Position numbers and translations under genes: made by a program. The notes beneath the pieces were generated by a model. The model worked only from the letters and a program-made list of their open reading frames with translations, did no database searches and had not been told where the DNA came from. Positions 1-64,000 of a DNA stretch of 64,000 nucleotides are shown one piece after another. This DNA is from Bugula neritina (Eukaryota; Animalia; Bryozoa): NCBI GenBank assembly GCA_964035545.1, contig OZ037773.1, positions 3,687,751 to 3,751,750 of the forward strand, read 5' to 3'. Numbering within the stretch: the first letter of the stretch is position 1; every line of letters starts with the position of its first letter.

Positions 1-65
1 CATAGCATGGCATATCATAGCATAGCAATGCATAGCATAGCATGGTATAGCATAGCATAGTATAG
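1..65. repeat. (CATAG)n pentanucleotide microsatellite, intronic
   Basis: Imperfect catag repeats at the window start. Confidence 0.85.
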
Positions 66-283
66 TATAGGATAATCTATTTTCAAGATGTAAATTTGAA
101 TTACACAGTCTTATTTCAATAGATTCCTTAGATAAATTAAAAGAAGCTTTAAAAGCTGTTTGAATCTAACATATAGCCCAAGTTACCAACTTGAGAAAAT
201 AATTTGAATTTAGGAGAGGGCAACACAACCAATCATATCATTATGAGTTTGTAAGACTATAGCTGCTACTTTACATGTTGCAG

Positions 284-1098
284 GTGACAATGTAATAGAC
301 AAAGATGAGTTTAGGACCGCCTACACCAGCTTCGGACTTACGGCAGAAACTTGCGACTCAGCTTTCGATAAATTTTCTGAAGTAGGCGTTTTGGTCACAT
401 GACCCTGAATAAATGGATGTGTTTCTAGTTATTGAAACTAAATGTGTTGAAACATTTTTAAAATGTTGCAATGCAAACAATTACAGTTTTTGTTTTACAA
501 ATAATATGACAGCTAGTAGCCATGATGCTTATCCAGTATGACACGGGAGGGGAATGTAGTCAAATGTGGTAGATGCAACTCACAAGTTTCTAACTCATCC
601 ATTAAAGTTAAAGAAGCCCACAGCGTTTCACACCACCTTACATCAGACAATGAAATTTAACATCAAATTCTGAATTTTAATACATTTGATGTTGCCAAGA
701 GTTTAGTATATATGCAAGAATTAGAAGTGCAAGTTCAACAACAAAATATGCTTATCACAATCGTATATTTAGGAGCAGTAATGGAGAAATTGAGATAGCC
801 TAAATTCTTCAAGTCTATTGTTAAACCTTGGTTTGAGGCACTGGTTGAAATTATCGCAAGAACATAACTTCTTTTGCTACATTTTTAATGTAGAACACAG
901 GCTTTTCTCAATTTCTTCATTACTGCACCCACCTCCAATCGTATCAAAATGACAAAGAACTCAGGCTGAGTTATTGTGTACTTTTAGAATGGCAAAGTAG
1001 CCCTGACCAAAGACACTTACAGCAAGTTGTGGCATGAGTTTTTTCTCTCCAACGACAAAGATGCTAAAGGCAACTTCCTGTTTGGAGCCATTGCATAA
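284..1098 (+). CDS. Calexcitin / sarcoplasmic calcium-binding (EF-hand) protein, last two coding exons; 5' part lies upstream of the window
   Basis: Exons 284-381 (cag|...|gtagg) and 988-1098 (tag|...TAA) splice in frame to GDNVIDKDEFRTAYTSFGLTAETCDSAFDKFSE-NGKVALTKDTYSKLWHEFFLSNDKDAKGNFLFGAIA*. EF-hand loop end GDxxIDxxEF and C-terminal GNFLFG are typical of SCP/calexcitin. AATAAA at ~1682. Confidence 0.88.
771..930. mobile_element. ~160-bp MITE family A (TIR ~GGTGCAGTAATGGAGAAATTGAGA)
   Basis: ggagcagtaatggagaaattgaga ... tctcaatttcttcattactgcacc inverted ends. Related copies at ~3498-3670, ~11661-11823, ~11918-12060, ~14335-14408, ~16847-17007. Confidence 0.75.
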
Positions 1099-3497
1099 GC
1101 GTGTCCACAGAGACTACTCTATGATTATTTTATTGGGCTAGTAACGGCCCTACAAGCTGTAAATCTTCATAGTTTCTATCAAAACAATAATATTCTGAAT
1201 TTAATGTTATAATTCATGTAGCATTATTCATTTGTAACTACTGTTAGAAATCAAAATATCTGCCACCAGCAGAAAATCCTGTTTTTTGGTTTCTGATTAG
1301 TTGTATTTGATTTTATAATCTTAATTTCAACAGATTGCTATGATTTCTGTCCCTAGATAATCTTTTTTTAATGCTAGAGGTCTCATCACCAACTCAGTGA
1401 CTTTGTACACTACATTATCTTTTCTTTATATGTAGCTGTGTACGTCAATTATGTTCGAAAATATCTGAATATAGTTAGAAATTCAGCTCCGATTTGTTTG
1501 TATTGCAGTGCAGGTAAATAATATAGCAATGGTTTTATTAGCAATGGCAGTTGCCATAGCAACAAATGTTACTAAACAGCGGTAATTGTACTAATTGCAA
1601 AGCATGGGTAGATTATGTTTTAGCTAAATGTTAATTTATTTTTCTCTTTCCGATGATGTATTTATAATTTTTACCTAAATTAATAAACGTTATAAAACAA
1701 ACAGAAACAATGGTGTCATTTAAATTTTGCATTATGTCTTAGTGTTATATTAATTTACATATGCAACTTTGTGTTTGAATATTGTAGTGCATTATATGCA
1801 GTGCTATGACAAAAATAGGTTGTGAGAAAATATTTTTTCTCATAAAACAAGCTTAGTAAGCAAAGTTTCTCTAATATTGAACACAGAGCAAATGCTTTAA
1901 AAAAACATTTTCTAAAAGAAGAATGACCATGACCTTTTATTAACTATCCCATTCGGTTCTGCTGAACTAGTGAAATAATTAGGAGACAATCACAAAACTT
2001 GCAAGTATCAACACTATATAATATCATTAGCCCGTAACTATATTATTATATAGGATATAGTTACATTATTTACATTTTTAAAAATATCTCTATTTTTACA
2101 TTCACACATAAAATATATAGTAATATATAATTTTATTTTAGTTTACAGAGTGCTAAAGGGTATGAAATTTATACTGTGGTTTCAGGTAGACAGCCATGAC
2201 ACCTGAATGTACTACATTGTAGATAATGCATAAAGGAAGAGGTTTATTCCAAAGAAGATTTGCTGTTTTCTTTCATCTATTTTTATAGTTTTCCAAACCA
2301 TACACTGTCTAAAATGCATATATGATAAACTTGCTCTGCAAAAGCACATTGAAATGTTTTGAGGATTCTTTTCTTTTAATGGGTAGACAACTTACAAGGT
2401 TACCACTACACACAGCTTTCTAGTGCACAATTTTAAACCAAGCTGCCCAAAAGCAACGCTGAAAACATAAACAAGCTGTAAAAATTTAAACTTAATTTTG
2501 TTTGCTCTTTTCTTTCCATATTGCATTATCCCTTATTACCTTATTTATCTCATTGTGTAATAACACCACGTGGTATTGTTGTTAAATTTCTGTAATCCTG
2601 TTGTATTGCAGTATATCGTAATATATAAGCCACTTTCATATTGTTATATGTTGTTATATGTTGTTATACTACACAACTCTATTATAAAGAAGAGTTTTGT
2701 TGTTATGCTGAAATTTCTATCAATTTATTTTGAATTATTGGATGATGCTTCAAATATTAAACACAGCAAGTTTGATATCCCTATTGTATTGTATATCTTA
2801 CATAACTTTGACTAAACATTATGATTTAACTGCTTATAGACTCTATACAGCATGTGTTATCATGCAGATTAATTTAGCACTAAATCTTATAAGATAAAGC
2901 ATTTAGATTAGAGCGGCAGTTGGCAGTTTGACTTGAAAGAAGAAGCTTTTATCTCTACTACTTTCTTATCTCAAGTTGCAGCCGGTAACTTCGAAGTTTT
3001 GCAGCAGCGAGCTCGTTAAAGTAAGTTAGATCTGCTATAGGTAACACTACTGCTAGGTAAGTTAAATAATATAAGTCACAATAGCTAAGTTAGATAATAT
3101 AGGTCACCCTAGCCCTAGTCAAGTTTGATAAAGTAGGTCACAAAGGTAGGTCACTAAAAGTAAGTAATATTTGGTAGCATTAGTCACTGGCTGGCAGCAT
3201 ATATTTCAATCTAAATGTTAAACAAAGCAAATTTACAAAAAATATAACCTTCTTATTTTAATTTTGGTTTGTATAGCACAAAATTGATGTTGTTTTGCAG
3301 TTGACACTTTATATCAGCATTAAATACTATGGTTGTTTTCTTAGATCAATAACACAAGTCTAACTAAGTAACAACTTTTCATTTAACTGATTGCTGCTTT
3401 CATGTCATCAGATATTGCATTAATTCACAGATTGCCTTCCATTAGCAATGGGACAATCTCCTGTCATAGGAGAGGTACACTAATCTGTTTCAAAAGT

Positions 3498-3670
3498 AGG
3501 TGCAGCTGTATAATGGAGAAATTGAGAAAAACCCGTGTTCTAAAAGAAAAAAAGTATAGCAAAAGAATTAAGTCATGTTCCTTCAATATGTTCCACTCAC
3601 ACCTCAAACTAACACTCCTTAAGAAGTTTTATGAAATTGGGCTATTGAAATTTATTGGTTATTGCACCTA
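3498..3670. mobile_element. MITE family A copy
   Basis: taggtgcag...aatggagaaattgagaaaaacccgtgttcta ... tattgcaccta; homologous to the 771-930 and 11661-11823 copies. Confidence 0.7.
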
Positions 3671-4147
3671 AATGCTATTGCAGTCATACTAGTAAAAGCA
3701 CAAACCAGATGCTAAAAGCTGAGGGAGCAGTTTCATGTCATATAGTTTTGGTTTAAAGAAAACACTTAATCAAAGATTATGCAATAATTTCAGAATTTAT
3801 AGAACTAGTATAAACACAAATCTATTTTTGTTTCTATATTTCTAAATTGGTGAATGTTTAACATTACCTGAAAACCAAGTACAGATACTACACTCTTATT
3901 ACAGCAATCGTATGAGTATCAATGTAGGACAATGCATTACTACAATTATTTTATGCATGCTATTATATGTATTTTGATATTCCTATGTTTGGTCACCAAA
4001 GAAACAAATATAGTATAAACAACGATACAAAACCATATCCACTATTGATGAGCAAATAGAAATGAATATTATAGTAAAACTTGCCACTTTGAAAACTTTT
4101 TATTCAAGATTTTTCATCAAATATATATGTTTATTTTATAGAAAAGA

Positions 4148-7100
4148 ATGACAACTCCTCAAGTACTGGTGCTGAATATTTTCTCCCTTCTCTGCCTCCC
4201 GGTTTTGTCACAGCGCGGCTGTCCAGAGGAGAGCTGTGACTCCAGAGGTCTTAATTGTCAGGCTGACTTCCATGTAATATCCTATAGCTTTTAGCACTTT
4301 ACTGTAATATCCTATAGCTTTTAGCACTTTACTGTAGCATCCTCTAGTTTTTAGCACTTTACTGTAGCATCCTCTAGCTTTTAGCACTTTACTGTAGCAT
4401 CCTATAGCTTTTAGTACTTTACTGTAGCATCCTCTAGCTTTTAGTACTCATGCGAAAGTTCGCATAATGACTAAACATCCTACGTTTGAACAGGTCAATG
4501 GCACAGACCCCAAAGTGATATGGGCAACTCCAATAGGTACATATAATACTGACGTCTTCCACACATCTGGATGTGTAGGTAACGATGAGAATGTCATCTG
4601 CATTTCTGGAGACCAAAGTACAAGGTTTTATATAATACATAATGCGATTACAAAATACCGAGCACTTTGGGGCAATAAATATACTAATATATTCTAACTT
4701 AAAACGCCACAACAACTCTTTCAAGAAATCATGTTTTCCATAACGCTTTTTAATTCATAGAACATTGATGTCGATTGAAACTGCGACAGGCATTATGCGG
4801 TGGAAGGACTCATTGCTGACGTCCACGAGATTTCCTGTCATGAATCTGGAAGGTGATATTATTGCTGCCGACAGCAAATTTCTGGAAATGAGGCTATCAA
4901 ATGGATCATTAGCTGGGGAACCTGCAAACTTCTATGGTCACATCAGCAACATATCCAGGTAAAATATATTCAGCATAAACTAACATCCAGTAATATGTTA
5001 GACAGTTTCCAGTAAAATACATAAGTCAGTTTATACCTTGGATGCTCTTCAATTTACTCTTTACAGGATTAAAAGAGCAAAATCTGATACTTAAAGAAGC
5101 CCTGGCACACCTCATTTATGCAGTATTAAAATATATTCATATATATCTTATCTATCATATATACAGACTTTGTGAGAGTTTTATGTTTCAGCAGTTTTAC
5201 TTCATAACATTTTTTTTTGTAAACATATCTTGAATTGAATTTGGATTTCTGATAGCTAGCTGATGATGTTTCCAGTTAGCTTTGAAGCCCGTTTCATTAT
5301 AAAACTAATAGTAATTATAGCTGACTTTCATTGCATGCTATTCTCAGCTGCCATAACACACAACTTAACTGCATGTGCTGGCTTGAAAGTTTAAACTTGA
5401 TTCAGGATACTGGCTGATCACTTGTGACTGCTTTGTTAGGCTCAGTGTCCACGACACTATAGAATTGATACTAATTATTGCATTAAAGTAACATACCAGG
5501 GATATAAAAATTTACTATCTTCTTGCCTTTTATATATATATAATTGTTACCTATAGAATTGTGCACATATAGTTGAAGCTGTATTTTGTAGCATCCATTA
5601 TGTAAAAGAACCGATACTTTTCTTCTTCGTGTCCCATGACTCTGGTGGCATCTATTATTACGATACTTGTGAGTATATCTATTACAATGTAAATAAAACT
5701 GTGAGTAGTGAATTTAGTTAATATTCTTACAAAAATATCGCATGAAAATACATGAACATATGATATATAACAATAGTATATGCAAGTATAGTGCATGTAA
5801 ATATATTTATTTCAGTATTGTTGTAAGTAGGCCTATAATATCCTTAGCAATAGAGTGCAAGTACAGATATTATATATAATACATTAGTATGTGTAAGTGT
5901 ACTTTAGTGCAAAAGTAAATGTAGATATGCTTAGAACAGTATCTCATGAAAGTGTGTGAGTACATTTAATGAAACTGTGCATGTGAGTGCACCTAGTACA
6001 GAGGGGATGTATAAGTCTTGCATGTTACAACAAAGACACCATAATCAAACTACTTACTGTATACTATACTAACCATTATATACTGCTCAATTTTAAAAAC
6101 ACATCAATTTATCGTAGTAAAAAGTTTTTAAGGCATTGCGTTTGCAGTGTTATTCAAAAACAAAGAGTTAGGCTTACGTCTTAGAAACTAATTTCTGGCG
6201 AGATTATTACCAGTGAGCATACAACTCCTGATTATTGTGTTCTGTATTTATTTGTTGCAACCCTAAAGCTGGAATGTGCGTGGCATCAATGTTTCTCAAT
6301 GTGAAGGATCCAAAGACTAAAGACACGGTGTCAGTGTGGAAACCCACCAGCAAGCTAGTAGTGAACACTGAGATGTCTTTACCCTGTACCTACTTCATCG
6401 CAAGGAATAATGTCTCGGTGAGATGCAGTGATAACTCTTACAGTAGCTGTGAACTTTGTTGTGCAGTGGACGGGGGGGGGGGGGGGGGAGGTTATATTGC
6501 TGAAATTATGGAAAATGAAATGAAATGAATCTAGAGTTGTGGTTAATCAGTGTGATTATTGCCAAGTCTCTTCAGTTTCTGTGAAATTTTCTTTTTGACG
6601 TTTTTAATACTTAATTTCATAACCTTATCTATGTATTTTATTTTTATTTAGACCAACATTGAATGTCTATAATAATAATAATACAGAACACACGCACACA
6701 CAAATAAAATATTTTTATTTTTACAGCTTGATTACCGGATGTATGCCCTGAGCTTCAACCACGAACCACCCTACATCAGGGAGAAGTGGCACATAGACGT
6801 CAACATCAGCTCACGGGAAGAGCACCCGGTCAGGGACATACGACTGCTGGTGAGAGGAAGTACTATCTTCTGTGGGCTGGACTTGGATAAAACTCTGGTG
6901 ATTGAAGATCAAGGTGACAGGTAGGCAACTAACCATTTCACAGATCTGTTCTTTTTGTTATAAAGCTCTACCAAAATATGTTGATCTCATTTAAAGCTGC
7001 CAATACATGGCTGTTGTACTCAAACTAATTTATTTTCATCTTACTTAAGTTGTACTTGATTCTCTGGTAGTTGTATTTTTATCACAAATATGAGTTCAGT

Positions 7101-9734
7101 TGAGGAACGTTATAGGAACTGAGGTAAAGAACTAATTTTATTAGAAGAAATATTTGAATGCCGTTGTGTAGCAAAATTATCACTCACATAAATAACAGTA
7201 AGCTAATTGTTATGAAATTTTTCATCATAAGTTTGCCATATGTTAGCAATCAATTGCATGAATAATGTTTTAGGATTGAAATATAAACAATACTCAGTAT
7301 AAAATTAATTCTTGTATTTAAATAATACAGCTGTAGAAACAGAGTTTTTCTTGAAAGTTTAATGTAACAAACCTGATTGACGCTGCTATAATAAAAGTGC
7401 TCCTTTTATGATTAGATCAAGTTAAAATGGGTGATGATTGCTTGACATTTCAACAGGCAGTAATTGCTGTTGCTAATACCCTGCTGCTGCCAGTAATACA
7501 TATTGGCAGCTATATTGTGACAAGTAGACTTTGCATGTTCTTTTACTTACATACGTGTATAGTTGTTGTTATATACTTTGTTTGCTGTTATACCCCCTAT
7601 TCACACTTACCGTATCGTACGCCGTAACAGCAAATATCAGCCATTTTTAATGTGTCCGGGCTGAAGTTTTCAAAGTCCGCTATTAGGTACGATCTATGAC
7701 ACTTCATTGGACAATTATATCCAATGAATTAACGCAAAAGTTTTTCTGTCCAATAAGAGTCCGCCGCAACTTATTTGAATCAAGCAGTGCTTGATCCTAC
7801 CGTACCGCAACACTGTACAGGAAGCTCAGACATTTGTAAAAATGGCTGATATTTGCTGTTACGGCGTACGATACGGTAAGTGTGAATAAGGGGATATACT
7901 TTGTTTGCTGTCATATACTTTGTTTGCTGTTATATACTTTGTTTGCTGTTATATACTTTGTTTGCTGTTATATACTTTGTTTGCTGTTAGATACTTTGTT
8001 TGCTGTTGTATACTTTGCTTCCTGTAGCGGAGTCATAAGGGAGACAATCCCTCTGACTACCAAATCCTTTGCTAGCTTCGATATCCCAGTTCTGACAGAC
8101 GTGCTCTTAACAGAATACAGCAGGTGATTGTAGTTGTCTCCTCTTTCAATCTGTGCATGTTTGTGCGGGTAGATAACTCTTACTTAAACAAAGCTACAAG
8201 CTTACTAGAGGTTTCATCACCGGACACTTTTATTGAGAGTTTGTAAAAGAAACTGGTTTTTTAGTACAATTTAAGTTTTAGCTCCCAGCACATGCAAAGT
8301 TTTAAAATCAATAGTATGTAATTATATAATCAACATGTTATAACTAATAAATCATAATCAATATATATAATTGGTGATTAGTAACCGAGAAATTGGTGCT
8401 TTGATCCTTTTAAAGGCCATAGATGATTTTAAGAAGAGCATTCAGTCATAATTGCTCCTGTGCCACATATGAATAGGTCTTAGGCCAGCTTAAAAAATTC
8501 TTTCCATGATAGATTTTTACAGCGTTGGTAACTATAATAAGCCTTCGTGAGTTTTATATATGTTTGATGATAATTTGTAGAAAGCACCGATTAACAGAGT
8601 CGCACGCTATGGTTTGGTCTCACACGAAAGACAAGTCCGGAGGGTCAGTGATAGTTGGATGGGATATCAGTGCCAACAGTAAAAACTTTAGTATAGACCT
8701 CTCCCAGTTCTATGGTTTCGATTTGGTTGTTGTTACTTCTGAGATCATGGTAAGTAGCGCAACCTAAAAAAACATTCCAGATGCAAGAGATGTGACACCA
8801 TCTGTATTTTGAAGAGAAGTTATAAAATAATCTCAAAATATTGATTTTTTTTCATTGAAATTTATCTAAATACTTGCAAAAATTAAGCTTCAGCAGTTTT
8901 ATCATAGCTGGTTTAGATTTCCGCTTGAATTTTGGTAATTAGAATTTAATTTTTTACAAGTTGACACAACTCCGAAAGGTGTGATAATTGAATTTTTGCC
9001 GTCATCGTCTGAAATTTTTTAATGTAAGTAGAAAAGGAATTCCATGCCATTTTTTAGGTTTTTGGGTACCAACCGAAAAACACTACTTTGGTGTTTGGAT
9101 TCACAGCCACAACATCTGGCGCTGTCCACTCTGCTTCAGGGTGCTATGTCGCTGCCCTCAACCCAATGCCAGGTGGGTGGATGCCTGTCTAACATAGATC
9201 CATCATTGATAGGCTTTAGACAAATTGTTTAAATGTACTCTGCTAGTATATATAATATATTATAGTATATTATGTTATCAGATAATATATACCATTATAT
9301 AATATTTGAAAATATAACATATCATACCTATAGTATTATAAAATAAAATATACTATCCTGTATTATAATCTACTGTAATATAATATATAATATGATATAT
9401 CTTAAAACTAGAAAATATAGCAACTGAGTGCTTAGTTTTATTATTATACAATTATTTTATTTCGTGATACACTTGTTAGATTAGCTAGCCACGATAGATT
9501 GGTTGCCTAGCAACTAACAGGTAAACAACATGGTGAGCACATAGCAAGCAGCATATCAGCACTACTCCTGATTGTCTTACAGATGGCAGCATGCACCGCG
9601 AGGCGCTGATACAAGTCGGATCTTCTGTTGACAAGGTTGTTGGTCAGATTATCGGAGTGAGAGACTCAACAATGGTTGCCACTCTGGACACCCCTAATGG
9701 TTATTATGCTCTCGGGCTAAAAGTAGGAACATAG
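4148..9734 (+). CDS. Uncharacterised secreted protein, ~478 aa, probable PQQ/BamB-like beta-propeller
   Basis: Ten phase-compatible GT-AG exons: 4148-4247, 4438-4624, 4761-4958, 5592-5668, 6269-6417, 6727-6920, 8028-8123, 8581-8749, 9058-9172, 9583-9734 (1437 nt, ends TAG). Signal-peptide-like start MTTPQVLVLNIFSLLCLPVLS; blade-like motifs LMSIETATGIMRW and MYALSFNHEPPYIREKW. Probable non-coding first exon ending ~3020 (|gtaagt). The first coding junction is ambiguous because it lies in a repeat. Confidence 0.8.
4273..4448 (+). repeat. 30-bp minisatellite x6 containing the splice acceptor
   Basis: Unit tgtagcatcctctag|cttttagcactttac; the last copy runs into the coding exon. Confidence 0.9.
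7593..7893. mobile_element. 301-bp MITE with ~57-bp TIRs and 3-bp ATA target-site duplication
   Basis: ccccctattcacacttaccgtatcgtacgccgtaacagcaaatatcagccattttta matches the reverse complement of the right end. Flanks gtt[ata]...[ata]tactttg restore the interrupted 19-bp repeat unit. Confidence 0.9.
7894..8020 (+). repeat. 19-bp minisatellite (atatactttgtttgctgtt) forming the polypyrimidine tract of the 8028 acceptor
   Basis: About 7 copies, plus one more at ~7570-7592 on the other side of the MITE. Confidence 0.85.
8400..8556 (+). mobile_element. tRNA-derived SINE, 5'-degraded copy
   Basis: aaaggccatagatgattttaagaagagcattcagtcataattgctcctgtgcc...cgtgagtttt matches the SINE at 57481. Confidence 0.7.
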
Positions 9735-10021
9735 CCCATGCATGGTTATACGCTTGATTAGTAGAATATACAGCCCTGGTCCCAAGCTGGAGTAGCTAAC
9801 CCCTTGATATTATAGCTTACAGCTATAAAGAGAGTTGAAGTATATCACACTTGATGCATGCAATAGGCTACAATGTATTCAATTATGAACAAATTTTAAT
9901 ATTTAATACAAAGTGTAATAAGTTTAATTATGTTTTTCGTGTTAACTTGAAATAAATTTAAATTATTCAACTCTTTTTGATCTTTCAATTTCCTCATCAG
10001 TTTGCTATTATGCAAAATAAG

Positions 10022-10791
<770 letters not shown>

Positions 10792-11660
10792 GATGCATGT
10801 TAGAACTTTAAAATAGTATGTTTTGCTCAACTCTAGAAATAATTACAACTTTGTGATAGCATTGCGCACACAGCCTGTATATTCAGCCGGATATATAAAT
10901 GACCTTTTTGAAACCTCAACAAGTTGTTTTTATGTTCTGATAGTGATAATTATTATGAATATAAGAAACCTGTATAAACAGTAAAAGCAATCATTATATT
11001 AGTAATGTGATAATATAACAAGTTTATTAATTGTTGTTAAATGCTAGTAACCAACAGTAAATATTTTGATTCTCATTAGATCTTGTATACTTCAAGCTAA
11101 CATATATCAGCAACAGATTTAATGGCCACAGAGGAATTAACAGCTATGAAGCATAAAACGGCAGCAACTCAGTTCTGATCAAAGAAAAGACAGCATACCG
11201 CTGCGTGTGTTGCCCATTTGTGCAGTAGTAAACGTTATAGCATGTATATGTGAATGCGTACTGTTATGCTTCGACTGATAGGAATATTCTTTTTTACCCA
11301 TGGTACCTCATGTTGATATTGAAGTACAAGTACAACTATTAGATTGTCTTATATGAAATACGTGACATATGAATACGTGGCACAATGTTGTAATGTACCT
11401 GTTATAACGTCTTGCTCATTACCTTGTGGTATTGTCTACATTAATTCATATATATTTCTACTGCCAGCTCAATTACTACGTAATGTAATTTTATTATGTA
11501 ATTTATGCTTGAATGGTGGTTAATTTGGTAAAGTTTAGAATTATGGCAACTTTTATATGCTCTTGTCTCAAGAAGGTGATTAAATAAAATATAGAGAAAA
11601 CTAGTAAGCTAAACATAGGATGGTATTATTGCCTTACTTGGACTTGCAGTTTGGAGGTAG

Positions 11661-11823
11661 GTAGGTGCAGTAATGGAAAAAATGAGAAAAGCCTGTGTTC
11701 TAGATTAGAAATGTAGCGAAAGAAGTTACATTCTTGTAAGAATTTTAACTTGTGCCCCACACCAAAATTTATAAGGAAATTTAAAAAGCTTAGGCTATCT
11801 CAATTTCTCCACCGCCGCTCCTA
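11661..11823. mobile_element. MITE family A copy
   Basis: taggtgcagtaatggaaaaaatgaga ... tctcaatttctccaccgccgctccta inverted ends. Confidence 0.75.
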
Positions 11824-13789
11824 AATAGAGTCTTGAATGTAGGTTGGCATTCCATTCAAGAAATGAATTAGCAGGCATACATCTCTAAAACAGCAGAATT
11901 GTTTATAATATTAAAGGTAGGTGCAGTATAATGAATAAATGGGAAAAGCCTGTGTTCTAGATGGAAAATTTAAGCAAAATAGGTTATTATATTCTCCAAT
12001 CAACTAAAACAAAAATCTATGAGAAAAACTTAAGAACTTAGAATATTGAGAGTTCTCTACTATATGCATAGAGAGTATCGGAGTTATACTGAATGGTTCT
12101 TACTCAGCCAACTGTGTGTCATCAGAAAAAATTCATGAGATACTCATGATAGACTTCACCATGAGAAAATTTGTGGAATTGGCAAATTTTGGACAATCAT
12201 TATCCTGAAAGACATTCTCGTTTCATGAGCAGTCATTTAATTCCATGATGCATGGACATATAAAATCATTTATTTAAGAATTTCCTGTACAGCTACATTA
12301 TTTCAACTATAAAACATTAAGAATAAACTGATTATTTACGCTCTTGCAAAAACAATAATTCTAAAGTTTGATTGATTTAAAACCACCTGAGAATAAAAAG
12401 GCAAATAGCTAATTAAGATTTATTAAAGAAATGTTTTTATATGACGTATAAAGAATTATTGATTTGAAAAATACTAATAGAGCAAAATTTAAACGTCAAT
12501 GTCAGGTCTTCAATAATCATAAAGTTGCAAAATTGCAACAATTAACATTGAGAGTTTTTAGATAGGCTGCAGGTAAATAAGCAGATGAAAAGTAGACTAG
12601 GCTGGCACTATCATGTTGCTGCTGATGCCGGCAACATAAAAATCAATATTATGAAGCGTATAATTGTGATAATGTAAGAGAAGGAAGGCTATGTGTGTTC
12701 TTAGAGCAATACTTGATGTTAACAGCTAAACCTGTCAAGTTTGTTTATGAGAATAAAGCTCTACAAGGACTGGGGTAAGTGCAACGTATAAGAAAACTTG
12801 AATTAATAATATATTTACAGTCACAGTAAGAAAGACTATAAACTGCCAGTTTACTACTTACTATATATATATTCATTAATGTGTGAAAGAAATGTAGCAT
12901 TTTCTATAATAGTAGTATGTTTTACCTAATAAAACTAAACACTAACTCACAGCTGTAAACAGTTTAGACTTTGATTTATGCTTTCATTTTCTTTAAGAAA
13001 TGAATCGCAAAACATTTTAGTGAAATGTTATAACTCATGTCATGTTTGATGGAAAAAGCTATTTCCACTGTAACCGTTTCTGCTATTTATCACTGATAGC
13101 TGTATTATAGTGTATAGCGTATGCTTTCTATTTCTCTGTTGATATGTTATATAAAGTGATCAAATTAATATTTTGCAATATAATATTTACCTCACACATT
13201 ATTATTGTAAAACATAAAGCAGTTGGTTAAACTACATTAGCATAGAGCATTTAACACTAAGAAGAGTGGAATACCATGTTCTGATACAGTTTCAGAGTTA
13301 TATAATTGGTGTTGTGCACACTATTAGATATCTTCGCTTGTCAAGTTTTATATCATCACTCAACCTGTCACTTTTAAAATGGTAAATCTCAACTCGCTGC
13401 CTTTAGTTGCACCTTAAGCCAGTGTGCTAGGGGCGACAATAAGGGTTGTATGTTTATTCCCCTATGAATTACTAACATTACACCTAAAATGTTAAGTTTA
13501 CAAACTAAAACTTTATGCCTTCTGTATGTTGTTAGGACGTAGTGTACTGGGTTCGGTGTCAGCAATTTGGATTAAAGAGCAAAGTATATACTAACTCAAA
13601 CTATTCTATACGACCTGATTTGATTTATATCTTGTATAAAAGCTGCATGTGAAAATTCCACTTCATTTTCTTAGCCATGTTGTTACTTTAACTTGTATTA
13701 AACTTAATACCAAAACAGTATCAATAATTTGGTTTTGTATTTATGTATCAAAAGTTTTCTATTTAATTGTTACCTTAACTACAAAATAA

Positions 13790-13968
13790 ATTGCATCTAG
13801 AAGTTGTTGTAGATTGCATCTAGAGGTTGTTGTAGATTGCAACTAGAGGTTGTTGTAGATTGCATCTAGAAGTTGTTGTAGATTGTATCTAGAGGTTGTT
13901 GTAGATTACATCTAGAGGTTGTTGTAGATTGCATCTAGAGGTTGTTGTAGATTGCATCTAGAGGTTGA
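13790..13968. repeat. 23-bp minisatellite (gattgcatctagaggttgttgta) x~8
   Basis: Direct tandem copies. Confidence 0.9.
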
Positions 13969-15039
13969 GATTATTTGCCTGCAGTGCATAATAATCTTTT
14001 GATCTCAAAATTACAGACTCCTTTAATTAAATATTTACTAATTGGCATTCACATTGATACAAATAAATCTGATTAAATTGCACACAAATTGGTTAGCTTC
14101 TTCTTTGCTAGGTTTATTGATTTTATTTCGGACTAATTTGCTTCAATTTGCTTCAATTTCAATAATCGAAGTCTCTAAATGTATAGTCAGTAAACTTTCA
14201 AATATTGAAGTCATACATGCATGAATCACTATTTACAAAAATCTCATCTGGGTACAGTAGTATAGAAAATGTTAATAGATTAAGTTTTTTAATTTTTATT
14301 AAATAAATTTTAGTTTGAGTCATGAGTTGAAATTCTCATATGAATATAACTTTTTTGCTACATTTCTAGTCTAGAATACAGGCTAAATTTTCTTTATTAC
14401 TGTACCTATAACTTGCAAAAACCTTTTTTCATTCAGTAGTTTGAGATAAAACTGATTTGATTATATACCAAATTACACGTGCTAAATGCTATATATGCCG
14501 TATATAATATACAATATATGCTACATAATATGTGCTCAATATGCTATAAATATATACCATATATAACAAACAATATAGGCTACGTTCTATCAGTCCAATG
14601 TTTTTATTGCATAAATTCTGAATGCCAAATTCCTTATGGTAAATATTATACGTCATATAATATTGCAATGTGCTATATATTATAACATGATATATATATT
14701 ATATACTCAATGTTATACATCCTATATGCTAGATATACTTTATGCTTGTGCCTTAGGCATGCCCAGTGCACTCAGGGGACAGTTGGTACTATCTTAAGGC
14801 TATTCTTGGAAGTTGCTATAACAGACAGCAGCTGCCCATACCAAACTAAGCTTTAACTTTCAGTTTAATTGAAACAACGCTTTGAAGAATCGTCTGAAAA
14901 AGTTCTTTCTTTGATTGGCATTTCAGTGAAATATTGATTCTTGTTAAACCTGATTAAAACCAAACTAAGAATTGTTTGAAAAGAAGGTCAACAGTTCTTT
15001 TATTATAATTAATTACTGGTTTGTGATACGAGTAATATA

Positions 15040-15310
15040 TGGATATAGTTAATGGCTGTAATATAATATAAATATAATTACTGGGCAGAATATATAATAA
15101 ATATAGTTACTAGATGTAATATAATACAGATATAATTACTGAATGTAAAATAATACAGATATAATTACTAGATGTAATATAATACAGGTGTAATTACTAG
15201 ATGTAATATAATACAGGTATAATTACTAGATGTAATATAATATAGATATAATTATTAGATGTAATATAATATAGATATTATTATTAAATGTAACATAAAG
15301 ATATAATTAG
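15040..15310. repeat. ~29-bp AT-rich minisatellite (taattactagatgtaatataatacaggta)
   Basis: Degenerate tandem copies. Confidence 0.8.
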
Positions 15311-15692
15311 GATACTCAGCTATAAGTATTTGCTAGTGCAGAGGCTATTTAATAGATTTGGAGGAATATGTGAAGTAATTCTCTACATGAAGCACTATTA
15401 AGATATTACATCAAGATAATGCGAATAAATGGAAACACCATATAATTAGCTGGCTGAGTTAAATTGGTTCAGACAAGTACTTTATCCAAAGTATAATAAA
15501 ATACAGTGCCAGCTGTCAAACTAGACTGAGGTGTGTGTTGGATTCAATAGAAAATTTAGCTTTAGAGAGGGAAGAGAAATGAACCACCCTAAATATGAAA
15601 CACCAAGCATCACTTAATTAGTATTATTGGTTTTAGTATCTTGACAATACATTCAATATCAGAATAACTATATTTAGTAAACTGTAGAAGTT

Positions 15693-15951
15693 GGCGTCCG
15701 GTAAAAATAGCACAAGCAATAATGGCACAAATGGCAAAGTAGGTAAAAATAGCACATTTTCAATACTAGGTTGGGATTGAGTGTTTGGGACAGGAGGGGG
15801 TGGGTTAAGTTTAAGAGTTGAGGGTTTGAGTTAGGGGTCTGGGAAACTTTAACATAAGTGTGCCATTTTTTCCTACTTTTCCATTTGTGCCCTTATAACC
15901 TGTGTCATTTTTACTGTGCCATTTTTACCTGTGCTATGTTTACCTAAAATC
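15693..15951. mobile_element. MITE family B (subterminal ggcac/gtgcc repeats, G/T-rich centre) with 9-bp TSD, Mutator-like
   Basis: Flanked by direct repeat GTAGAAGTT (15684-15692 and 15952-15960); imperfect inverted arms. Related copies at ~18183-18457 and ~61295-61551. Confidence 0.75.
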
Positions 15952-16644
15952 GTAGAAGTTATGTCACGATTTCTATCACAGTTTAAGCCCACATTGCCAG
16001 ATAGACAGATGGTCTAGTTACCACCTGCCCCTCTTTTCCCCAGCTTAGTGTGGCAATAATTTTTCCACTAAAGACAGTGCGGTGTTTTCAAGCTCAATGC
16101 TATTACAGATCAGTGAAATACTACAGCAAACAGTTTGTGTGTTTTTAGTTATAAGCATGAAGTGGCATCAAATATTAATATCTCCATTGATTATTTACTT
16201 TGTCTAAGTGTTTTGTTATTTACATGATAGTTCACATATAGGCCTTATGCAAAGCAAAGTCAACTTCCTTTCTTGTACTCATAATTAGGTCACGCTTTTG
16301 AAAGCAATCTTTGTGACAAACAATCAAATAGCAATATTATAGTGGCAGCATGATGACATGTAGACAAAGTTCCTCCCCCTTCACCCCTCACCCCTTCTTT
16401 GCCCCCCCCCCCCACACACATCCCCCACACTGTTCATATCAATATGTGACAATGCCTAGCCTAATGTAAAATAATACTAGAATCTTCTAAATTCTACATA
16501 ATTTTATTTGTAACTTGCAGTAAGAGCCGGTAAGAGTTAGAATACATTATAATGTTATAGTAGTGGATATTTAGACTGATAATGCATTATAATACTGTTG
16601 ATAGTATATAATGATCCTGATAATGCATTATTATGTTACAGATA

Positions 16645-19600
16645 ATGGGCAATAACGCCAATGCGAAACTTACAAAGCCCTCTGTCAGTTTGAGTAGGAC
16701 AGAGAGAAAGTTGATACAGAGTTCTTGGTCATCTCACGTGCGGAAGGATGAGTTTATTGGAGCCAAAGTGTTTGACAGGTTTTTTACTCAACCATATATA
16801 AATGGCTTTATGAAAACTGAAGTTATATAACTAAAAGCACTCTACATGGTGCAGTAATGAAATACCTTTTTTAGTTTAAGTTATTTAATTTTCTTAATAA
16901 AAAATTGATTTGGGGTAAAGGTTGAAACTTCTAGAAGAACACAACCCATTTTGATACATTTCTAAAATAAAGCACCAGCGTTTTACAACTTATTCCTTAC
17001 TGCACCTTAAACTTATTAGTAGTTTATGATGAATCCTATTTGACGATATGCTACATTCTATGTGCTAGATACTGTATGCCATGTACTATACTCCATTATT
17101 GCACCTACCTCAAAGCATTAAAGATATTGCAAGTACAAGTATAGAGTTTAAATATTTCTAGAAAGCTACAGATATGCAAAATTGTGGCAGTTACAAAAAG
17201 TTTCTCATATGCCAATTTCAATATCCAAATAGTCAACACAACTCTATTTTAAAAGACATAACATCAATATAACAGTTAAAATCTAAAATATATTTACTCA
17301 ATACCGTTATTCGAGAATTGCCAGAGCCATAGTTTGATGGTACATTTAGTTTTACCTTTTTACAAGCGCATGAGTGTCTTTGTAATGAAACTATCATAAT
17401 GCTGGTCAGGATGAACTTCAAGAATTTTAAAGAACCACTGCCAAGTTGCATTTATGCAGTGTTAAAGTACTAAAGCATGAACTAAATATAACTTCGAAAG
17501 CATATTAGTTTAACAAAAAACTTTGTGCACACATCTTTAACAATTTCATAACAATGACTTATTTGGCAATATTTTGTTTATGCAGCTCAATGTACACGGC
17601 ACTGTAGAAGTAGTACTAGCCTAATTATAAATAGTTAAAATAATGAATTATCTAGAAGTTGTTTTCTAAGCTATATGTAGAAATTATTTACTGATGTCTT
17701 AAACATTTCACTAACTGGCTAAGCTGGAAAATAGCCCCCGTTTCATGTTTCAACCTTAGTCCTAGCATCAGTCCCATGTCTTATCTCAAATTTGGCTTAC
17801 CAAAGGAAAAACTTTCTAAGCTGCACATATAAATAATGTACTGTGACATATATGTTCCTGTATCTATTATTCACATCATTTGCATCTTTGAGTTTTCTCT
17901 ATCTTGAGTGTCAGTTGCTGAGTACTACTGTACAATCTACAGGTTGTTCACCGAGAGTCCAGAAGCTAAGGATTCGTTTAGTAATTTCGCCAACATTGAT
18001 GTCAACGATGACTATTACAACGAAGTTCTGCATAGACACGGCAGCAGAGTAAAAAATGCTGTCGGGAAAGTCATCGACTCGTTAGACTACCCCTACGAGT
18101 ATAAGAAGTTCCTAATCAGAATGGGTGCCAGACATTACAAAGAGTATAACTTTGATCCACAGTATAGTCAGGTGATTACTTAGGTGTCAGGTCAAAATGA
18201 CACAGCTAATAAAGGCACAAATGGCAAAGTAGGTAATAAAAGCCACATTTTCAACATTAGGGTTTGAGATGAGGTTTGGGAGTTTAGAATGGGGGGTTTA
18301 GGTTTGGGGTTGAGATTTAAGGGTTGGGGTTTAGGGTTTGGTGTTTGGAAGAATTTAACATCAGTTTGCCATTTTTTTCTACTTTTCGTTTGTGCCATTA
18401 TCACCTGTGCCATTATTACCTGTACCATTTTTACCTGTACCACTTTTACTTAAAGTCAACTACTACAAATACATTATAGTGAGGTGATCACATACAGAGG
18501 GAGTAATGCTGAGAGCATTTGTGATGAGTACTATCACTACTAAAAATACAGGAGGGTAAGGGCAAGTGTTAGTACCAAGGAAGTATAATTAATAGGTTTT
18601 CTTCTAATAGTCTTTTTTCAATATTTTGTGCAATATGTTACCAGGTGTGAATTGAGTTACCACTTATATTGCCAGCTGCTGCTGTGCCAGCTGTCAGTGT
18701 GCTATTGCGCCAGCTGTCAGTGTGCTATTGCACCAGCTACCAGAGTCATTCTTTGGTAACTAAGTGCGGAAGATTATCTCCCCTCTAAGATATAAGTATG
18801 GTAATTAATAGGCTGATACCATTAAGCTAGAGTTGGCATTGACAATGCTGAAGCGGACTTTCACACTACAGGTTAAAGCGAACTGTAGTCTAAAAGTGTT
18901 GGTTGCTTTGTATCATACTCTTTTTTAGTCGTTCATACTTTAAGAAATCAACAAACCCACAGCTTGTAAGAAATATAATTTCCTAACTAATGAAAATGCA
19001 GTAAAACAGTTTTTGTAGCTGGACATGACCAAATTTATTTGCCTAATTTATTCAGGTTTACTATCAATATGGTAGTGCTATAGAAAGCAGCCATGATCTA
19101 GGGGTTAGGGGTTAGATCACTGGTTTAGTAAACACAAAGCTAGTAGTTTGAGTCCCAGTAAAAGCCATTGGTGATGTTAGGAAGAGCGTCTTCATATTGC
19201 TCCGGTGCTACAATAGAAAACAAGTCCTTAGCCCGCTTAATAAAAACTCTTTCCATCTTTCTCACAATGATGATGAATATAAACCCATGTGACATTTTTC
19301 TTACTAACATAATTATGCTAGATTAACTAGTATTATGCTGCTTACCCTTTACGAATTAAAATTTTAAAAGTTAAAAGTATGTAACTTAAATTGTTTTCGT
19401 AGGAAAAAAATTATGTTGCATTTCATTAGAAATCTTCCAAACATAACAATCCTATACCAACCTTATACCAATCCTATACCAACCTTATACCAACTCGATG
19501 CCAACCTTATACCAACCCGATGCCATAATACGATTCTCCTTAAACCTTATACATATACATAATTTACTCTTCCATGACTATATTTGAACTATTATGTACA

Positions 19601-19759
19601 TAATTTACTTGTATATATTTTCAGGTCATCCTGGAATACTTTTTGGCTGACATCAAGGACACGATGGGAGAAGATTGGAGCAGTGAAATTGAAGTAGCCT
19701 ATAGGAAACTCTTTAGTATCATGACTTTTTATATGATAGATCTAAGACTTGATTCTTAA
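16645..19759 (+). CDS. Globin, 165 aa, with N-terminal extension beginning MG
   Basis: Exons 16645-16778, 17943-18171, 19625-19759; introns at the canonical B12.2 and G7.0 positions. A-helix LIQSSW, CD1 Phe (KDSF), distal His (LHRHGSRV), proximal His (MGARH), H-helix AYRKLF. Confidence 0.92.
18183..18457. mobile_element. MITE family B copy in globin intron 2
   Basis: aaggcacaaatggcaaagtaggt...gtgccattatcacctgtgcc homologous to 15693-15951. Confidence 0.75.
19083..19300 (+). mobile_element. tRNA-derived SINE copy
   Basis: gcagccatgatctaggggttag...gtttgagtccc...gttaggaagagc...attgctcc matches the 57481 copy. Confidence 0.75.
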
Positions 19760-21156
19760 TTCCACATTAATGTAGCACAATTATATATTTATTCAATATG
19801 ATAAACTATACTATTTATTATAATATAAACGTTATATATTATATATTATATTATGTATATAAAATGTATGAGATAGGTTTACTAATGGCTTGGTAAGTTT
19901 GACTGACATAGTAAGCCTTAAGTTACGAAAAAGCCTGGGTGATAGAAGATTTCCATACAGACGTCCAGTCGTTGCACTAACAAACTTTTATAGAACACTT
20001 GATGTAGCATTTTATATTATCTTTGATCATCTATACTCATGCCTAGTATATGCTAATACTGACAGATTCTATCAGCATCAAAGCCTTTGTAATAATAAAG
20101 TAATGCAGCATTATCACTGAGCAATCTGTGTCTGGTGGATTAGATTATTTATTGGATAATTTCTGTAATCTAGGTAACAATTTTAGTTTTGTATTGTATT
20201 TTGATTATAGAGTTATAAATGAACTTAATTTCTATGAAACCAATAATTGGTGTGATAAGAAATACACTATACATATATGACCGTGTCATTATCAGCTAGT
20301 ATATTGCCCGTTCAAGTATTTTTACGATTTGCCTGCACTTAATGTTAAACCAAATAAGCAAATCAACCATTTGTGACGTAGAGCCAGCATAACAATTAAA
20401 TGTTAAGCAAGATCAACCAGACAGAGAGCATGTGTGAGTTTTTCTGTCACTCTAGAGCTTACTCTTTAGAGTTGCGACATCACTGCAAACCATAACCACT
20501 GTAGTTCAAAAACTGGACACACTTGAAGGATTCACGTCACACTTTACTTATATAGTATGAGCATATTCATATATCTCTTAGCCATCATCTAAATATTGTG
20601 AGGGTTGTATATACCCAACCAATTTTGTTCTATGGCAAGTTTAGTGCACACATATCCTAAAATTAGTTACAGATTTTTGAGCTCTCTTCGATGATGTGGT
20701 CGGTAAGTTTCTGGAAACAGATCCTAATGTGTTTCAACTTTACCAAACTTAAGGGCTATTAACTTAATTAAAACTAAACAAGAAACATCTTTTGTTATCT
20801 ACTACTTTGTTTATATGAATAAACAAAGTAAAATTTTATTTCGGATAGCTTGCTGTATCTATTTTCAAAGACAATTAATTCTAAAGATATACACAGCTAC
20901 ATCTGTAATATGAATTTACTTTGTTTATTTATATTAATAAAGTAGCAAATAAGTATATGTTCTTGTTTAGTTGCTTTTAATTTGTTTTTGAACTGTAGGT
21001 ATATAAGAAAGACAATATAATTAATTAATATACAAAATAATTTATTTAAAAACAAAATGCCTTGGTCATATAATGAATAGATGTAAAGCAAGGAAAATGA
21101 AAAGATGAAAAAATTAATTCTATTGCTAAGACTATATTGACCTTGTAAAAATATGA

Positions 21157-22289
21157 CTATTTAACTTCAGGATTCATCTTTCTTTTATGGTAGAAAATAA
21201 GAGGGAAAAGGCAAGAAAGTCCCACTAATCCAAAGCAACCCATTGCAAGAAATCCATACTGTCCCCCAGTTTCCTTGCTAATATATACTATAATTACATG
21301 AATATATACTGTAAGTACATGAATATATACTGTAAGTACATGAATATATACTATAAGTACATGAATATATACTATAAGTACATGAATATATACTATAAGT
21401 ACATGAATATATACTATAAGTACATGAACATATACTGTAAGTACATGAATATATACTGTAAGTACATGAATATATACTATAAGTACATGAATATATACTA
21501 TAAGTACATGAATATATACTATAAGTACATGAATATATACTATAAGTACATGAATATATACTATAAGTACATGAATATATACTATAAGTACATGAATATA
21601 TAATATATAAACAAGCAAAGTTAATGATAGTAATAAGCGAAATTTCTAGTATAAAAAGTGGCATTTAAGCATGTTTGTGTTTATTGATATTAGCAATCAA
21701 TAGCTATTGTATATGAACTTATAATATAAAAATTATGCAACAGTTTTATTTGTCATTACAGTAACTTCGTTCTGTACCTAGATAAAACTATAACTTTTAA
21801 CGAGGAATGTTTCAACATTTATAACTTGGAGTTGCTTTTTCTCTTATTGTAGGTCATAGATTAGTTGAGTCAAGAGCTTGGAAAAAATTTGAACATTTTT
21901 TCCTTTTAGGATGAAAGTTTTTAATTTTAAAATTAAAGTTATAAACTATTTTGGTTGCAAATTTTAAATATTTTAAATTGAAATAAATTATCAAGTTCAT
22001 ATTCTATTATTTAGGACTTTAAATATAAGTCAAATGTGCATATCAATGGATGTACATTTCTTTTATAGCTTAGAATAGTGCACTTGGCAATACTTTACCA
22101 AATAAGGGTGGTATAGCTAAGCTTCCAATGCCATCACCCATTAAATGGAGCCCTACTAAGAGAGGCTGCAATCTGGCCCCCCACACCATGTTTGTGATTG
22201 GTAGAAATGTGACAGTGGTGCCTCCATGTCCTATGCCATAGACCAGTGCCACGACGTAGTACATAACCTAAACACAAGTGTGTTTGCTT

Positions 22290-22386
<97 letters not shown>

Positions 22387-25300
22387 GCGTGTGCGTGTGC
22401 GTGTGCGTGTGCGTGTGCGTGTGTGTGTGAGTGTGCGTGTGCGTGTGCGTGTGCATGTGCGTTTGTGTTGTGAGTGTGAGTGTGTGTGTGTGTGTGTGTG
22501 AGTGTGTGAGTGTGTGTGTGTGTGTAGGAGAATGAAAAAGACTAAAATTGAGTGTAACTAGTATTTTAATAAAACATGGTGCATGTAAATATACGGTCCT
22601 ATTAATTAGCATGAGCATAAACATTGTAGTTTTTACAACCTATAAGCAGAACTATAATATTAATTAGAAATAGAGCTGTCTTACCATGCAATTATAAATA
22701 GAGTTGTCTTACCATGCAATTAGAAATAGAGTTGTCTTACCATGCAATTAGAAACAGAGTTGTCTTACCTTGCAATTAGAAATAGAGTTGTCTCACCTTG
22801 CAATTAGAAACAGAGTTGTCTTACCTTACAATTAAAAATAGAGTTGTCTTACCATGCAATTAGAAACAGAGTTGTCTTACCATGCAATTAGAAATAGAGT
22901 TGTCTTACCTTGCAATTAGAAACAGAGTTGTCTTACCTTGCAATTAGAAATAGAGTTGTCTTACCTTGCAATTAGAAATAGAGTTGTCTTACCTTGCAAT
23001 TAGAAATAGAGTTGTCTTACCATGCAATTAGAAACAGAGTTGTCTTACCTTGCAATTAGAAAAAGCCTGTATGATGGTGGCGAGGCACATCAATGCATAC
23101 ATGAGAAAATGACACGTCATTCTGTCATACTTGATGTAGGACGAAGCAGTTACGAAGACACAGGCCAGAAGCCTTCCAACGCCTGTAAGTATAAAAAGTT
23201 ATTTGCAACAATGGTAGGACTTTTCATAATATGCTATCACAGTTTTTTTTGAAAATAGTTATTGTGTTATTGTGTTATTGTGATTTATATTTCAGCAGAT
23301 AATTGTTACATAGATTGATTCAACAAATAGATAAACAATGATACAATAGAATATACAAGCCAATTGGTTGCAATGAATTAAGTTAAATAAGTAAAATATT
23401 TAAAATATAACACATTATATGAGAAACTATACCAATGAGTGTTACTCCAGTAGCTGCTTCATCTACAGTCAAGTTGATGGTGGACACCATAAAGCTGTTG
23501 ATCAGTACTGAAGTGGCTACATTAAGAGTTGTCCACACCAGTCCTGAGACGACATACAGCCACACCTGCAGCGCACAAATCTCGTTTGACATATCCTGCA
23601 TTGCAATACTCATATTTTTTCTCGGTTCAAGTTTTCATTCAAACTCGGTTTTCAGTTATAGTGTTAATCTACAAACAAGTTAGCTAAAATTTAACTTGTG
23701 CTCTAATTGGCTGCTAGTAAACAGGTTAGGAGGTCAACTGGTTAATAGGTTAACAATAATTCACAAAAGCAACACTTGATTTTCTTTATTAACTTTCTTG
23801 CCCTGTTTGGTTTGCTGATAAAAAAGTAACCAAACCATTTTAATTTGCAACTTTAAGCCAAATATTTCTTGCACTCAGTGCTGATGATATTTTACAATTT
23901 TCTCAAATGAAACAATTGGTGAATAACTGTTGAATAACTGTTGAATAATGCTACTCACATATGGAGACTTGGATAGCTGTATAAAGTCTTTCTTGAGTTG
24001 ACCAGGTTTGTCTTCTGTCTCTGATTCAACTTCACTAAGGCTGCGATCATTTTCAGCAAAATGCACCTCATTCTAAAAACGAAAAAAAAAAATCAAATTT
24101 CACTTTCAATGCAATTTTAAAAATTTTACATTTCCATATTTACGCTTTGTATCTAGACTGTTAAACTCAGTCATTTGAGTAAACAGAATGTAACTTATTT
24201 TGCAGCTATTCCATTATTGCTTGTAATGACCAGCTTTACTTTTGACTTTACTCATAGATTGTTATAAGAGAGTGAGTAACTAGGCAGAGAAAGTACCAGA
24301 ATCAGCTCAGTGTTCCATGAAACACTGTTCATAGATAACGGACTTTCTCAATATAGCTTAAGTTCTGGGAGGTTGTGTCTGCCATTGTTTTATCAACTAC
24401 AGTCTAATTACAGTATAGATTTTACTTACGAGTTTATTTTCTAGCGTCTCTTGGTTGTCAACGTTTGTGGGAAAGATTGTTGCTATCCCAACTTTAGTTT
24501 TTAAAGTCTCACATTCAGCTATAAAAGCATACAAGTCTATACTAATATTGTAGTAGTAGAAAAAGATAAAGGAAGCCAAAAATTATGTGGTGGATGCAAG
24601 ATTGCATTATATGTTTTCAAATTTGCAGACTTAAATGTGCCAGATAGTAAGGGTTAATTAGCAAAAGATTGAACCTTAGTAAACATTTTTACGATATGAG
24701 CTATGATTTTTCAACAAACTTTCAGTATTTCTAGCAAAACTGCAAAAAATATTTTTGATATTTTGGTAGAACTGCTTAACTCACTAGTTTGTCAAATTGC
24801 TGTAACTTATATATCTGTAATATCAGCAACTTCCGCAACATAATAGAAATTTAGACTTTACTTTTTAGATTTATGTATATACGAAAATTTAACAACATAG
24901 AATAAGTGTTAATTTCAACTGGTTTCAATTGCAAGCAATCGATTGCCTAATAACAATCCTTCACTAAAACCTCTGCTCCTACAACAGGTACATGCATAGT
25001 CCTGTCGTTGTATTGTTGACCAGGTACTTATGCAGTTTTTTAAGTTGTTTCGCACCAATCTCTGAGATAAATTAAATTTAAACCTAATAAAACAGATAAT
25101 ATATGTAAAACCTGAGAAGTTTAGATTGAATATAAGAGTAGTAGTACCTAATGTATAGAATATTTAATTACTTGTGTAGGAGCTGCTAATCTATTTGATT
25201 AATTGAGTTTATTGTAAGTTATTACATTGCCTAGTCTTGATTTATAAACAAATTAAAAGAAATTTTTATGAAACTAAATTTATCACATTGACAAGTATTC

Positions 25301-28300
25301 ATTAACCATAAAAAAGACTAAATGCTACACAGAATAATTTAATAAAAAAATATGATTTGAAACTTTTAGGCACGAATAATCTTAAACCTTGTAAAGGATT
25401 GTTAGCTCTTTCATACTCACACTTGGGAACAAAGAAGCATAATCCCGTGAGAAAGTGTATAATCTGTATAGCGGATACAATCCCCATAGCCTTAGGGTAG
25501 TGAAACTTATCCAAAAGATAATCAAAGAATACTGGCCAAATTGCACAACCGACAAAGGCTCCAGATACGCTGAGGGAAAAGGCTAGGTTTAGATGTTTGT
25601 CAAAGTGATGTACCAATATCTGACAGCTAGCACTGTATGTCATGCATGTACCAAGCCCTAAAACAATATATGCTCTCCTGTTACACCGTTTCATCTTCAG
25701 AGTTGCTTTACCTCTACACTGTAGTAAGAACTTATTACAGAATACTATATGCTCCGCCTTCTTATATGAAGGCGGTGCTGTGTCAGCAAACACACAGTTT
25801 CAGGTTGATAGTATACACTTTTATACTATATGCTTTTAAAACACGGTATGCATTTTCATAGTACAATATTGTGCTTTTAAAATGTAGTATATATTTTCAT
25901 AACACAACATTATACACTTTCATAGTATGGCACACACTTTTAAAATACAGCACAAGTTATTATAATGCAGTATATAATTCCAAATTACAATAATATACAC
26001 TAATTTCTTGATACACTTTCATATTGCAATATACACTTTATAATATTGTATACACTTTATAATACAGTATACACTTTATAATATTGTATACACTTTATAA
26101 TACAGTATACACTCTATAATACAGTATACACTTTATAATATATTATACACTCTATAATATTGTATACACTTTATAATATTGTATACACTTTATAATACCG
26201 TATGCACTTTATAATATTGTATACACTTTATAATACAGTATACACTTTATAATATTGTATACACTTTATAATATTGTATAAATTTTATAACATTGTATAC
26301 ACTTTATAATACAATATGCACTCTCATAATACAGTAGCCTATACAATTTAATAATACAGTGTTAACTCTTATCATAATAGTATATGTTATACGTATTTGT
26401 AATGCATGATATTCAATGCTTAAACAATAATAATTTTATCCAGAACACTATCAGCAATCAGCTATCAATAGTTGATAATTTATTAGCTATCTTCAATCAG
26501 ATTAGAACCTTTGCTAAGTTGAAAACATAAGTGGATATTTTGTACATCTTTTGGAATCTTTGAGTTAATAAGAGAAAATTACAAATTATTAACTTATTCA
26601 CCAAGTTGTTTTAATTTCATTTAAAACTGCTGTACTTTTAAAAAATGATAAAGTTTTATTTATAATTAAATCAGCATTTTCTTTCACCAAAAAAAATGTT
26701 TGCAAAAGAGTGAAATTTGTGCACATCGACTTACAAATAGCTGCATAAAATGTGTTGAAAGCTAGCAGGTAAAATACTGCAGAAAAAATATTACCTGCAA
26801 GAAAGCTGAAGAGTAAAATTGCTTGCCAAGCTTCCGTAGCTAAAGTTGTGAGTAGTAAGCTAATGACCAAGCAGACACTTCCTAGAAGCTGTATAGACCG
26901 AACTCCATATTTCTTAATGGCTATTGATATGGGTGGGCCTACAACAGGTCCAACAATTATTCAACTTTAGTTATATCACTATATGATAACTGGGTTATAA
27001 ATTACAGCACCTTAGTAAATATTATGTTTAGAGAGTTCAACATGTGTTGAAAGATTTGAGGCAGAAGTGTGGTCTTGTGATCTCCAGTAGCCCCTATACA
27101 GTGTAATGAATTGCATGGTAGAAGCCCGAGGTCCAATTACTAATGTGGGTAGAAGTTTTAGTAAGCTCTTTTGGCCCAAGTAATGTGAATTACTACTCTT
27201 ACGGAGCTTAGAGGCCGGTAAAGCCCAGGACCTGACAGAAGAACAGGGGGGGGGGGGGTGCAGTGGAGTTCTAGAGAAGTGGGTGGAATGTGGTGGGGTG
27301 ATTCTTCAGTAGCCCTTGTAGTGTGATGGGTAGCCGGCTACTTGCAAGTTGGGGTCTGCAGTTTAATTCCTGGCAAGGAGCAACACTTTTTACAAAAAGA
27401 GGCTTCCAGGTCTGGCAAAGCTGCACAACGCTTCAAGAATATGAGAATACAACTCTTAATTTAACCAATGTACAATGCACTACAGAGCATTACATTAAAG
27501 CATTACCCAACAGGCTATGGAGATTTCCAGTGGAAAATTTTATCACCAAAAACTCCTTTTTTGGTATGAGTCTTTAATTCTTTGACAGTGTTTATAATAT
27601 TTGCAATTTGCAAAAAGTACTTGTTGACTTGTGATGAAAAATTTTAGGATGCTGTTTATGAACATTAAAAGTTGTATTTAGATGATATAGTTATCAGGAA
27701 AAGGTATCTTGTTGAATCGAAGGGTTGAAAATGATTAATCTTTTAAAACTTGTTAAATTTTGTTCACCAAAGTAGTATATTGTGTAAAATTGTAGTTGTT
27801 TTGACGTCATCCTTGAACTACTCAACCAATAGAAGTACATTGTCTGCCTGTCTGTCCACAATAGTCTGGAATTGTTAGACAAGTAGATCATGCCATGTTC
27901 AAAATATTATTACTAAAATTGTTATAATCAAAATTAGGCAACCTTAAGTTTTTTTTACAGAAACGTGTTGGTTGGCCATATTATTTCAAGAGCAGTTTTA
28001 TACAAATTTTATTCAGCTAAAAGGGACTACAAATACATGAAATTATTTTACATTCTAAAATGCCCAACTGCGACATTATTTTGATGCTTTTGACACTTTT
28101 GTCTTATTTCCAATTAACTTTATAGAAACTTTAGAATATTATACTAAATATAACATTAAAAGTCAAAATATGTTTGTAGTCTATTAGTCCTAATAGCCCG
28201 TATATGAATACTTACCGAAGATGTGCATGCAAGCGATGTAGGCCGAGCCAATAAGGCTGCTGAGTTGAAGGTCAATGTTAAAATAGTCCTTCTGCACGAT

Positions 28301-28429
28301 AGTTAGTCCGCCAGTCACCGAATTTGCAAATCCGTAATGAGCAAAACAGGAAATCGCTGTCATGCTCAACACTAGCCAAGCAAACCCGCTGTCTTTTTTC
28401 AAGACCGCTGGTTGCGGAAATTTCAGCAT
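21157..28429 (-). CDS. Monocarboxylate transporter-like MFS protein (SLC16 family)
   Basis: Phase-compatible exons on minus: 28216-28429, 26795-26938, 25421-25657 (alternative donor 25388), 24430-24518, 23959-24072, 23433-23565, 23049-23182, 22099-22267, 21157-21287. SLC16 hallmarks DSGFAWLV, KKYGVR, HHFDKHLNLA, GVGRL; about 12 hydrophobic segments with a long central loop. Confidence 0.88.
21281..21600 (-). repeat. 21-bp minisatellite x~15 containing the last splice acceptor of the MFS gene
   Basis: Minus-strand unit tacttatag|tatatattcatg matches the real junction aattatag|tatatattagc. Confidence 0.92.
22296..22525. repeat. Compound (AT)n(GT)n(GTGCGT)n microsatellite
   Basis: Direct reading. 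Confidence 0.95.
22662..23062 (-). repeat. 28-bp minisatellite x~14 containing a splice donor of the MFS gene
   Basis: Minus-strand unit tttctaattgcaag|gtaagacaactct(a/g); the first copy is the true exon end at 23049. Confidence 0.92.
26020..26340. repeat. 19-bp AT-rich minisatellite (tatacactttataatattg)
   Basis: Tandem copies in MFS intron 2. Confidence 0.85.
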
Positions 28430-30319
28430 TTCTAGAATTTTCTTTTTACACTATAATAAGCTTGTTGGCTCATGGAAGACCATCGCCAAGCTTCTAAACT
28501 AACTCTTTACGTAGATTGTACGACAGGAATGATTTTCAGGATAACATAGGCTACACTTTGGATTTGAAGTAGATATGAGGTTATTAGCTTGATGATGTTT
28601 GGGAACGCATTGTTCAATATATTCAATCAGATAAGTATTATTAGATAAAAAACAAATAATGTCGAATACAGAATCGAAACATTATAGAATTGCTACATAA
28701 TGAAATTAAACAAGTTATTGTAGCAACTGTATAGCACAGTGAGTGATGAAACAAATAGATAACGTTGATCTTATAATAGATTAATTCTTATTAAAATGTA
28801 AGTACTGTTTTTGTTGACATTTCTTGAGTTTTAAATTATGCATAAAAACAATTTGAATAACACCGTGCTATAGTAACGATCAAGTAATAAGTTAGTAATT
28901 ATTAAAAATATTTAGTCGACAACACAGTTATAGAACAAAGTTACTTCACATATGCCCTTGCAGTATAAGCTTATATTGTATATGTAATATCAAATAATTT
29001 AAGAATAGTAGAAAGAACTGGCCCCAAGCCAACAGAGTTCAAAATTTCTCATCGCCAAGCATGGGCTGCAACTACCATCTAGTGTGTCTTTCTTATGAGT
29101 AATGATTATTTAAAAACATGAGTGCTTGTAACAAAAGTTTTTTTTAAATAGTTGAAGTAAAAAGAAAGCAAATTAATTTACTTTATTAGCTAGTTCTTTA
29201 AAACAAATGTGTAACCTCATGATTCAGCTATAAACTATAAATTTAATAAAAGTTGTTAATGGACATCTGCAACTATAAGCATATCAGTTTTATATAAAAC
29301 AACGTTGATGTGGATTCTAGTTGCCAGCTGCTAGTTGCTAGTTTCTATAAGTTGCTAGTTGCCAGTTGCCAATTGCCAACTGCTAGTTACTTATAGATAC
29401 CTGTGCCAGAGAGATAATCCTGGCTGTTTAACTGAAAACATATTTGTTTACTTGTTTTTCTCAAGTTCTTATACAATAAATAATACTGGTATGTTTAAAG
29501 TCACCAGTTTTATCAATATAAATTCTTAATTGTTATCTTGAGTTTATATTGAATGAAGACTACGTTTTAGCAAATTAGCAGGCACCCCATTTTGCTGCAT
29601 TTATTTACTTTGAAAAATACTATTTGCTTTTCATTTCTTTTGTTAAACAAGTCTAGCTCTCTGAATTAGAGCTAGAGACAGAGATAGCCCTGTTCATAGT
29701 ACAAAGTCTGAATATCCACCAAAAAAATAAAACACAGCACAAATATCATTGTTATTTTCATTTTTACTAGAAAAAGGTTTTATTGGCAGAAGTTTTTTCA
29801 ATTAGCTATTTTATAATAATTTGACAAATTAAACATAATATATGTTTGTTAAATGCTACATTTTTTTCTGAATTAGTTTAAAGTTATACATTTTGATGAT
29901 TTTCCAGCATGATCTTTAGTCTGAATTTTTGAGACATGTTTTTCTTAGAGACAGCAACCTGTGAGAATTACTATTAACTTGATACAAGGGGCTGTTCATT
30001 TACAGCAAAGTTAGCTTGAAGTAAAGCCAACTGAGACTCTATACTCAAAGGTATTGCTTGATTGCCTGAAGGTCATCATTATCATTTATGCTGCCCATTG
30101 ACATGATCAGCTGCTGGCAAGATTTTTATTAGAACTTAAAGACGCAAGGATACAAGTTGAATTAAATCTGCATAATAAACAAGAATGGGACAAATTTTCC
30201 CAAACAGAGTTAAATATAGGAACAAGATGATGATTACTGGGTTTCAATTGAATTTTAAAACCAAAAGCTGAGCGTATTAGAGAAAATAAGGACATGAACA
30301 AAATTGAGTCCAATGCGTA

Positions 30320-30585
30320 GACAACATGTTACATCAACGTAAATATAATATATCAAAAAACATAATTTTTTTAAACTCCAATACAGCAAGAATGGAGTGT
30401 CCAGTACTCGGAGAAAGGGGATACATGGGAAGATTGTAGTTACTATGGTTACCAAAACAGACACATTTGAGTATCTATGTATTGTTACATTGAGCTAGTT
30501 CTGATTATCACTGAAGAGCTCATTGATTGGATGCAACATAAGTAGCTCTTTTGCAGCAGCAGAGGAGTTTTTTTTCAACTGAGAT
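30320..30585 (-). pseudogene. Relic 3' end (C-terminus and 3' UTR) of a paralogue of the adjacent GPCR
   Basis: Minus strand 30583-30520 reads QLKK/LLCCCKRATYVASNQ* (frameshift in an A run) versus HLKKLICCCKRTTAVAPN* in the GPCR. caaaacagacacatttgagta is shared at ~30453 and ~32280. Confidence 0.75.
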
Positions 30586-32347
30586 TAGAATTAAGATTAA
30601 CATTTAGCTGCCACAATTCTGGTATGAGTTGTTCACTCGCTAGAAAGAGAATGGCTAACTAAATGCTAGACATGCACCCATCATTATAAATTATTACTCT
30701 TTCAGTCTGTGCAGTTATTCAAACAGATTTGATAAATGGGGCGGGCTTAGCCTATTCTATTCATCGTCATGAAGTCGGTTAAATTGGGTAGACTGGCATA
30801 TACTCAAGTATTGTGACATGTACACAAATATTAGCGAGTCAGTATGGAGGTATGGAAGTTAATAATGCAATGTAATGGGTGGGAGAGAGAATAATTAGCA
30901 TAAGAGAATGAACAATGACTATAACAGAGCAAAAAATAGGGATATGAGAGTACATAATGGAAATATGGAACTGAATAATGAGCATATAAAAGAGAGAGAA
31001 ATAAGGGTACATGGGAAAGAATAATAACAGGATGAGACCAAATAATAGACCTAAGAGCATGAATAATGAGGGGATGAGAGTAAATTATAGACCAATGAGA
31101 GCATTTTGTGAGCATGAGAGAGAATAATGGCTAGATACTCTATTGTAAGCATATGAGATACAGTAATAAGTGAAACTTTGACCATTTAGCACTCCATACA
31201 AGGTGGATTCATTATCGAGTTGAAGCATGCAATTTGTAGTCTACTTAATGAGATGACAGGTTGATGAAGTTTTAGCTCATCTACATATAATAATATGTTA
31301 TAAATAGAAGTAGCATTATAGCATAACATATTTAGTGTCATGACTGAATGAGTATTTATTTGACAAAGAAATGTTGAAGCACTTGAAGTGTTATAATAAA
31401 ATGACATAATGATTTATTGCACTTGCATAGTGCTAGATGCGTTTCAATTTTAATTATTTTGCTGAAGCATTGAAACAAGCTACGTTACAGGTGGCAATTG
31501 TGATATACCGGTAATCTTCATGTTGCTGTTATCAGTTTTAGAAACTTGATAACCTCTATTATAGCTAGGTAAAATTAGAATATTATCTTTCTTCATAGCC
31601 TTAACGCTATAGCTAAAAACAGCTAAACCATTAAAGTGATTTGTTTAAATAGATTCAATCTGATTATTTAAAACATGTTGCGAGCTGATATAATACAATT
31701 TAGCACGTTATCATATACGGTACTTGCATATAACCAACAAGCTAAAGAAGCCAAATCAGCACGTTTGAAATACTGTTCACTAAGAGACAGCAACTCTGCA
31801 AAAATTATGATGTTTGATACATAATACCTGCATTAGTTGCATATACTTACTACTTTTGATAATGTATAATTATTATGCATGTTCAACAAGTCTTGGACTG
31901 TTGATTTACAGCCAAAGTAAACTGAGATAAAAGACAACTCAAACTGAAAACAGCTGCAGCACTGAAATTATAATATTATGCTTAGGCACAACAAAGATGT
32001 TTCAACTTTGTTCAGATGAAAGCAAAGCATTCTATTAATAATCATGAGCACTTTTATATAAACATTCGATTGGAACGATAGAGCCAGCAAATTAAAATAA
32101 ACAAAAAGAAATATCTAAATAAGACACTACATGATCTACACATAATGTAGAAAAAAAAAACATTTGTAAAATAAAACATATTTTTCTAAACTTCTATACA
32201 ACATTAATTATAAATTGTCTAGTACCAATTATTCAGAAAAAGGTGATGCATGCATGTGAATACAGTTGCTATATGGCTACAAAACAGACACATTTGAGTA
32301 GAAATTATTCTAAATAAAGATGAGGTCAACAAAACCTAGCAGCCATG

Positions 32348-33255
32348 TTAGTTTGGTGCAACAGCGGTTGTTCGTTTGCAGCAGCAAATGAGTTTTTTTA
32401 AATGAGCTCGATATCCGGCAACTATGTAAATGTACAAGAACATGTTAACTGTGCCGTAGAGTGATTGGCCGATAAGAAATGTCCACAGCATAGAAGAGAA
32501 CACATTTGGATCAACTTGGTCAAAAGCATTAGTAAAGATTGCAGCAAATGATGGAATGAAAAAGAGATAAAAAAGTAGACACGTCAGCATGATGTAATTC
32601 CCGGCACTTTTCATAGCATCGTCAGCATTTGTATTGTTTCCAAGTTTCATTCGTTGAAATTCTTGGATTACTTTGAAGGAGCAAACACCAATGATAATGG
32701 CAGGGACAGCCAGTGTAATACAGATGATAATGGTGTTGGCAAAATGAGGATTTTCTGGATATGAGCCTTAATCGTGGGCAAGAAGCCAAGAATTTCCCCA
32801 AGTACGAAACTAACAAGCCATACTAAGCCAAGGGAAATTGGAAACTTCTTAATTGCCCAGTTTGTTTCGCTTACCAGAGGAGTGCAGATCATGATGTACC
32901 TTTCATAGCTGCCTAAAGCCAGGATGCCGTTCCGAACAGCTGTAGCAGCAAACACTGACACAGCCGTGGTTTTGAGAATATTAGCAGCGTGTTGGTAATT
33001 CAGATGGTAAATGCCTTCAATCACATTGCAGCTCAACATGCAGATGTACGTCAGACTGGCCACAGCATCAGAAAAACCTATATTCACCAGGATCCAAATG
33101 AAATTAGTTTTTTTCTCAGTCTTCAGAAAGCAAAGCGCAATGATATGCAAAATGTTTATAAGAATACTTGCAGAGTTAGAGGCGACAGTGAAACCAGAAA
33201 GATATGGTTGGTCACACACTTCTGTTATGTTGTTGCATAAGATATCACCTTCCAT
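32348..33255 (-). pseudogene. Intronless rhodopsin-like (class A, chemosensory-type) GPCR with a frameshift after TM4
   Basis: Frame 1 from ATG 33255: TM1 NILH, TM2 FSD, TM3 SYERYIMICTP, TM4 W. TM5-TM7 (NTIIICITLAVPAIII...FFIP...YGTVNMFLY...ICCC) lie in another frame preceded by TAA at ~32770. No intron-sized gap. Confidence 0.75.
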
Positions 33256-33597
33256 TTTATTTCGTACAGTCGGCAACGTATAGCGTTGACTTTCTGACAC
33301 TTTTGCTGACTTTATGACAGCTTGCTGACTGCAGTGTCTTAAACGCAAATTGTAGATGCGCAGCAAAAGGTCTACGATTTCATTGGACGAAGCACCAACA
33401 TAATTATATACGTTTAAAACGTCTAACATTATATTTTTTGAATCACATGATCATGTCTGCATAACTTTATTAGTGTAAGAGCATAATTTTGCATTCAATT
33501 GATGATTCTCATTTTCCACTAGTAAATGCGTTAACTTTGCTGCGGCTAGAATCTGCATTTCAAAATTGCATCTTGTATACATTGGCCCGGCAACTCA

Positions 33598-33880
<283 letters not shown>

Positions 33881-34926
33881 TGCTGATAAACTAAATACTT
33901 TTAGGTGTAGGGAGTATTTCGTAAGAGGTCAGTTTGAGAATGTGCGAGCAACCAACAGTCGCCCCAAACCTTAGAATCTCAATTGACCCTCTTTAAAAAA
34001 GAGAAATGCTAAAAAAATTAATTTATAATATATACTTTATTATCAAATATATATTACTTGTATCAATCCTTATATTCTATTAATAAATATCATTTATGTT
34101 CCTATTTCATATATAAATATATATTATTTCAATCCTTACATTCTATAAATATATTATATTATTAAACAATTAAAAACTGCACCTGAATACTATTTAAGAA
34201 TCAATAAGAATGCCTATGTTTCTTATCGTATGCAAGTGTGATTGTAGGAATAAAAAAAATTGAACATGATACAATAAATGAGTGACTCCACAAAACAAGC
34301 AAGTGTGCCCTATAGCAGTATAACAACGGTATTTTATCAGTTGTTATGTAACTTTAGAGAACAGCATAGAATAATAATAAAAAAGTACATGCAGTGTGAA
34401 AGTAGAGAGTAGATAACTTCAGCTGTGCTCAGTGTCTTCTGCTATTACCTCATCAATCTGCAAATAAATCACATGAAATGCTGATAATTGACTGATAGGC
34501 ATAAGAGTTGTGTGCTCTAGCAAATTTCAAAAGAGTAGCAAGAAAACTGTGACTAAACCTGGGTGCCCGGGTTTTCGTTAGTTTTCTATTTTTAGAAATC
34601 TCATATGTATTGTAATTTAGAAACAAGATAAAAGTTTAAGCAGTTTGAATAATAGCCTGGTTTAAGCTTTCTGATCAGCCTGTCGGCATCATACATGATA
34701 TGCTATTAGTGTGAATAGAACAAATTTAACTTTTTAGCCTGTCTGACAAATAAACTTGACATATGAAGTGATTCATGAAACGAAGCGCTAATGAAATACT
34801 AAACACAGTACGTCATTCATGAGAAGCTGTTTGTGGTGCAGAGAGCTGTACTAAAAGTTTCAATAGAAAATTATTCTTTTTATGTTTTCATTATGAGAAT
34901 TGCCAAATATACTTATCAATTTAGGT

Positions 34927-37900
34927 TTAAAAGGAAAGCTGCATTGTGACAAAGCATGTGTACTGTGACAGAACATGTGTACTGTGACAGAACATGTGTA
35001 CTGTGACAGAACATGTATACTGTGACAGAACATGTGTACTGTGACAGAACATGTGTACTGTGACAGAACATGTGTACTGTGACACAACATGTGTACTGTT
35101 ACAGAACATGTGTACTGTTACAGAACATGTATACTGTGACACAACATGTGTACTGTGACAGAGCATGTATACTGTGACACAGCACCAAACAAAAGCAGAG
35201 ACAAGATTTTTAGTTGCAGTGGATAAACAGAGCAACACTCACATCTCTTAGTTGAGATTCCAAAGAGTCGGGATACTCAGCATTGGAAGGGGCCACCACA
35301 CCTCCCGCATGCAGCGGCTGAGAGAGCTGGTCGCCATGGTCTAAAGTGAGACCGTCAGTCGACCATCTGAAAGGTGCATCGCAAGAGTTGCTGAAAGTTG
35401 CTTCTTCCTGAAGAGAAAGTATGTTATTCCTGTGAGTCGCGAGAGACTGTCGTATCGGGAAACTTGCAGATGTGTGTAAGGTGCTTGGGGCTCCGTTGAG
35501 CATGTTTGTTGTGACGTATTGCGGCTGAGAGAGATTGGTCAGACCCAGTTGGCAGGAAGTCGCTGCGTAGTCTGTGTGAGTTGGAGAGAACAACTCTGAA
35601 AAACCGTTATTGACATTTAAACCGTTAGATTCATTGTTTCCTAGATTGGGCAGCTCACCGCTGGTATCCGAGGTGGGGTATGACACCTGCTGAGCAAAGG
35701 ATGTTTGTGATGAGTGAGCCGATGATGACGTAGAACTGAGGCTAGATAAACTCGATCTAGAGGCTTTTGATCTGCGGGGAGTCGCTATAGGCCGTTTGGA
35801 CATCTCGGCCGCAAAGCACTGGCTTGGTGGTAAACTGTTGGACGAACCAGAAAATTTAAACAAACTTTCAGCACTTGAAGATGGGTTCGACGCCATAAAA
35901 GGCTGTCCAAATGCGTTGAATTTTATATTGATTGGCTGTGAGTCGGATGAGTTGTTTGTTGCCCCAGTGCTGTGGCTAAGTACATTACCAGTATGACTCA
36001 TGGGCTGTAGGTTAAAGGTATACTGCATAGCGTGACCATTGTTTGTATCTTGTGTAGCCTGACTTATATCTTGTGTAGCCTGACTTATATCTTGTGTAGC
36101 CTGACCTATTAGGGTGGCATGACCTAAACCTTGTGCAGTGTGACCTAGATCTTGGGTGGTGTGTCCTAAACCTTGTGCAGTGTGACCTAAATCTTGGGTA
36201 GCATGACCTAGATCTTGGGTGGCATGACCTAGATCTTGGGTGGCATGACCTAGATCTTGGGTGGCATGACCTAGATCTTGGGTGGCATGACCTAGATCTT
36301 GGGTGGTGTAGGCGTGGCTATTAGCTTGGGTGTGGTTAACTGGCTGCATGCTGTTGGTAATATCCATGTTTTGCGGGGTCATAGCATTGCTGACATCCAA
36401 TCCAGACTGTAAGGGAGACAGGCTGGCAGCATTCCAGATTTGGCTGAGGAGGTCATTGTCAGGGGGGAGAGCATGAGGTGAAACCTGCAGTTAAGAAATT
36501 GAATAACAATGAAACATTCAGTTGTACTCGTGAAATGATTAGAAACATCAACTAAAGTAGAGTCTGTGTAGGACAGTCGAACAGAACGCAAACACAACAA
36601 GTGGCAAAGCAGAACAATTATAGACACCTCTGAATGATTTGTCTCTTGAGAACTTGTGGGCATTGGGGACAGTCCAGAGGTATCTGTGACTGGACTCTCG
36701 TCTAAAACAATGATATAGTGATATGATGATACAGTGATATGATAATACAGTGATATGATGACATAGTGATATGATGATACAGTGATATGATGATATAGTG
36801 ATATGATGATACAGTGATATGATGGTACAGTGATATGATGATACAGTGATATGATAATACAGTGATATGATGATACAGTGATGTGATGATATAGTGATAT
36901 GATGATACAGTGATATAATGATACAGCGATATGATGATACAGTGATATGATAATACAGTGATATGATGATACAGTGATATGATGATACAGTGATATGATG
37001 ATACAGTGATATGATGATACAGTGATGTGATGATATAGTGATATGATGATACAGTGATATAATGATACAGTGATATGATGATACAGTGATATGATGATAC
37101 AGTGATATGATAATACAGTGATATGATGATACAGTGATATGATGATATGAAATAACTAATAAGACAGCTGAGTAAGTGATCAAAAACAGTGGTAATAGGA
37201 AACATGCTGTGTGACCATCAGTTATAAAAAAAATACTCTCTTTAGTGTGCATTTATACAAAAACCAATACAATAACAAAACAATATTATTAGGTATTGAA
37301 AAAAAAAACCGGTTACCAACTCACTAGAATATGGGTTGGTGGAGGGCGTGTCTTGACCACCCTCAGCTCCCTGAACAGCCTGAGAGCTGGCTCCATCCAT
37401 AGATGAGTTATAGGCGCCAGAGTCCTGTCAATACAAGTAAATCCTAAGTTAATAAACGTTAAGTTCGACTATTTGCTGTTAGGAGTTGTCCCGCTGCAGC
37501 AGCAGAGGCCTGCATGGAAAACCGAATCTCACTACTTTACCTTCACAGGTGGTAAATCTTTCACTAGAATGGACAGCCTATGTTGTTGTAAAGCAGACTT
37601 TTGGAAAGTTACTTGATGCTTACTTTATAACTATTCTTCACTTCTAACAACTGTTGCACTGTATAGTAATATATTTACATCATTACAATATTACTACCAC
37701 AGTGCCACAATTACTACTATCCTGTACCGATTAGGACATGGCGGTGAAAGGTGAGAATATTACTACTACTCTAATATTACTACTATATTACTACTATATA
37801 ATTACTTCGTTATTACTATATTATTACTATATTATTACTATATTATTACTATATTATTACTACTCTAATATTACAGCTATATAATTACCACTTATCATTA

Positions 37901-40900
37901 TTACTATATTATAACTACTATAATTATTATAATAACTACATTACTGTATTCATAGCAATACTGTATTATTAGCACAATATTACTGGATTATTAGCACAAT
38001 ATGATTGTATTAGTAGCACTATATTACTGTATTATTAGCACAATATTACTGTAGTAGTAAGCACTATATTACTGTATTAGTAAGCACTATATTACTGTAT
38101 TAGTAAGCACTATATTACTGTATTAGTAAGCATTATATTACTGTATTATTAGCACTATATTACTGTATTACAACTAGACAGAACATACCCTAGCCCGGCT
38201 GTCACTGTAATATATAGCACTGCCACTATCAGGTACCACTGAAGGAATATCTGCAGCTGAAACAGATACAAAAACTCATCGCCTGAACAATGACGATAGA
38301 ATTAGGGCTGCAGATAACTCGGTTGAGTTTAAACAACTTTTTTAATTCAAATTTTCAACAAAAGTGAAGTTCCAAAAAAGTAACGTCTTCAAACAACTTT
38401 AATAGAGCTAATTGCCAGGATATTGCTAAAGTTAGCTAAGTGTTTGATTTGTACCATAAACAGCTATTCCATAACCACCTATTACAGCATGCCTTGAGCT
38501 GGTCTCTGGATAAGCCAAAGAATAAATCTACCATGTATAAAATGGAATGGGCAGTTACACTAGCTTTTTATAAGGAATGTATCAGCATACAAACCAGATG
38601 TAGGCCAGGTTCCAGTTGTTAAAGTTCTGCAACTCTAGAGGGAGCGGCAGTAGTCTAGGGGTTAGAGCATTAACTTAGTATACATGAGTCATGGGTTCAA
38701 ACCCCAGTAAAGGTCATTGGCGATATTAGGAAAAACATCCAGTCACAATAGAGGGGTTTCAAACATCCCTCTAGAGGAATTTGCATTTTAAAGTTGTCTC
38801 CCCCTAAAGGTATTGGGGGCAGTCTCCATAATATATAGAAGGCCCATAAAATAAGTAGAAATGTAAGGTTTGAGTGAAGACTACTACTAGTATAAGTTTC
38901 ATTTTTTCTGAGATTAATATTTTGGCATAAGTACACATATGAGCAGTTTCAAAAACTTTTTAAAAAATTTTGTCAATGATAAATGGCACAAAAACAAAAC
39001 TTCAAAGCATATTTGTGGTTTTGGTTATTGAGCAAATCTGAAGCTGGCAGCTGTCATTATTATTTGCTTTGCTGACTGTAACCAGTCTGTTTAGAGCTGC
39101 TAACCTTTCAACTCTTAGAACAATAATAACATGCTCGTAGACTATATAGCTGCACTAGTGGGCTCTGTCTTACTGAACTCCAAATGCTCCAAATTATGGG
39201 TTGGAACACATGCCTGTAAGTTTATGAAGGCACTGGCTCATTTGTATTAACATGTTCACGTACTTACACACCTATACTATGAAAATAACTAAGCCACCCT
39301 ACTATCTAATATTTCTATATATCAAAAAAATTATTATAAATATAAAGATATGTATTAAAATAGATAGATTAAATTTGTAATTTCAAACAACATCTTATCT
39401 AAAAATGCTAAACACTGTATAACTATAAATATGTTTTAAAAGCATTTGTTTACATGGCATGCCTGCAAGTCAATGAAAATATTTAGAGAACAGTAAAAAG
39501 AAGCATATAAATTTCAGAATAGTTAATTTTTTTCTGAGATAAATATTTTGGAAATGTCCCACAATTCAACGTTTAAATTAAGTCTGTAAAGAAAATTTCA
39601 CAGTGTATTTTCAATAAATAATTATTCTTGCAAGCTGGTTTGCGTTTGTTCTGGCATGCCATTTTACCTCCAGTTAGGTGCAGAAATGGAGATTTTGACC
39701 AAAAAATTCCCCCCTGAATAGCATACTGTTAAAAGTTTTGGGCTTGTGTTAGATAGGCCCTACTAACCTCCATTTTACAGTGGTCTAGTTAACTAGGTCA
39801 AAGTTCATTGAGGTGGAATTGTTTTATTAACCTCGTGTGTTGATAAAATACTATTATTAGATTTAGAACTTCTCTAAACAACTTCACAGTCTGATTAAAT
39901 ATCTGCGATACTTGCCTAGTAGACGATCCAAACTTAAAAAATAATATACTAAATCTTTGTATTACATGTATGGATAAAAAATAATGCAACAAATTGGCTA
40001 AAGCATGTTCAAGTAATGTGAAAAACTCGAAATATAAATGAGTCAAACTAGAGCTAGTCAAGTGTGTAGTGTTTTTGGCCGATTTATATGTGCTGTTTAA
40101 TCAGCTTATTATGTAGTGATATAATCCTATATAATGTAATTTAAGTTAGACAGCTAAAGTTGGACAGTTCTCATCGTGCACTTTCTTGAACAAGCAGTTA
40201 TGTAATATAGAAAGACAGCTACTCAACAGAGAGCTTCAAGCAAACAAAATTCTTGCACCGAGGTTGATTGAATACAAAACAGCTGCTGTTATTCTTATAG
40301 CAGCATGCATTGTATAAGAGATAGCCTGATGGTTCACATAGTTTACATCAATGAACTCAATAATTATTAAGCTATTCCAGCTCAGTGGTTTACATACAGT
40401 GACATACCACTGAAAATTATTAGAAACCACAGAAAAGATATAAAGGAGAGAATGCTGGCACAAAGGAAGTATAGCAATGTGGTTAAATATATGGCTGAAA
40501 ACTGACTTAGAGATAAATAAGTACAAAATGTACATAATATAGCTAAATCAGCAAAGCCAAATGATTTGATATAAAAAGTATTATCTGGGAATTTAGTGAA
40601 ACTTTGTAGTATTATTTAAAATTCCACCTTTGAGCAAGACCCGTATGGAGTAAAGCCAATCTTAATTTCATTAGTGTCATAAGAATGCAGTCATTATGAC
40701 ATAGTTCGTTCTTTCTATACTTTACAGCTGGTACTAAATGTACATTCCAACTCTTTTTTGGAAACAAGCCAAGTTGCTTTGGCTGAAAAGTGCTTTTTTT
40801 GATGATTTTTTTTCTGCAATGCAGCAGTATATAATTTACAATGCTCCAAAAACATTTCTGTATTAGGAATGTTGGTATACCAACAGCTTGCAAGAATATT

Positions 40901-43900
40901 TATTTATTGAAAATACACTGTGAAATTTTTTTTACAGACTTAATGTAAACGTTGAATTGTGGGACATTTCCAAAATATTTATCTCAGAAAAAAGAAACTA
41001 TTCTGAAATTTATATGCTTCTTTTTACTGTTCTCTAAATATTTTTATTGACTTGCAGGCATGCCATGTAAACAAATGCTTTTAAAACATATTTATAGTTA
41101 TACAGTGTTTAGCATTTTTAGATAAGATGTTGTTTGAAATTACAAATTTAATCTATCTATTTTAATACATATCTTTATATTTATAATAATTTTTTTGATA
41201 TATAGAAATATTAGATAGTAGGGTGGCTTAGTTATTTTCATAGTATAGGTGTGTAAGTACGTGAACATGTTAATACAAATGAGCCAGTGCCTTCATAAAC
41301 TTACAGGCATGTGTTTCAACTCATAATTTGGAGCATTTGGAGTTTAGCAAGACAGAGCCCACTAGTGCAGCTATATAGTCTACGAGCATGTTATTATTGT
41401 TCTAAGAGTTGAAAGGTTAGCAACTCTAAACAGACTGGTTACAGTCAGCAAAGCAAATAATAATGACAGCTGCCAGCTTCAGATTTGCTCAATAACCAAA
41501 ACCACAAATATGCTTTGAAGTTTTGTTTTTGTGCCATTTATCATTGACAAAATTTTTTAAAAAGTTTTTGAAACTGCTCATATGTGTACTTATGCCAAAA
41601 TATTAATCTCAGAAAAAATGAAACTTATACCAGTAGTAGTCTTCACTCAAACCTTACATTTCTACTTATTTTATGGGCCTTCTATATATTATGGAGACTG
41701 CCCCCAATACCTTTAGGGGGAGACAACTTTAAAATACAAATTCCTCTAGAGGGATGTTTGAAACCCCTCTATTGCTTCTTTGCCCCAGCTGGATAAGTCC
41801 TTAGCCTGATTTAACAAAAAGCTCTTTCCATCAGGGATGGTGACTATAAACTTGCGTGAGTTTTTATATTCTAACTGAAGAGATCATTAGTATAGCACTT
41901 ACACAAAATACAAGAGTTTACCAAATCGCCACTCACCTGCAAGACGCTCGATTGCCGGCGTACTCTGCATACGTCGCTCCTTCCTCGACTGGCCTCTTCC
42001 TTCAACTGCAACACAACAGTTTCTATGTGGGAGTTGTTTCCTTAACTTATATATATTGCATGTTAACACAACTCCACAATTATACACCAGTTGGCTAGCA
42101 AACGAGATTATGAACTTGAATACCATCAGTTTTAAGTTGATAAGTCTAAATCATTTAATCCAAACCATCAATTTGAACAACCAACGGAACAAAAGTCGTG
42201 TGAATTAATCATAAACCTGAATTACTTGACCAGCAAGTATTTGGTTGACGTAAGATCAGCTTGAACTGTAAACCAGAACAACTGATGGCTAATTGAAAAA
42301 ACTTCCAGTGAAAGTTCATTATCTTCAACTCCGAAATTCATCCTCATTGAATAAACTTCGCTGTGCCAGGTTGACAAAAAATATCTTACAGTCGAGAACA
42401 AGTGGAGTTGCCTTACCAGGGTTATATGTAAACTTGAGTGTGCTGGACACCCCTCTTTCAGTAACCAGCTGCACATTCACAGTGCGCTGTTTTAGTAGCT
42501 GTTTGCCAGAGGGTGGCTTGTACTCGGGATACACTAGCTGAATGGCAGCACATTCGTGGATGTCCTTTTCCCTGTAACGACCTTCAGCTTCCCAACTGGT
42601 CGCCTCGTCATAGAAACGGATCTTCTTGATATCACCTGCATATAGGATACCATAGTGTCACAGTAGCATGTAAACCTTTATTTATTTCCTCACAGGTGAG
42701 GATGACACACCCGTAGGTGAGGATGACACGCCCACAGGTGATGATGACACACCCACAAGAGAGAATGACACACCCACAGGTGAGGGTGACACATTAGGCC
42801 AGTGACCAGGACAAATAGAAAAAAACTTCTGTAATTGAATAACCACAAGCTGTGTTGTAATTATAGAAAGCTCATTGTGTATTGGATCAAAGTACTATGT
42901 ATTTCTACAAACATGCAGTGCCGATCTCGTGTTTTTACAGCTCTTTAGGCTAGGGCCACACGGTGTGGACTCCCCATACATGCAGAAAATCTGTCTAGCC
43001 CAGAAATGGGCTGTTGTGTCTGGATTTTCGTGTGAATAACATGCTGAGCGGAGAGTACATACGGCTCGTTCGAGTTTAATCTAATTGGCTGGTTTCGATT
43101 AGCGAGCACACTTTTTGAATTTCAAGCTACGTTTTGATTTTTAGCGAATTTGATAAAAACATTCGTCAATAATTTGCATTTCCACCTTTATAATATCTAA
43201 ATTTGCATTGCTTACGATGTAGATTTTAAAACAAACCCTCGTAGGCGAGCAGTTAAGTTAAATGCCATCATTAGCTAATAAATTTCCGCACCCACTATCA
43301 ACGCATTGTGTGTGGCAGGTCATTCCCGGGAACGCAATTTTTACTAATTTGGACCTGCAGGTAGAAAATCATGTCTTTGGCCCTAGCATTAAGACCACCT
43401 CACAGCAATAACACAGATAAAGTTATTATAGCATTACATTGGAATTTTCATGTTTGAAAACATTGAATGACACCACAACCATAGGTTCATGCAAACCCCA
43501 GACCGCAATTAATCCTACCAGCATCCATCTGCAGCCATGAAAACTCAGTGTAGAAGAAAGAAGCAGTATTTGCCTAAGTTCTCTCTCTGGCACCATTAAA
43601 GTACAGGGTGCAGGATACAGGACCCTATCTCCTACTAGACACAAAGTAAATTCACTCACCTTTTCTAGTGACTCCATTTATAAGCATGAGCATTTGCTTG
43701 TTACCCGAAGCGGGGCCATGTGTTGGAGTCATCTTCACAATTGCGAGGCTAGCTTTGGCTACAAATATAAGGTTACCTCTACACACGCAAGACATGAGGA
43801 GATAACATTCATATTACTGTTACTGCTGTCACTACTGTCGCTACTACCACTGCCGCTACTACTACTACTACTACCACCACTGCTTTTGCTGATACTACTA

Positions 43901-46900
43901 TTACTACTACCACGGCTACTAAAACTGCTACTATTACCACCACTATCATTACAACTGCTACAATCACTGCTACTATTAGCACTACCACTATATCTGCTAC
44001 TATCACTATATCTAGTACTATCACTACTACTATTACTACTCTCACTATTAAGATAAACGCTGATACTCATGTTACATAAGACAAGAATGAAGCATTAAAT
44101 GATTAAATAATAAAACTGAAACTCACAGGTGGAGTTGTGGATGGGATCAGAACAAACTGGTTGAAGCAGTTGCCACCTGTTATTCTTTACGAATGCCAAC
44201 TGAAAGCATATCTGCACATAATTTCTGTCTATCTTGTTTAGAGGATTATCATCTGCGTCTGCAATGAGAGAATATGTTTGCAATAAGAGAATACGTCTGC
44301 AATGAGAGAATACGTCTGCAATAAGAGAATACATCTGTAATTAGAGAATACATCTGCAATGAGAGAATACGTCTGCAATGAAAGAATACATCTGCAATAA
44401 GAGAATACGTCTGCAATGAGAGAATACATCTGCAACAAGAGAATACGTCTGCAATGAGAGAATACATCTGCAATTAGAGAATACGTCTGCAATGAGAGAA
44501 TACATCTGCAATGAGAGAATATGTCTGCAATAAGAGAATACATCTGCAATGAGAGAATACATCTGCAACAAGAGAATACGTCTGCAATGAGAGAATACAT
44601 CTGCAATGAGAGAATACATCTGCAATATGAGAATACGTCTGCAATGAGAGAATACATCCGCAATGAGATAATATGCCTGCAATGAGAGAATACATCTGCA
44701 ATGAGATAATATGCCGGCAATAAGCAAATACTTGCATATACAATAAGAATGACGAAAACAGCATAGCTATAAACTATGGAAAAAATATAAAGTCACCCAA
44801 GGCATTTCTTTCAGTAGTTTACACACTAAAAATAAGCCACAAAATTCTAAAAATTCATTGAAATCGACCTTTTACATTGTATTGAGCAAAGCAGCTTTTG
44901 TTCAACATTGGTAAAAAGTTGGAGTTGTACCACTTTACCTACTGTAGAGCACACAACTCTACAAGGTCTTACACTAGTAGCCGCTCTGTATATTTATTAG
45001 ATAGCTTATGCCTACTTAATAAAGTTAGCTAGAGAAATGTTTATTAGAAATATATATACCTTGACAGATAGCAGCAAGACATGCTTTATAAAACTACAGG
45101 TTGGCTGATCCTTTGAATAAACATATTTTTAAAGTGTTTGTTTGTGTACATTGTAGAAGTTAATTAAAACCAAGTAACCCTCAAGTATTACTGTGACACT
45201 GATACCACACTAACAAGTAACCCTCAAGTATTACTCTGACACTGATACCACACTAACAACAAGTAACTCTCAAGTATTACTCTGACACTGATACCGCACT
45301 AACAAGTAACCCTCAAGTATTACTCTGACACTGATACCACACTAACAACAAGTAACTCTCAAGTATTACTCTGACACTGATACCACACTAACAAGTAACC
45401 CTCAAGTATTACTCTGACACTAATACCACACTAACAACAAGTAAAAATATCATGCATATATGTTGATAGCTAAGGAAACCCACTTCCATAAGGATCCACT
45501 TTCAACTTCTTGCGCTTGTCCAACTGGGGTTGCCAATCTCTGTTCTTAGCATTGTTCTTACTGGCCACCAGATAGACTTTGTCCAGCCTACGATAGAAGA
45601 GCATCTAACCAATCAGCACGGACAAGACAACCAAATGAATCAATAAAGTGAAGACACTAGTAGCAGGGGTGTAGCAGTAACTAGTAGCAGGGGTGTAGCA
45701 ATAACTAGTAGCAGGGGTGTAGCAGTAACTAGTAGCAGGGGTGTAAAAGTAACTAGTAGCAGGGGTGTAGAAGTAACTAGTAGCAGGGGTGTAGCAGTAA
45801 CTAGTAGCAGGGGTGTAGAAGTGACTATTAGCAGAGGTGTAGAAGTGACTAGTACCAGGGGTGTAGAGTTAGGCCAAGTTTTATCTGCCCCCCCTCCCCC
45901 GCGTGTCATTTTTAGGCGGTTATTAGTAGTGTATACATCATCAGTCCAATAAAAGCATTGCACTACTAGACTGCAGAGAAAATTCAACAATATCAGCTGC
46001 TCCAATGCCACTTCCCTTATCTCAACTACCATATATATACTACATACTGTATCTCAACTACCACATATATACTACATACTGTATCTCAACTACCACACAT
46101 ATACTACATACTGTATCTCAACTACCATATATATACTACATACTGTATCTCAACTACCACACATATACTACATACTGTATCTCAACTACCACATATATAC
46201 TACATACTGTATCTCAACTACCACACATATACTACATACTGTATCTCAACTACTACATATATACTACATACTGTATCTCAACTACCACACATATACTACA
46301 TACTGTATCTCAACTACCATATATATACTACATAGGCTACTGTATCTCAACTACCACATATATACTACATACTGTATCTCAACTACCACACATATACTAC
46401 ATACTGTATCTCAACTACCACACATATACTACATACTGTATCTCAACTACTACATATATACTACATACTGTATCTCAACTACCACACATATACTACATAC
46501 TGTATCTCAACTACCATATATATACTACATAGGCTACTGTATCTCAACTACCACATATATACTACATACTGTATCTCAACTACCACACATATACTACATA
46601 CTGTATCTCAACTACCATATATATACTACATACTGTATCTCAACTATCACATATATACTACATACTGTATCTCAACTACCACATATATACTACATACTGT
46701 ATCTCAACTACTACATATATACTACATACTGTATCTCAACTACCACATATATACTACATACTGTATCTCAACTACCACATATATACTACATACTGTATCT
46801 CAACTACCACACATATACTACATACTGTATCTCAACTACCACACATATACTACATACTGTATCTCAACTACCACATATATACTACTTACTGTATCTCAAC

Positions 46901-49900
46901 TACCACATATATACTACATACTGTATCTCAACTACTACATATATACTACATACTGTATCTCAACTACCACATATATACTACATACTGTATCTCAACTACC
47001 ACATATATACTACATACTGTATCTCAACTACCACACATATACTACATACTGTATCTCAACTACCATATATATACTACATACTGTATCTCAACTACCACAT
47101 ATATACTACATACTGTATCTCAACTACCACACATATACTACATACTGTATCTCAACTACCACACATATACTACATACTGTATCTCAACTACCATATATAT
47201 ACTACATACTGTATCTCAACTACCACATATATACTACATACTGTATCTCAACTACCACATATATACTACATACTGTATCTCAACTACCACACATATACTA
47301 CATACTGTATCTCAACTACCACACATATACTACATACTGTATCTCAACTACCACATATATACTACTTACTGTATCTCAACTACCACATATATACTACATA
47401 CTGTATCTCAACTACTACATATATACTACATACTGTATCTCAACTACTACATATATACTACATACTGTATCTCAACTACTACATATATACTACATACTGT
47501 ATCTCAACTACCACATATATACTACATACTGTATCTCAACTACCACATATATACTACATACTGTATCTCAACTACCACACATATACTACATACTGTATCT
47601 CAACTACCATATATATACTACATACTGTATCTCAACTACCACACATATACTACATACTGTATCTCAACTACCACATATATACTACATACTGTATCTCAAC
47701 TACCACATATATACTACATACTGTATCTCAACTACCACATATATACTACATACTGTATCTCAACTACTACATATATACTACATACTGTATCTCAACTACC
47801 ACATATATACTACATACTGTATCTCAACTACCACATATATACTACATACTGTATCTCAACTACCACATATATACTACATACTGTATCTCAACTACCACAC
47901 ATATACTACATACTGTATCTCAACTACCATACATATACTACATACTGTATCTCAACTACCACACATATACTACATACTGTATCTCAACTACCACATATAT
48001 ACTACATACTGTATCTCAACTACCACACATATACTACATACTGTATCTCAACTACCACATATATACTACATACTGTATCTCAACTACCACACATATACTA
48101 CATACTGTATCTCAACTACCACATATATACTACATACTGTATCTCAACTACCACATATACACCACACATCTGACAGACCGACACTCATGTAGGAAATGCA
48201 GCATTCTTACTGAATTATGTTATTCTCTGAAGTTATTTCCAAGTTCTTTTTAACAACAACTCCATTTTCTGCATTTTCACCCTCTAGTCTGTGAGGATGG
48301 GGCTTGGGGTTTTCATCACTGGACTCTGGAACTGAGACTAAAGAAGCCATGAGAGTTGCCTTTCCCTGGTAACCTATGACCTTGAAAAACAAATAGCTGA
48401 ACAGATTAAGAAAATGTTTAGAGATATTCAGTAACTTGACTTCTGATATTTTATACATGTTTATATATAATAACATTAATATAATATAATAAATTATAAA
48501 GGAATCAAAACATTTACTTTCATTATAACAAAATAAAACCCTTTCATCGGTCACATCCTTGTTTAAGTGATAGTCAAGGTTTGTCTCTATTAACTGAATG
48601 CCAGCTCTAATATTTATCACCTAAAAACAGTGTTTGTTTCCTGGAGATATTACTAACAATGTGACATCACATCACCAGGTGTTAGAGGATGGTGTATGTT
48701 TATGTTTGGTGTCTGCTTACTAAACAAACACAGCTGCCGGATTTCACCTCAATTGTAGAGGTTTCACTTTTTGTATATTTCAAACCAGTGCTGTTCGAAA
48801 TCATTTGTCTGGAGGTTAGAGGGTCAAAAGCAAACTTATGGAGTACAGAATAAGCAACAACAGCCGCTACACTAAGTTCCTGGTTTATCTTTTTTATTAC
48901 TGCCAGTGACCATTGCACATGGAGGCAGATATCAGCGTCAAGAGAAAGTAAAGTAAACATAATATCTGGTGCAGAACATCTATTTGTAGATACCTAACAA
49001 CGAGACTGTTGGACCATTGCATATAGCATTGGGTCAACTGTACTTTATATACCAGGAAGATATGTGGTGTTCTGACAATAATATAATATTCAGTTCAACT
49101 GTAACTGTATAATAAGTATCCTAATAAATGGAAGTATTTTAATTCTAATAAGATAAGAGTGAGGTTGTTCAGTGCAGAGGTGAATATAGTTACATGCGTT
49201 CAGTCAATATCTTCTTTACATTCTGGAGTAATGTGACACCCTGAGCTTTGTTGTTATCGATACAAGGAAATGTTGCCCTCTGCGTGTTTAAATATTATGA
49301 TCAGATATTCAAGAGTTCGGGTATGATCAGTTGTACATCATTATGTAAAATATCCCATAGGTAAAAGCATCATTTGGCAGTTGATTTGCCCATTAATTCA
49401 CCCTGTATACTATGTTCCAGGTCTCAGCACCATACAGTAAGGCAGCAAGCACCTAGTTTACTATATTCATTATATTGCTCTCTGTAGTATTGAGGGGACA
49501 GTGCAGGATAGTAAATGCAAAGGTGTAGTTTACTGGGGGTAGTATAGCTGGATGGGGAAACCAAAGTGCCACAGCAAACATACCATATCCAACTACCAGG
49601 CATTGACAGAAAGCCATTGTGTGAGCACCCACAGAATCCGGAAAAAGTTACTAGTTTTTATTTGATTAAGTGAACAAGGAAGTTAATAACTGCAAGTAGT
49701 GAACTGAGAGGTTGTTTGTCACAGCAGAGTATAACTGGTGGAATGACGTATTAGTAAGTTATTAGGCATGCGCGTACAAGTTTGACGAGCCAGCTATCTT
49801 CAACGGTATCTTTACGGAATGGCTTTACAACACGGTGGAAGTTTCCAAACTATTACGTATGGGAAAATTTATTTCCCAGGAAAGTTGACTCGTGTAATAA

Positions 49901-51035
49901 AATGATGCAATGCCACGGCTAGCATAACTTAATCAATAGTCTAACTGGCCTTCTATAGAGTATCAGTATGATTTAAGCAGCCGCTTATATTACACTTTGA
50001 TATTACAGATAATCTTTCTTCACAGTTTTTTATAGAACATAAATGGTAAACTGCTAATATATTTGCTTACTGTTCACCAAGCATTCAAAATCCAAAAACT
50101 ACTAAAAATGACAAGTTTCAACAAGCCCTTGGCATTGACCTTACCAATCTATCTCGCAGTTAATTTGAAATATACCAGAGATAAACTATACCTGCCATAT
50201 AAAACAAATAACTTTAAGCAGTTTACCTGGCAGTAAACTAAGGATAGGCTGCACAGAGCAGTAATTAACAAAATATATAAATAATGAGAAAATCAACATC
50301 ATTACTACTCTACTGGAAAGACTTCGCTATAAAACATGAGCCGGAGAGTACTCTAGGGCAACCAGTGCCCTGTCCAACAGGAGGCCCCAGGACCGGGTGA
50401 GGGAAAGGGGAAAAGGGGAAAAGCCTGCATTTATATGGCCCTCAAAGGTATAACAGCTAATTAATTAGATTGGAAAAACCACTTATTCATATACATGTAT
50501 GCTACAAGACATGCAGCTTGCAGTAGTTATTGGGACTTCATTGTGTAATGATAAGTAGGAGTTTTGAAAAATACTGATGTTGTGGCCCCCAGCTATAGTT
50601 TAAAAAGTGACCCTCGTCACTGGAATATTCTAGTTCAGTGGCCCTTGATCTGAATAGGCTGGACACCCCCTCCCCCCCTCTAGACACTTAGCCATCTTGG
50701 AAAACGAGCTTACCTTCACTGTAGGCCAAGGTTTATCACCAGCTCCAGTGATGTTTGCTCTACCCGCTTCAGAACTGTAACGGTACCTGCAGGTAATATT
50801 TCAAAGCAATAAATTAATAAACACCCGCAGCAAATGACAGCAAAATAAATGACAGCTAAATTGTAGACAACTAAGTATAACAGACGACAGGAAATACAAA
50901 CCTGAGAGATGGGATGGGCTGGGTCTCAACCACCAGCTTGCCATGTTCCTCGGAGAGAGCTTGTGGCATCTCTGGTAGAATTGGATAAAGGGCAAAGTTG
51001 TTATACAGCAGCACCTGATTGCTGCCAGAATGCAT
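34927..51035 (-). CDS. Divergent Rel/NF-kB-family transcription factor, copy A (RHD + IPT + NLS + long low-complexity C-terminus, no ankyrins), ~831 aa
   Basis: 13 phase-compatible exons on minus: 50902-51035, 50714-50786, 48211-48380, 45484-45587, 44127-44258, 43660-43758, 42417-42635, 41937-42005, 38189-38256, 37325-37424, 36628-36701, 35243-36484, 34927-34938. RHD motifs LVVETQPIPSLRYRYSSEAG, PTVKVIGYQGKA, PKPHPHRLEG, VDPYG, VQICFQ, PVCSDPIHN; IPT motifs IRFYDEATSWEAEG, DIHECAAI, FTYNP; basic RKERR. The last micro-exon (LSF*) is least certain. Confidence 0.87.
34943..35180 (-). repeat. 19-bp minisatellite x~12 of acceptor-like units before the terminal exon of Rel copy A
   Basis: Minus-strand unit catgttctgtcacagtaca; the final degenerate unit ends ...tcacaatgcag|CTT. 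Confidence 0.9.
36043..36308 (-). repeat. Coding 21-bp repeat, (ATQDLGH)n / (ATQDISQ)n
   Basis: About 12 heptad units in the large exon of Rel copy A. Confidence 0.9.
36710..37146. repeat. 16-bp minisatellite (atgatgatacagtgat) x~27 abutting an acceptor
   Basis: Tandem copies ending within ~10 nt of the AG at 36702-36703. Confidence 0.92.
37758..38170. repeat. AT-rich degenerate tandem repeats (attactactat; tattactgtattagtaagcacta)
   Basis: Direct reading. Confidence 0.8.
38640..41865 (+). mobile_element. tRNA-derived SINE split by a DNA transposon (5' half 38640-38749, 3' half 41771-41865)
   Basis: Joining the halves gives ...catccagtcacaattgcttc..., colinear with the intact SINE at 57481 (catccagtcataattgctcc). 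Confidence 0.85.
38750..41770. mobile_element. 3.0-kb non-autonomous ISL2EU-like (PIF/Harbinger-related) DNA transposon with ~890-bp TIRs
   Basis: Arms 38750-39637 and 40884-41770 are near-perfect reverse complements; AG...CT termini; 2-bp AT duplication shown by the split SINE. Internal minus-strand remnant DCILMTLMKLRLALLHTGLAQRW (~40620-40700) resembles the HTH_Tnp_4 motif of ISL2EU/Harbinger transposases. Confidence 0.85.
43812..44050. repeat. Degenerate (CTA/CCA/CTG)n trinucleotide tract, intronic
   Basis: Direct reading. Confidence 0.85.
44256..44722 (-). repeat. 19-bp minisatellite x~24 containing a splice acceptor of Rel copy A
   Basis: Minus-strand unit tattctctcattgcag|acg; the last copy is the real junction attctctcattgcag|acgcagat at 44258. 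Confidence 0.92.
45172..45443. repeat. 43-46-bp minisatellite x~6
   Basis: caagtaaccctcaagtattactctgacactgataccacactaa(caa). Confidence 0.9.
45656..45868. repeat. 24-bp minisatellite (actagtagcaggggtgtagcagta) x~9
   Basis: Direct tandem copies. Confidence 0.9.
46018..48160. repeat. 32-bp minisatellite, ~2.1 kb (~67 copies), in intron 3 of Rel copy A
   Basis: Unit gtatctcaactaccacatatatactacatact, head-to-tail with no spacers. Confidence 0.97.
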
Positions 51036-53502
51036 ATGAAGGGTCAGCCGTCATGGGGAGAAGGAAGGCCAGTCTGAAACACAAGGAGATAGATTTACTG
51101 ACAATGTCAAAATGGCAGCACCATGGCAGCTTATGTCATCTGCTTGTTTCTCCTGAGCTCATTTAGTTAAAGCAGTGATCTGTATGCTTATTGTTTTCCA
51201 AATAGAGAAAATGGCAACGACCCCAAAATAGATAACTAATACAGTATTGGACAATATTCTATTTGTGGATCACTTCTTACCATCCTTTTTTGACAAACAT
51301 ATCTTTATGATATGCAGCTGGTCTTCGGCCTTCTATTTATATAAAAATAGTATAGAAATGGTGACGATGGAAAACATGAATTTCTTATCAAGTGTCCACT
51401 ACATTCCTTAATTGCAACATCAAGTTACTAACAAAGTTACACTGCATCATCTACTGCATAAGGTTAAACATTGATTTGAATTAAGAAGCTAATGAAGGTG
51501 GTTAAGTCAAAGCAAATCAAGTCAATGGCAAATCAAGGCAAGTGCTGTCTTGTCATTTCCCAGTAACAACTTTGAAATCTTTCAAGACCACAAGCTGGCT
51601 GTCAACCCCAAGTGACCAGACCAAGTCCACAATACATAATGCCTTCACAATACATAATATTTACTCGAATGATTATACACAACTAATAGAGATTGGCAAG
51701 TAGTTGCATGTACATCAACATTAATAGAAACAATTTGAAGCACCGATCCACCTATTTTGAAAGCACTATTAAGCGAAGCCCACCTACTAAAGATCTATAT
51801 CTTAAAAACTAGATAATAATTAAACCTCATTGAATAATGAGAACCTTTGAATCTTCAACAGCGTCAAAATTATGTTTGAGAGCAAAAATTACTGTTGAAA
51901 CCTTAAAGGATCAATCAATATGATTAGCAATTAATTTCTGCAAGTGCTAAATAAGCAATTGGTATAATGTCTTAAAGAAATTCCAGTGACTTGCCACCTA
52001 AAATTTTCATGTGAAATGGCATTAAGTCAATTAGATAAGCAAATCAATGAATTTTCAATTACTAAATGGCATCTAGTTCTACCGAACAATTATATGACAC
52101 TACTGATGTGTTAATTTTCTTAAGAGAACTTTCATGACTGATGGTGCGCATCAAAATAATGAGATTTGTAAATCTTTCCAGTGTAGATTCCTATATATAA
52201 CAGAGTAACTCAATATAATTATGCTAACATGAAAAATCCTTTTATGACATAATATTTAAAAACTTTGCTTTAATGATGTCATCACCGAGCAGAGACTATT
52301 TATACTACAGATACAAAATTTTTTTTAGTACAACTGATGACTGCAAACAACATAGAATAGACTACAGATTGCGTATTAGTATGGAATGGGTTCCTGCCGT
52401 TTTGTTCACAAGTTGTTTAGTACACAAACTATTGTAAACAAAATCAATAATGAATTAACCTTAAACCCAAATGATAAATAAATGTACAAAATTATTTATT
52501 TTAGTTAATTTATACTGATGTGTACGAAAGGACCTAACAAGTGGGTACGAAACGACTTATGTACGAAATGACCTGTACCCCCTTGATCTTCATATTCATA
52601 TTGAATGGGTTAAGCCCTAAGACCTCTCGAAGAGAGTTATTTTGTCTGAGTTATATGTTAATATTACTAACAGCATAGTAGTAGTACTGTTAGTGTTACT
52701 GTGTAACTGTAAGACTAAGTGTTGAGTGTCTCCGTTGGTGAATAACTATAAGTTTTATCTTTCGAATTGATCGTGTTGCTGTTACTGTTACTGTTAGTGT
52801 TTCAATAGATTAGTTTATCGACGATAATCAGATCAACTTGAACAACAACATCATGATCAACATGAACCTGAACATTATGATTAATACAGATTATATTTAT
52901 TCATTAACTTTAAGTTCAACTCATAACTTATTAACTCAATAACTGGAAGTTATAACTTATAACTATAACTATAAGTTATAACTAATTTACTCATAGTAAT
53001 TACTAATAAAATTTAATGAATAATTAAATTATAACCACAATGCAGTTTTCTTTGTATAATAATAAATTAGTAACTAATGAATCTCATAATTTCGTCAGCT
53101 ACGTGACAGTAGTTTCTACTTACTAGCAATAGTTATACTTATAGTTGTAGTACACATACTGATACCGATGGCGTTAGTGATACTGATAGTAACACTCGCA
53201 CTCCGAATCAGAATGAGAGTTACCACACCAAAATGTTCTGGAACAGGCTCGCTATATTTTATGCGTATTGACTTCAGTCATCGACAGACGATCGTGCGTG
53301 GATGCGGTCCAAATAATATTATTACTGTATCAATAAAATTGCGTGCTAAGCGCAGTTGTCGACTTTTTTTACCGACTTTTCCTACAAAACCAACAATGGC
53401 TTTGTTACGAACCTTTACCTGATCACCCGTATTATCCCTTAAAAAATAATAACCGATAACGAGTCAAGCATTAATTTTAGTACCGCTCAACTTTTAAGAT
53501 AA

Positions 53503-53512
53503 GGGAATTCCC
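53503..53512. promoter_or_regulatory. Perfect palindromic kB site GGGAATTCCC between the two Rel genes
   Basis: aaGGGAATTCCCc matches GGGRNWYYCC on both strands; ~85 bp from a candidate first-exon donor of copy A at ~53419. Confidence 0.65.
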
Positions 53513-53532
53513 CAAATCCAACTGATTTGGTC

Positions 53533-53545
53533 TGGAAATGAGTCA
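53533..53545 (+). promoter_or_regulatory. TGGAAA-TGAGTCA composite (AP-1 site abutting an ETS/NFAT-type core)
   Basis: Exact AP-1 heptamer 53539-53545, 26 bp from the kB site. Confidence 0.45.
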
Positions 53546-55149
53546 CGTTATTTTTTCAATTTATAGTGGGCTGCTTTCATCAATGCCAGTGTTTTCATGA
53601 AAGGTGAATCTAATTATATTACACAAGACTTTCGTGCCTATTTCTTTTAGCTTTACTTCTAGTTTTATATTCTCCCGTTTAACTAAAACTTTAGGTACAA
53701 GACCAAGTTGAAGTGGCAAGTGGTACTACTAGTACTAGTACTTAGAGTTAATAGTTGCTATCAGTATCACATTTACAATTACTGAGTATAAGTATTACTA
53801 TTACTATTAGTATTACTGTATTAATATCACTATTATTCTTACTATTGTATTAGACACTAGTAGTGTAGTACTACTAGTACCAGATCATTAGTATTTAAGT
53901 AATACTAATAGTATTCACTTTCAGATTGAAATTCTTTATTTATTAAATTGAATTGACATGATTCAGTCATTTGATTATAGTTAACCTGAGCCCGTATTTA
54001 CACCCATCCCATTATTCTTCTTAACGTGAGAGTGGGCTAAGAGGAGCAAACTAGTCGCTTATAGTTATTTAACCCCAATAATGTAGCATGCAAATGTATG
54101 CCTAATACTAATACAGTAATAGAGTTTTAAAAGCAAGTACAGAGCTAGCATCAATTGCTGTCTGGGGAGGTGCGTTCCAAACATCAATTACTCTTTGGGA
54201 GAAAAATTGTTTTCTAATGTTTGTTCTTGCATTTACGGATCATTATTAATAATGTTTACTAATACTAATAGTGATATTAATACTTATAGTTATACTTAAT
54301 ATTATAGTTATACTAAGTTAATGTTAGTGTTACTTATAATAATAATTACAGTTTCACTTTATAGTTTATTGAAAATGTCAATGACTCATTCAATGAGTGA
54401 TCTATGGTTCAGATTGAAATTGACGGTTTGGGTTTGACCTTTTCGGATTACTAAGCATTGCCATTAGCTGGTCATTCATGCACTCCACTTGACCACTGTT
54501 GGAGTATTTTTATCTTCAATGCATGATAGTTTAATTTAAGTCAGACTAAAGTTTAAACCATGTAGGCTCATAAATCACTTTATCATAATGATAACTTGAC
54601 TGGAAAATCAATTCGTTTTCAACACTTACTGTGACATTAAACTTATCTGTAAAATGTAATGTAAGCAGTAATGACTAATTTAATGTGTGATATTATAAGC
54701 ATTACTATCACTGTGACTATAAGTATAGCCAAATTCGTGTTCATAATCATATTGATGTTAAATATGAGACCACGATTGTGATTTTTACGTTGAGTGATTG
54801 TAAGTGTAAAACTAAGGATACATAGATTTTATATAAATAATATTATATAAGTATTACATTACTTAACTATTTGTATAAATATAAGTATTGGTTTTACTTT
54901 TAGCAATTGCCAATGCTAGACTACTATTGGTACTATTCATTTTATAATTGGACCAACAGTATCATAGTTGCACTAAATATATTTCGGTAATAATCAAGGT
55001 CATAGTTGTGAAGTAAATGTGAATACGATGTATTTACTATGAGTATTACTATGTTAACTATTCTAAACTTTGCAGCTGTCAATCATGGTTAAAATGTTAT
55101 TGTGACTAAGTTCAAGTTAACGCTAGGTCACAGTTGTATAAAGTCGGGT

Positions 55150-55292
55150 AATCGCCCAGATGGCAAAGTTGAACGTTGGTCGGACAATAAATTGCTCCTA
55201 TGCCGTATTAGAAGACGTCCTTAGCCCGCTCTAAAAAGGCCTTTTCCATTCTTTCTCACAGACATAGTGATTATAACCTCAAGTGAGTTTTA
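55150..55292 (+). mobile_element. Degraded 3' part of the SINE family
   Basis: attgctcctatgcc...gtccttagcccgct...ttctcacag...gtgagtttt. Confidence 0.55.
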
Positions 55293-55351
55293 TGTACTAA
55301 TACTGTGAATTATTTTAAAGGGGGTCAGCAATTTATATAGTAACAACAGAA

Positions 55352-58300
55352 ATGACTACCAACGAACTGCTTGAAGTTACTATTGCCGCTCAACCACCCG
55401 AATGTATTGGGTGAGTTATATTGACAGTCTAAGCCAAATTTATAGAATATTTGTTTTTAAGTTACTGCTCCCAATACTTTTTTAAAAACAGTTGAAGTTT
55501 TCTTGTAAATTGATCACTAAATAGTGCAACTGTATTTGTAGCAAAATTCGATATTTAGATAAAGATGGTAAAGGAGGCGGGCCCATAAAATGTTACCATG
55601 ATTCAAATAGAACAGGCTTTTCTGTTCAGGTAAGGAAAACATTAGCCATAGCTAGAGCAACTTTACTAAACAATTTGAATATTAAGTAGACCTTCAAATC
55701 ATCTCAGTTGTACATAGTATTGACACATAATTGCTAAAATAAAAAAAATGTTGTATAACGTTTAATAGTTACCAGATTTTTCATATTCATAGTTATTTAT
55801 TGAAAATTTTATTTCAATATAGAACTTTAACTGAAGTTGTTATGATGGTGACAATGTTTCTACCTAATCGAAAAATACGATGAAATATTCTAATTCTACT
55901 GTGTAGGTGGAGTTGAAGAAGCTAAACCTTTCATATAAAATTTTTGCGACTTTTCTCTCTGCTTTAGTCATCTTCATAGGGTTTATCTTGTTTTTTGATA
56001 TAATTAATATTCTCTTTAGTCAAGCCAAGTAGTTTTTGTAGCTTTGATGCACAATACCAAATTGTTAAATATTATTAAAAAAAAATGGTCAAAATAGCCT
56101 GCGTTTGGCCACCTGGTGGCTTAATGTGTGCTACACTATCATGTGACCGCCCTGCCACATAAGCAGGTTCTAAGAAGGCTATCAATTGAATGCCGAGGCA
56201 GATATCCTTGAATATTTATTCTAGCCTATGGCCCAGTACATAGGGGTCTCTGCCTAGTGTGTATCAGCTAGGTTGCTCAATCAGCTATTTTCAAGGTCAC
56301 CAGCAATGTCAGGAAAAGCATTCCCCATAAGGCACTAATTAGAAACGCCTTAGGCACATTGTAGTGTTTGGCAGAGATTGTGGCTTGTCTGAGTGTGCTT
56401 GGAATTTCCGAGGGGGATTTTACATTACGTAATGTTACCCTTGAATGCATACTCACTTCAAACTCTTTACGCATATACATTAATACGTGTAGAATATAAG
56501 CACTCACTATAGTTAGAAGAATATCAATGCCACAATTACTGTTGCTTGTTGCAGGTCAAATCAAATTCTCCTCAGCCTCATGGCAGCCAGGTCAAGGTTA
56601 TAGCTTTCTGTGTGACGGACACGCAGCCCGTGGCGTACCACCCTCTACTGCTCATAGAAAATGGTGGAGGCACAGACCAGGTGCATGGAGTAGTCACTAG
56701 AGATCTCTGTCTGACGGATAGAGTGAAGAACATCAGGTATAACACGCCCATTTCCTTCTGGGTAGTTTATTTCATCAGCAGATGGGCTATCCTTGCTGAT
56801 TTCATAGTTGTAGCTGATATCGAGAGTTGCTGCTTACAGTGTAAAAGAAATGAAAGGTTTGTAGAGACAATATTGAAAAAGTTGGTATCCGTTTTGTACA
56901 GTGACCACAAATATGCCATGCTATTTCGCACTGGGCCCCATCATCACTTCTGACAGCTTTATTTTTATATACTGTTATTTGTTATTATGTTTCCTTTCTA
57001 ATTGTTTGTCTGCTCTTGTAACTTATGCTAGTTGTGAAACACTGTATTATGATGAAAATAAAACACACACACACACACACACATGCTGGTTCAAGAATTG
57101 TTTCACAGTCATGCATGCGTGTTGGGTTTCTTCCTCAGCCACCACCACAAGGGGATGGGGTGTTGAGTCATTACAATATTTCGTAGACAGGTTTTATTAA
57201 AACTATTCAAATAGTATTCAAATAGTAATATAATCGGTATATTTAATGAAGTCATTTTAGTAATATTAGAAACTTTTCACAAAAGTTTAAACAAGTTTCA
57301 AAGACAAAAATTTCAAAAGGGTGACTCAATGTTTTTATTTGTACAGGGCAACTGAAACGGAAAAGTTTCCCCTTCCAGTAAGACTTTTGTGTGCATTTGC
57401 TCTTAAATTAGAAAGTTTAAAAGTACTGACACACAATGTGTAAACAGTCTCTTTACTGGCTCACTTCCTGTTATACATAAGGGAGCAGCCGTGATCTAGG
57501 GGTTAGAGCGTTTGCCTAGTAAGCTCGAAAGTCATGGGTTCGAGCCCGGACAAAGGCCATCGGTCATGTTAGGAAGAGCATCCAGTCATAATTGCTCCTG
57601 TGCCTCATTTAAATAAGTCATTAGCCCCATTTAACAAAAAAACTTTTCATCAGGGGTTTTCTCACAGGGATAGTGACTATAAACTTACGTGAGTTTTTTC
57701 CTATTATATACACTTTATGTTCTGTTGTCAAAGTACTAGTAAAACATTTTCTCTTCAATGTTGAATTTTTTTAATTAATTATTGTTGATTAACCTTGCTG
57801 TAATAGTGATTTGGTCTGCATACTGCACCTGTAGTCACTACTAAACGGTTGTAGTCACTACTAAACGGTTGTAGTTGCTACTAGACGGTTGTAGTCACTA
57901 CTAGACGGTTGTAGTTACTAATGTACAGCTGTAGTTACTCCCAAACAGCTGTAGGTGGTACATTAACTAGCAGTTACAAAAACTCATAACTACATTATCT
58001 TAAGTTGTAAGTACCGTTACTGATTCTAGCAATAAAGGTTAAAATCTGAATTACTGTGTCAAGCTGTCAACCCCCCCCCCCTTAATGCTGGTAAAGGGGG
58101 GGGGCTAAAACTAGTTGATTGGCTGCAAAGGACAGGAGTTGAACTGACATGTTTTATTTCTACTGGAATATAACAACAGTTTAAAATTCATGCAGTGATT
58201 GATGTTGAGTGTGTTATATTTTGCAGTTTTGGCAGAATCAAGATAGCTCAATGTAGCAAGGACCTTGTTAGAAAGTGTCTTGAGGAAAGGGAGAGGCATT

Positions 58301-61300
58301 TGAACATGCTTGGAATCAATGGTGTGTAAAGAATAGAATTAGCCAAAGTTTGTCTAGAGGCAGGGTATTCATCGAAGCTGTCTAGATAATTGTTAACATA
58401 GCTGTCTTCTCTTGTTTTAGTGTGTTTTTTCTGTCTATTTATATTTTATAATAATAGTTGGTATAGTCAGTAAATCAGTATAGCAGTCAGTAAACTCATG
58501 AATGAGTGTTTTTCCTATTAGAAATTTATATTTAACTTATTTTCATCTCCCCTGTAACTTTGAACCATTCCAAACAATGCAAAGTGTGGAATATAATTTT
58601 TTAAATTGAAATAAAATATATAAAGTGTATAAATAAATTTTGGACCTTGGCTCCGTATTGACTCTGATTGTATTATATTTATTCTCAGCACAACCTGGTG
58701 CCGTGCAGTCTGGGACAGTCTCGAAGAACAACGAGTTTAAAATAGCTGTATATGTCGTGGAGACAACTCCAGATAGTGGAAAGAAACTCATAAACTCTGT
58801 AATGACCGACTCCGTGGAAATTATTAGTGAGTTAGAGTTATCTCCCCTGTTGCATAATCTGTATATTGGATATAGTCAGATAACTTTTCTATATATGACT
58901 TGTTTTTAATGTTTTAGAATTGTTTAGTTCAGTCCTGATCCTTTGTAGCAAAATTTCGAGTCTAAGCAAGGATTGTACATAAAAACCAAAGTCAATTTTT
59001 TTAATTATTTGCATGAGATTATATTACATTGGAGTTTTACAGTTTTTTTTTCTGTTCTCCAACAATAACTTTTCATAAACAAAATTCGAAAAAATGTGAC
59101 TAACCTAAATAATCTTTCCCTAGTATCCAATGTTTCCACTAAATAATTATATTATTTACTTTTATCAATACAAGTACATCCATTTTTTAAGATTTTACAT
59201 AAAATAATTTATTGTTCCGTTAATCTTGTTATACTTGTCTCCTATAAATTTCCAACATACATTGATGTTTGTGACATCAATTATAGTGTTGAGCCTTTGA
59301 AGTAGTCTTGAAGTACTGTTATGTTTTGCTTTCAGCTGATTCGTTCAAAATAAAAAAAGTTGTGCCCTGTGAGATTTCAGCCAATGGTGGAGAAATTGTC
59401 TTAATTTGTCAACCTTTCAAGTCAAGCGCAGGTAAATGTTTTTTAATTTCACGATATTACCACTATTAAATTTTAGCAAAATAAAGCTGCCCTCTGTCAA
59501 ATATATGAAAATATTATGTTGCTTTATTTAGAAAAATGTTTAGATTTAGATGGCTTTCGATGCAATAGACCCATTTCAGCACTGATCAGTAACTAAAACC
59601 ACAAAAATGCTTTCAAGTTTATTTCCGTCAAATTATGCATGAAGAAATATTTTTAAAAAATCTTCTGAACTGCTAATACATGTGCATATATCAAAATATC
59701 TATCTCCTAAAATAACAATTTTATAACATAATTAGAATTTTAAGTAGCCAAACTTTAAATTTTTAATGAGTTTGCTCTTTATACAAAGGTTCAACCTATT
59801 CACTTTGGGAGGACACAACTTTTAATTATAAAGGGGATATCAGGGACGACTGAAAAGGGTCTATTATTTTAAAAAGTTGTAAAAGATTGTCAAATCTCTA
59901 CAACATTACAACAACTGTAAAACCACCTGCTTGATCAGGAAGAAAAATGATGAAATAATAAATTTAAAGATCTTCTGTTGAAGTCGTTTTGTTAGCTGCT
60001 TTGTAAAATATTCTGATTTTTAAGTCTAATTTCACTTGTAAAAAGCTGTTTCTTCTATATATCAACAATATTATTGAGTTGTTTATCAATAAAAACAGTT
60101 GAAAATCTTGTGATGAGGACAACTCCTAATCTGTTGTTTTATTACTGGTAGTTATATGTCATATTCCTGTAAGCAATGGTGATTTAGACACAATGGCTGT
60201 TAAATTTTGTGACACATTTGGCTGGGAGATTACGAAACCATTGAATAAGAAGAATATTCATGAAAGTTCAGTCATTAAACTGGATGCCCCGAAATATCCT
60301 TCTCCGCAAAGTAGACGCTCCAAAGTGTTTATCAAGCTGTGCTCAATGACCTTGAGAAAACCTAATGCAAGTCCTGGTTTCCCTTTTACTTACAGTAAGC
60401 ATTCAACTAGCAACTAGTTGCTACTAGTAAATAGTAACTAGTTGCTAGTAACTAATAATTAATTACTAGCAACTAGTTACTAGTCGCTAATAACTAGTTG
60501 CTAGTAACTAGTTGCTACTAGTAAATAGTAATTAATTACTAGTAACTAGTTGCTAGTAACTAGTTGCTAGTAAATAGTTACTAGTTGCTAGTAAATATTA
60601 ACTAGTTGCTAGTAAATATTAACTAGTTGCTAGTAACTAGTTGCTAGTAACTAGTTGCTAGTAACTAGTTGCTAGTAAATAGTTGCTAGTTACTAGTGAT
60701 TAGTTACCAAAATACTAGTAACTAGTCTCCACAAACCATTGATGTTCTTATTTTATTGTTAATATCTTGTTTTGAAGTGAGTGTAATCCTCAATATAGTG
60801 GTCTTGAAGTGAATACTGTATATGCATATAATATTAACAACTATTTCTGAAAGGTATTTCATGGTGATTTCACTATTGTTCTGTTATTAGCTATTGTTAG
60901 TTTGTTTTTCTCATTAAAAATAAGTCTTATATATTCAAATTGTATAATATAATTGTTTTTAATTTAGTTTCTGATGAGAGTGTATGCAGACCTGATCGAA
61001 AAAGAAGGAGAATGAAAGGAAATATTGAGGTTAGCAATATACCTATAAAATATTTGTATCGAAATGTGTGTAAGCGTAAGTGTGTATGTATAATGTATAT
61101 GTGGGTGGGTTTGCATGTATGCAGCATGTATGGATATATACATAGATGTAAGCATCAGTGAGTTCATACATTGTGCAAATACAATTGGTGGACATCTTGT
61201 GTTAATATAGTAAGTCAAAGTTACTTTCTAAACATGTTGAAGTTATATTAATAGATCATCAGTTATTTCAAATAACTAAAAGATAATCAGATTGTTGTCC

Positions 61301-63594
61301 AGTAGTAATGGCATTGGATTAGTAATGGAACAAATGGCAAAGTAGGTAAAAATGGCACATTTTCAATATTAAGGTTCAGGGTAGTGGTTTAGGTTTGGGG
61401 TTGAGGGTTTGAGTTTGAGATTGGGAAAATTTAACAAACTGTGCCGTTTTACCTACTTCTCTATTTGTAGCATTATTACCTGTGCCATTATTATCTGTGC
61501 CATTATTACCGGACACCCATTTGATTATCTGTGCTACTTTTACCTAAAATCAATAAAATGATCAGTTCATTGATATCAAATTACGTTTTTATTACCATTC
61601 CTTGTTCATAGGTTGTGAAGAAAAAGCTGGCAGTTGTTGCGGACAATGAAGACGTGCCGGCTGTACTCAACAGCATCTCCTTGTCTTCTGGTTCCTCTGC
61701 CGGCTCCTTTCCGAGTAACGAGAAGTCGGTGATCGAGTCAGCCATTACGAAGTCACTTGAGTCAGAAACTGGTGCTGCTTACCAACACACTTCCATTCAG
61801 ACATGCGCCAACTCCGTTGACATCGGACAAAGTCGCAACATTGAAAGTGAACTTCTAAGCGCTGCTTCACAAGGTGAAAGCCCTGAAAACAGAGCCGAAG
61901 TCGGTGGTCTGTTAAATGTGGTGGTTGGCTCAATGCTGCACCAAACTCAACGTGTCTCTAATTTCCACTGCTCTGATCAGAATCAAAATTACTTCTCTCC
62001 GAGCTCTGCTGGGAAGGGTGCTGCAACTCTACCACCCCATCCTTCTAATGTGGCTTGTGGGTTCTCTTCTCAAGATACTGGATTCCTACCAGTTGGTTTC
62101 TACGCTTCTCCGATTCACCAAATCAGCAACTCTCAAGGCTCAGCTGTTACTAACTCTCACACAGATGGTTTTATGACCAACCACCTTGCTACTGCTGTCC
62201 ACTCCCACACGAATGGTGTCATGACCAACCACTTTACTCCTGGTGTCAACTCCTATACGAATGATGTCATGACCAACCACCTTGCTACTGGTGTCAACTC
62301 CTATACGAATGATGTCATGACCAACCACTTTACTCCTGGTGTCAACTCACACACGGATGGTGTTGCTGCTGCTACATCTCATCATGTAGCTCATACCAAA
62401 GCAGAGAGCAACCAAGCTCCATATTCCAATCATACTCCATTAATGTCAAATCAACGGAGTCTTTGTTCGTTAGACATTGCATCTGACCTGCACCCCTGGC
62501 CTTCGTTCAGTGCCGTGAGTAGACAACAGACCACCAAGGTGTCTGGGGGAGATAATTCGAGTCTGAATCTGAGCGAAGAAGTAAGTTAAATAATGCAAAT
62601 GTATGTTAAACAGTGCAGCTGTAAGTTAACCGGTGAAGCTGTAAGTTAAATAGTGCAGGTGTGAGTTTAACAGTACCTTTGTGAGTTTCAGTAAAGTACA
62701 TACAGTTGGTGCATACTCTGATAGGTTAGTACTCTGTATATGAATATATGAAAGCCTTAAAGTATTTAAGATAAAGTTTTACAGTAAGTTATAATCAATT
62801 CACTAGGTTCATATTGTTACCTACAAACTATACTGTTACAACGTGATACTTGGTTTTACTTCCAACTCTGTATCTTTTGTTTTAGCTGAATGATAAACTT
62901 TCTTTTCGGGAACTGTTATCTTCAGACAAGGTTTGTTTTAATCAATTTAAATCTTTGTGTTTTTATTCAAGGAGTTAATACTACTTTGATGTAGAGTCCA
63001 TTTTTACATTTTGCATCCTGGTTCATTTTTTTCCAATGAAAATGTGTGCCACTCCTTGGTCATAATTCAGGTATTTTTAGTTTACTTTTATCTACAACTC
63101 TTAGTAACATATAATATCAATAATTTTGTATAATATATAATATAATATAATGTATGGCATACTATATAATATATAAGGGTATATTATATAATGCATATTC
63201 ATTATCATCAGAACCATAAAATATGTATTTATCCAGGGTTATTCTCTCTTGTTTTAGAATTTAGATAGTGTGATGAGTACGGGCTCCAGCTTATCCACCC
63301 CGCCATCTAGTCTAGGTCAACCCAAAGAAAAATCTGTACGAGACGTGGTAAGTTGGCATCTGGGTGCCAGTTTGACAGTGTTTTATCTTATTACCAGAGC
63401 TAGTAATACTTTAGTGAGTAAGGTATAGTCACTAAATAACTGGTAGAGTCACTGGTAGTGGTAGTAGCAGCAGTAGTGGTGGTGCAGTAGTGGTAGTAGT
63501 AGAAGTAGTAGTAGTAGTAGTAGTAGTGGTAGTAGCAGCAGTAGTGGTAGTAGTAGTAGTAGTAGTAGTGGTAGTAGTGGTAGTAGTAGTAGTG

Positions 63595-63648
<54 letters not shown>

Positions 63649-63653
63649 ATAGC

Positions 63654-63684
<31 letters not shown>

Positions 63685-63740
63685 ATAGTAGTAGCAGTAG
63701 CAGCAGTAGTAGTAGTAGTAGCAGTAGTAGTAGTAGTAGC

Positions 63741-63772
<32 letters not shown>

Positions 63773-63982
63773 CAGCAGTAGTAGTAGTAGTGGCGGTAGT
63801 GGCGGCAGTGGCAGTAGTAGTGATAGGGGTGGTGGTAGTAGAGGTGCTAGTTGTAGTTTAGTCACTGCAGTAAGGGTATTTGTAGTAGTGTAGTCCCTAG
63901 GACACAGGTGCTTGGGGTAGTATAGTCACTAGGGCGCAGGTACTTGTAATTTCCTCTGTATTTGCAGATTATGGGCCAATAA
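55352..63982 (+). CDS. Highly divergent Rel/NF-kB-family protein, copy B (RHD + IPT + NLS + low-complexity C-terminus), ~666 aa
   Basis: 11 phase-compatible exons: 55352-55410, 55542-55629, 56555-56736, 58227-58321, 58689-58826, 59336-59431, 60188-60394, 60968-61029, 61612-62580, 63258-63347, 63968-63982. Motifs VTIAAQP..KIRY, VIAFCVTDTQPVAYHPLLL, FGRIKIAQCSKDLVRKCLEER, FKIKKVVPCEISANGGEIVLIC, VKFCDTFGWE, NIHESSVIKLDAPKY, FPFTY, NLS RKRRR. Confidence 0.8.
57481..57698 (+). mobile_element. Intact tRNA-derived SINE (~218 bp)
   Basis: tRNA-like head with A-box-like tgatctagggg and B-box gggttcgagccc; central ggaagagcatccagtc resembles the Meta-SINE core (from memory); T-rich tail; at least 5 copies in the window. 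Confidence 0.8.
57830..57955. repeat. 20-bp minisatellite (gtagtcactactaaacggtt)
   Basis: About 6 degenerate copies. Confidence 0.8.
59567..59862. mobile_element. 296-bp MITE, AG...CT termini, AT duplication (ISL2EU-like)
   Basis: ca[at]agacccatttcag ... ctgaaaagggtct[at]ta; short TIRs with one mismatch. Confidence 0.7.
60405..60725. repeat. Degenerate ~14-bp repeat (tagttgctagtaac)
   Basis: Starts just after the donor at 60395. Confidence 0.85.
61295..61551. mobile_element. MITE family B copy
   Basis: acaaatggcaaagtaggtaaaaatggcacattttcaat...ttacctaaaatc, homologous to 15693-15951. Confidence 0.75.
62150..62362 (+). repeat. Coding 48-bp repeat (TNDVMTNH[LA/FT][T/P]GVNSY) x~4
   Basis: In-frame 16-aa repeats in the large exon of Rel copy B. 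Confidence 0.88.
62581..62700 (+). repeat. Degenerate 20-bp repeat x6, each unit starting with a splice-donor hexamer
   Basis: gtaagt/gtatgt/gtaagt/gtaagt/gtgagt/gtgagt at 62581, 62601, 62621, 62641, 62661, 62681. Confidence 0.75.
63455..63845. repeat. (GTA)n trinucleotide microsatellite, intronic
   Basis: Direct reading. Confidence 0.95.
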
Positions 63983-64000
63983 TCTACAACTGGAAGGCAG

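Follow-up and report, generated by a model that had tools for sequence, protein, structure and literature searches.

The window, i.e., the whole stretch of 64,000 nucleotides analyzed here, contains two Rel-type genes arranged head-to-head. It is quite probable that these are two real, intron-rich, ankyrin-less Rel/Dorsal-class genes additional to the canonical set, one (gene A) a transcription factor and the other (gene B) a modulating or altered-specificity partner. The source of the window is a bugulid bryozoan, with approx. 0.16 synonymous changes per site compared to Bugula neritina. The original prediction, made from the letters of the window, was of two spliced RHD-IPT-NLS genes facing apart, and such a pair is present (Table 1), with exact models in which all introns are GT-AG and with start codons separated by 4,316 bp. 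The phases of the first seven introns are, as predicted, identical in both genes (2,0,2,1,1,1,1); the full series is 2,0,2,1,1,1,1,1,0,0 for gene A and 2,0,2,1,1,1,1,0,0,0 for gene B. Each gene also has a giant low-complexity exon, in which Pfam found no domain of any kind, and the predicted absence of ankyrin repeats holds for the giant and C-terminal exons of both genes. Finally, the head-to-head order is colinear in B. neritina, where the neighbor of gene A is an annotated gene with an 808 aa product.

Table 1. Positions of the features of the two Rel-type genes and of the canonical family members (window coordinates unless a contig, C1 or C9, is given)
Feature	Position	Strand	Description
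Gene A	34927..51035	-	Divergent Rel/Dorsal-class gene; RHD, IPT, NLS, disordered tail; predicted 773 aa, 10-11 exons
A exons 1-4	51035-50902, 50786-50714, 48380-48211, 45587-45484	-	Spliced alignment to P0003
A exon 2	50714..50786	-	Recognition loop RYRYSSEAGRANITG
A exons 5-9	44258-44127, 43758-43660, 42635-42417, 42005-41937, 38256-38189	-	Spliced alignment to P0003
A exon 7	42417..42635	-	Main IPT/dimerization exon; Pfam RHD_dimer 34.8 bits, E 1.8e-8
A exon 8	41937..42005	-	NLS-like basic run SRKERR just past the IPT domain
A exon 10, giant	36484-35243	-	1,242 nt, 414 codons, rich in S/T/Q/N
A putative terminal micro-exon	34938-34927	-	LSF then stop; fits phase-0 donor at 35243; doubtful
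Divergent intergenic region	51036..55351	.	4.3 kb between A and B
kB consensus site GGGAATTCCC	53503-53512		Between A and B; the only one in the window; conserved palindrome
Highly conserved block	54100-55075		Upstream of B; 92-97% conserved
Gene B	55352..63982	+	Hyper-divergent Rel-class gene; RHD (N-domain putative), IPT, NLS, disordered tail; predicted 678 aa, 9-11 exons
B exons 1-4	55352-55410, 55542-55629, 56555-56736, 58227-58321	+	GT-AG introns
B exon 2	55542..55629	+	Degenerate recognition loop KIRYLDKDGKGGGPIKC
B exons 5-8	58689-58826, 59336-59431, 60152-60394, 60968-61029	+	GT-AG introns
B exon 7	60152..60394	+	Main IPT exon
B exon 8	60968..61029	+	Putative NLS RKRRR
B exon 9, giant	61612-62580	+	969 nt, 323 codons, S/T/N-rich, 48-bp coding repeat
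B putative exon 10	63258-63347	+	Splice motifs and reading frame only
B putative terminal micro-exon	63968-63982	+	IMGQ plus stop codon; basis as for exon 10
Canonical Rel/Dorsal-like gene	C9:4.685 Mb		Same contig as A and B
NF-kB p105/Relish-like gene	C1:16.85 Mb		Downstream ankyrin repeat
NFAT5-like gene	C1:3.55 Mb		

Exons 1 to 9 of gene A were set by spliced alignment to its B. neritina orthologue, protein P0003 (score 1498; 88% at the amino acid level). A candidate recognition loop exon at 48.7 kb (GLKYTKSE) was rejected, as the B. neritina protein places this exon at 50.7 kb. The Pfam check that had been proposed identifies gene A as a Rel-homology gene, as the match of RHD_dimer (PF16179) on exon 7 exceeds the cut-off of 28.3 bits. 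RHD_DNA_bind (PF00554) matched two colinear exons with 19.5 and 24.6 bits, neither of which singly reaches the cut-off of 27 bits, and precomputed PF00554 matches exist for P0003 and for P0004, the orthologue from Watersipora subatra (annotated "c-Rel-like"). The best named matches of the gene A orthologue are fly Dorsal proteins. As an orthologue exists in Watersipora, gene A is old. Compared to B. neritina, dN/dS is 0.42 (P = 2e-4). The giant exon contains a coding repeat of 21 bp (ATQDLGH) and remains in frame in the related JGI contig L018, with all indels being multiples of three and a dN/dS of 0.55; the acceptor AG of the putative terminal micro-exon, on the other hand, is AA in this contig from a related species. 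Overall, gene A is a divergent Rel paralogue that is common to the cheilostome bryozoans Bugula and Watersipora and that is under purifying selection.

The recognition loop of gene A (RYRYSSEAG), as compared to the motif R-x-R-Y-x-C-E-G, retains both Arg as well as the Tyr and the Glu, while the Cys is replaced by Ser; the same Cys to Ser change is found in the loop of the Watersipora orthologue, RFRYKSEAGKSTITG (RFRYKSEAG). Judged from these features, the product of gene A would most likely still act as a transcription factor of the kB type that depends on its NLS and activates through its disordered tail. In both genes, the exon directly downstream of the IPT domain encodes the putative NLS (SRKERR in A, RKRRR in B).

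The exons of gene B were initially chosen by eye. In an unbiased scan with a canonical Rel/NF-kB HMM against every stop-to-stop piece in the six frames of the window (n = 2,753), the exons of gene A as well as exons 7, 3, 6 and 4 of gene B were recovered within the top 11 pieces, colinear with the HMM. The spliced B protein matched a Rel-family HMM over HMM positions 11-308 with 77.7 bits (E 4e-26; best of 200 shuffles, 3.9), and scored 48.5 bits against a Rel HMM built without gene A. Comparison of exon 7 with nine Rel IPT pieces by hhalign gave a probability of 95.8% (E 6.8e-9), and all of the invariant IPT columns (6/6) are kept, while exon 3 gave a weak match (E 0.009; probability 4.6%). 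An AF2 model of exon 7 (pLDDT 71.5) had NF-kB dimerization domains as each of its top 28 Foldseek PDB matches (TM 0.60-0.70), a result that is partly circular as the input alignment consisted of Rel-family sequences, which biases the model towards this fold. Conversely, B passed no Pfam gathering cut-off, with 17.4 bits (E 0.0046) for RHD_dimer on exon 7 and no match of the RHD N-terminal DNA-binding domain on any exon; phmmer of exon 7 against PDB sequences gave no match, and ESM Atlas searches with exons 7 and 3 gave chance-level bacterial matches or none. When the A protein was spliced-aligned onto the B region, exon 7 alone was recovered (score 83, as compared to 40-53 for controls), indicating that A and B are too distant for pairwise methods. 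The proposed Pfam and fold check of gene B therefore failed for Pfam but succeeded for the Rel HMM, hhalign and the fold of exon 7. The IPT/RHD dimerization domain is present in gene B, and these data support both A and B as real Rel-homology genes.

The original prediction had also placed the pair outside the canonical Dorsal/Relish set, and separate Rel, NF-kB/Relish-like and NFAT5-like genes are indeed found elsewhere in the genome. A and B belong to class II (Rel/Dorsal) rather than class I, as both are without ankyrin repeats and have the Rel-class exon structure. A, B and the canonical Rel gene share a phase-2 intron immediately upstream of the RY motif, which neither the NF-kB-like nor the NFAT5-like gene has, and the NF-kB-like gene has an extra intron within the IPT domain that gene B does not have. 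The bugulid thus has at least three Rel-class genes in addition to an NF-kB-like and an NFAT5-like gene, and one of the three, gene B, escapes standard domain annotation. Neither tblastn nor the family HMMs gave any signal of a third Rel-like gene directly outside the window. A literature search (full text and one review) found no paper on Rel/NF-kB in bryozoans.

We then considered whether A and B are sisters that arose by an old local inverted duplication and now act as a dedicated co-regulated heterodimer or as an activator/decoy pair, as was originally proposed; we regard this as not very likely. In favor of this, the two genes are neighbors that diverge from a 4.3-kb region, in a layout kept in B. 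neritina, and both have IHE at the site of the IPT domain that reads H-[KRQ]-Q in other Rel proteins; B has lost recognition loop residues while retaining the IPT domain and the putative NLS, and the intergenic region holds a conserved kB palindrome. However, the shared intron phases, which had been offered as evidence of the duplication, do not bear this out, as the first six phases recur at equal positions in the canonical Rel gene; they show membership in the Rel class, not sisterhood of A and B. More generally, intron phases that match in neighboring genes cannot prove sisterhood if they are family-wide. B is also not nearer to A (22.9% identity) than to the canonical Rel gene (26.6%), with only 23-27% identity to any other member and a branch of approx. 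5 substitutions per site in the tree, and its post-NLS sequence PAVLNSISLSS is more similar to that of canonical Rel, PAVLDHISIDTNSS, than to that of A. Two candidate characters for an A+B group were rejected, i.e., a one-residue loop insertion, as the alignment is ambiguous there, and the post-NLS motif xPAV[VL], as canonical Rel carries the same motif. In the phylogeny, the proposed A+B clade was acceptable (P = 0.24; AU test), but a clade of B and canonical Rel was equally acceptable (P = 0.24), so that the tree does not decide for or against A and B as sisters. With regard to co-regulation, a distance of 4.3 kb is large for genes that share a promoter, and the number of kB sites is not significant, being reached by 15 of 100 shuffles. 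Grouping of B and the NF-kB-like gene was not rejected either (P = 0.11; AU test), and the B loop (RYL...G..G..IK) faintly recalls that of NFAT5, RYMTEGSRGAVK, as might be expected if A and B were ordinary orthologues of different known subfamilies (Rel/NFAT or Rel/p105) that are adjacent by chance. This account is largely refuted and highly improbable, as the NF-kB-like gene, with its ankyrin repeat, and the NFAT5-like gene are located separately in the genome, A and B have no ankyrin repeats, and B has the Rel-class pre-RY intron but not the extra IPT intron of the NF-kB-like gene.

Fast evolution of both genes, as had been predicted, is borne out by dN/dS values of 0.42 (A) and 0.69 (B), the latter not different from 1 (P = 0.44; 109 codons, exons 1-3). 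The B. neritina orthologue of B is on record just as the 808 aa product, with a faint RHD_dimer match; an AUGUSTUS model of this length has been placed at the position of gene B (PMC7576161). For this protein, a mixed alignment query gave only P0004, and a profile search of representatives gave nothing B-like, so that the comparison of B with B. neritina covers exons 1-3; metagenome scans with the giant exon and with exon 7 of B also gave nothing. Exons 1-3 are 87% identical at the protein level, and their start codon and splice sites coincide in the two species. It could be argued that B, as a duplicate, is decaying or was recently released, i.e., is a young pseudogene or a gene without effective constraint whose frame is merely open. 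Besides the dN/dS value, the loss of DNA-contact residues and the Pfam matches below cut-offs would fit this, as would the conservation of exons 1-3, which is no better than that of the flanking introns (92-97% as compared to 89-93%). We nevertheless consider it improbable, as the frame of 678 codons is intact over approx. 10 GT-AG introns, B. neritina keeps the start codon, splice sites and reading frame and has the 808 aa model in the same position, and the block upstream of B is highly conserved. Moreover, the stop-free run of 323 codons in the giant exon (GC content 48%, as compared to 34% for the window) has a chance of 3e-7 given the composition of the exon itself, and neutral sequence at approx. 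5 substitutions per site would be expected to gather many stops.

The recognition loop of B (KIRYLDKDG) does not conform to R-x-R-Y-x-C-E-G, retaining just the second Arg and the Tyr, with Lys in place of the first Arg, Asp in place of Cys and Lys in place of Glu; the loop is identical in B. neritina. B has lost several canonical DNA-contact residues while keeping the gene structure class of Rel, the pattern that defines the fold, an IPT domain and a strong putative NLS, and its sequence suggests that it most likely is a modulating or altered-specificity partner rather than a canonical kB binder. A more speculative extension, which we consider a long shot, is that B is a Rel-fold subunit without canonical base contacts that pairs with A or Rel to damp or redirect NF-kB output, with the two genes being co-switched from the kB-containing intergenic region as a bryozoan-specific feedback module. 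Should B turn out to be a partner that does not bind DNA, it would be a naturally occurring case of a degenerate Rel subunit acting as a regulator.

Compared to class II Rel proteins (Dorsal, Dif, c-Rel, RelA), A and B show the same layout of RHD N-domain (putative in B), IPT, NLS and a long disordered tail without ankyrin repeats, and six or seven intron positions and phases of the Dorsal-like gene of this genome are common to both. They differ from this class in that A has the loop RYRYSSEAG instead of RFRYxCEG and HE in place of H-[KR]-Q, while B has a loop in which the first Arg, the Cys and the Glu are changed and an interdomain linker that is shorter by 5 residues. NF-kB p105/Relish and NFAT5, both of which are families represented in this genome, have the Rel-homology fold in common with A and B, which however have neither ankyrin repeats nor the p50-type loop HGG or the NFAT5 loop TEGSRG, and which have the Rel-class pre-RY intron. 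Drosophila Dorsal and Dif are adjacent Rel-class paralogues that arose by a lineage-specific duplication and whose products can dimerize together; both have the canonical recognition loop and are easily recognized. A and B are likewise two adjacent Rel-class genes, but they are placed head-to-head and one of them is extremely diverged.

The window (C9:3687751-3751750 of an AT-rich animal genome of 216 Mb) contains two Rel-homology genes, as proposed in the original prediction; gene models and HMM searches confirmed both gene A, on the minus strand, and gene B, on the plus strand. Exon junctions in both genes were drawn from sequence homology, splice motifs and conservation between species, and both 3' ends are putative. 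When the IPT exons of A and B were used for a profile search, two named proteins were recovered, i.e., P0003 (KAF6028225.1, Bugula neritina, 356 aa, "RHD domain-containing") and P0004 (Watersipora subatra, 779 aa, "proto-oncogene c-Rel-like"). As B. neritina contig VXIV02001974.1 (L019) is colinear with the window at a nucleotide identity of approx. 80-95% (introns and intergenic DNA counted), with a synonymous divergence of approx. 0.16, the window's organism is, by these sequence comparisons, a bugulid bryozoan near the sequenced B. neritina but different from that animal. As far as literature searches showed, the Rel/NF-kB pathway is undescribed in the phylum Bryozoa.

Coordinates of features in the window and of Rel-homology genes elsewhere in the genome (contig named where outside the window)
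Feature	Position	Strand	Remark
Gene A, exons 1-9	51035 to 38189	-	ATG at 51035
Gene A, giant exon	36484-35243	-	entered through a phase-0 junction
Gene A, putative terminal micro-exon	34938-34927	-	three residues
Tandem array, gene A intron 3	46018-48166		32-bp unit, 67 copies
Gene B, nine firm exons	55352 to 62580	+	ATG at 55352
Gene B, putative exon	63258-63347	+	
Gene B, putative exon	63968-63982	+	
20-bp tandem repeat	62581-62690		immediately 3' of the gene B giant-exon donor
kB palindrome GGGAATTCCC	53503-53512		between the A and B start codons
kB palindrome with AP-1-like TGAGTCA	53503-53550		~35 nt apart
Conserved block upstream of gene B	54100-55075		
GPCR-like open frame	32671-33450	-	downstream of gene A
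Repeat region	9900-10830		
Canonical Rel/Dorsal-like gene (RFRYECEGRFAGSILG)	C9:4685109-4691221		0.95 Mb away, on the window's contig
NF-kB p105/Relish-like gene	C1:16852769-16866821 (~16.85 Mb)		loop RFRYEVEGKAHGGLQG; ankyrin repeat ~10 kb downstream
NFAT5-like gene	C1:3553556-3558345 (~3.55 Mb)		loop HRARYMTEGSRGAVKD

Spliced alignment with P0003 placed the first nine exons of gene A, which have GT-AG sites throughout and intron phases 2,0,2,1,1,1,1,1; the predicted protein has 773 aa. Single exons matched the Pfam profiles RHD_DNA_bind (19.5 and 24.6 bits) and RHD_dimer (34.8 bits), and the recognition loop (RYRYSSEAGRANITG) and IPT domain are followed by a basic run, SRKERR, and by an S/T/Q/N-rich tail of 416 residues in which a Pfam search found no domain. 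The giant exon is also open in L018, a related JGI metagenome contig (66% protein identity, all indels in frame, dN/dS 0.55), and dN/dS in the RHD region was 0.42 as compared to B. neritina (P = 2 × 10-4), to which the exons are 92% and the introns 70-90% identical. By these measures, A is a constrained gene, although it is evolving fast. The predicted terminal micro-exon of A fits the splice motifs but is doubtful, as its acceptor AG is AA in L018. Most of intron 3 is occupied by a tandem array with strong negative GC skew, and in B. neritina its unit forms a shorter array.

The nine firm exons of gene B all have GT-AG sites (phases 2,0,2,1,1,1,1,0), and the full predicted model, including the two putative last exons, encodes 678 aa. 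GTAAGT or GTGAGT occurs six times in the 20-bp repeat beside its giant-exon donor, and each step would move the frame by 2 nt. Pfam matched only exon 7 of B (RHD_dimer, 17.4 bits, E = 0.0046) and no other exon, and phmmer found no match for exon 7 among PDB sequences. A Rel HMM was built from nine sequences, i.e., A and two orthologues, the genome's canonical Rel and NF-kB-like sequences, three fly Dorsals and one unnamed JGI protein; against it, spliced B scored 77.7 bits (E = 4 × 10-26, HMM positions 11-308), none of 200 shuffles exceeding 3.9 bits. The score of B was still 48.5 bits when the A sequences were left out of the HMM. As a control for the choice of exons by eye, an HMM without A and B was run on the whole window, cut into 2,753 stop-to-stop pieces; the top 11 included the A exons and B exons 7, 3, 6 and 4, colinear in HMM order. 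When exon 7 was compared to nine other IPT pieces, hhalign gave a probability of 95.8% (E = 6.8 × 10-9), and all six invariant IPT columns are kept. In Foldseek searches of PDB with an AF2 model of exon 7 (pLDDT 71.5), the top 28 hits were all NF-kB dimerisation domains (TM 0.60-0.70, E = 0.05-0.3), a partly circular test, as the alignment fed to AF2 consisted of Rel sequences. A Rel-homology match and a predicted IPT fold were thus found for B; B is barely visible to standard tools and clear in family-specific tests.

The reading frame of B is intact over 678 codons, and its giant exon (323 codons, 48% GC) would lack a stop codon by chance with a probability of 3 × 10-7. In B. neritina, exons 1-3 keep the start codon, splice sites and reading frame (87% protein identity), and the AUGUSTUS annotation (method in PMC7576161) has an 808-aa gene at this place with a faint RHD_dimer match. 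On the other hand, dN/dS over the 109 comparable codons (0.69) did not differ from 1 (P = 0.44), and the exons are no more conserved than adjacent introns. We read B as a gene apparently held open through a long history, under weak or shifting constraint; it may have lost its function recently.

The original prediction interpreted A and B as sister paralogues produced by an inverted duplication, mainly because of their identical intron phases. Separate Rel/Dorsal-like, NF-kB p105/Relish-like and NFAT5-like genes were found elsewhere in the genome. Just beyond the window (L014, C9:3751751-3761750; candidate interval 1264-7436), a third Rel-like gene found no support: tblastn with four Rel proteins gave E = 3.8 at best, and two family HMMs run on all open pieces gave E = 19 at best. 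The canonical Rel gene (C9:4685109-4690412) carries phases 2,0,2,1,1,1 at the same positions as A and B, indicating that the phase series was inherited by the whole Rel class; it is hence not evidence for sister copies. The series is nevertheless informative at one point, as a phase-2 intron just 5' of the RY motif occurs in A, B and canonical Rel and in neither the NF-kB-like nor the NFAT5-like gene, which argues that B is a Rel-class gene rather than one derived from NFAT or p105.

B shares 22.9% of its residues with A and 26.6% with canonical Rel. In a tree built with a limited number of reference Rel proteins, the A clade was supported at 100/100, while the B branch measured 5.2 substitutions per site and no position of B had support. 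In the AU test, neither a grouping of B with A nor one with canonical Rel was rejected (P = 0.24 for each), nor even one with NF-kB (P = 0.11). Adjacency and one common IHE residue pattern are the only points favoring a possible sisterhood. Two other candidate shared characters were dropped, i.e., a loop indel, where the alignment is ambiguous, and a post-NLS motif, which canonical Rel also has in a form closer to B than to A. Overall, the interpretation in the original prediction is partly supported. B adds a new and very divergent gene to a known family, adjoining A, a divergent member already annotated.

The loop residues Arg, Arg, Tyr and Glu are conserved in A, which also bears a predicted NLS and an activation-type tail; A probably still binds kB-like sites. 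In the loop of B, the first Arg is replaced by Lys, Cys by Asp and Glu by Lys, and KK is absent after the GIQC position. At a position that is basic in other Rel proteins (H-[KR]-Q) and contacts the DNA backbone, both A and B have Glu; the roles of these contacts follow p50 and p65 structures. As B has changed contact residues and retains the IPT domain and a strong predicted NLS, the most economical hypothesis is that it would act as a partner or modulator.

Across the 64 kb of the window, a kB consensus occurs once, as the palindrome between the two start codons. Both this palindrome and the nearby AP-1-like site are kept in B. neritina (L019:7634). The kB site count is statistically not unusual and the surrounding DNA is likewise conserved. 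Conservation of the intergenic DNA peaks in the 1 kb preceding B, where identity to B. neritina is 92-97%, as compared to 66-88% for the remaining intergenic DNA, a point in favor of B as a live gene. This block may represent a promoter or 5' UTR, and the gene model of B. neritina begins in it, at an upstream ATG. In the repeat region, several frames are open on both strands, GC skew is strong (0.55) and Pfam gave no match. The open frame downstream of A represents a neighbour gene with a match to rhodopsin-family GPCRs (7tm_1, 26.2 bits), slightly below the cut-off.

Follow-up and report, generated by a model that had tools for sequence, protein, structure and literature searches.

Copy B, one of the Rel genes of the bryozoan Bugula neritina, is by its gene architecture derived from Rel, yet neither its DNA-binding subdomain nor its recognition loop answers to the sequence definitions of the family. 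The gene lies in a stretch of 64,000 nucleotides (hereafter the window; contig OZ037773.1 of assembly GCA_964035545.1, G000:C9:3687751-3751750) of an AT-rich genome of 216 Mb. It keeps the Rel gene architecture, a recognisable second half of the IPT/dimerisation domain, a nuclear localisation signal (NLS) and, behind the NLS, a short motif of canonical Rel. Our best explanation, offered tentatively and with slightly less than even confidence, is that B is a real, fast-evolving, lineage-specific Rel paralogue, which would have kept nuclear import and the dimerisation half, would no longer read the canonical kB half-site, and would act through dimers with the neighbouring copy A, with canonical Rel or with itself. 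Features of B and of the two genes used for comparison are listed in Table 1.

Table 1. Copy B and the related Rel genes. Positions are those of the window unless a contig is named; a slash in a peptide marks intron 1.
Feature	Position	Strand	Remarks
B exon 1	55352..55410	+	MTTNELLEVTIAAQPPECI plus 2 nt of a Gly codon; ATG at 55352; donor GTGAGT
B exon 2	55542..55629	+	88 nt; (G)KIRYLDKDGKGGGPIKCYHDSNRTGFSVQ
B recognition loop, remodelled	55543..55572	+	K-I-R-Y-L-D-K-D-G-K, counterpart of RFRYxCEGR by alignments; in context QP-PECI-G/KIRYLDKDGK
B exon 3	56555..56736	+	corresponds to the PHPH..LVG exon; no second copy in the genome
B exon 4	58227..58321	+	FGRIKIAQCSKD...; QC.K anchor kept; Asp at the K123 equivalent
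B exon 5	58689..58826	+	closes the N-terminal subdomain
B exon 6	59336..59431	+	IPT/dimerisation domain, first half (..NGGEIVLIC..)
B exon 7	60188..60394	+	IPT/dimerisation domain, second half
B exon 8	60968..61029	+	NLS RKRRR at 60997-61011
B exon 9	61612..62589	+	325-aa Ser/Thr/Asn-rich tail with 16-aa repeats; stop codon
B motif common to canonical Rel	61642-61719	+	exon 9 residues 11-36, PAVL..IS...S.GS.F.S
Copy A	35213-50969	-	ATG at 50969; head-to-head with B
Copy A exons 1-2	50714..50969	-	MPQALSEEHGKLVVETQPIPSL-R-YRYSSEAGR...; near-canonical loop, in context QP-IPSL-R/YRYSSEAGR
Canonical Rel (L009)	G000:C9:4684240-4694239		class II Rel/Dorsal type, same contig, ~1 Mb from B; loop in context QP-SSKST-R/FRYECEGR

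The coding sequence of B is comprised of nine exons and 1905 nt, with a single terminal stop, and encodes 634 aa. All introns are of the GT-AG type with pyrimidine tracts, in phases 2,0,2,1,1,1,1,0, and all splice sites are intact (16/16). Direct reading of the sequence places the 3' end of exon 1 after ...GAA TGT ATT GG, followed by GTGAGT (boundary at 55410), and the acceptor ...TTTGTAG immediately before 55542, with exon 2 ending in ...GTT CAG ahead of GTAAGG after 55629. The spliced product of exons 1 and 2 is MTTNELLEVTIAAQPPECI-G-KIRYLDKDGKGGGPIKCYHDSNRTGFSVQ, with a junction that reads ...QPPECIG/KIRYLDKDGK. The splicing of these two exons proposed in the initial annotation is thus borne out, with consensus splice sites and the same peptide. 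A search for an alternative exon 2 between 51.1 and 56.6 kb, from the promoter side of copy A to exon 3 of B, gave no candidate. Searches and comparisons of B were run exon by exon, and exons were joined in scripts for frame, composition and the simulation of stop codons.

Intron phases 1-7 (2,0,2,1,1,1,1) are identical in B, copy A and canonical Rel, and exon 2 is 88 nt long in both B and canonical Rel. The lengths of exons 1-7 are 59/88/182/95/138/96/207 nt in B vs. 74/88/155/92/147/99/231 nt in canonical Rel, and copy A follows the same exon layout as these two genes. The shared phases, the 88-nt exon 2 and the same layout in A therefore identify B as Rel-derived by gene architecture. Intron 1 of B is located one codon away from its site in copy A and canonical Rel: in the latter two it cuts the first Arg codon of RxRY (AG/G), and in B it cuts the codon before the Lys (GG/C). 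The B acceptor, TAG/CAA, resembles a decayed tandem NAGNAG site, a configuration that would explain the one-codon shift. B descends from a Rel gene, as the intron positions and phases are shared, with intron 1 shifted by one codon.

The likeness between B and canonical Rel includes, apart from the phases and the 88-nt exon 2, an equal number of exons up to the NLS exon, an NLS positioned after the Rel homology domain (RHD), the PAVL..IS motif opening the last exon, and a lack of ankyrin repeats. A C-terminal region free of ankyrin repeats is a trait of class II, the Rel subclass, and exon 9 of B gave no Pfam match at E up to 1. They differ in that canonical Rel reads RFRYECEGRFAGSI and matches the Gambif1, RelB, c-Rel and p65 structures exon by exon, whereas exons 1-5 of B match nothing. 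In searches against PDB, exon 2 of canonical Rel retrieved Gambif1, RelB, c-Rel and p65 at 1e-8 to 1e-5, and its exon 7 retrieved p50, p52 and p65.

Six-frame scans of the entire genome with Pfam RHD_DNA_bind detected canonical Rel, a p105-type NF-kB gene on contig C1 and, weakly, copy A; B was not detected. The corresponding scan with RHD_dimer revealed the same canonical Rel, p105-type gene and copy A together with one further locus on C1, and B was again not detected. In copy A, exons 3 and 5 match RHD_DNA_bind and exon 7 matches RHD_dimer at 35 bits. Copy A resembles B in having a loop one residue longer, and in reading IHE in exon 7 where canonical Rel has IHQ. It differs from B in its R-Y-R-Y-S-S-E, with Ser at position 6 like insect Relish, and in being recognised by both Pfam models. 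An open frame at 48703-48993 on the minus strand (HKFAFDPLTS...) was considered as exon 2 of copy A and rejected; the frame is intronic, because the true exons 1-2 with RYRYSSEAGR are located at 50969-50714.

The loop of B was placed in register by two methods. MAFFT alignment of the exon 2 peptides of B, A, canonical Rel and the p105-type gene sets KIRY on RFRY/RYRY, with Arg and Tyr as the sole invariant columns, and the Smith-Waterman alignment follows the same diagonal. A differing alignment had been named in the initial annotation as grounds for withdrawing its reading of the loop, and the register it assumed is the one recovered by both methods. Furthermore, the spacing from QP to RY in B equals that of canonical Rel, the codons ATT CGA TAT of B stand opposite TTT CGT TAT in canonical Rel, and [KR]xRY occurs a single time in the B protein, at residue 21, the chance of its occurrence at the expected place +/-1 being ~4e-4. 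A wrong register or gene model, in which KIRY would match by chance and exon 2 would not correspond to the recognition-loop exon, is very improbable. Exon 2 alone does have no significant similarity to any Rel, and intron 1 is one codon off its place in A and canonical Rel; against this, the 88-nt length, both phases, the QP-to-RY spacing, the two alignment methods and the unique [KR]xRY agree with each other, no alternative exon exists in the searched interval, and exons 1-5 each have their best local match at an equivalent position.

Few elements of any animal transcription factor family are as conserved as RFRYxCEG. The recognition loop is kept even in non-animal opisthokonts (PMC8763368). 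It is needed for DNA binding in all NF-kB proteins, and its position 6 is almost always Cys; insect Relish and one Nematostella allele carry Ser there, and NFAT carries Thr (PMC2751831). In place of this loop B reads KIRYLDKD(G). Identical to the consensus are the R and Y only; the changes of R to K and of F to I are conservative, and the Gly sits one residue away from its usual place. Five or six of the eight positions are changed. The loops of B and A have one residue more than the consensus between Tyr and Gly, and the equivalents of C38 and E39 in B are therefore D,K or K,D, according to gap placement: a gap after the Glu, as in A, gives Asp/Lys, and Smith-Waterman gives Lys/Asp. The Lys at the Cys/Glu positions is flanked by Asp on both sides. 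The initial annotation had described a degenerate loop with a charge reversal at the Glu. The departure from RFRYxCEG stands, but the charge reversal is not secure, because it depends on where the one-residue insertion is placed.

The changes extend well beyond the loop. No exon of B matches Pfam RHD_DNA_bind (PF00554) at E up to 1 when searched exon by exon, and by sequence B does not qualify as carrying the N-terminal RHD DNA-binding subdomain. In shuffle tests on exons 1-5 combined, similarity is highly significant for A vs. canonical Rel (p 3e-7), in contrast to B vs. canonical Rel (p 0.22) and B vs. A (p 0.43). Taken singly, exon 3 of B is marginal against canonical Rel (p 0.05; hhalign P 0.056), exon 6 is similar to that of A (p 0.0125), and exon 7 is significant against both canonical Rel and A (p at most 5e-4). 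Nevertheless, the best local matches of exons 1-5 are all at equivalent places, namely VTIAAQP/VEIIEQP (exon 1 vs. canonical Rel), RY..G..G.I, HP..L/GV.T, QCSK/QCKK and PD-SGK/PDESGK. Judged from the sequence, this pattern fits the extreme divergence of a domain that is still collinear. A view of the loop as the one damaged part of a normal domain is not supported, since the whole N-terminal subdomain is without detectable similarity.

Residues outside the loop were compared exon-wise using the list of p65 DNA contacts in PMC9223357. The K123 equivalent is Asp in B, the R246 equivalent is Glu in B and A and Gln in canonical Rel, and the linker with R187 is shortened in B. With the DNA-reading half, including the loop, changed almost beyond recognition, normal kB sites are probably no longer read by B.

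An alternative is that B remains a sequence-specific DNA-binding Rel protein with a new specificity, its longer K-I-R-Y-L-D-K-D-G-K loop reading a different half-site. The loop retains the Arg-Tyr pair (the R35/Y36 equivalents, invariant), Lys at the equivalents of R33 and R41, and an acidic residue one position off the canonical Glu; Smith-Waterman even puts Asp at the Glu position, and the Gly is retained. Four basic residues, with two Asp beside the Glu position, count against a loss of DNA binding. In addition, selection acts on exons 5-6, which adjoin the DNA-facing linker, and the long C-terminal tail would be a possible activation domain. Such a protein would, however, carry Asp or Lys at position 6, a place taken by Cys or Ser in Rel/NF-kB and by Thr in NFAT (PMC2751831), the other contacts are altered too (K123 to D, R246 to E, and the shortened R187 linker), and the entire subdomain is without detectable similarity. 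We consider a new specificity rather unlikely. The Cys/Ser alleles of Nematostella Nv-NF-kB and insect Relish offer a known parallel, as natural variation at position 6 alters DNA-binding properties (PMC2751831), but theirs is a single conservative change in an otherwise canonical RHD, whereas in B the loop and the rest of the subdomain are changed.

Exon 7 is the sole exon of B with a Pfam match, to RHD_dimer (PF16179), at 17.4 bits and E 0.0046, under the cut-off of 28.3 bits. In tblastn, it matches exon 7 of canonical Rel at 2e-4 and exon 7 of copy A at 5e-4. The IPT domain, which the initial annotation regarded as kept, is thus recognisable in exon 7, but its match to the domain model is weak and below the cut-off. 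The RKRRR signal named there is present in exon 8, matching the exon position of the basic stretch in canonical Rel, as expected for an NLS of the family, and it is kept in the orthologue described below. Dimerisation of B is predicted from sequence.

Word searches with exon 9 and exon 7 gave two short JGI metagenome contigs from one sample (3300002729). One of them, L036, contains exons 4-7, and the other, L012, exons 8-9; they are 82-86% identical to B, introns included. L036 matches the B locus alone in the genome, and we take the two contigs as the orthologue from a related lineage because of this exclusive match. The ratio dN/dS was calculated by the Nei-Gojobori method for B vs. the orthologue, in a comparison that spans exons 4-9. 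Values of 0.25 in exon 5 and 0.12 in exon 6 are accompanied by about 1.0 in exon 7 and 0.89 in exon 9. Exons 4-8 pooled give 0.34 (bootstrap 0.19-0.64; Fisher p 0.0009). In exon 8, which carries the NLS, the orthologue shows one replacement, Arg-to-Lys, and two silent changes. Constraint on B is strongest near the subdomain junction, in the first IPT half and in the NLS, and weak on exon 7 and the tail.

Length differences in the orthologue are mostly in frame, with +3 in exon 5, -24 in exon 7, and +48 and +96 in the repeats of exon 9. In exon 4, a genomic deletion of 78 nt has removed 19 codons, and the frame is saved by a new GTAAAG donor. A deletion of 23 nt at the start of exon 9 would, with the acceptor used in B, shift the frame and end the protein 27 codons past the NLS; this is either a real change or an assembly error. 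In a neutral simulation, 0.5% of coding sequences remained stop-free at 0.075 substitutions per site, and the divergence of B from A and canonical Rel is far beyond that value, with the frame still open. The low dN/dS, the mostly in-frame indels, the kept NLS and the open frame therefore indicate that B is maintained as a coding gene. Neutral evolution, which the initial annotation had listed together with a lack of expression as an outcome that would undo its reading, is not what the dN/dS of exons 4-8, the kept NLS and the intact frame describe.

We regard it as unlikely that B is a duplicate turning into a pseudogene, no longer needed and with a frame still open by chance. The dN/dS values of exons 7 and 9, the two deletions of 23 nt and 78 nt in the orthologue and the lack of relatives in very large protein libraries speak for decay. 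They are opposed by a ratio in exons 4-8 significantly under 1, by the complete set of intact splice sites, and by a 634-codon frame that stayed open although B has diverged from A and canonical Rel far past saturation, where simulated survival is as low as stated above even at small distance. Furthermore, the exon 4 deletion preserves the frame through the new donor, and the NLS is conserved. The paralogue reading preferred here is also weakened by the ratios in exons 7 and 9, the 23-nt deletion and the 19 codons lost from exon 4.

Searches for relatives of the divergent first exons covered several libraries. With HMMER on a library of 1.8 billion proteins, exon 3 of B gave four matches, which were rejected as repeat proteins inflated by many partial matches; a blank result of this kind is weak evidence, because the library evidently does not contain B's own spliced protein. 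A protein atlas gave no usable match for exon 3, and phmmer of exons 2 and 3 against PDB returned no Rel structure, with a chance match to a nanobody at E 1.2. In the metagenomes, a scan with exon 3 peptide patterns for the orthologous exon gave 550 pattern matches, none of which was confirmed, and no candidate emerged from word searches with exon 3 and its read-through. A degenerate DNA pattern for IRYLDKDGK found 23 loci, none of them related to the window, a result that says little on loop conservation. Exons 1-3 of the orthologue were accordingly not found by these pattern and word searches.

Taken as a fast-evolving paralogue, B would enter the nucleus and pair with a Rel-type partner, which may be B itself, the neighbour A or canonical Rel. 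It would supply the dimer with a subunit unable to read a normal kB half-site, and a dimer with such a blind subunit would be expected to modulate or redirect Rel-dependent transcription, and would then not be a standard kB activator. B could plausibly serve as a partner or modulator subunit.

A more specific form of this idea, possible but doubtful, would make B a dedicated decoy or partner subunit, in which import and dimerisation would be selected and the kB-reading surface dismantled. It would then belong to a cluster of A, B and a more diverged copy C with a stepwise loss of DNA reading, an Id-like solution inside the Rel family. For the stretch assigned to copy C, tblastn with the exons of A, B and canonical Rel gave no significant match. 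Id proteins of the HLH family and truncated Rel isoforms dimerise and do not bind DNA. Their likeness to B would be one of functional analogy only, in a dimerisation surface that is kept and a working DNA-reading element that is absent, and they differ from B, whose N-terminal subdomain is full-length and whose C-terminal tail is long. A literature search revealed no description of a dedicated paralogue that dimerises but does not bind DNA in the Rel family, and no paper on bryozoan Rel genes.

An intact Rel gene with later exons under selection, in which the loop and most of the DNA-binding subdomain have been given up, would amount to a natural experiment. B could show what a Rel protein does without kB reading, and how duplication yields dominant-negative or partner subunits. 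Annotation based on domain models misses such genes altogether; neither Pfam nor very large protein searches reveal B, and it was recognised by its exon architecture, by exon 7 and by its location next to copy A.

ARAGORN found no tRNA in a highly repeated intronic element. No RNA run turned up among the public sequencing runs; the one that contains the locus is DNA of the same species and differs from the assembly only in an upstream SNP, an intron insertion and an in-frame 3-nt deletion in exon 7 (60299).

The tail of the diverged Rel copy B, encoded by exon 9, carries a short motif after the nuclear localisation signal (..D.PAVL..IS...S.GS.F.S), which is common to B, to its orthologue from a related lineage, and to the canonical Rel gene of the same genome (L009). 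Identity in the motif is 52% over 27 aa, and outside it the tails are unrelated. The motif may represent a regulatory or docking site. Further downstream, exon 9 encodes repeats of about 16 aa, whose copy number differs between the B. neritina genome and the orthologous metagenome contig L012, the latter having 16 and 32 additional residues.

The orthologue also differs at the start of this exon, where 23 nt are missing (L012:700-760, compared to 61612-61660 of the window). If the conserved exon 9 acceptor is used in L012, a stop falls 27 codons past the NLS, and the frame downstream of this early stop is still open for 331 codons. The gap would correspond either to a product with the RHD only, to a shifted acceptor, or to an assembly error.

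A genome-wide scan disclosed an additional RHD_dimer match outside the window, on another contig of the same genome (G000:C1:3554192-3554368, minus strand). It scores 37 bits and covers positions 1-58 of the profile; RHD_DNA_bind had no match in its vicinity in the genome-wide scan. This locus could be an NFAT-type gene or another diverged Rel copy.

Introns of both Rel copies in the window contain repetitive sequences. In B, a very highly repeated element reaches a summed contig depth of up to ~660,000, compared to ~140 at unique sequence, and no tRNA was detected in it by ARAGORN. Intron 6 of the orthologue has an inserted copy of this element, which is absent from that place in the B. neritina genome. 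Introns 3 and 4 of the neighbouring copy A are filled by two long tandem-repeat arrays; every unit of the second ends in the acceptor-like TTGCAG, immediately upstream of A exon 5.

Features of the Rel copies and their surroundings (window coordinates, unless a contig is indicated)
Feature	Coordinates	Strand	Remarks
Post-NLS motif	61642-61719		B exon 9
Post-NLS motif	L009:6770-6850		canonical Rel
Repeat unit, ~16 aa	62150-62370		B exon 9; NSHT.GVMTNH..TGV
Very highly repeated element	57400-57800		B intron 3
Very highly repeated element	59600-60000		B intron 6
Very highly repeated element	L036:1886-2130		orthologue of B
Tandem-repeat array, first	45950-48250		intron of A
Tandem-repeat array, second	44240-44800		intron of A
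Rhodopsin-type GPCR open frame	32351-33450	-	7tm_1, E 7e-6
MFS transporter exons	25305-28450	-	MFS_1, E 1e-7
Long microsatellites	9900-10840, 22140-22640, 33470-33970, 63430-63930

Past the 3' end of A, toward lower window coordinates, lie the GPCR frame and the MFS transporter exons. Microsatellites of the window are of the (TG)n, (TA)n-(TG)n and (GTT/GCT)n types, and the GC-skew spike at 10-12 kb is due to long microsatellites.
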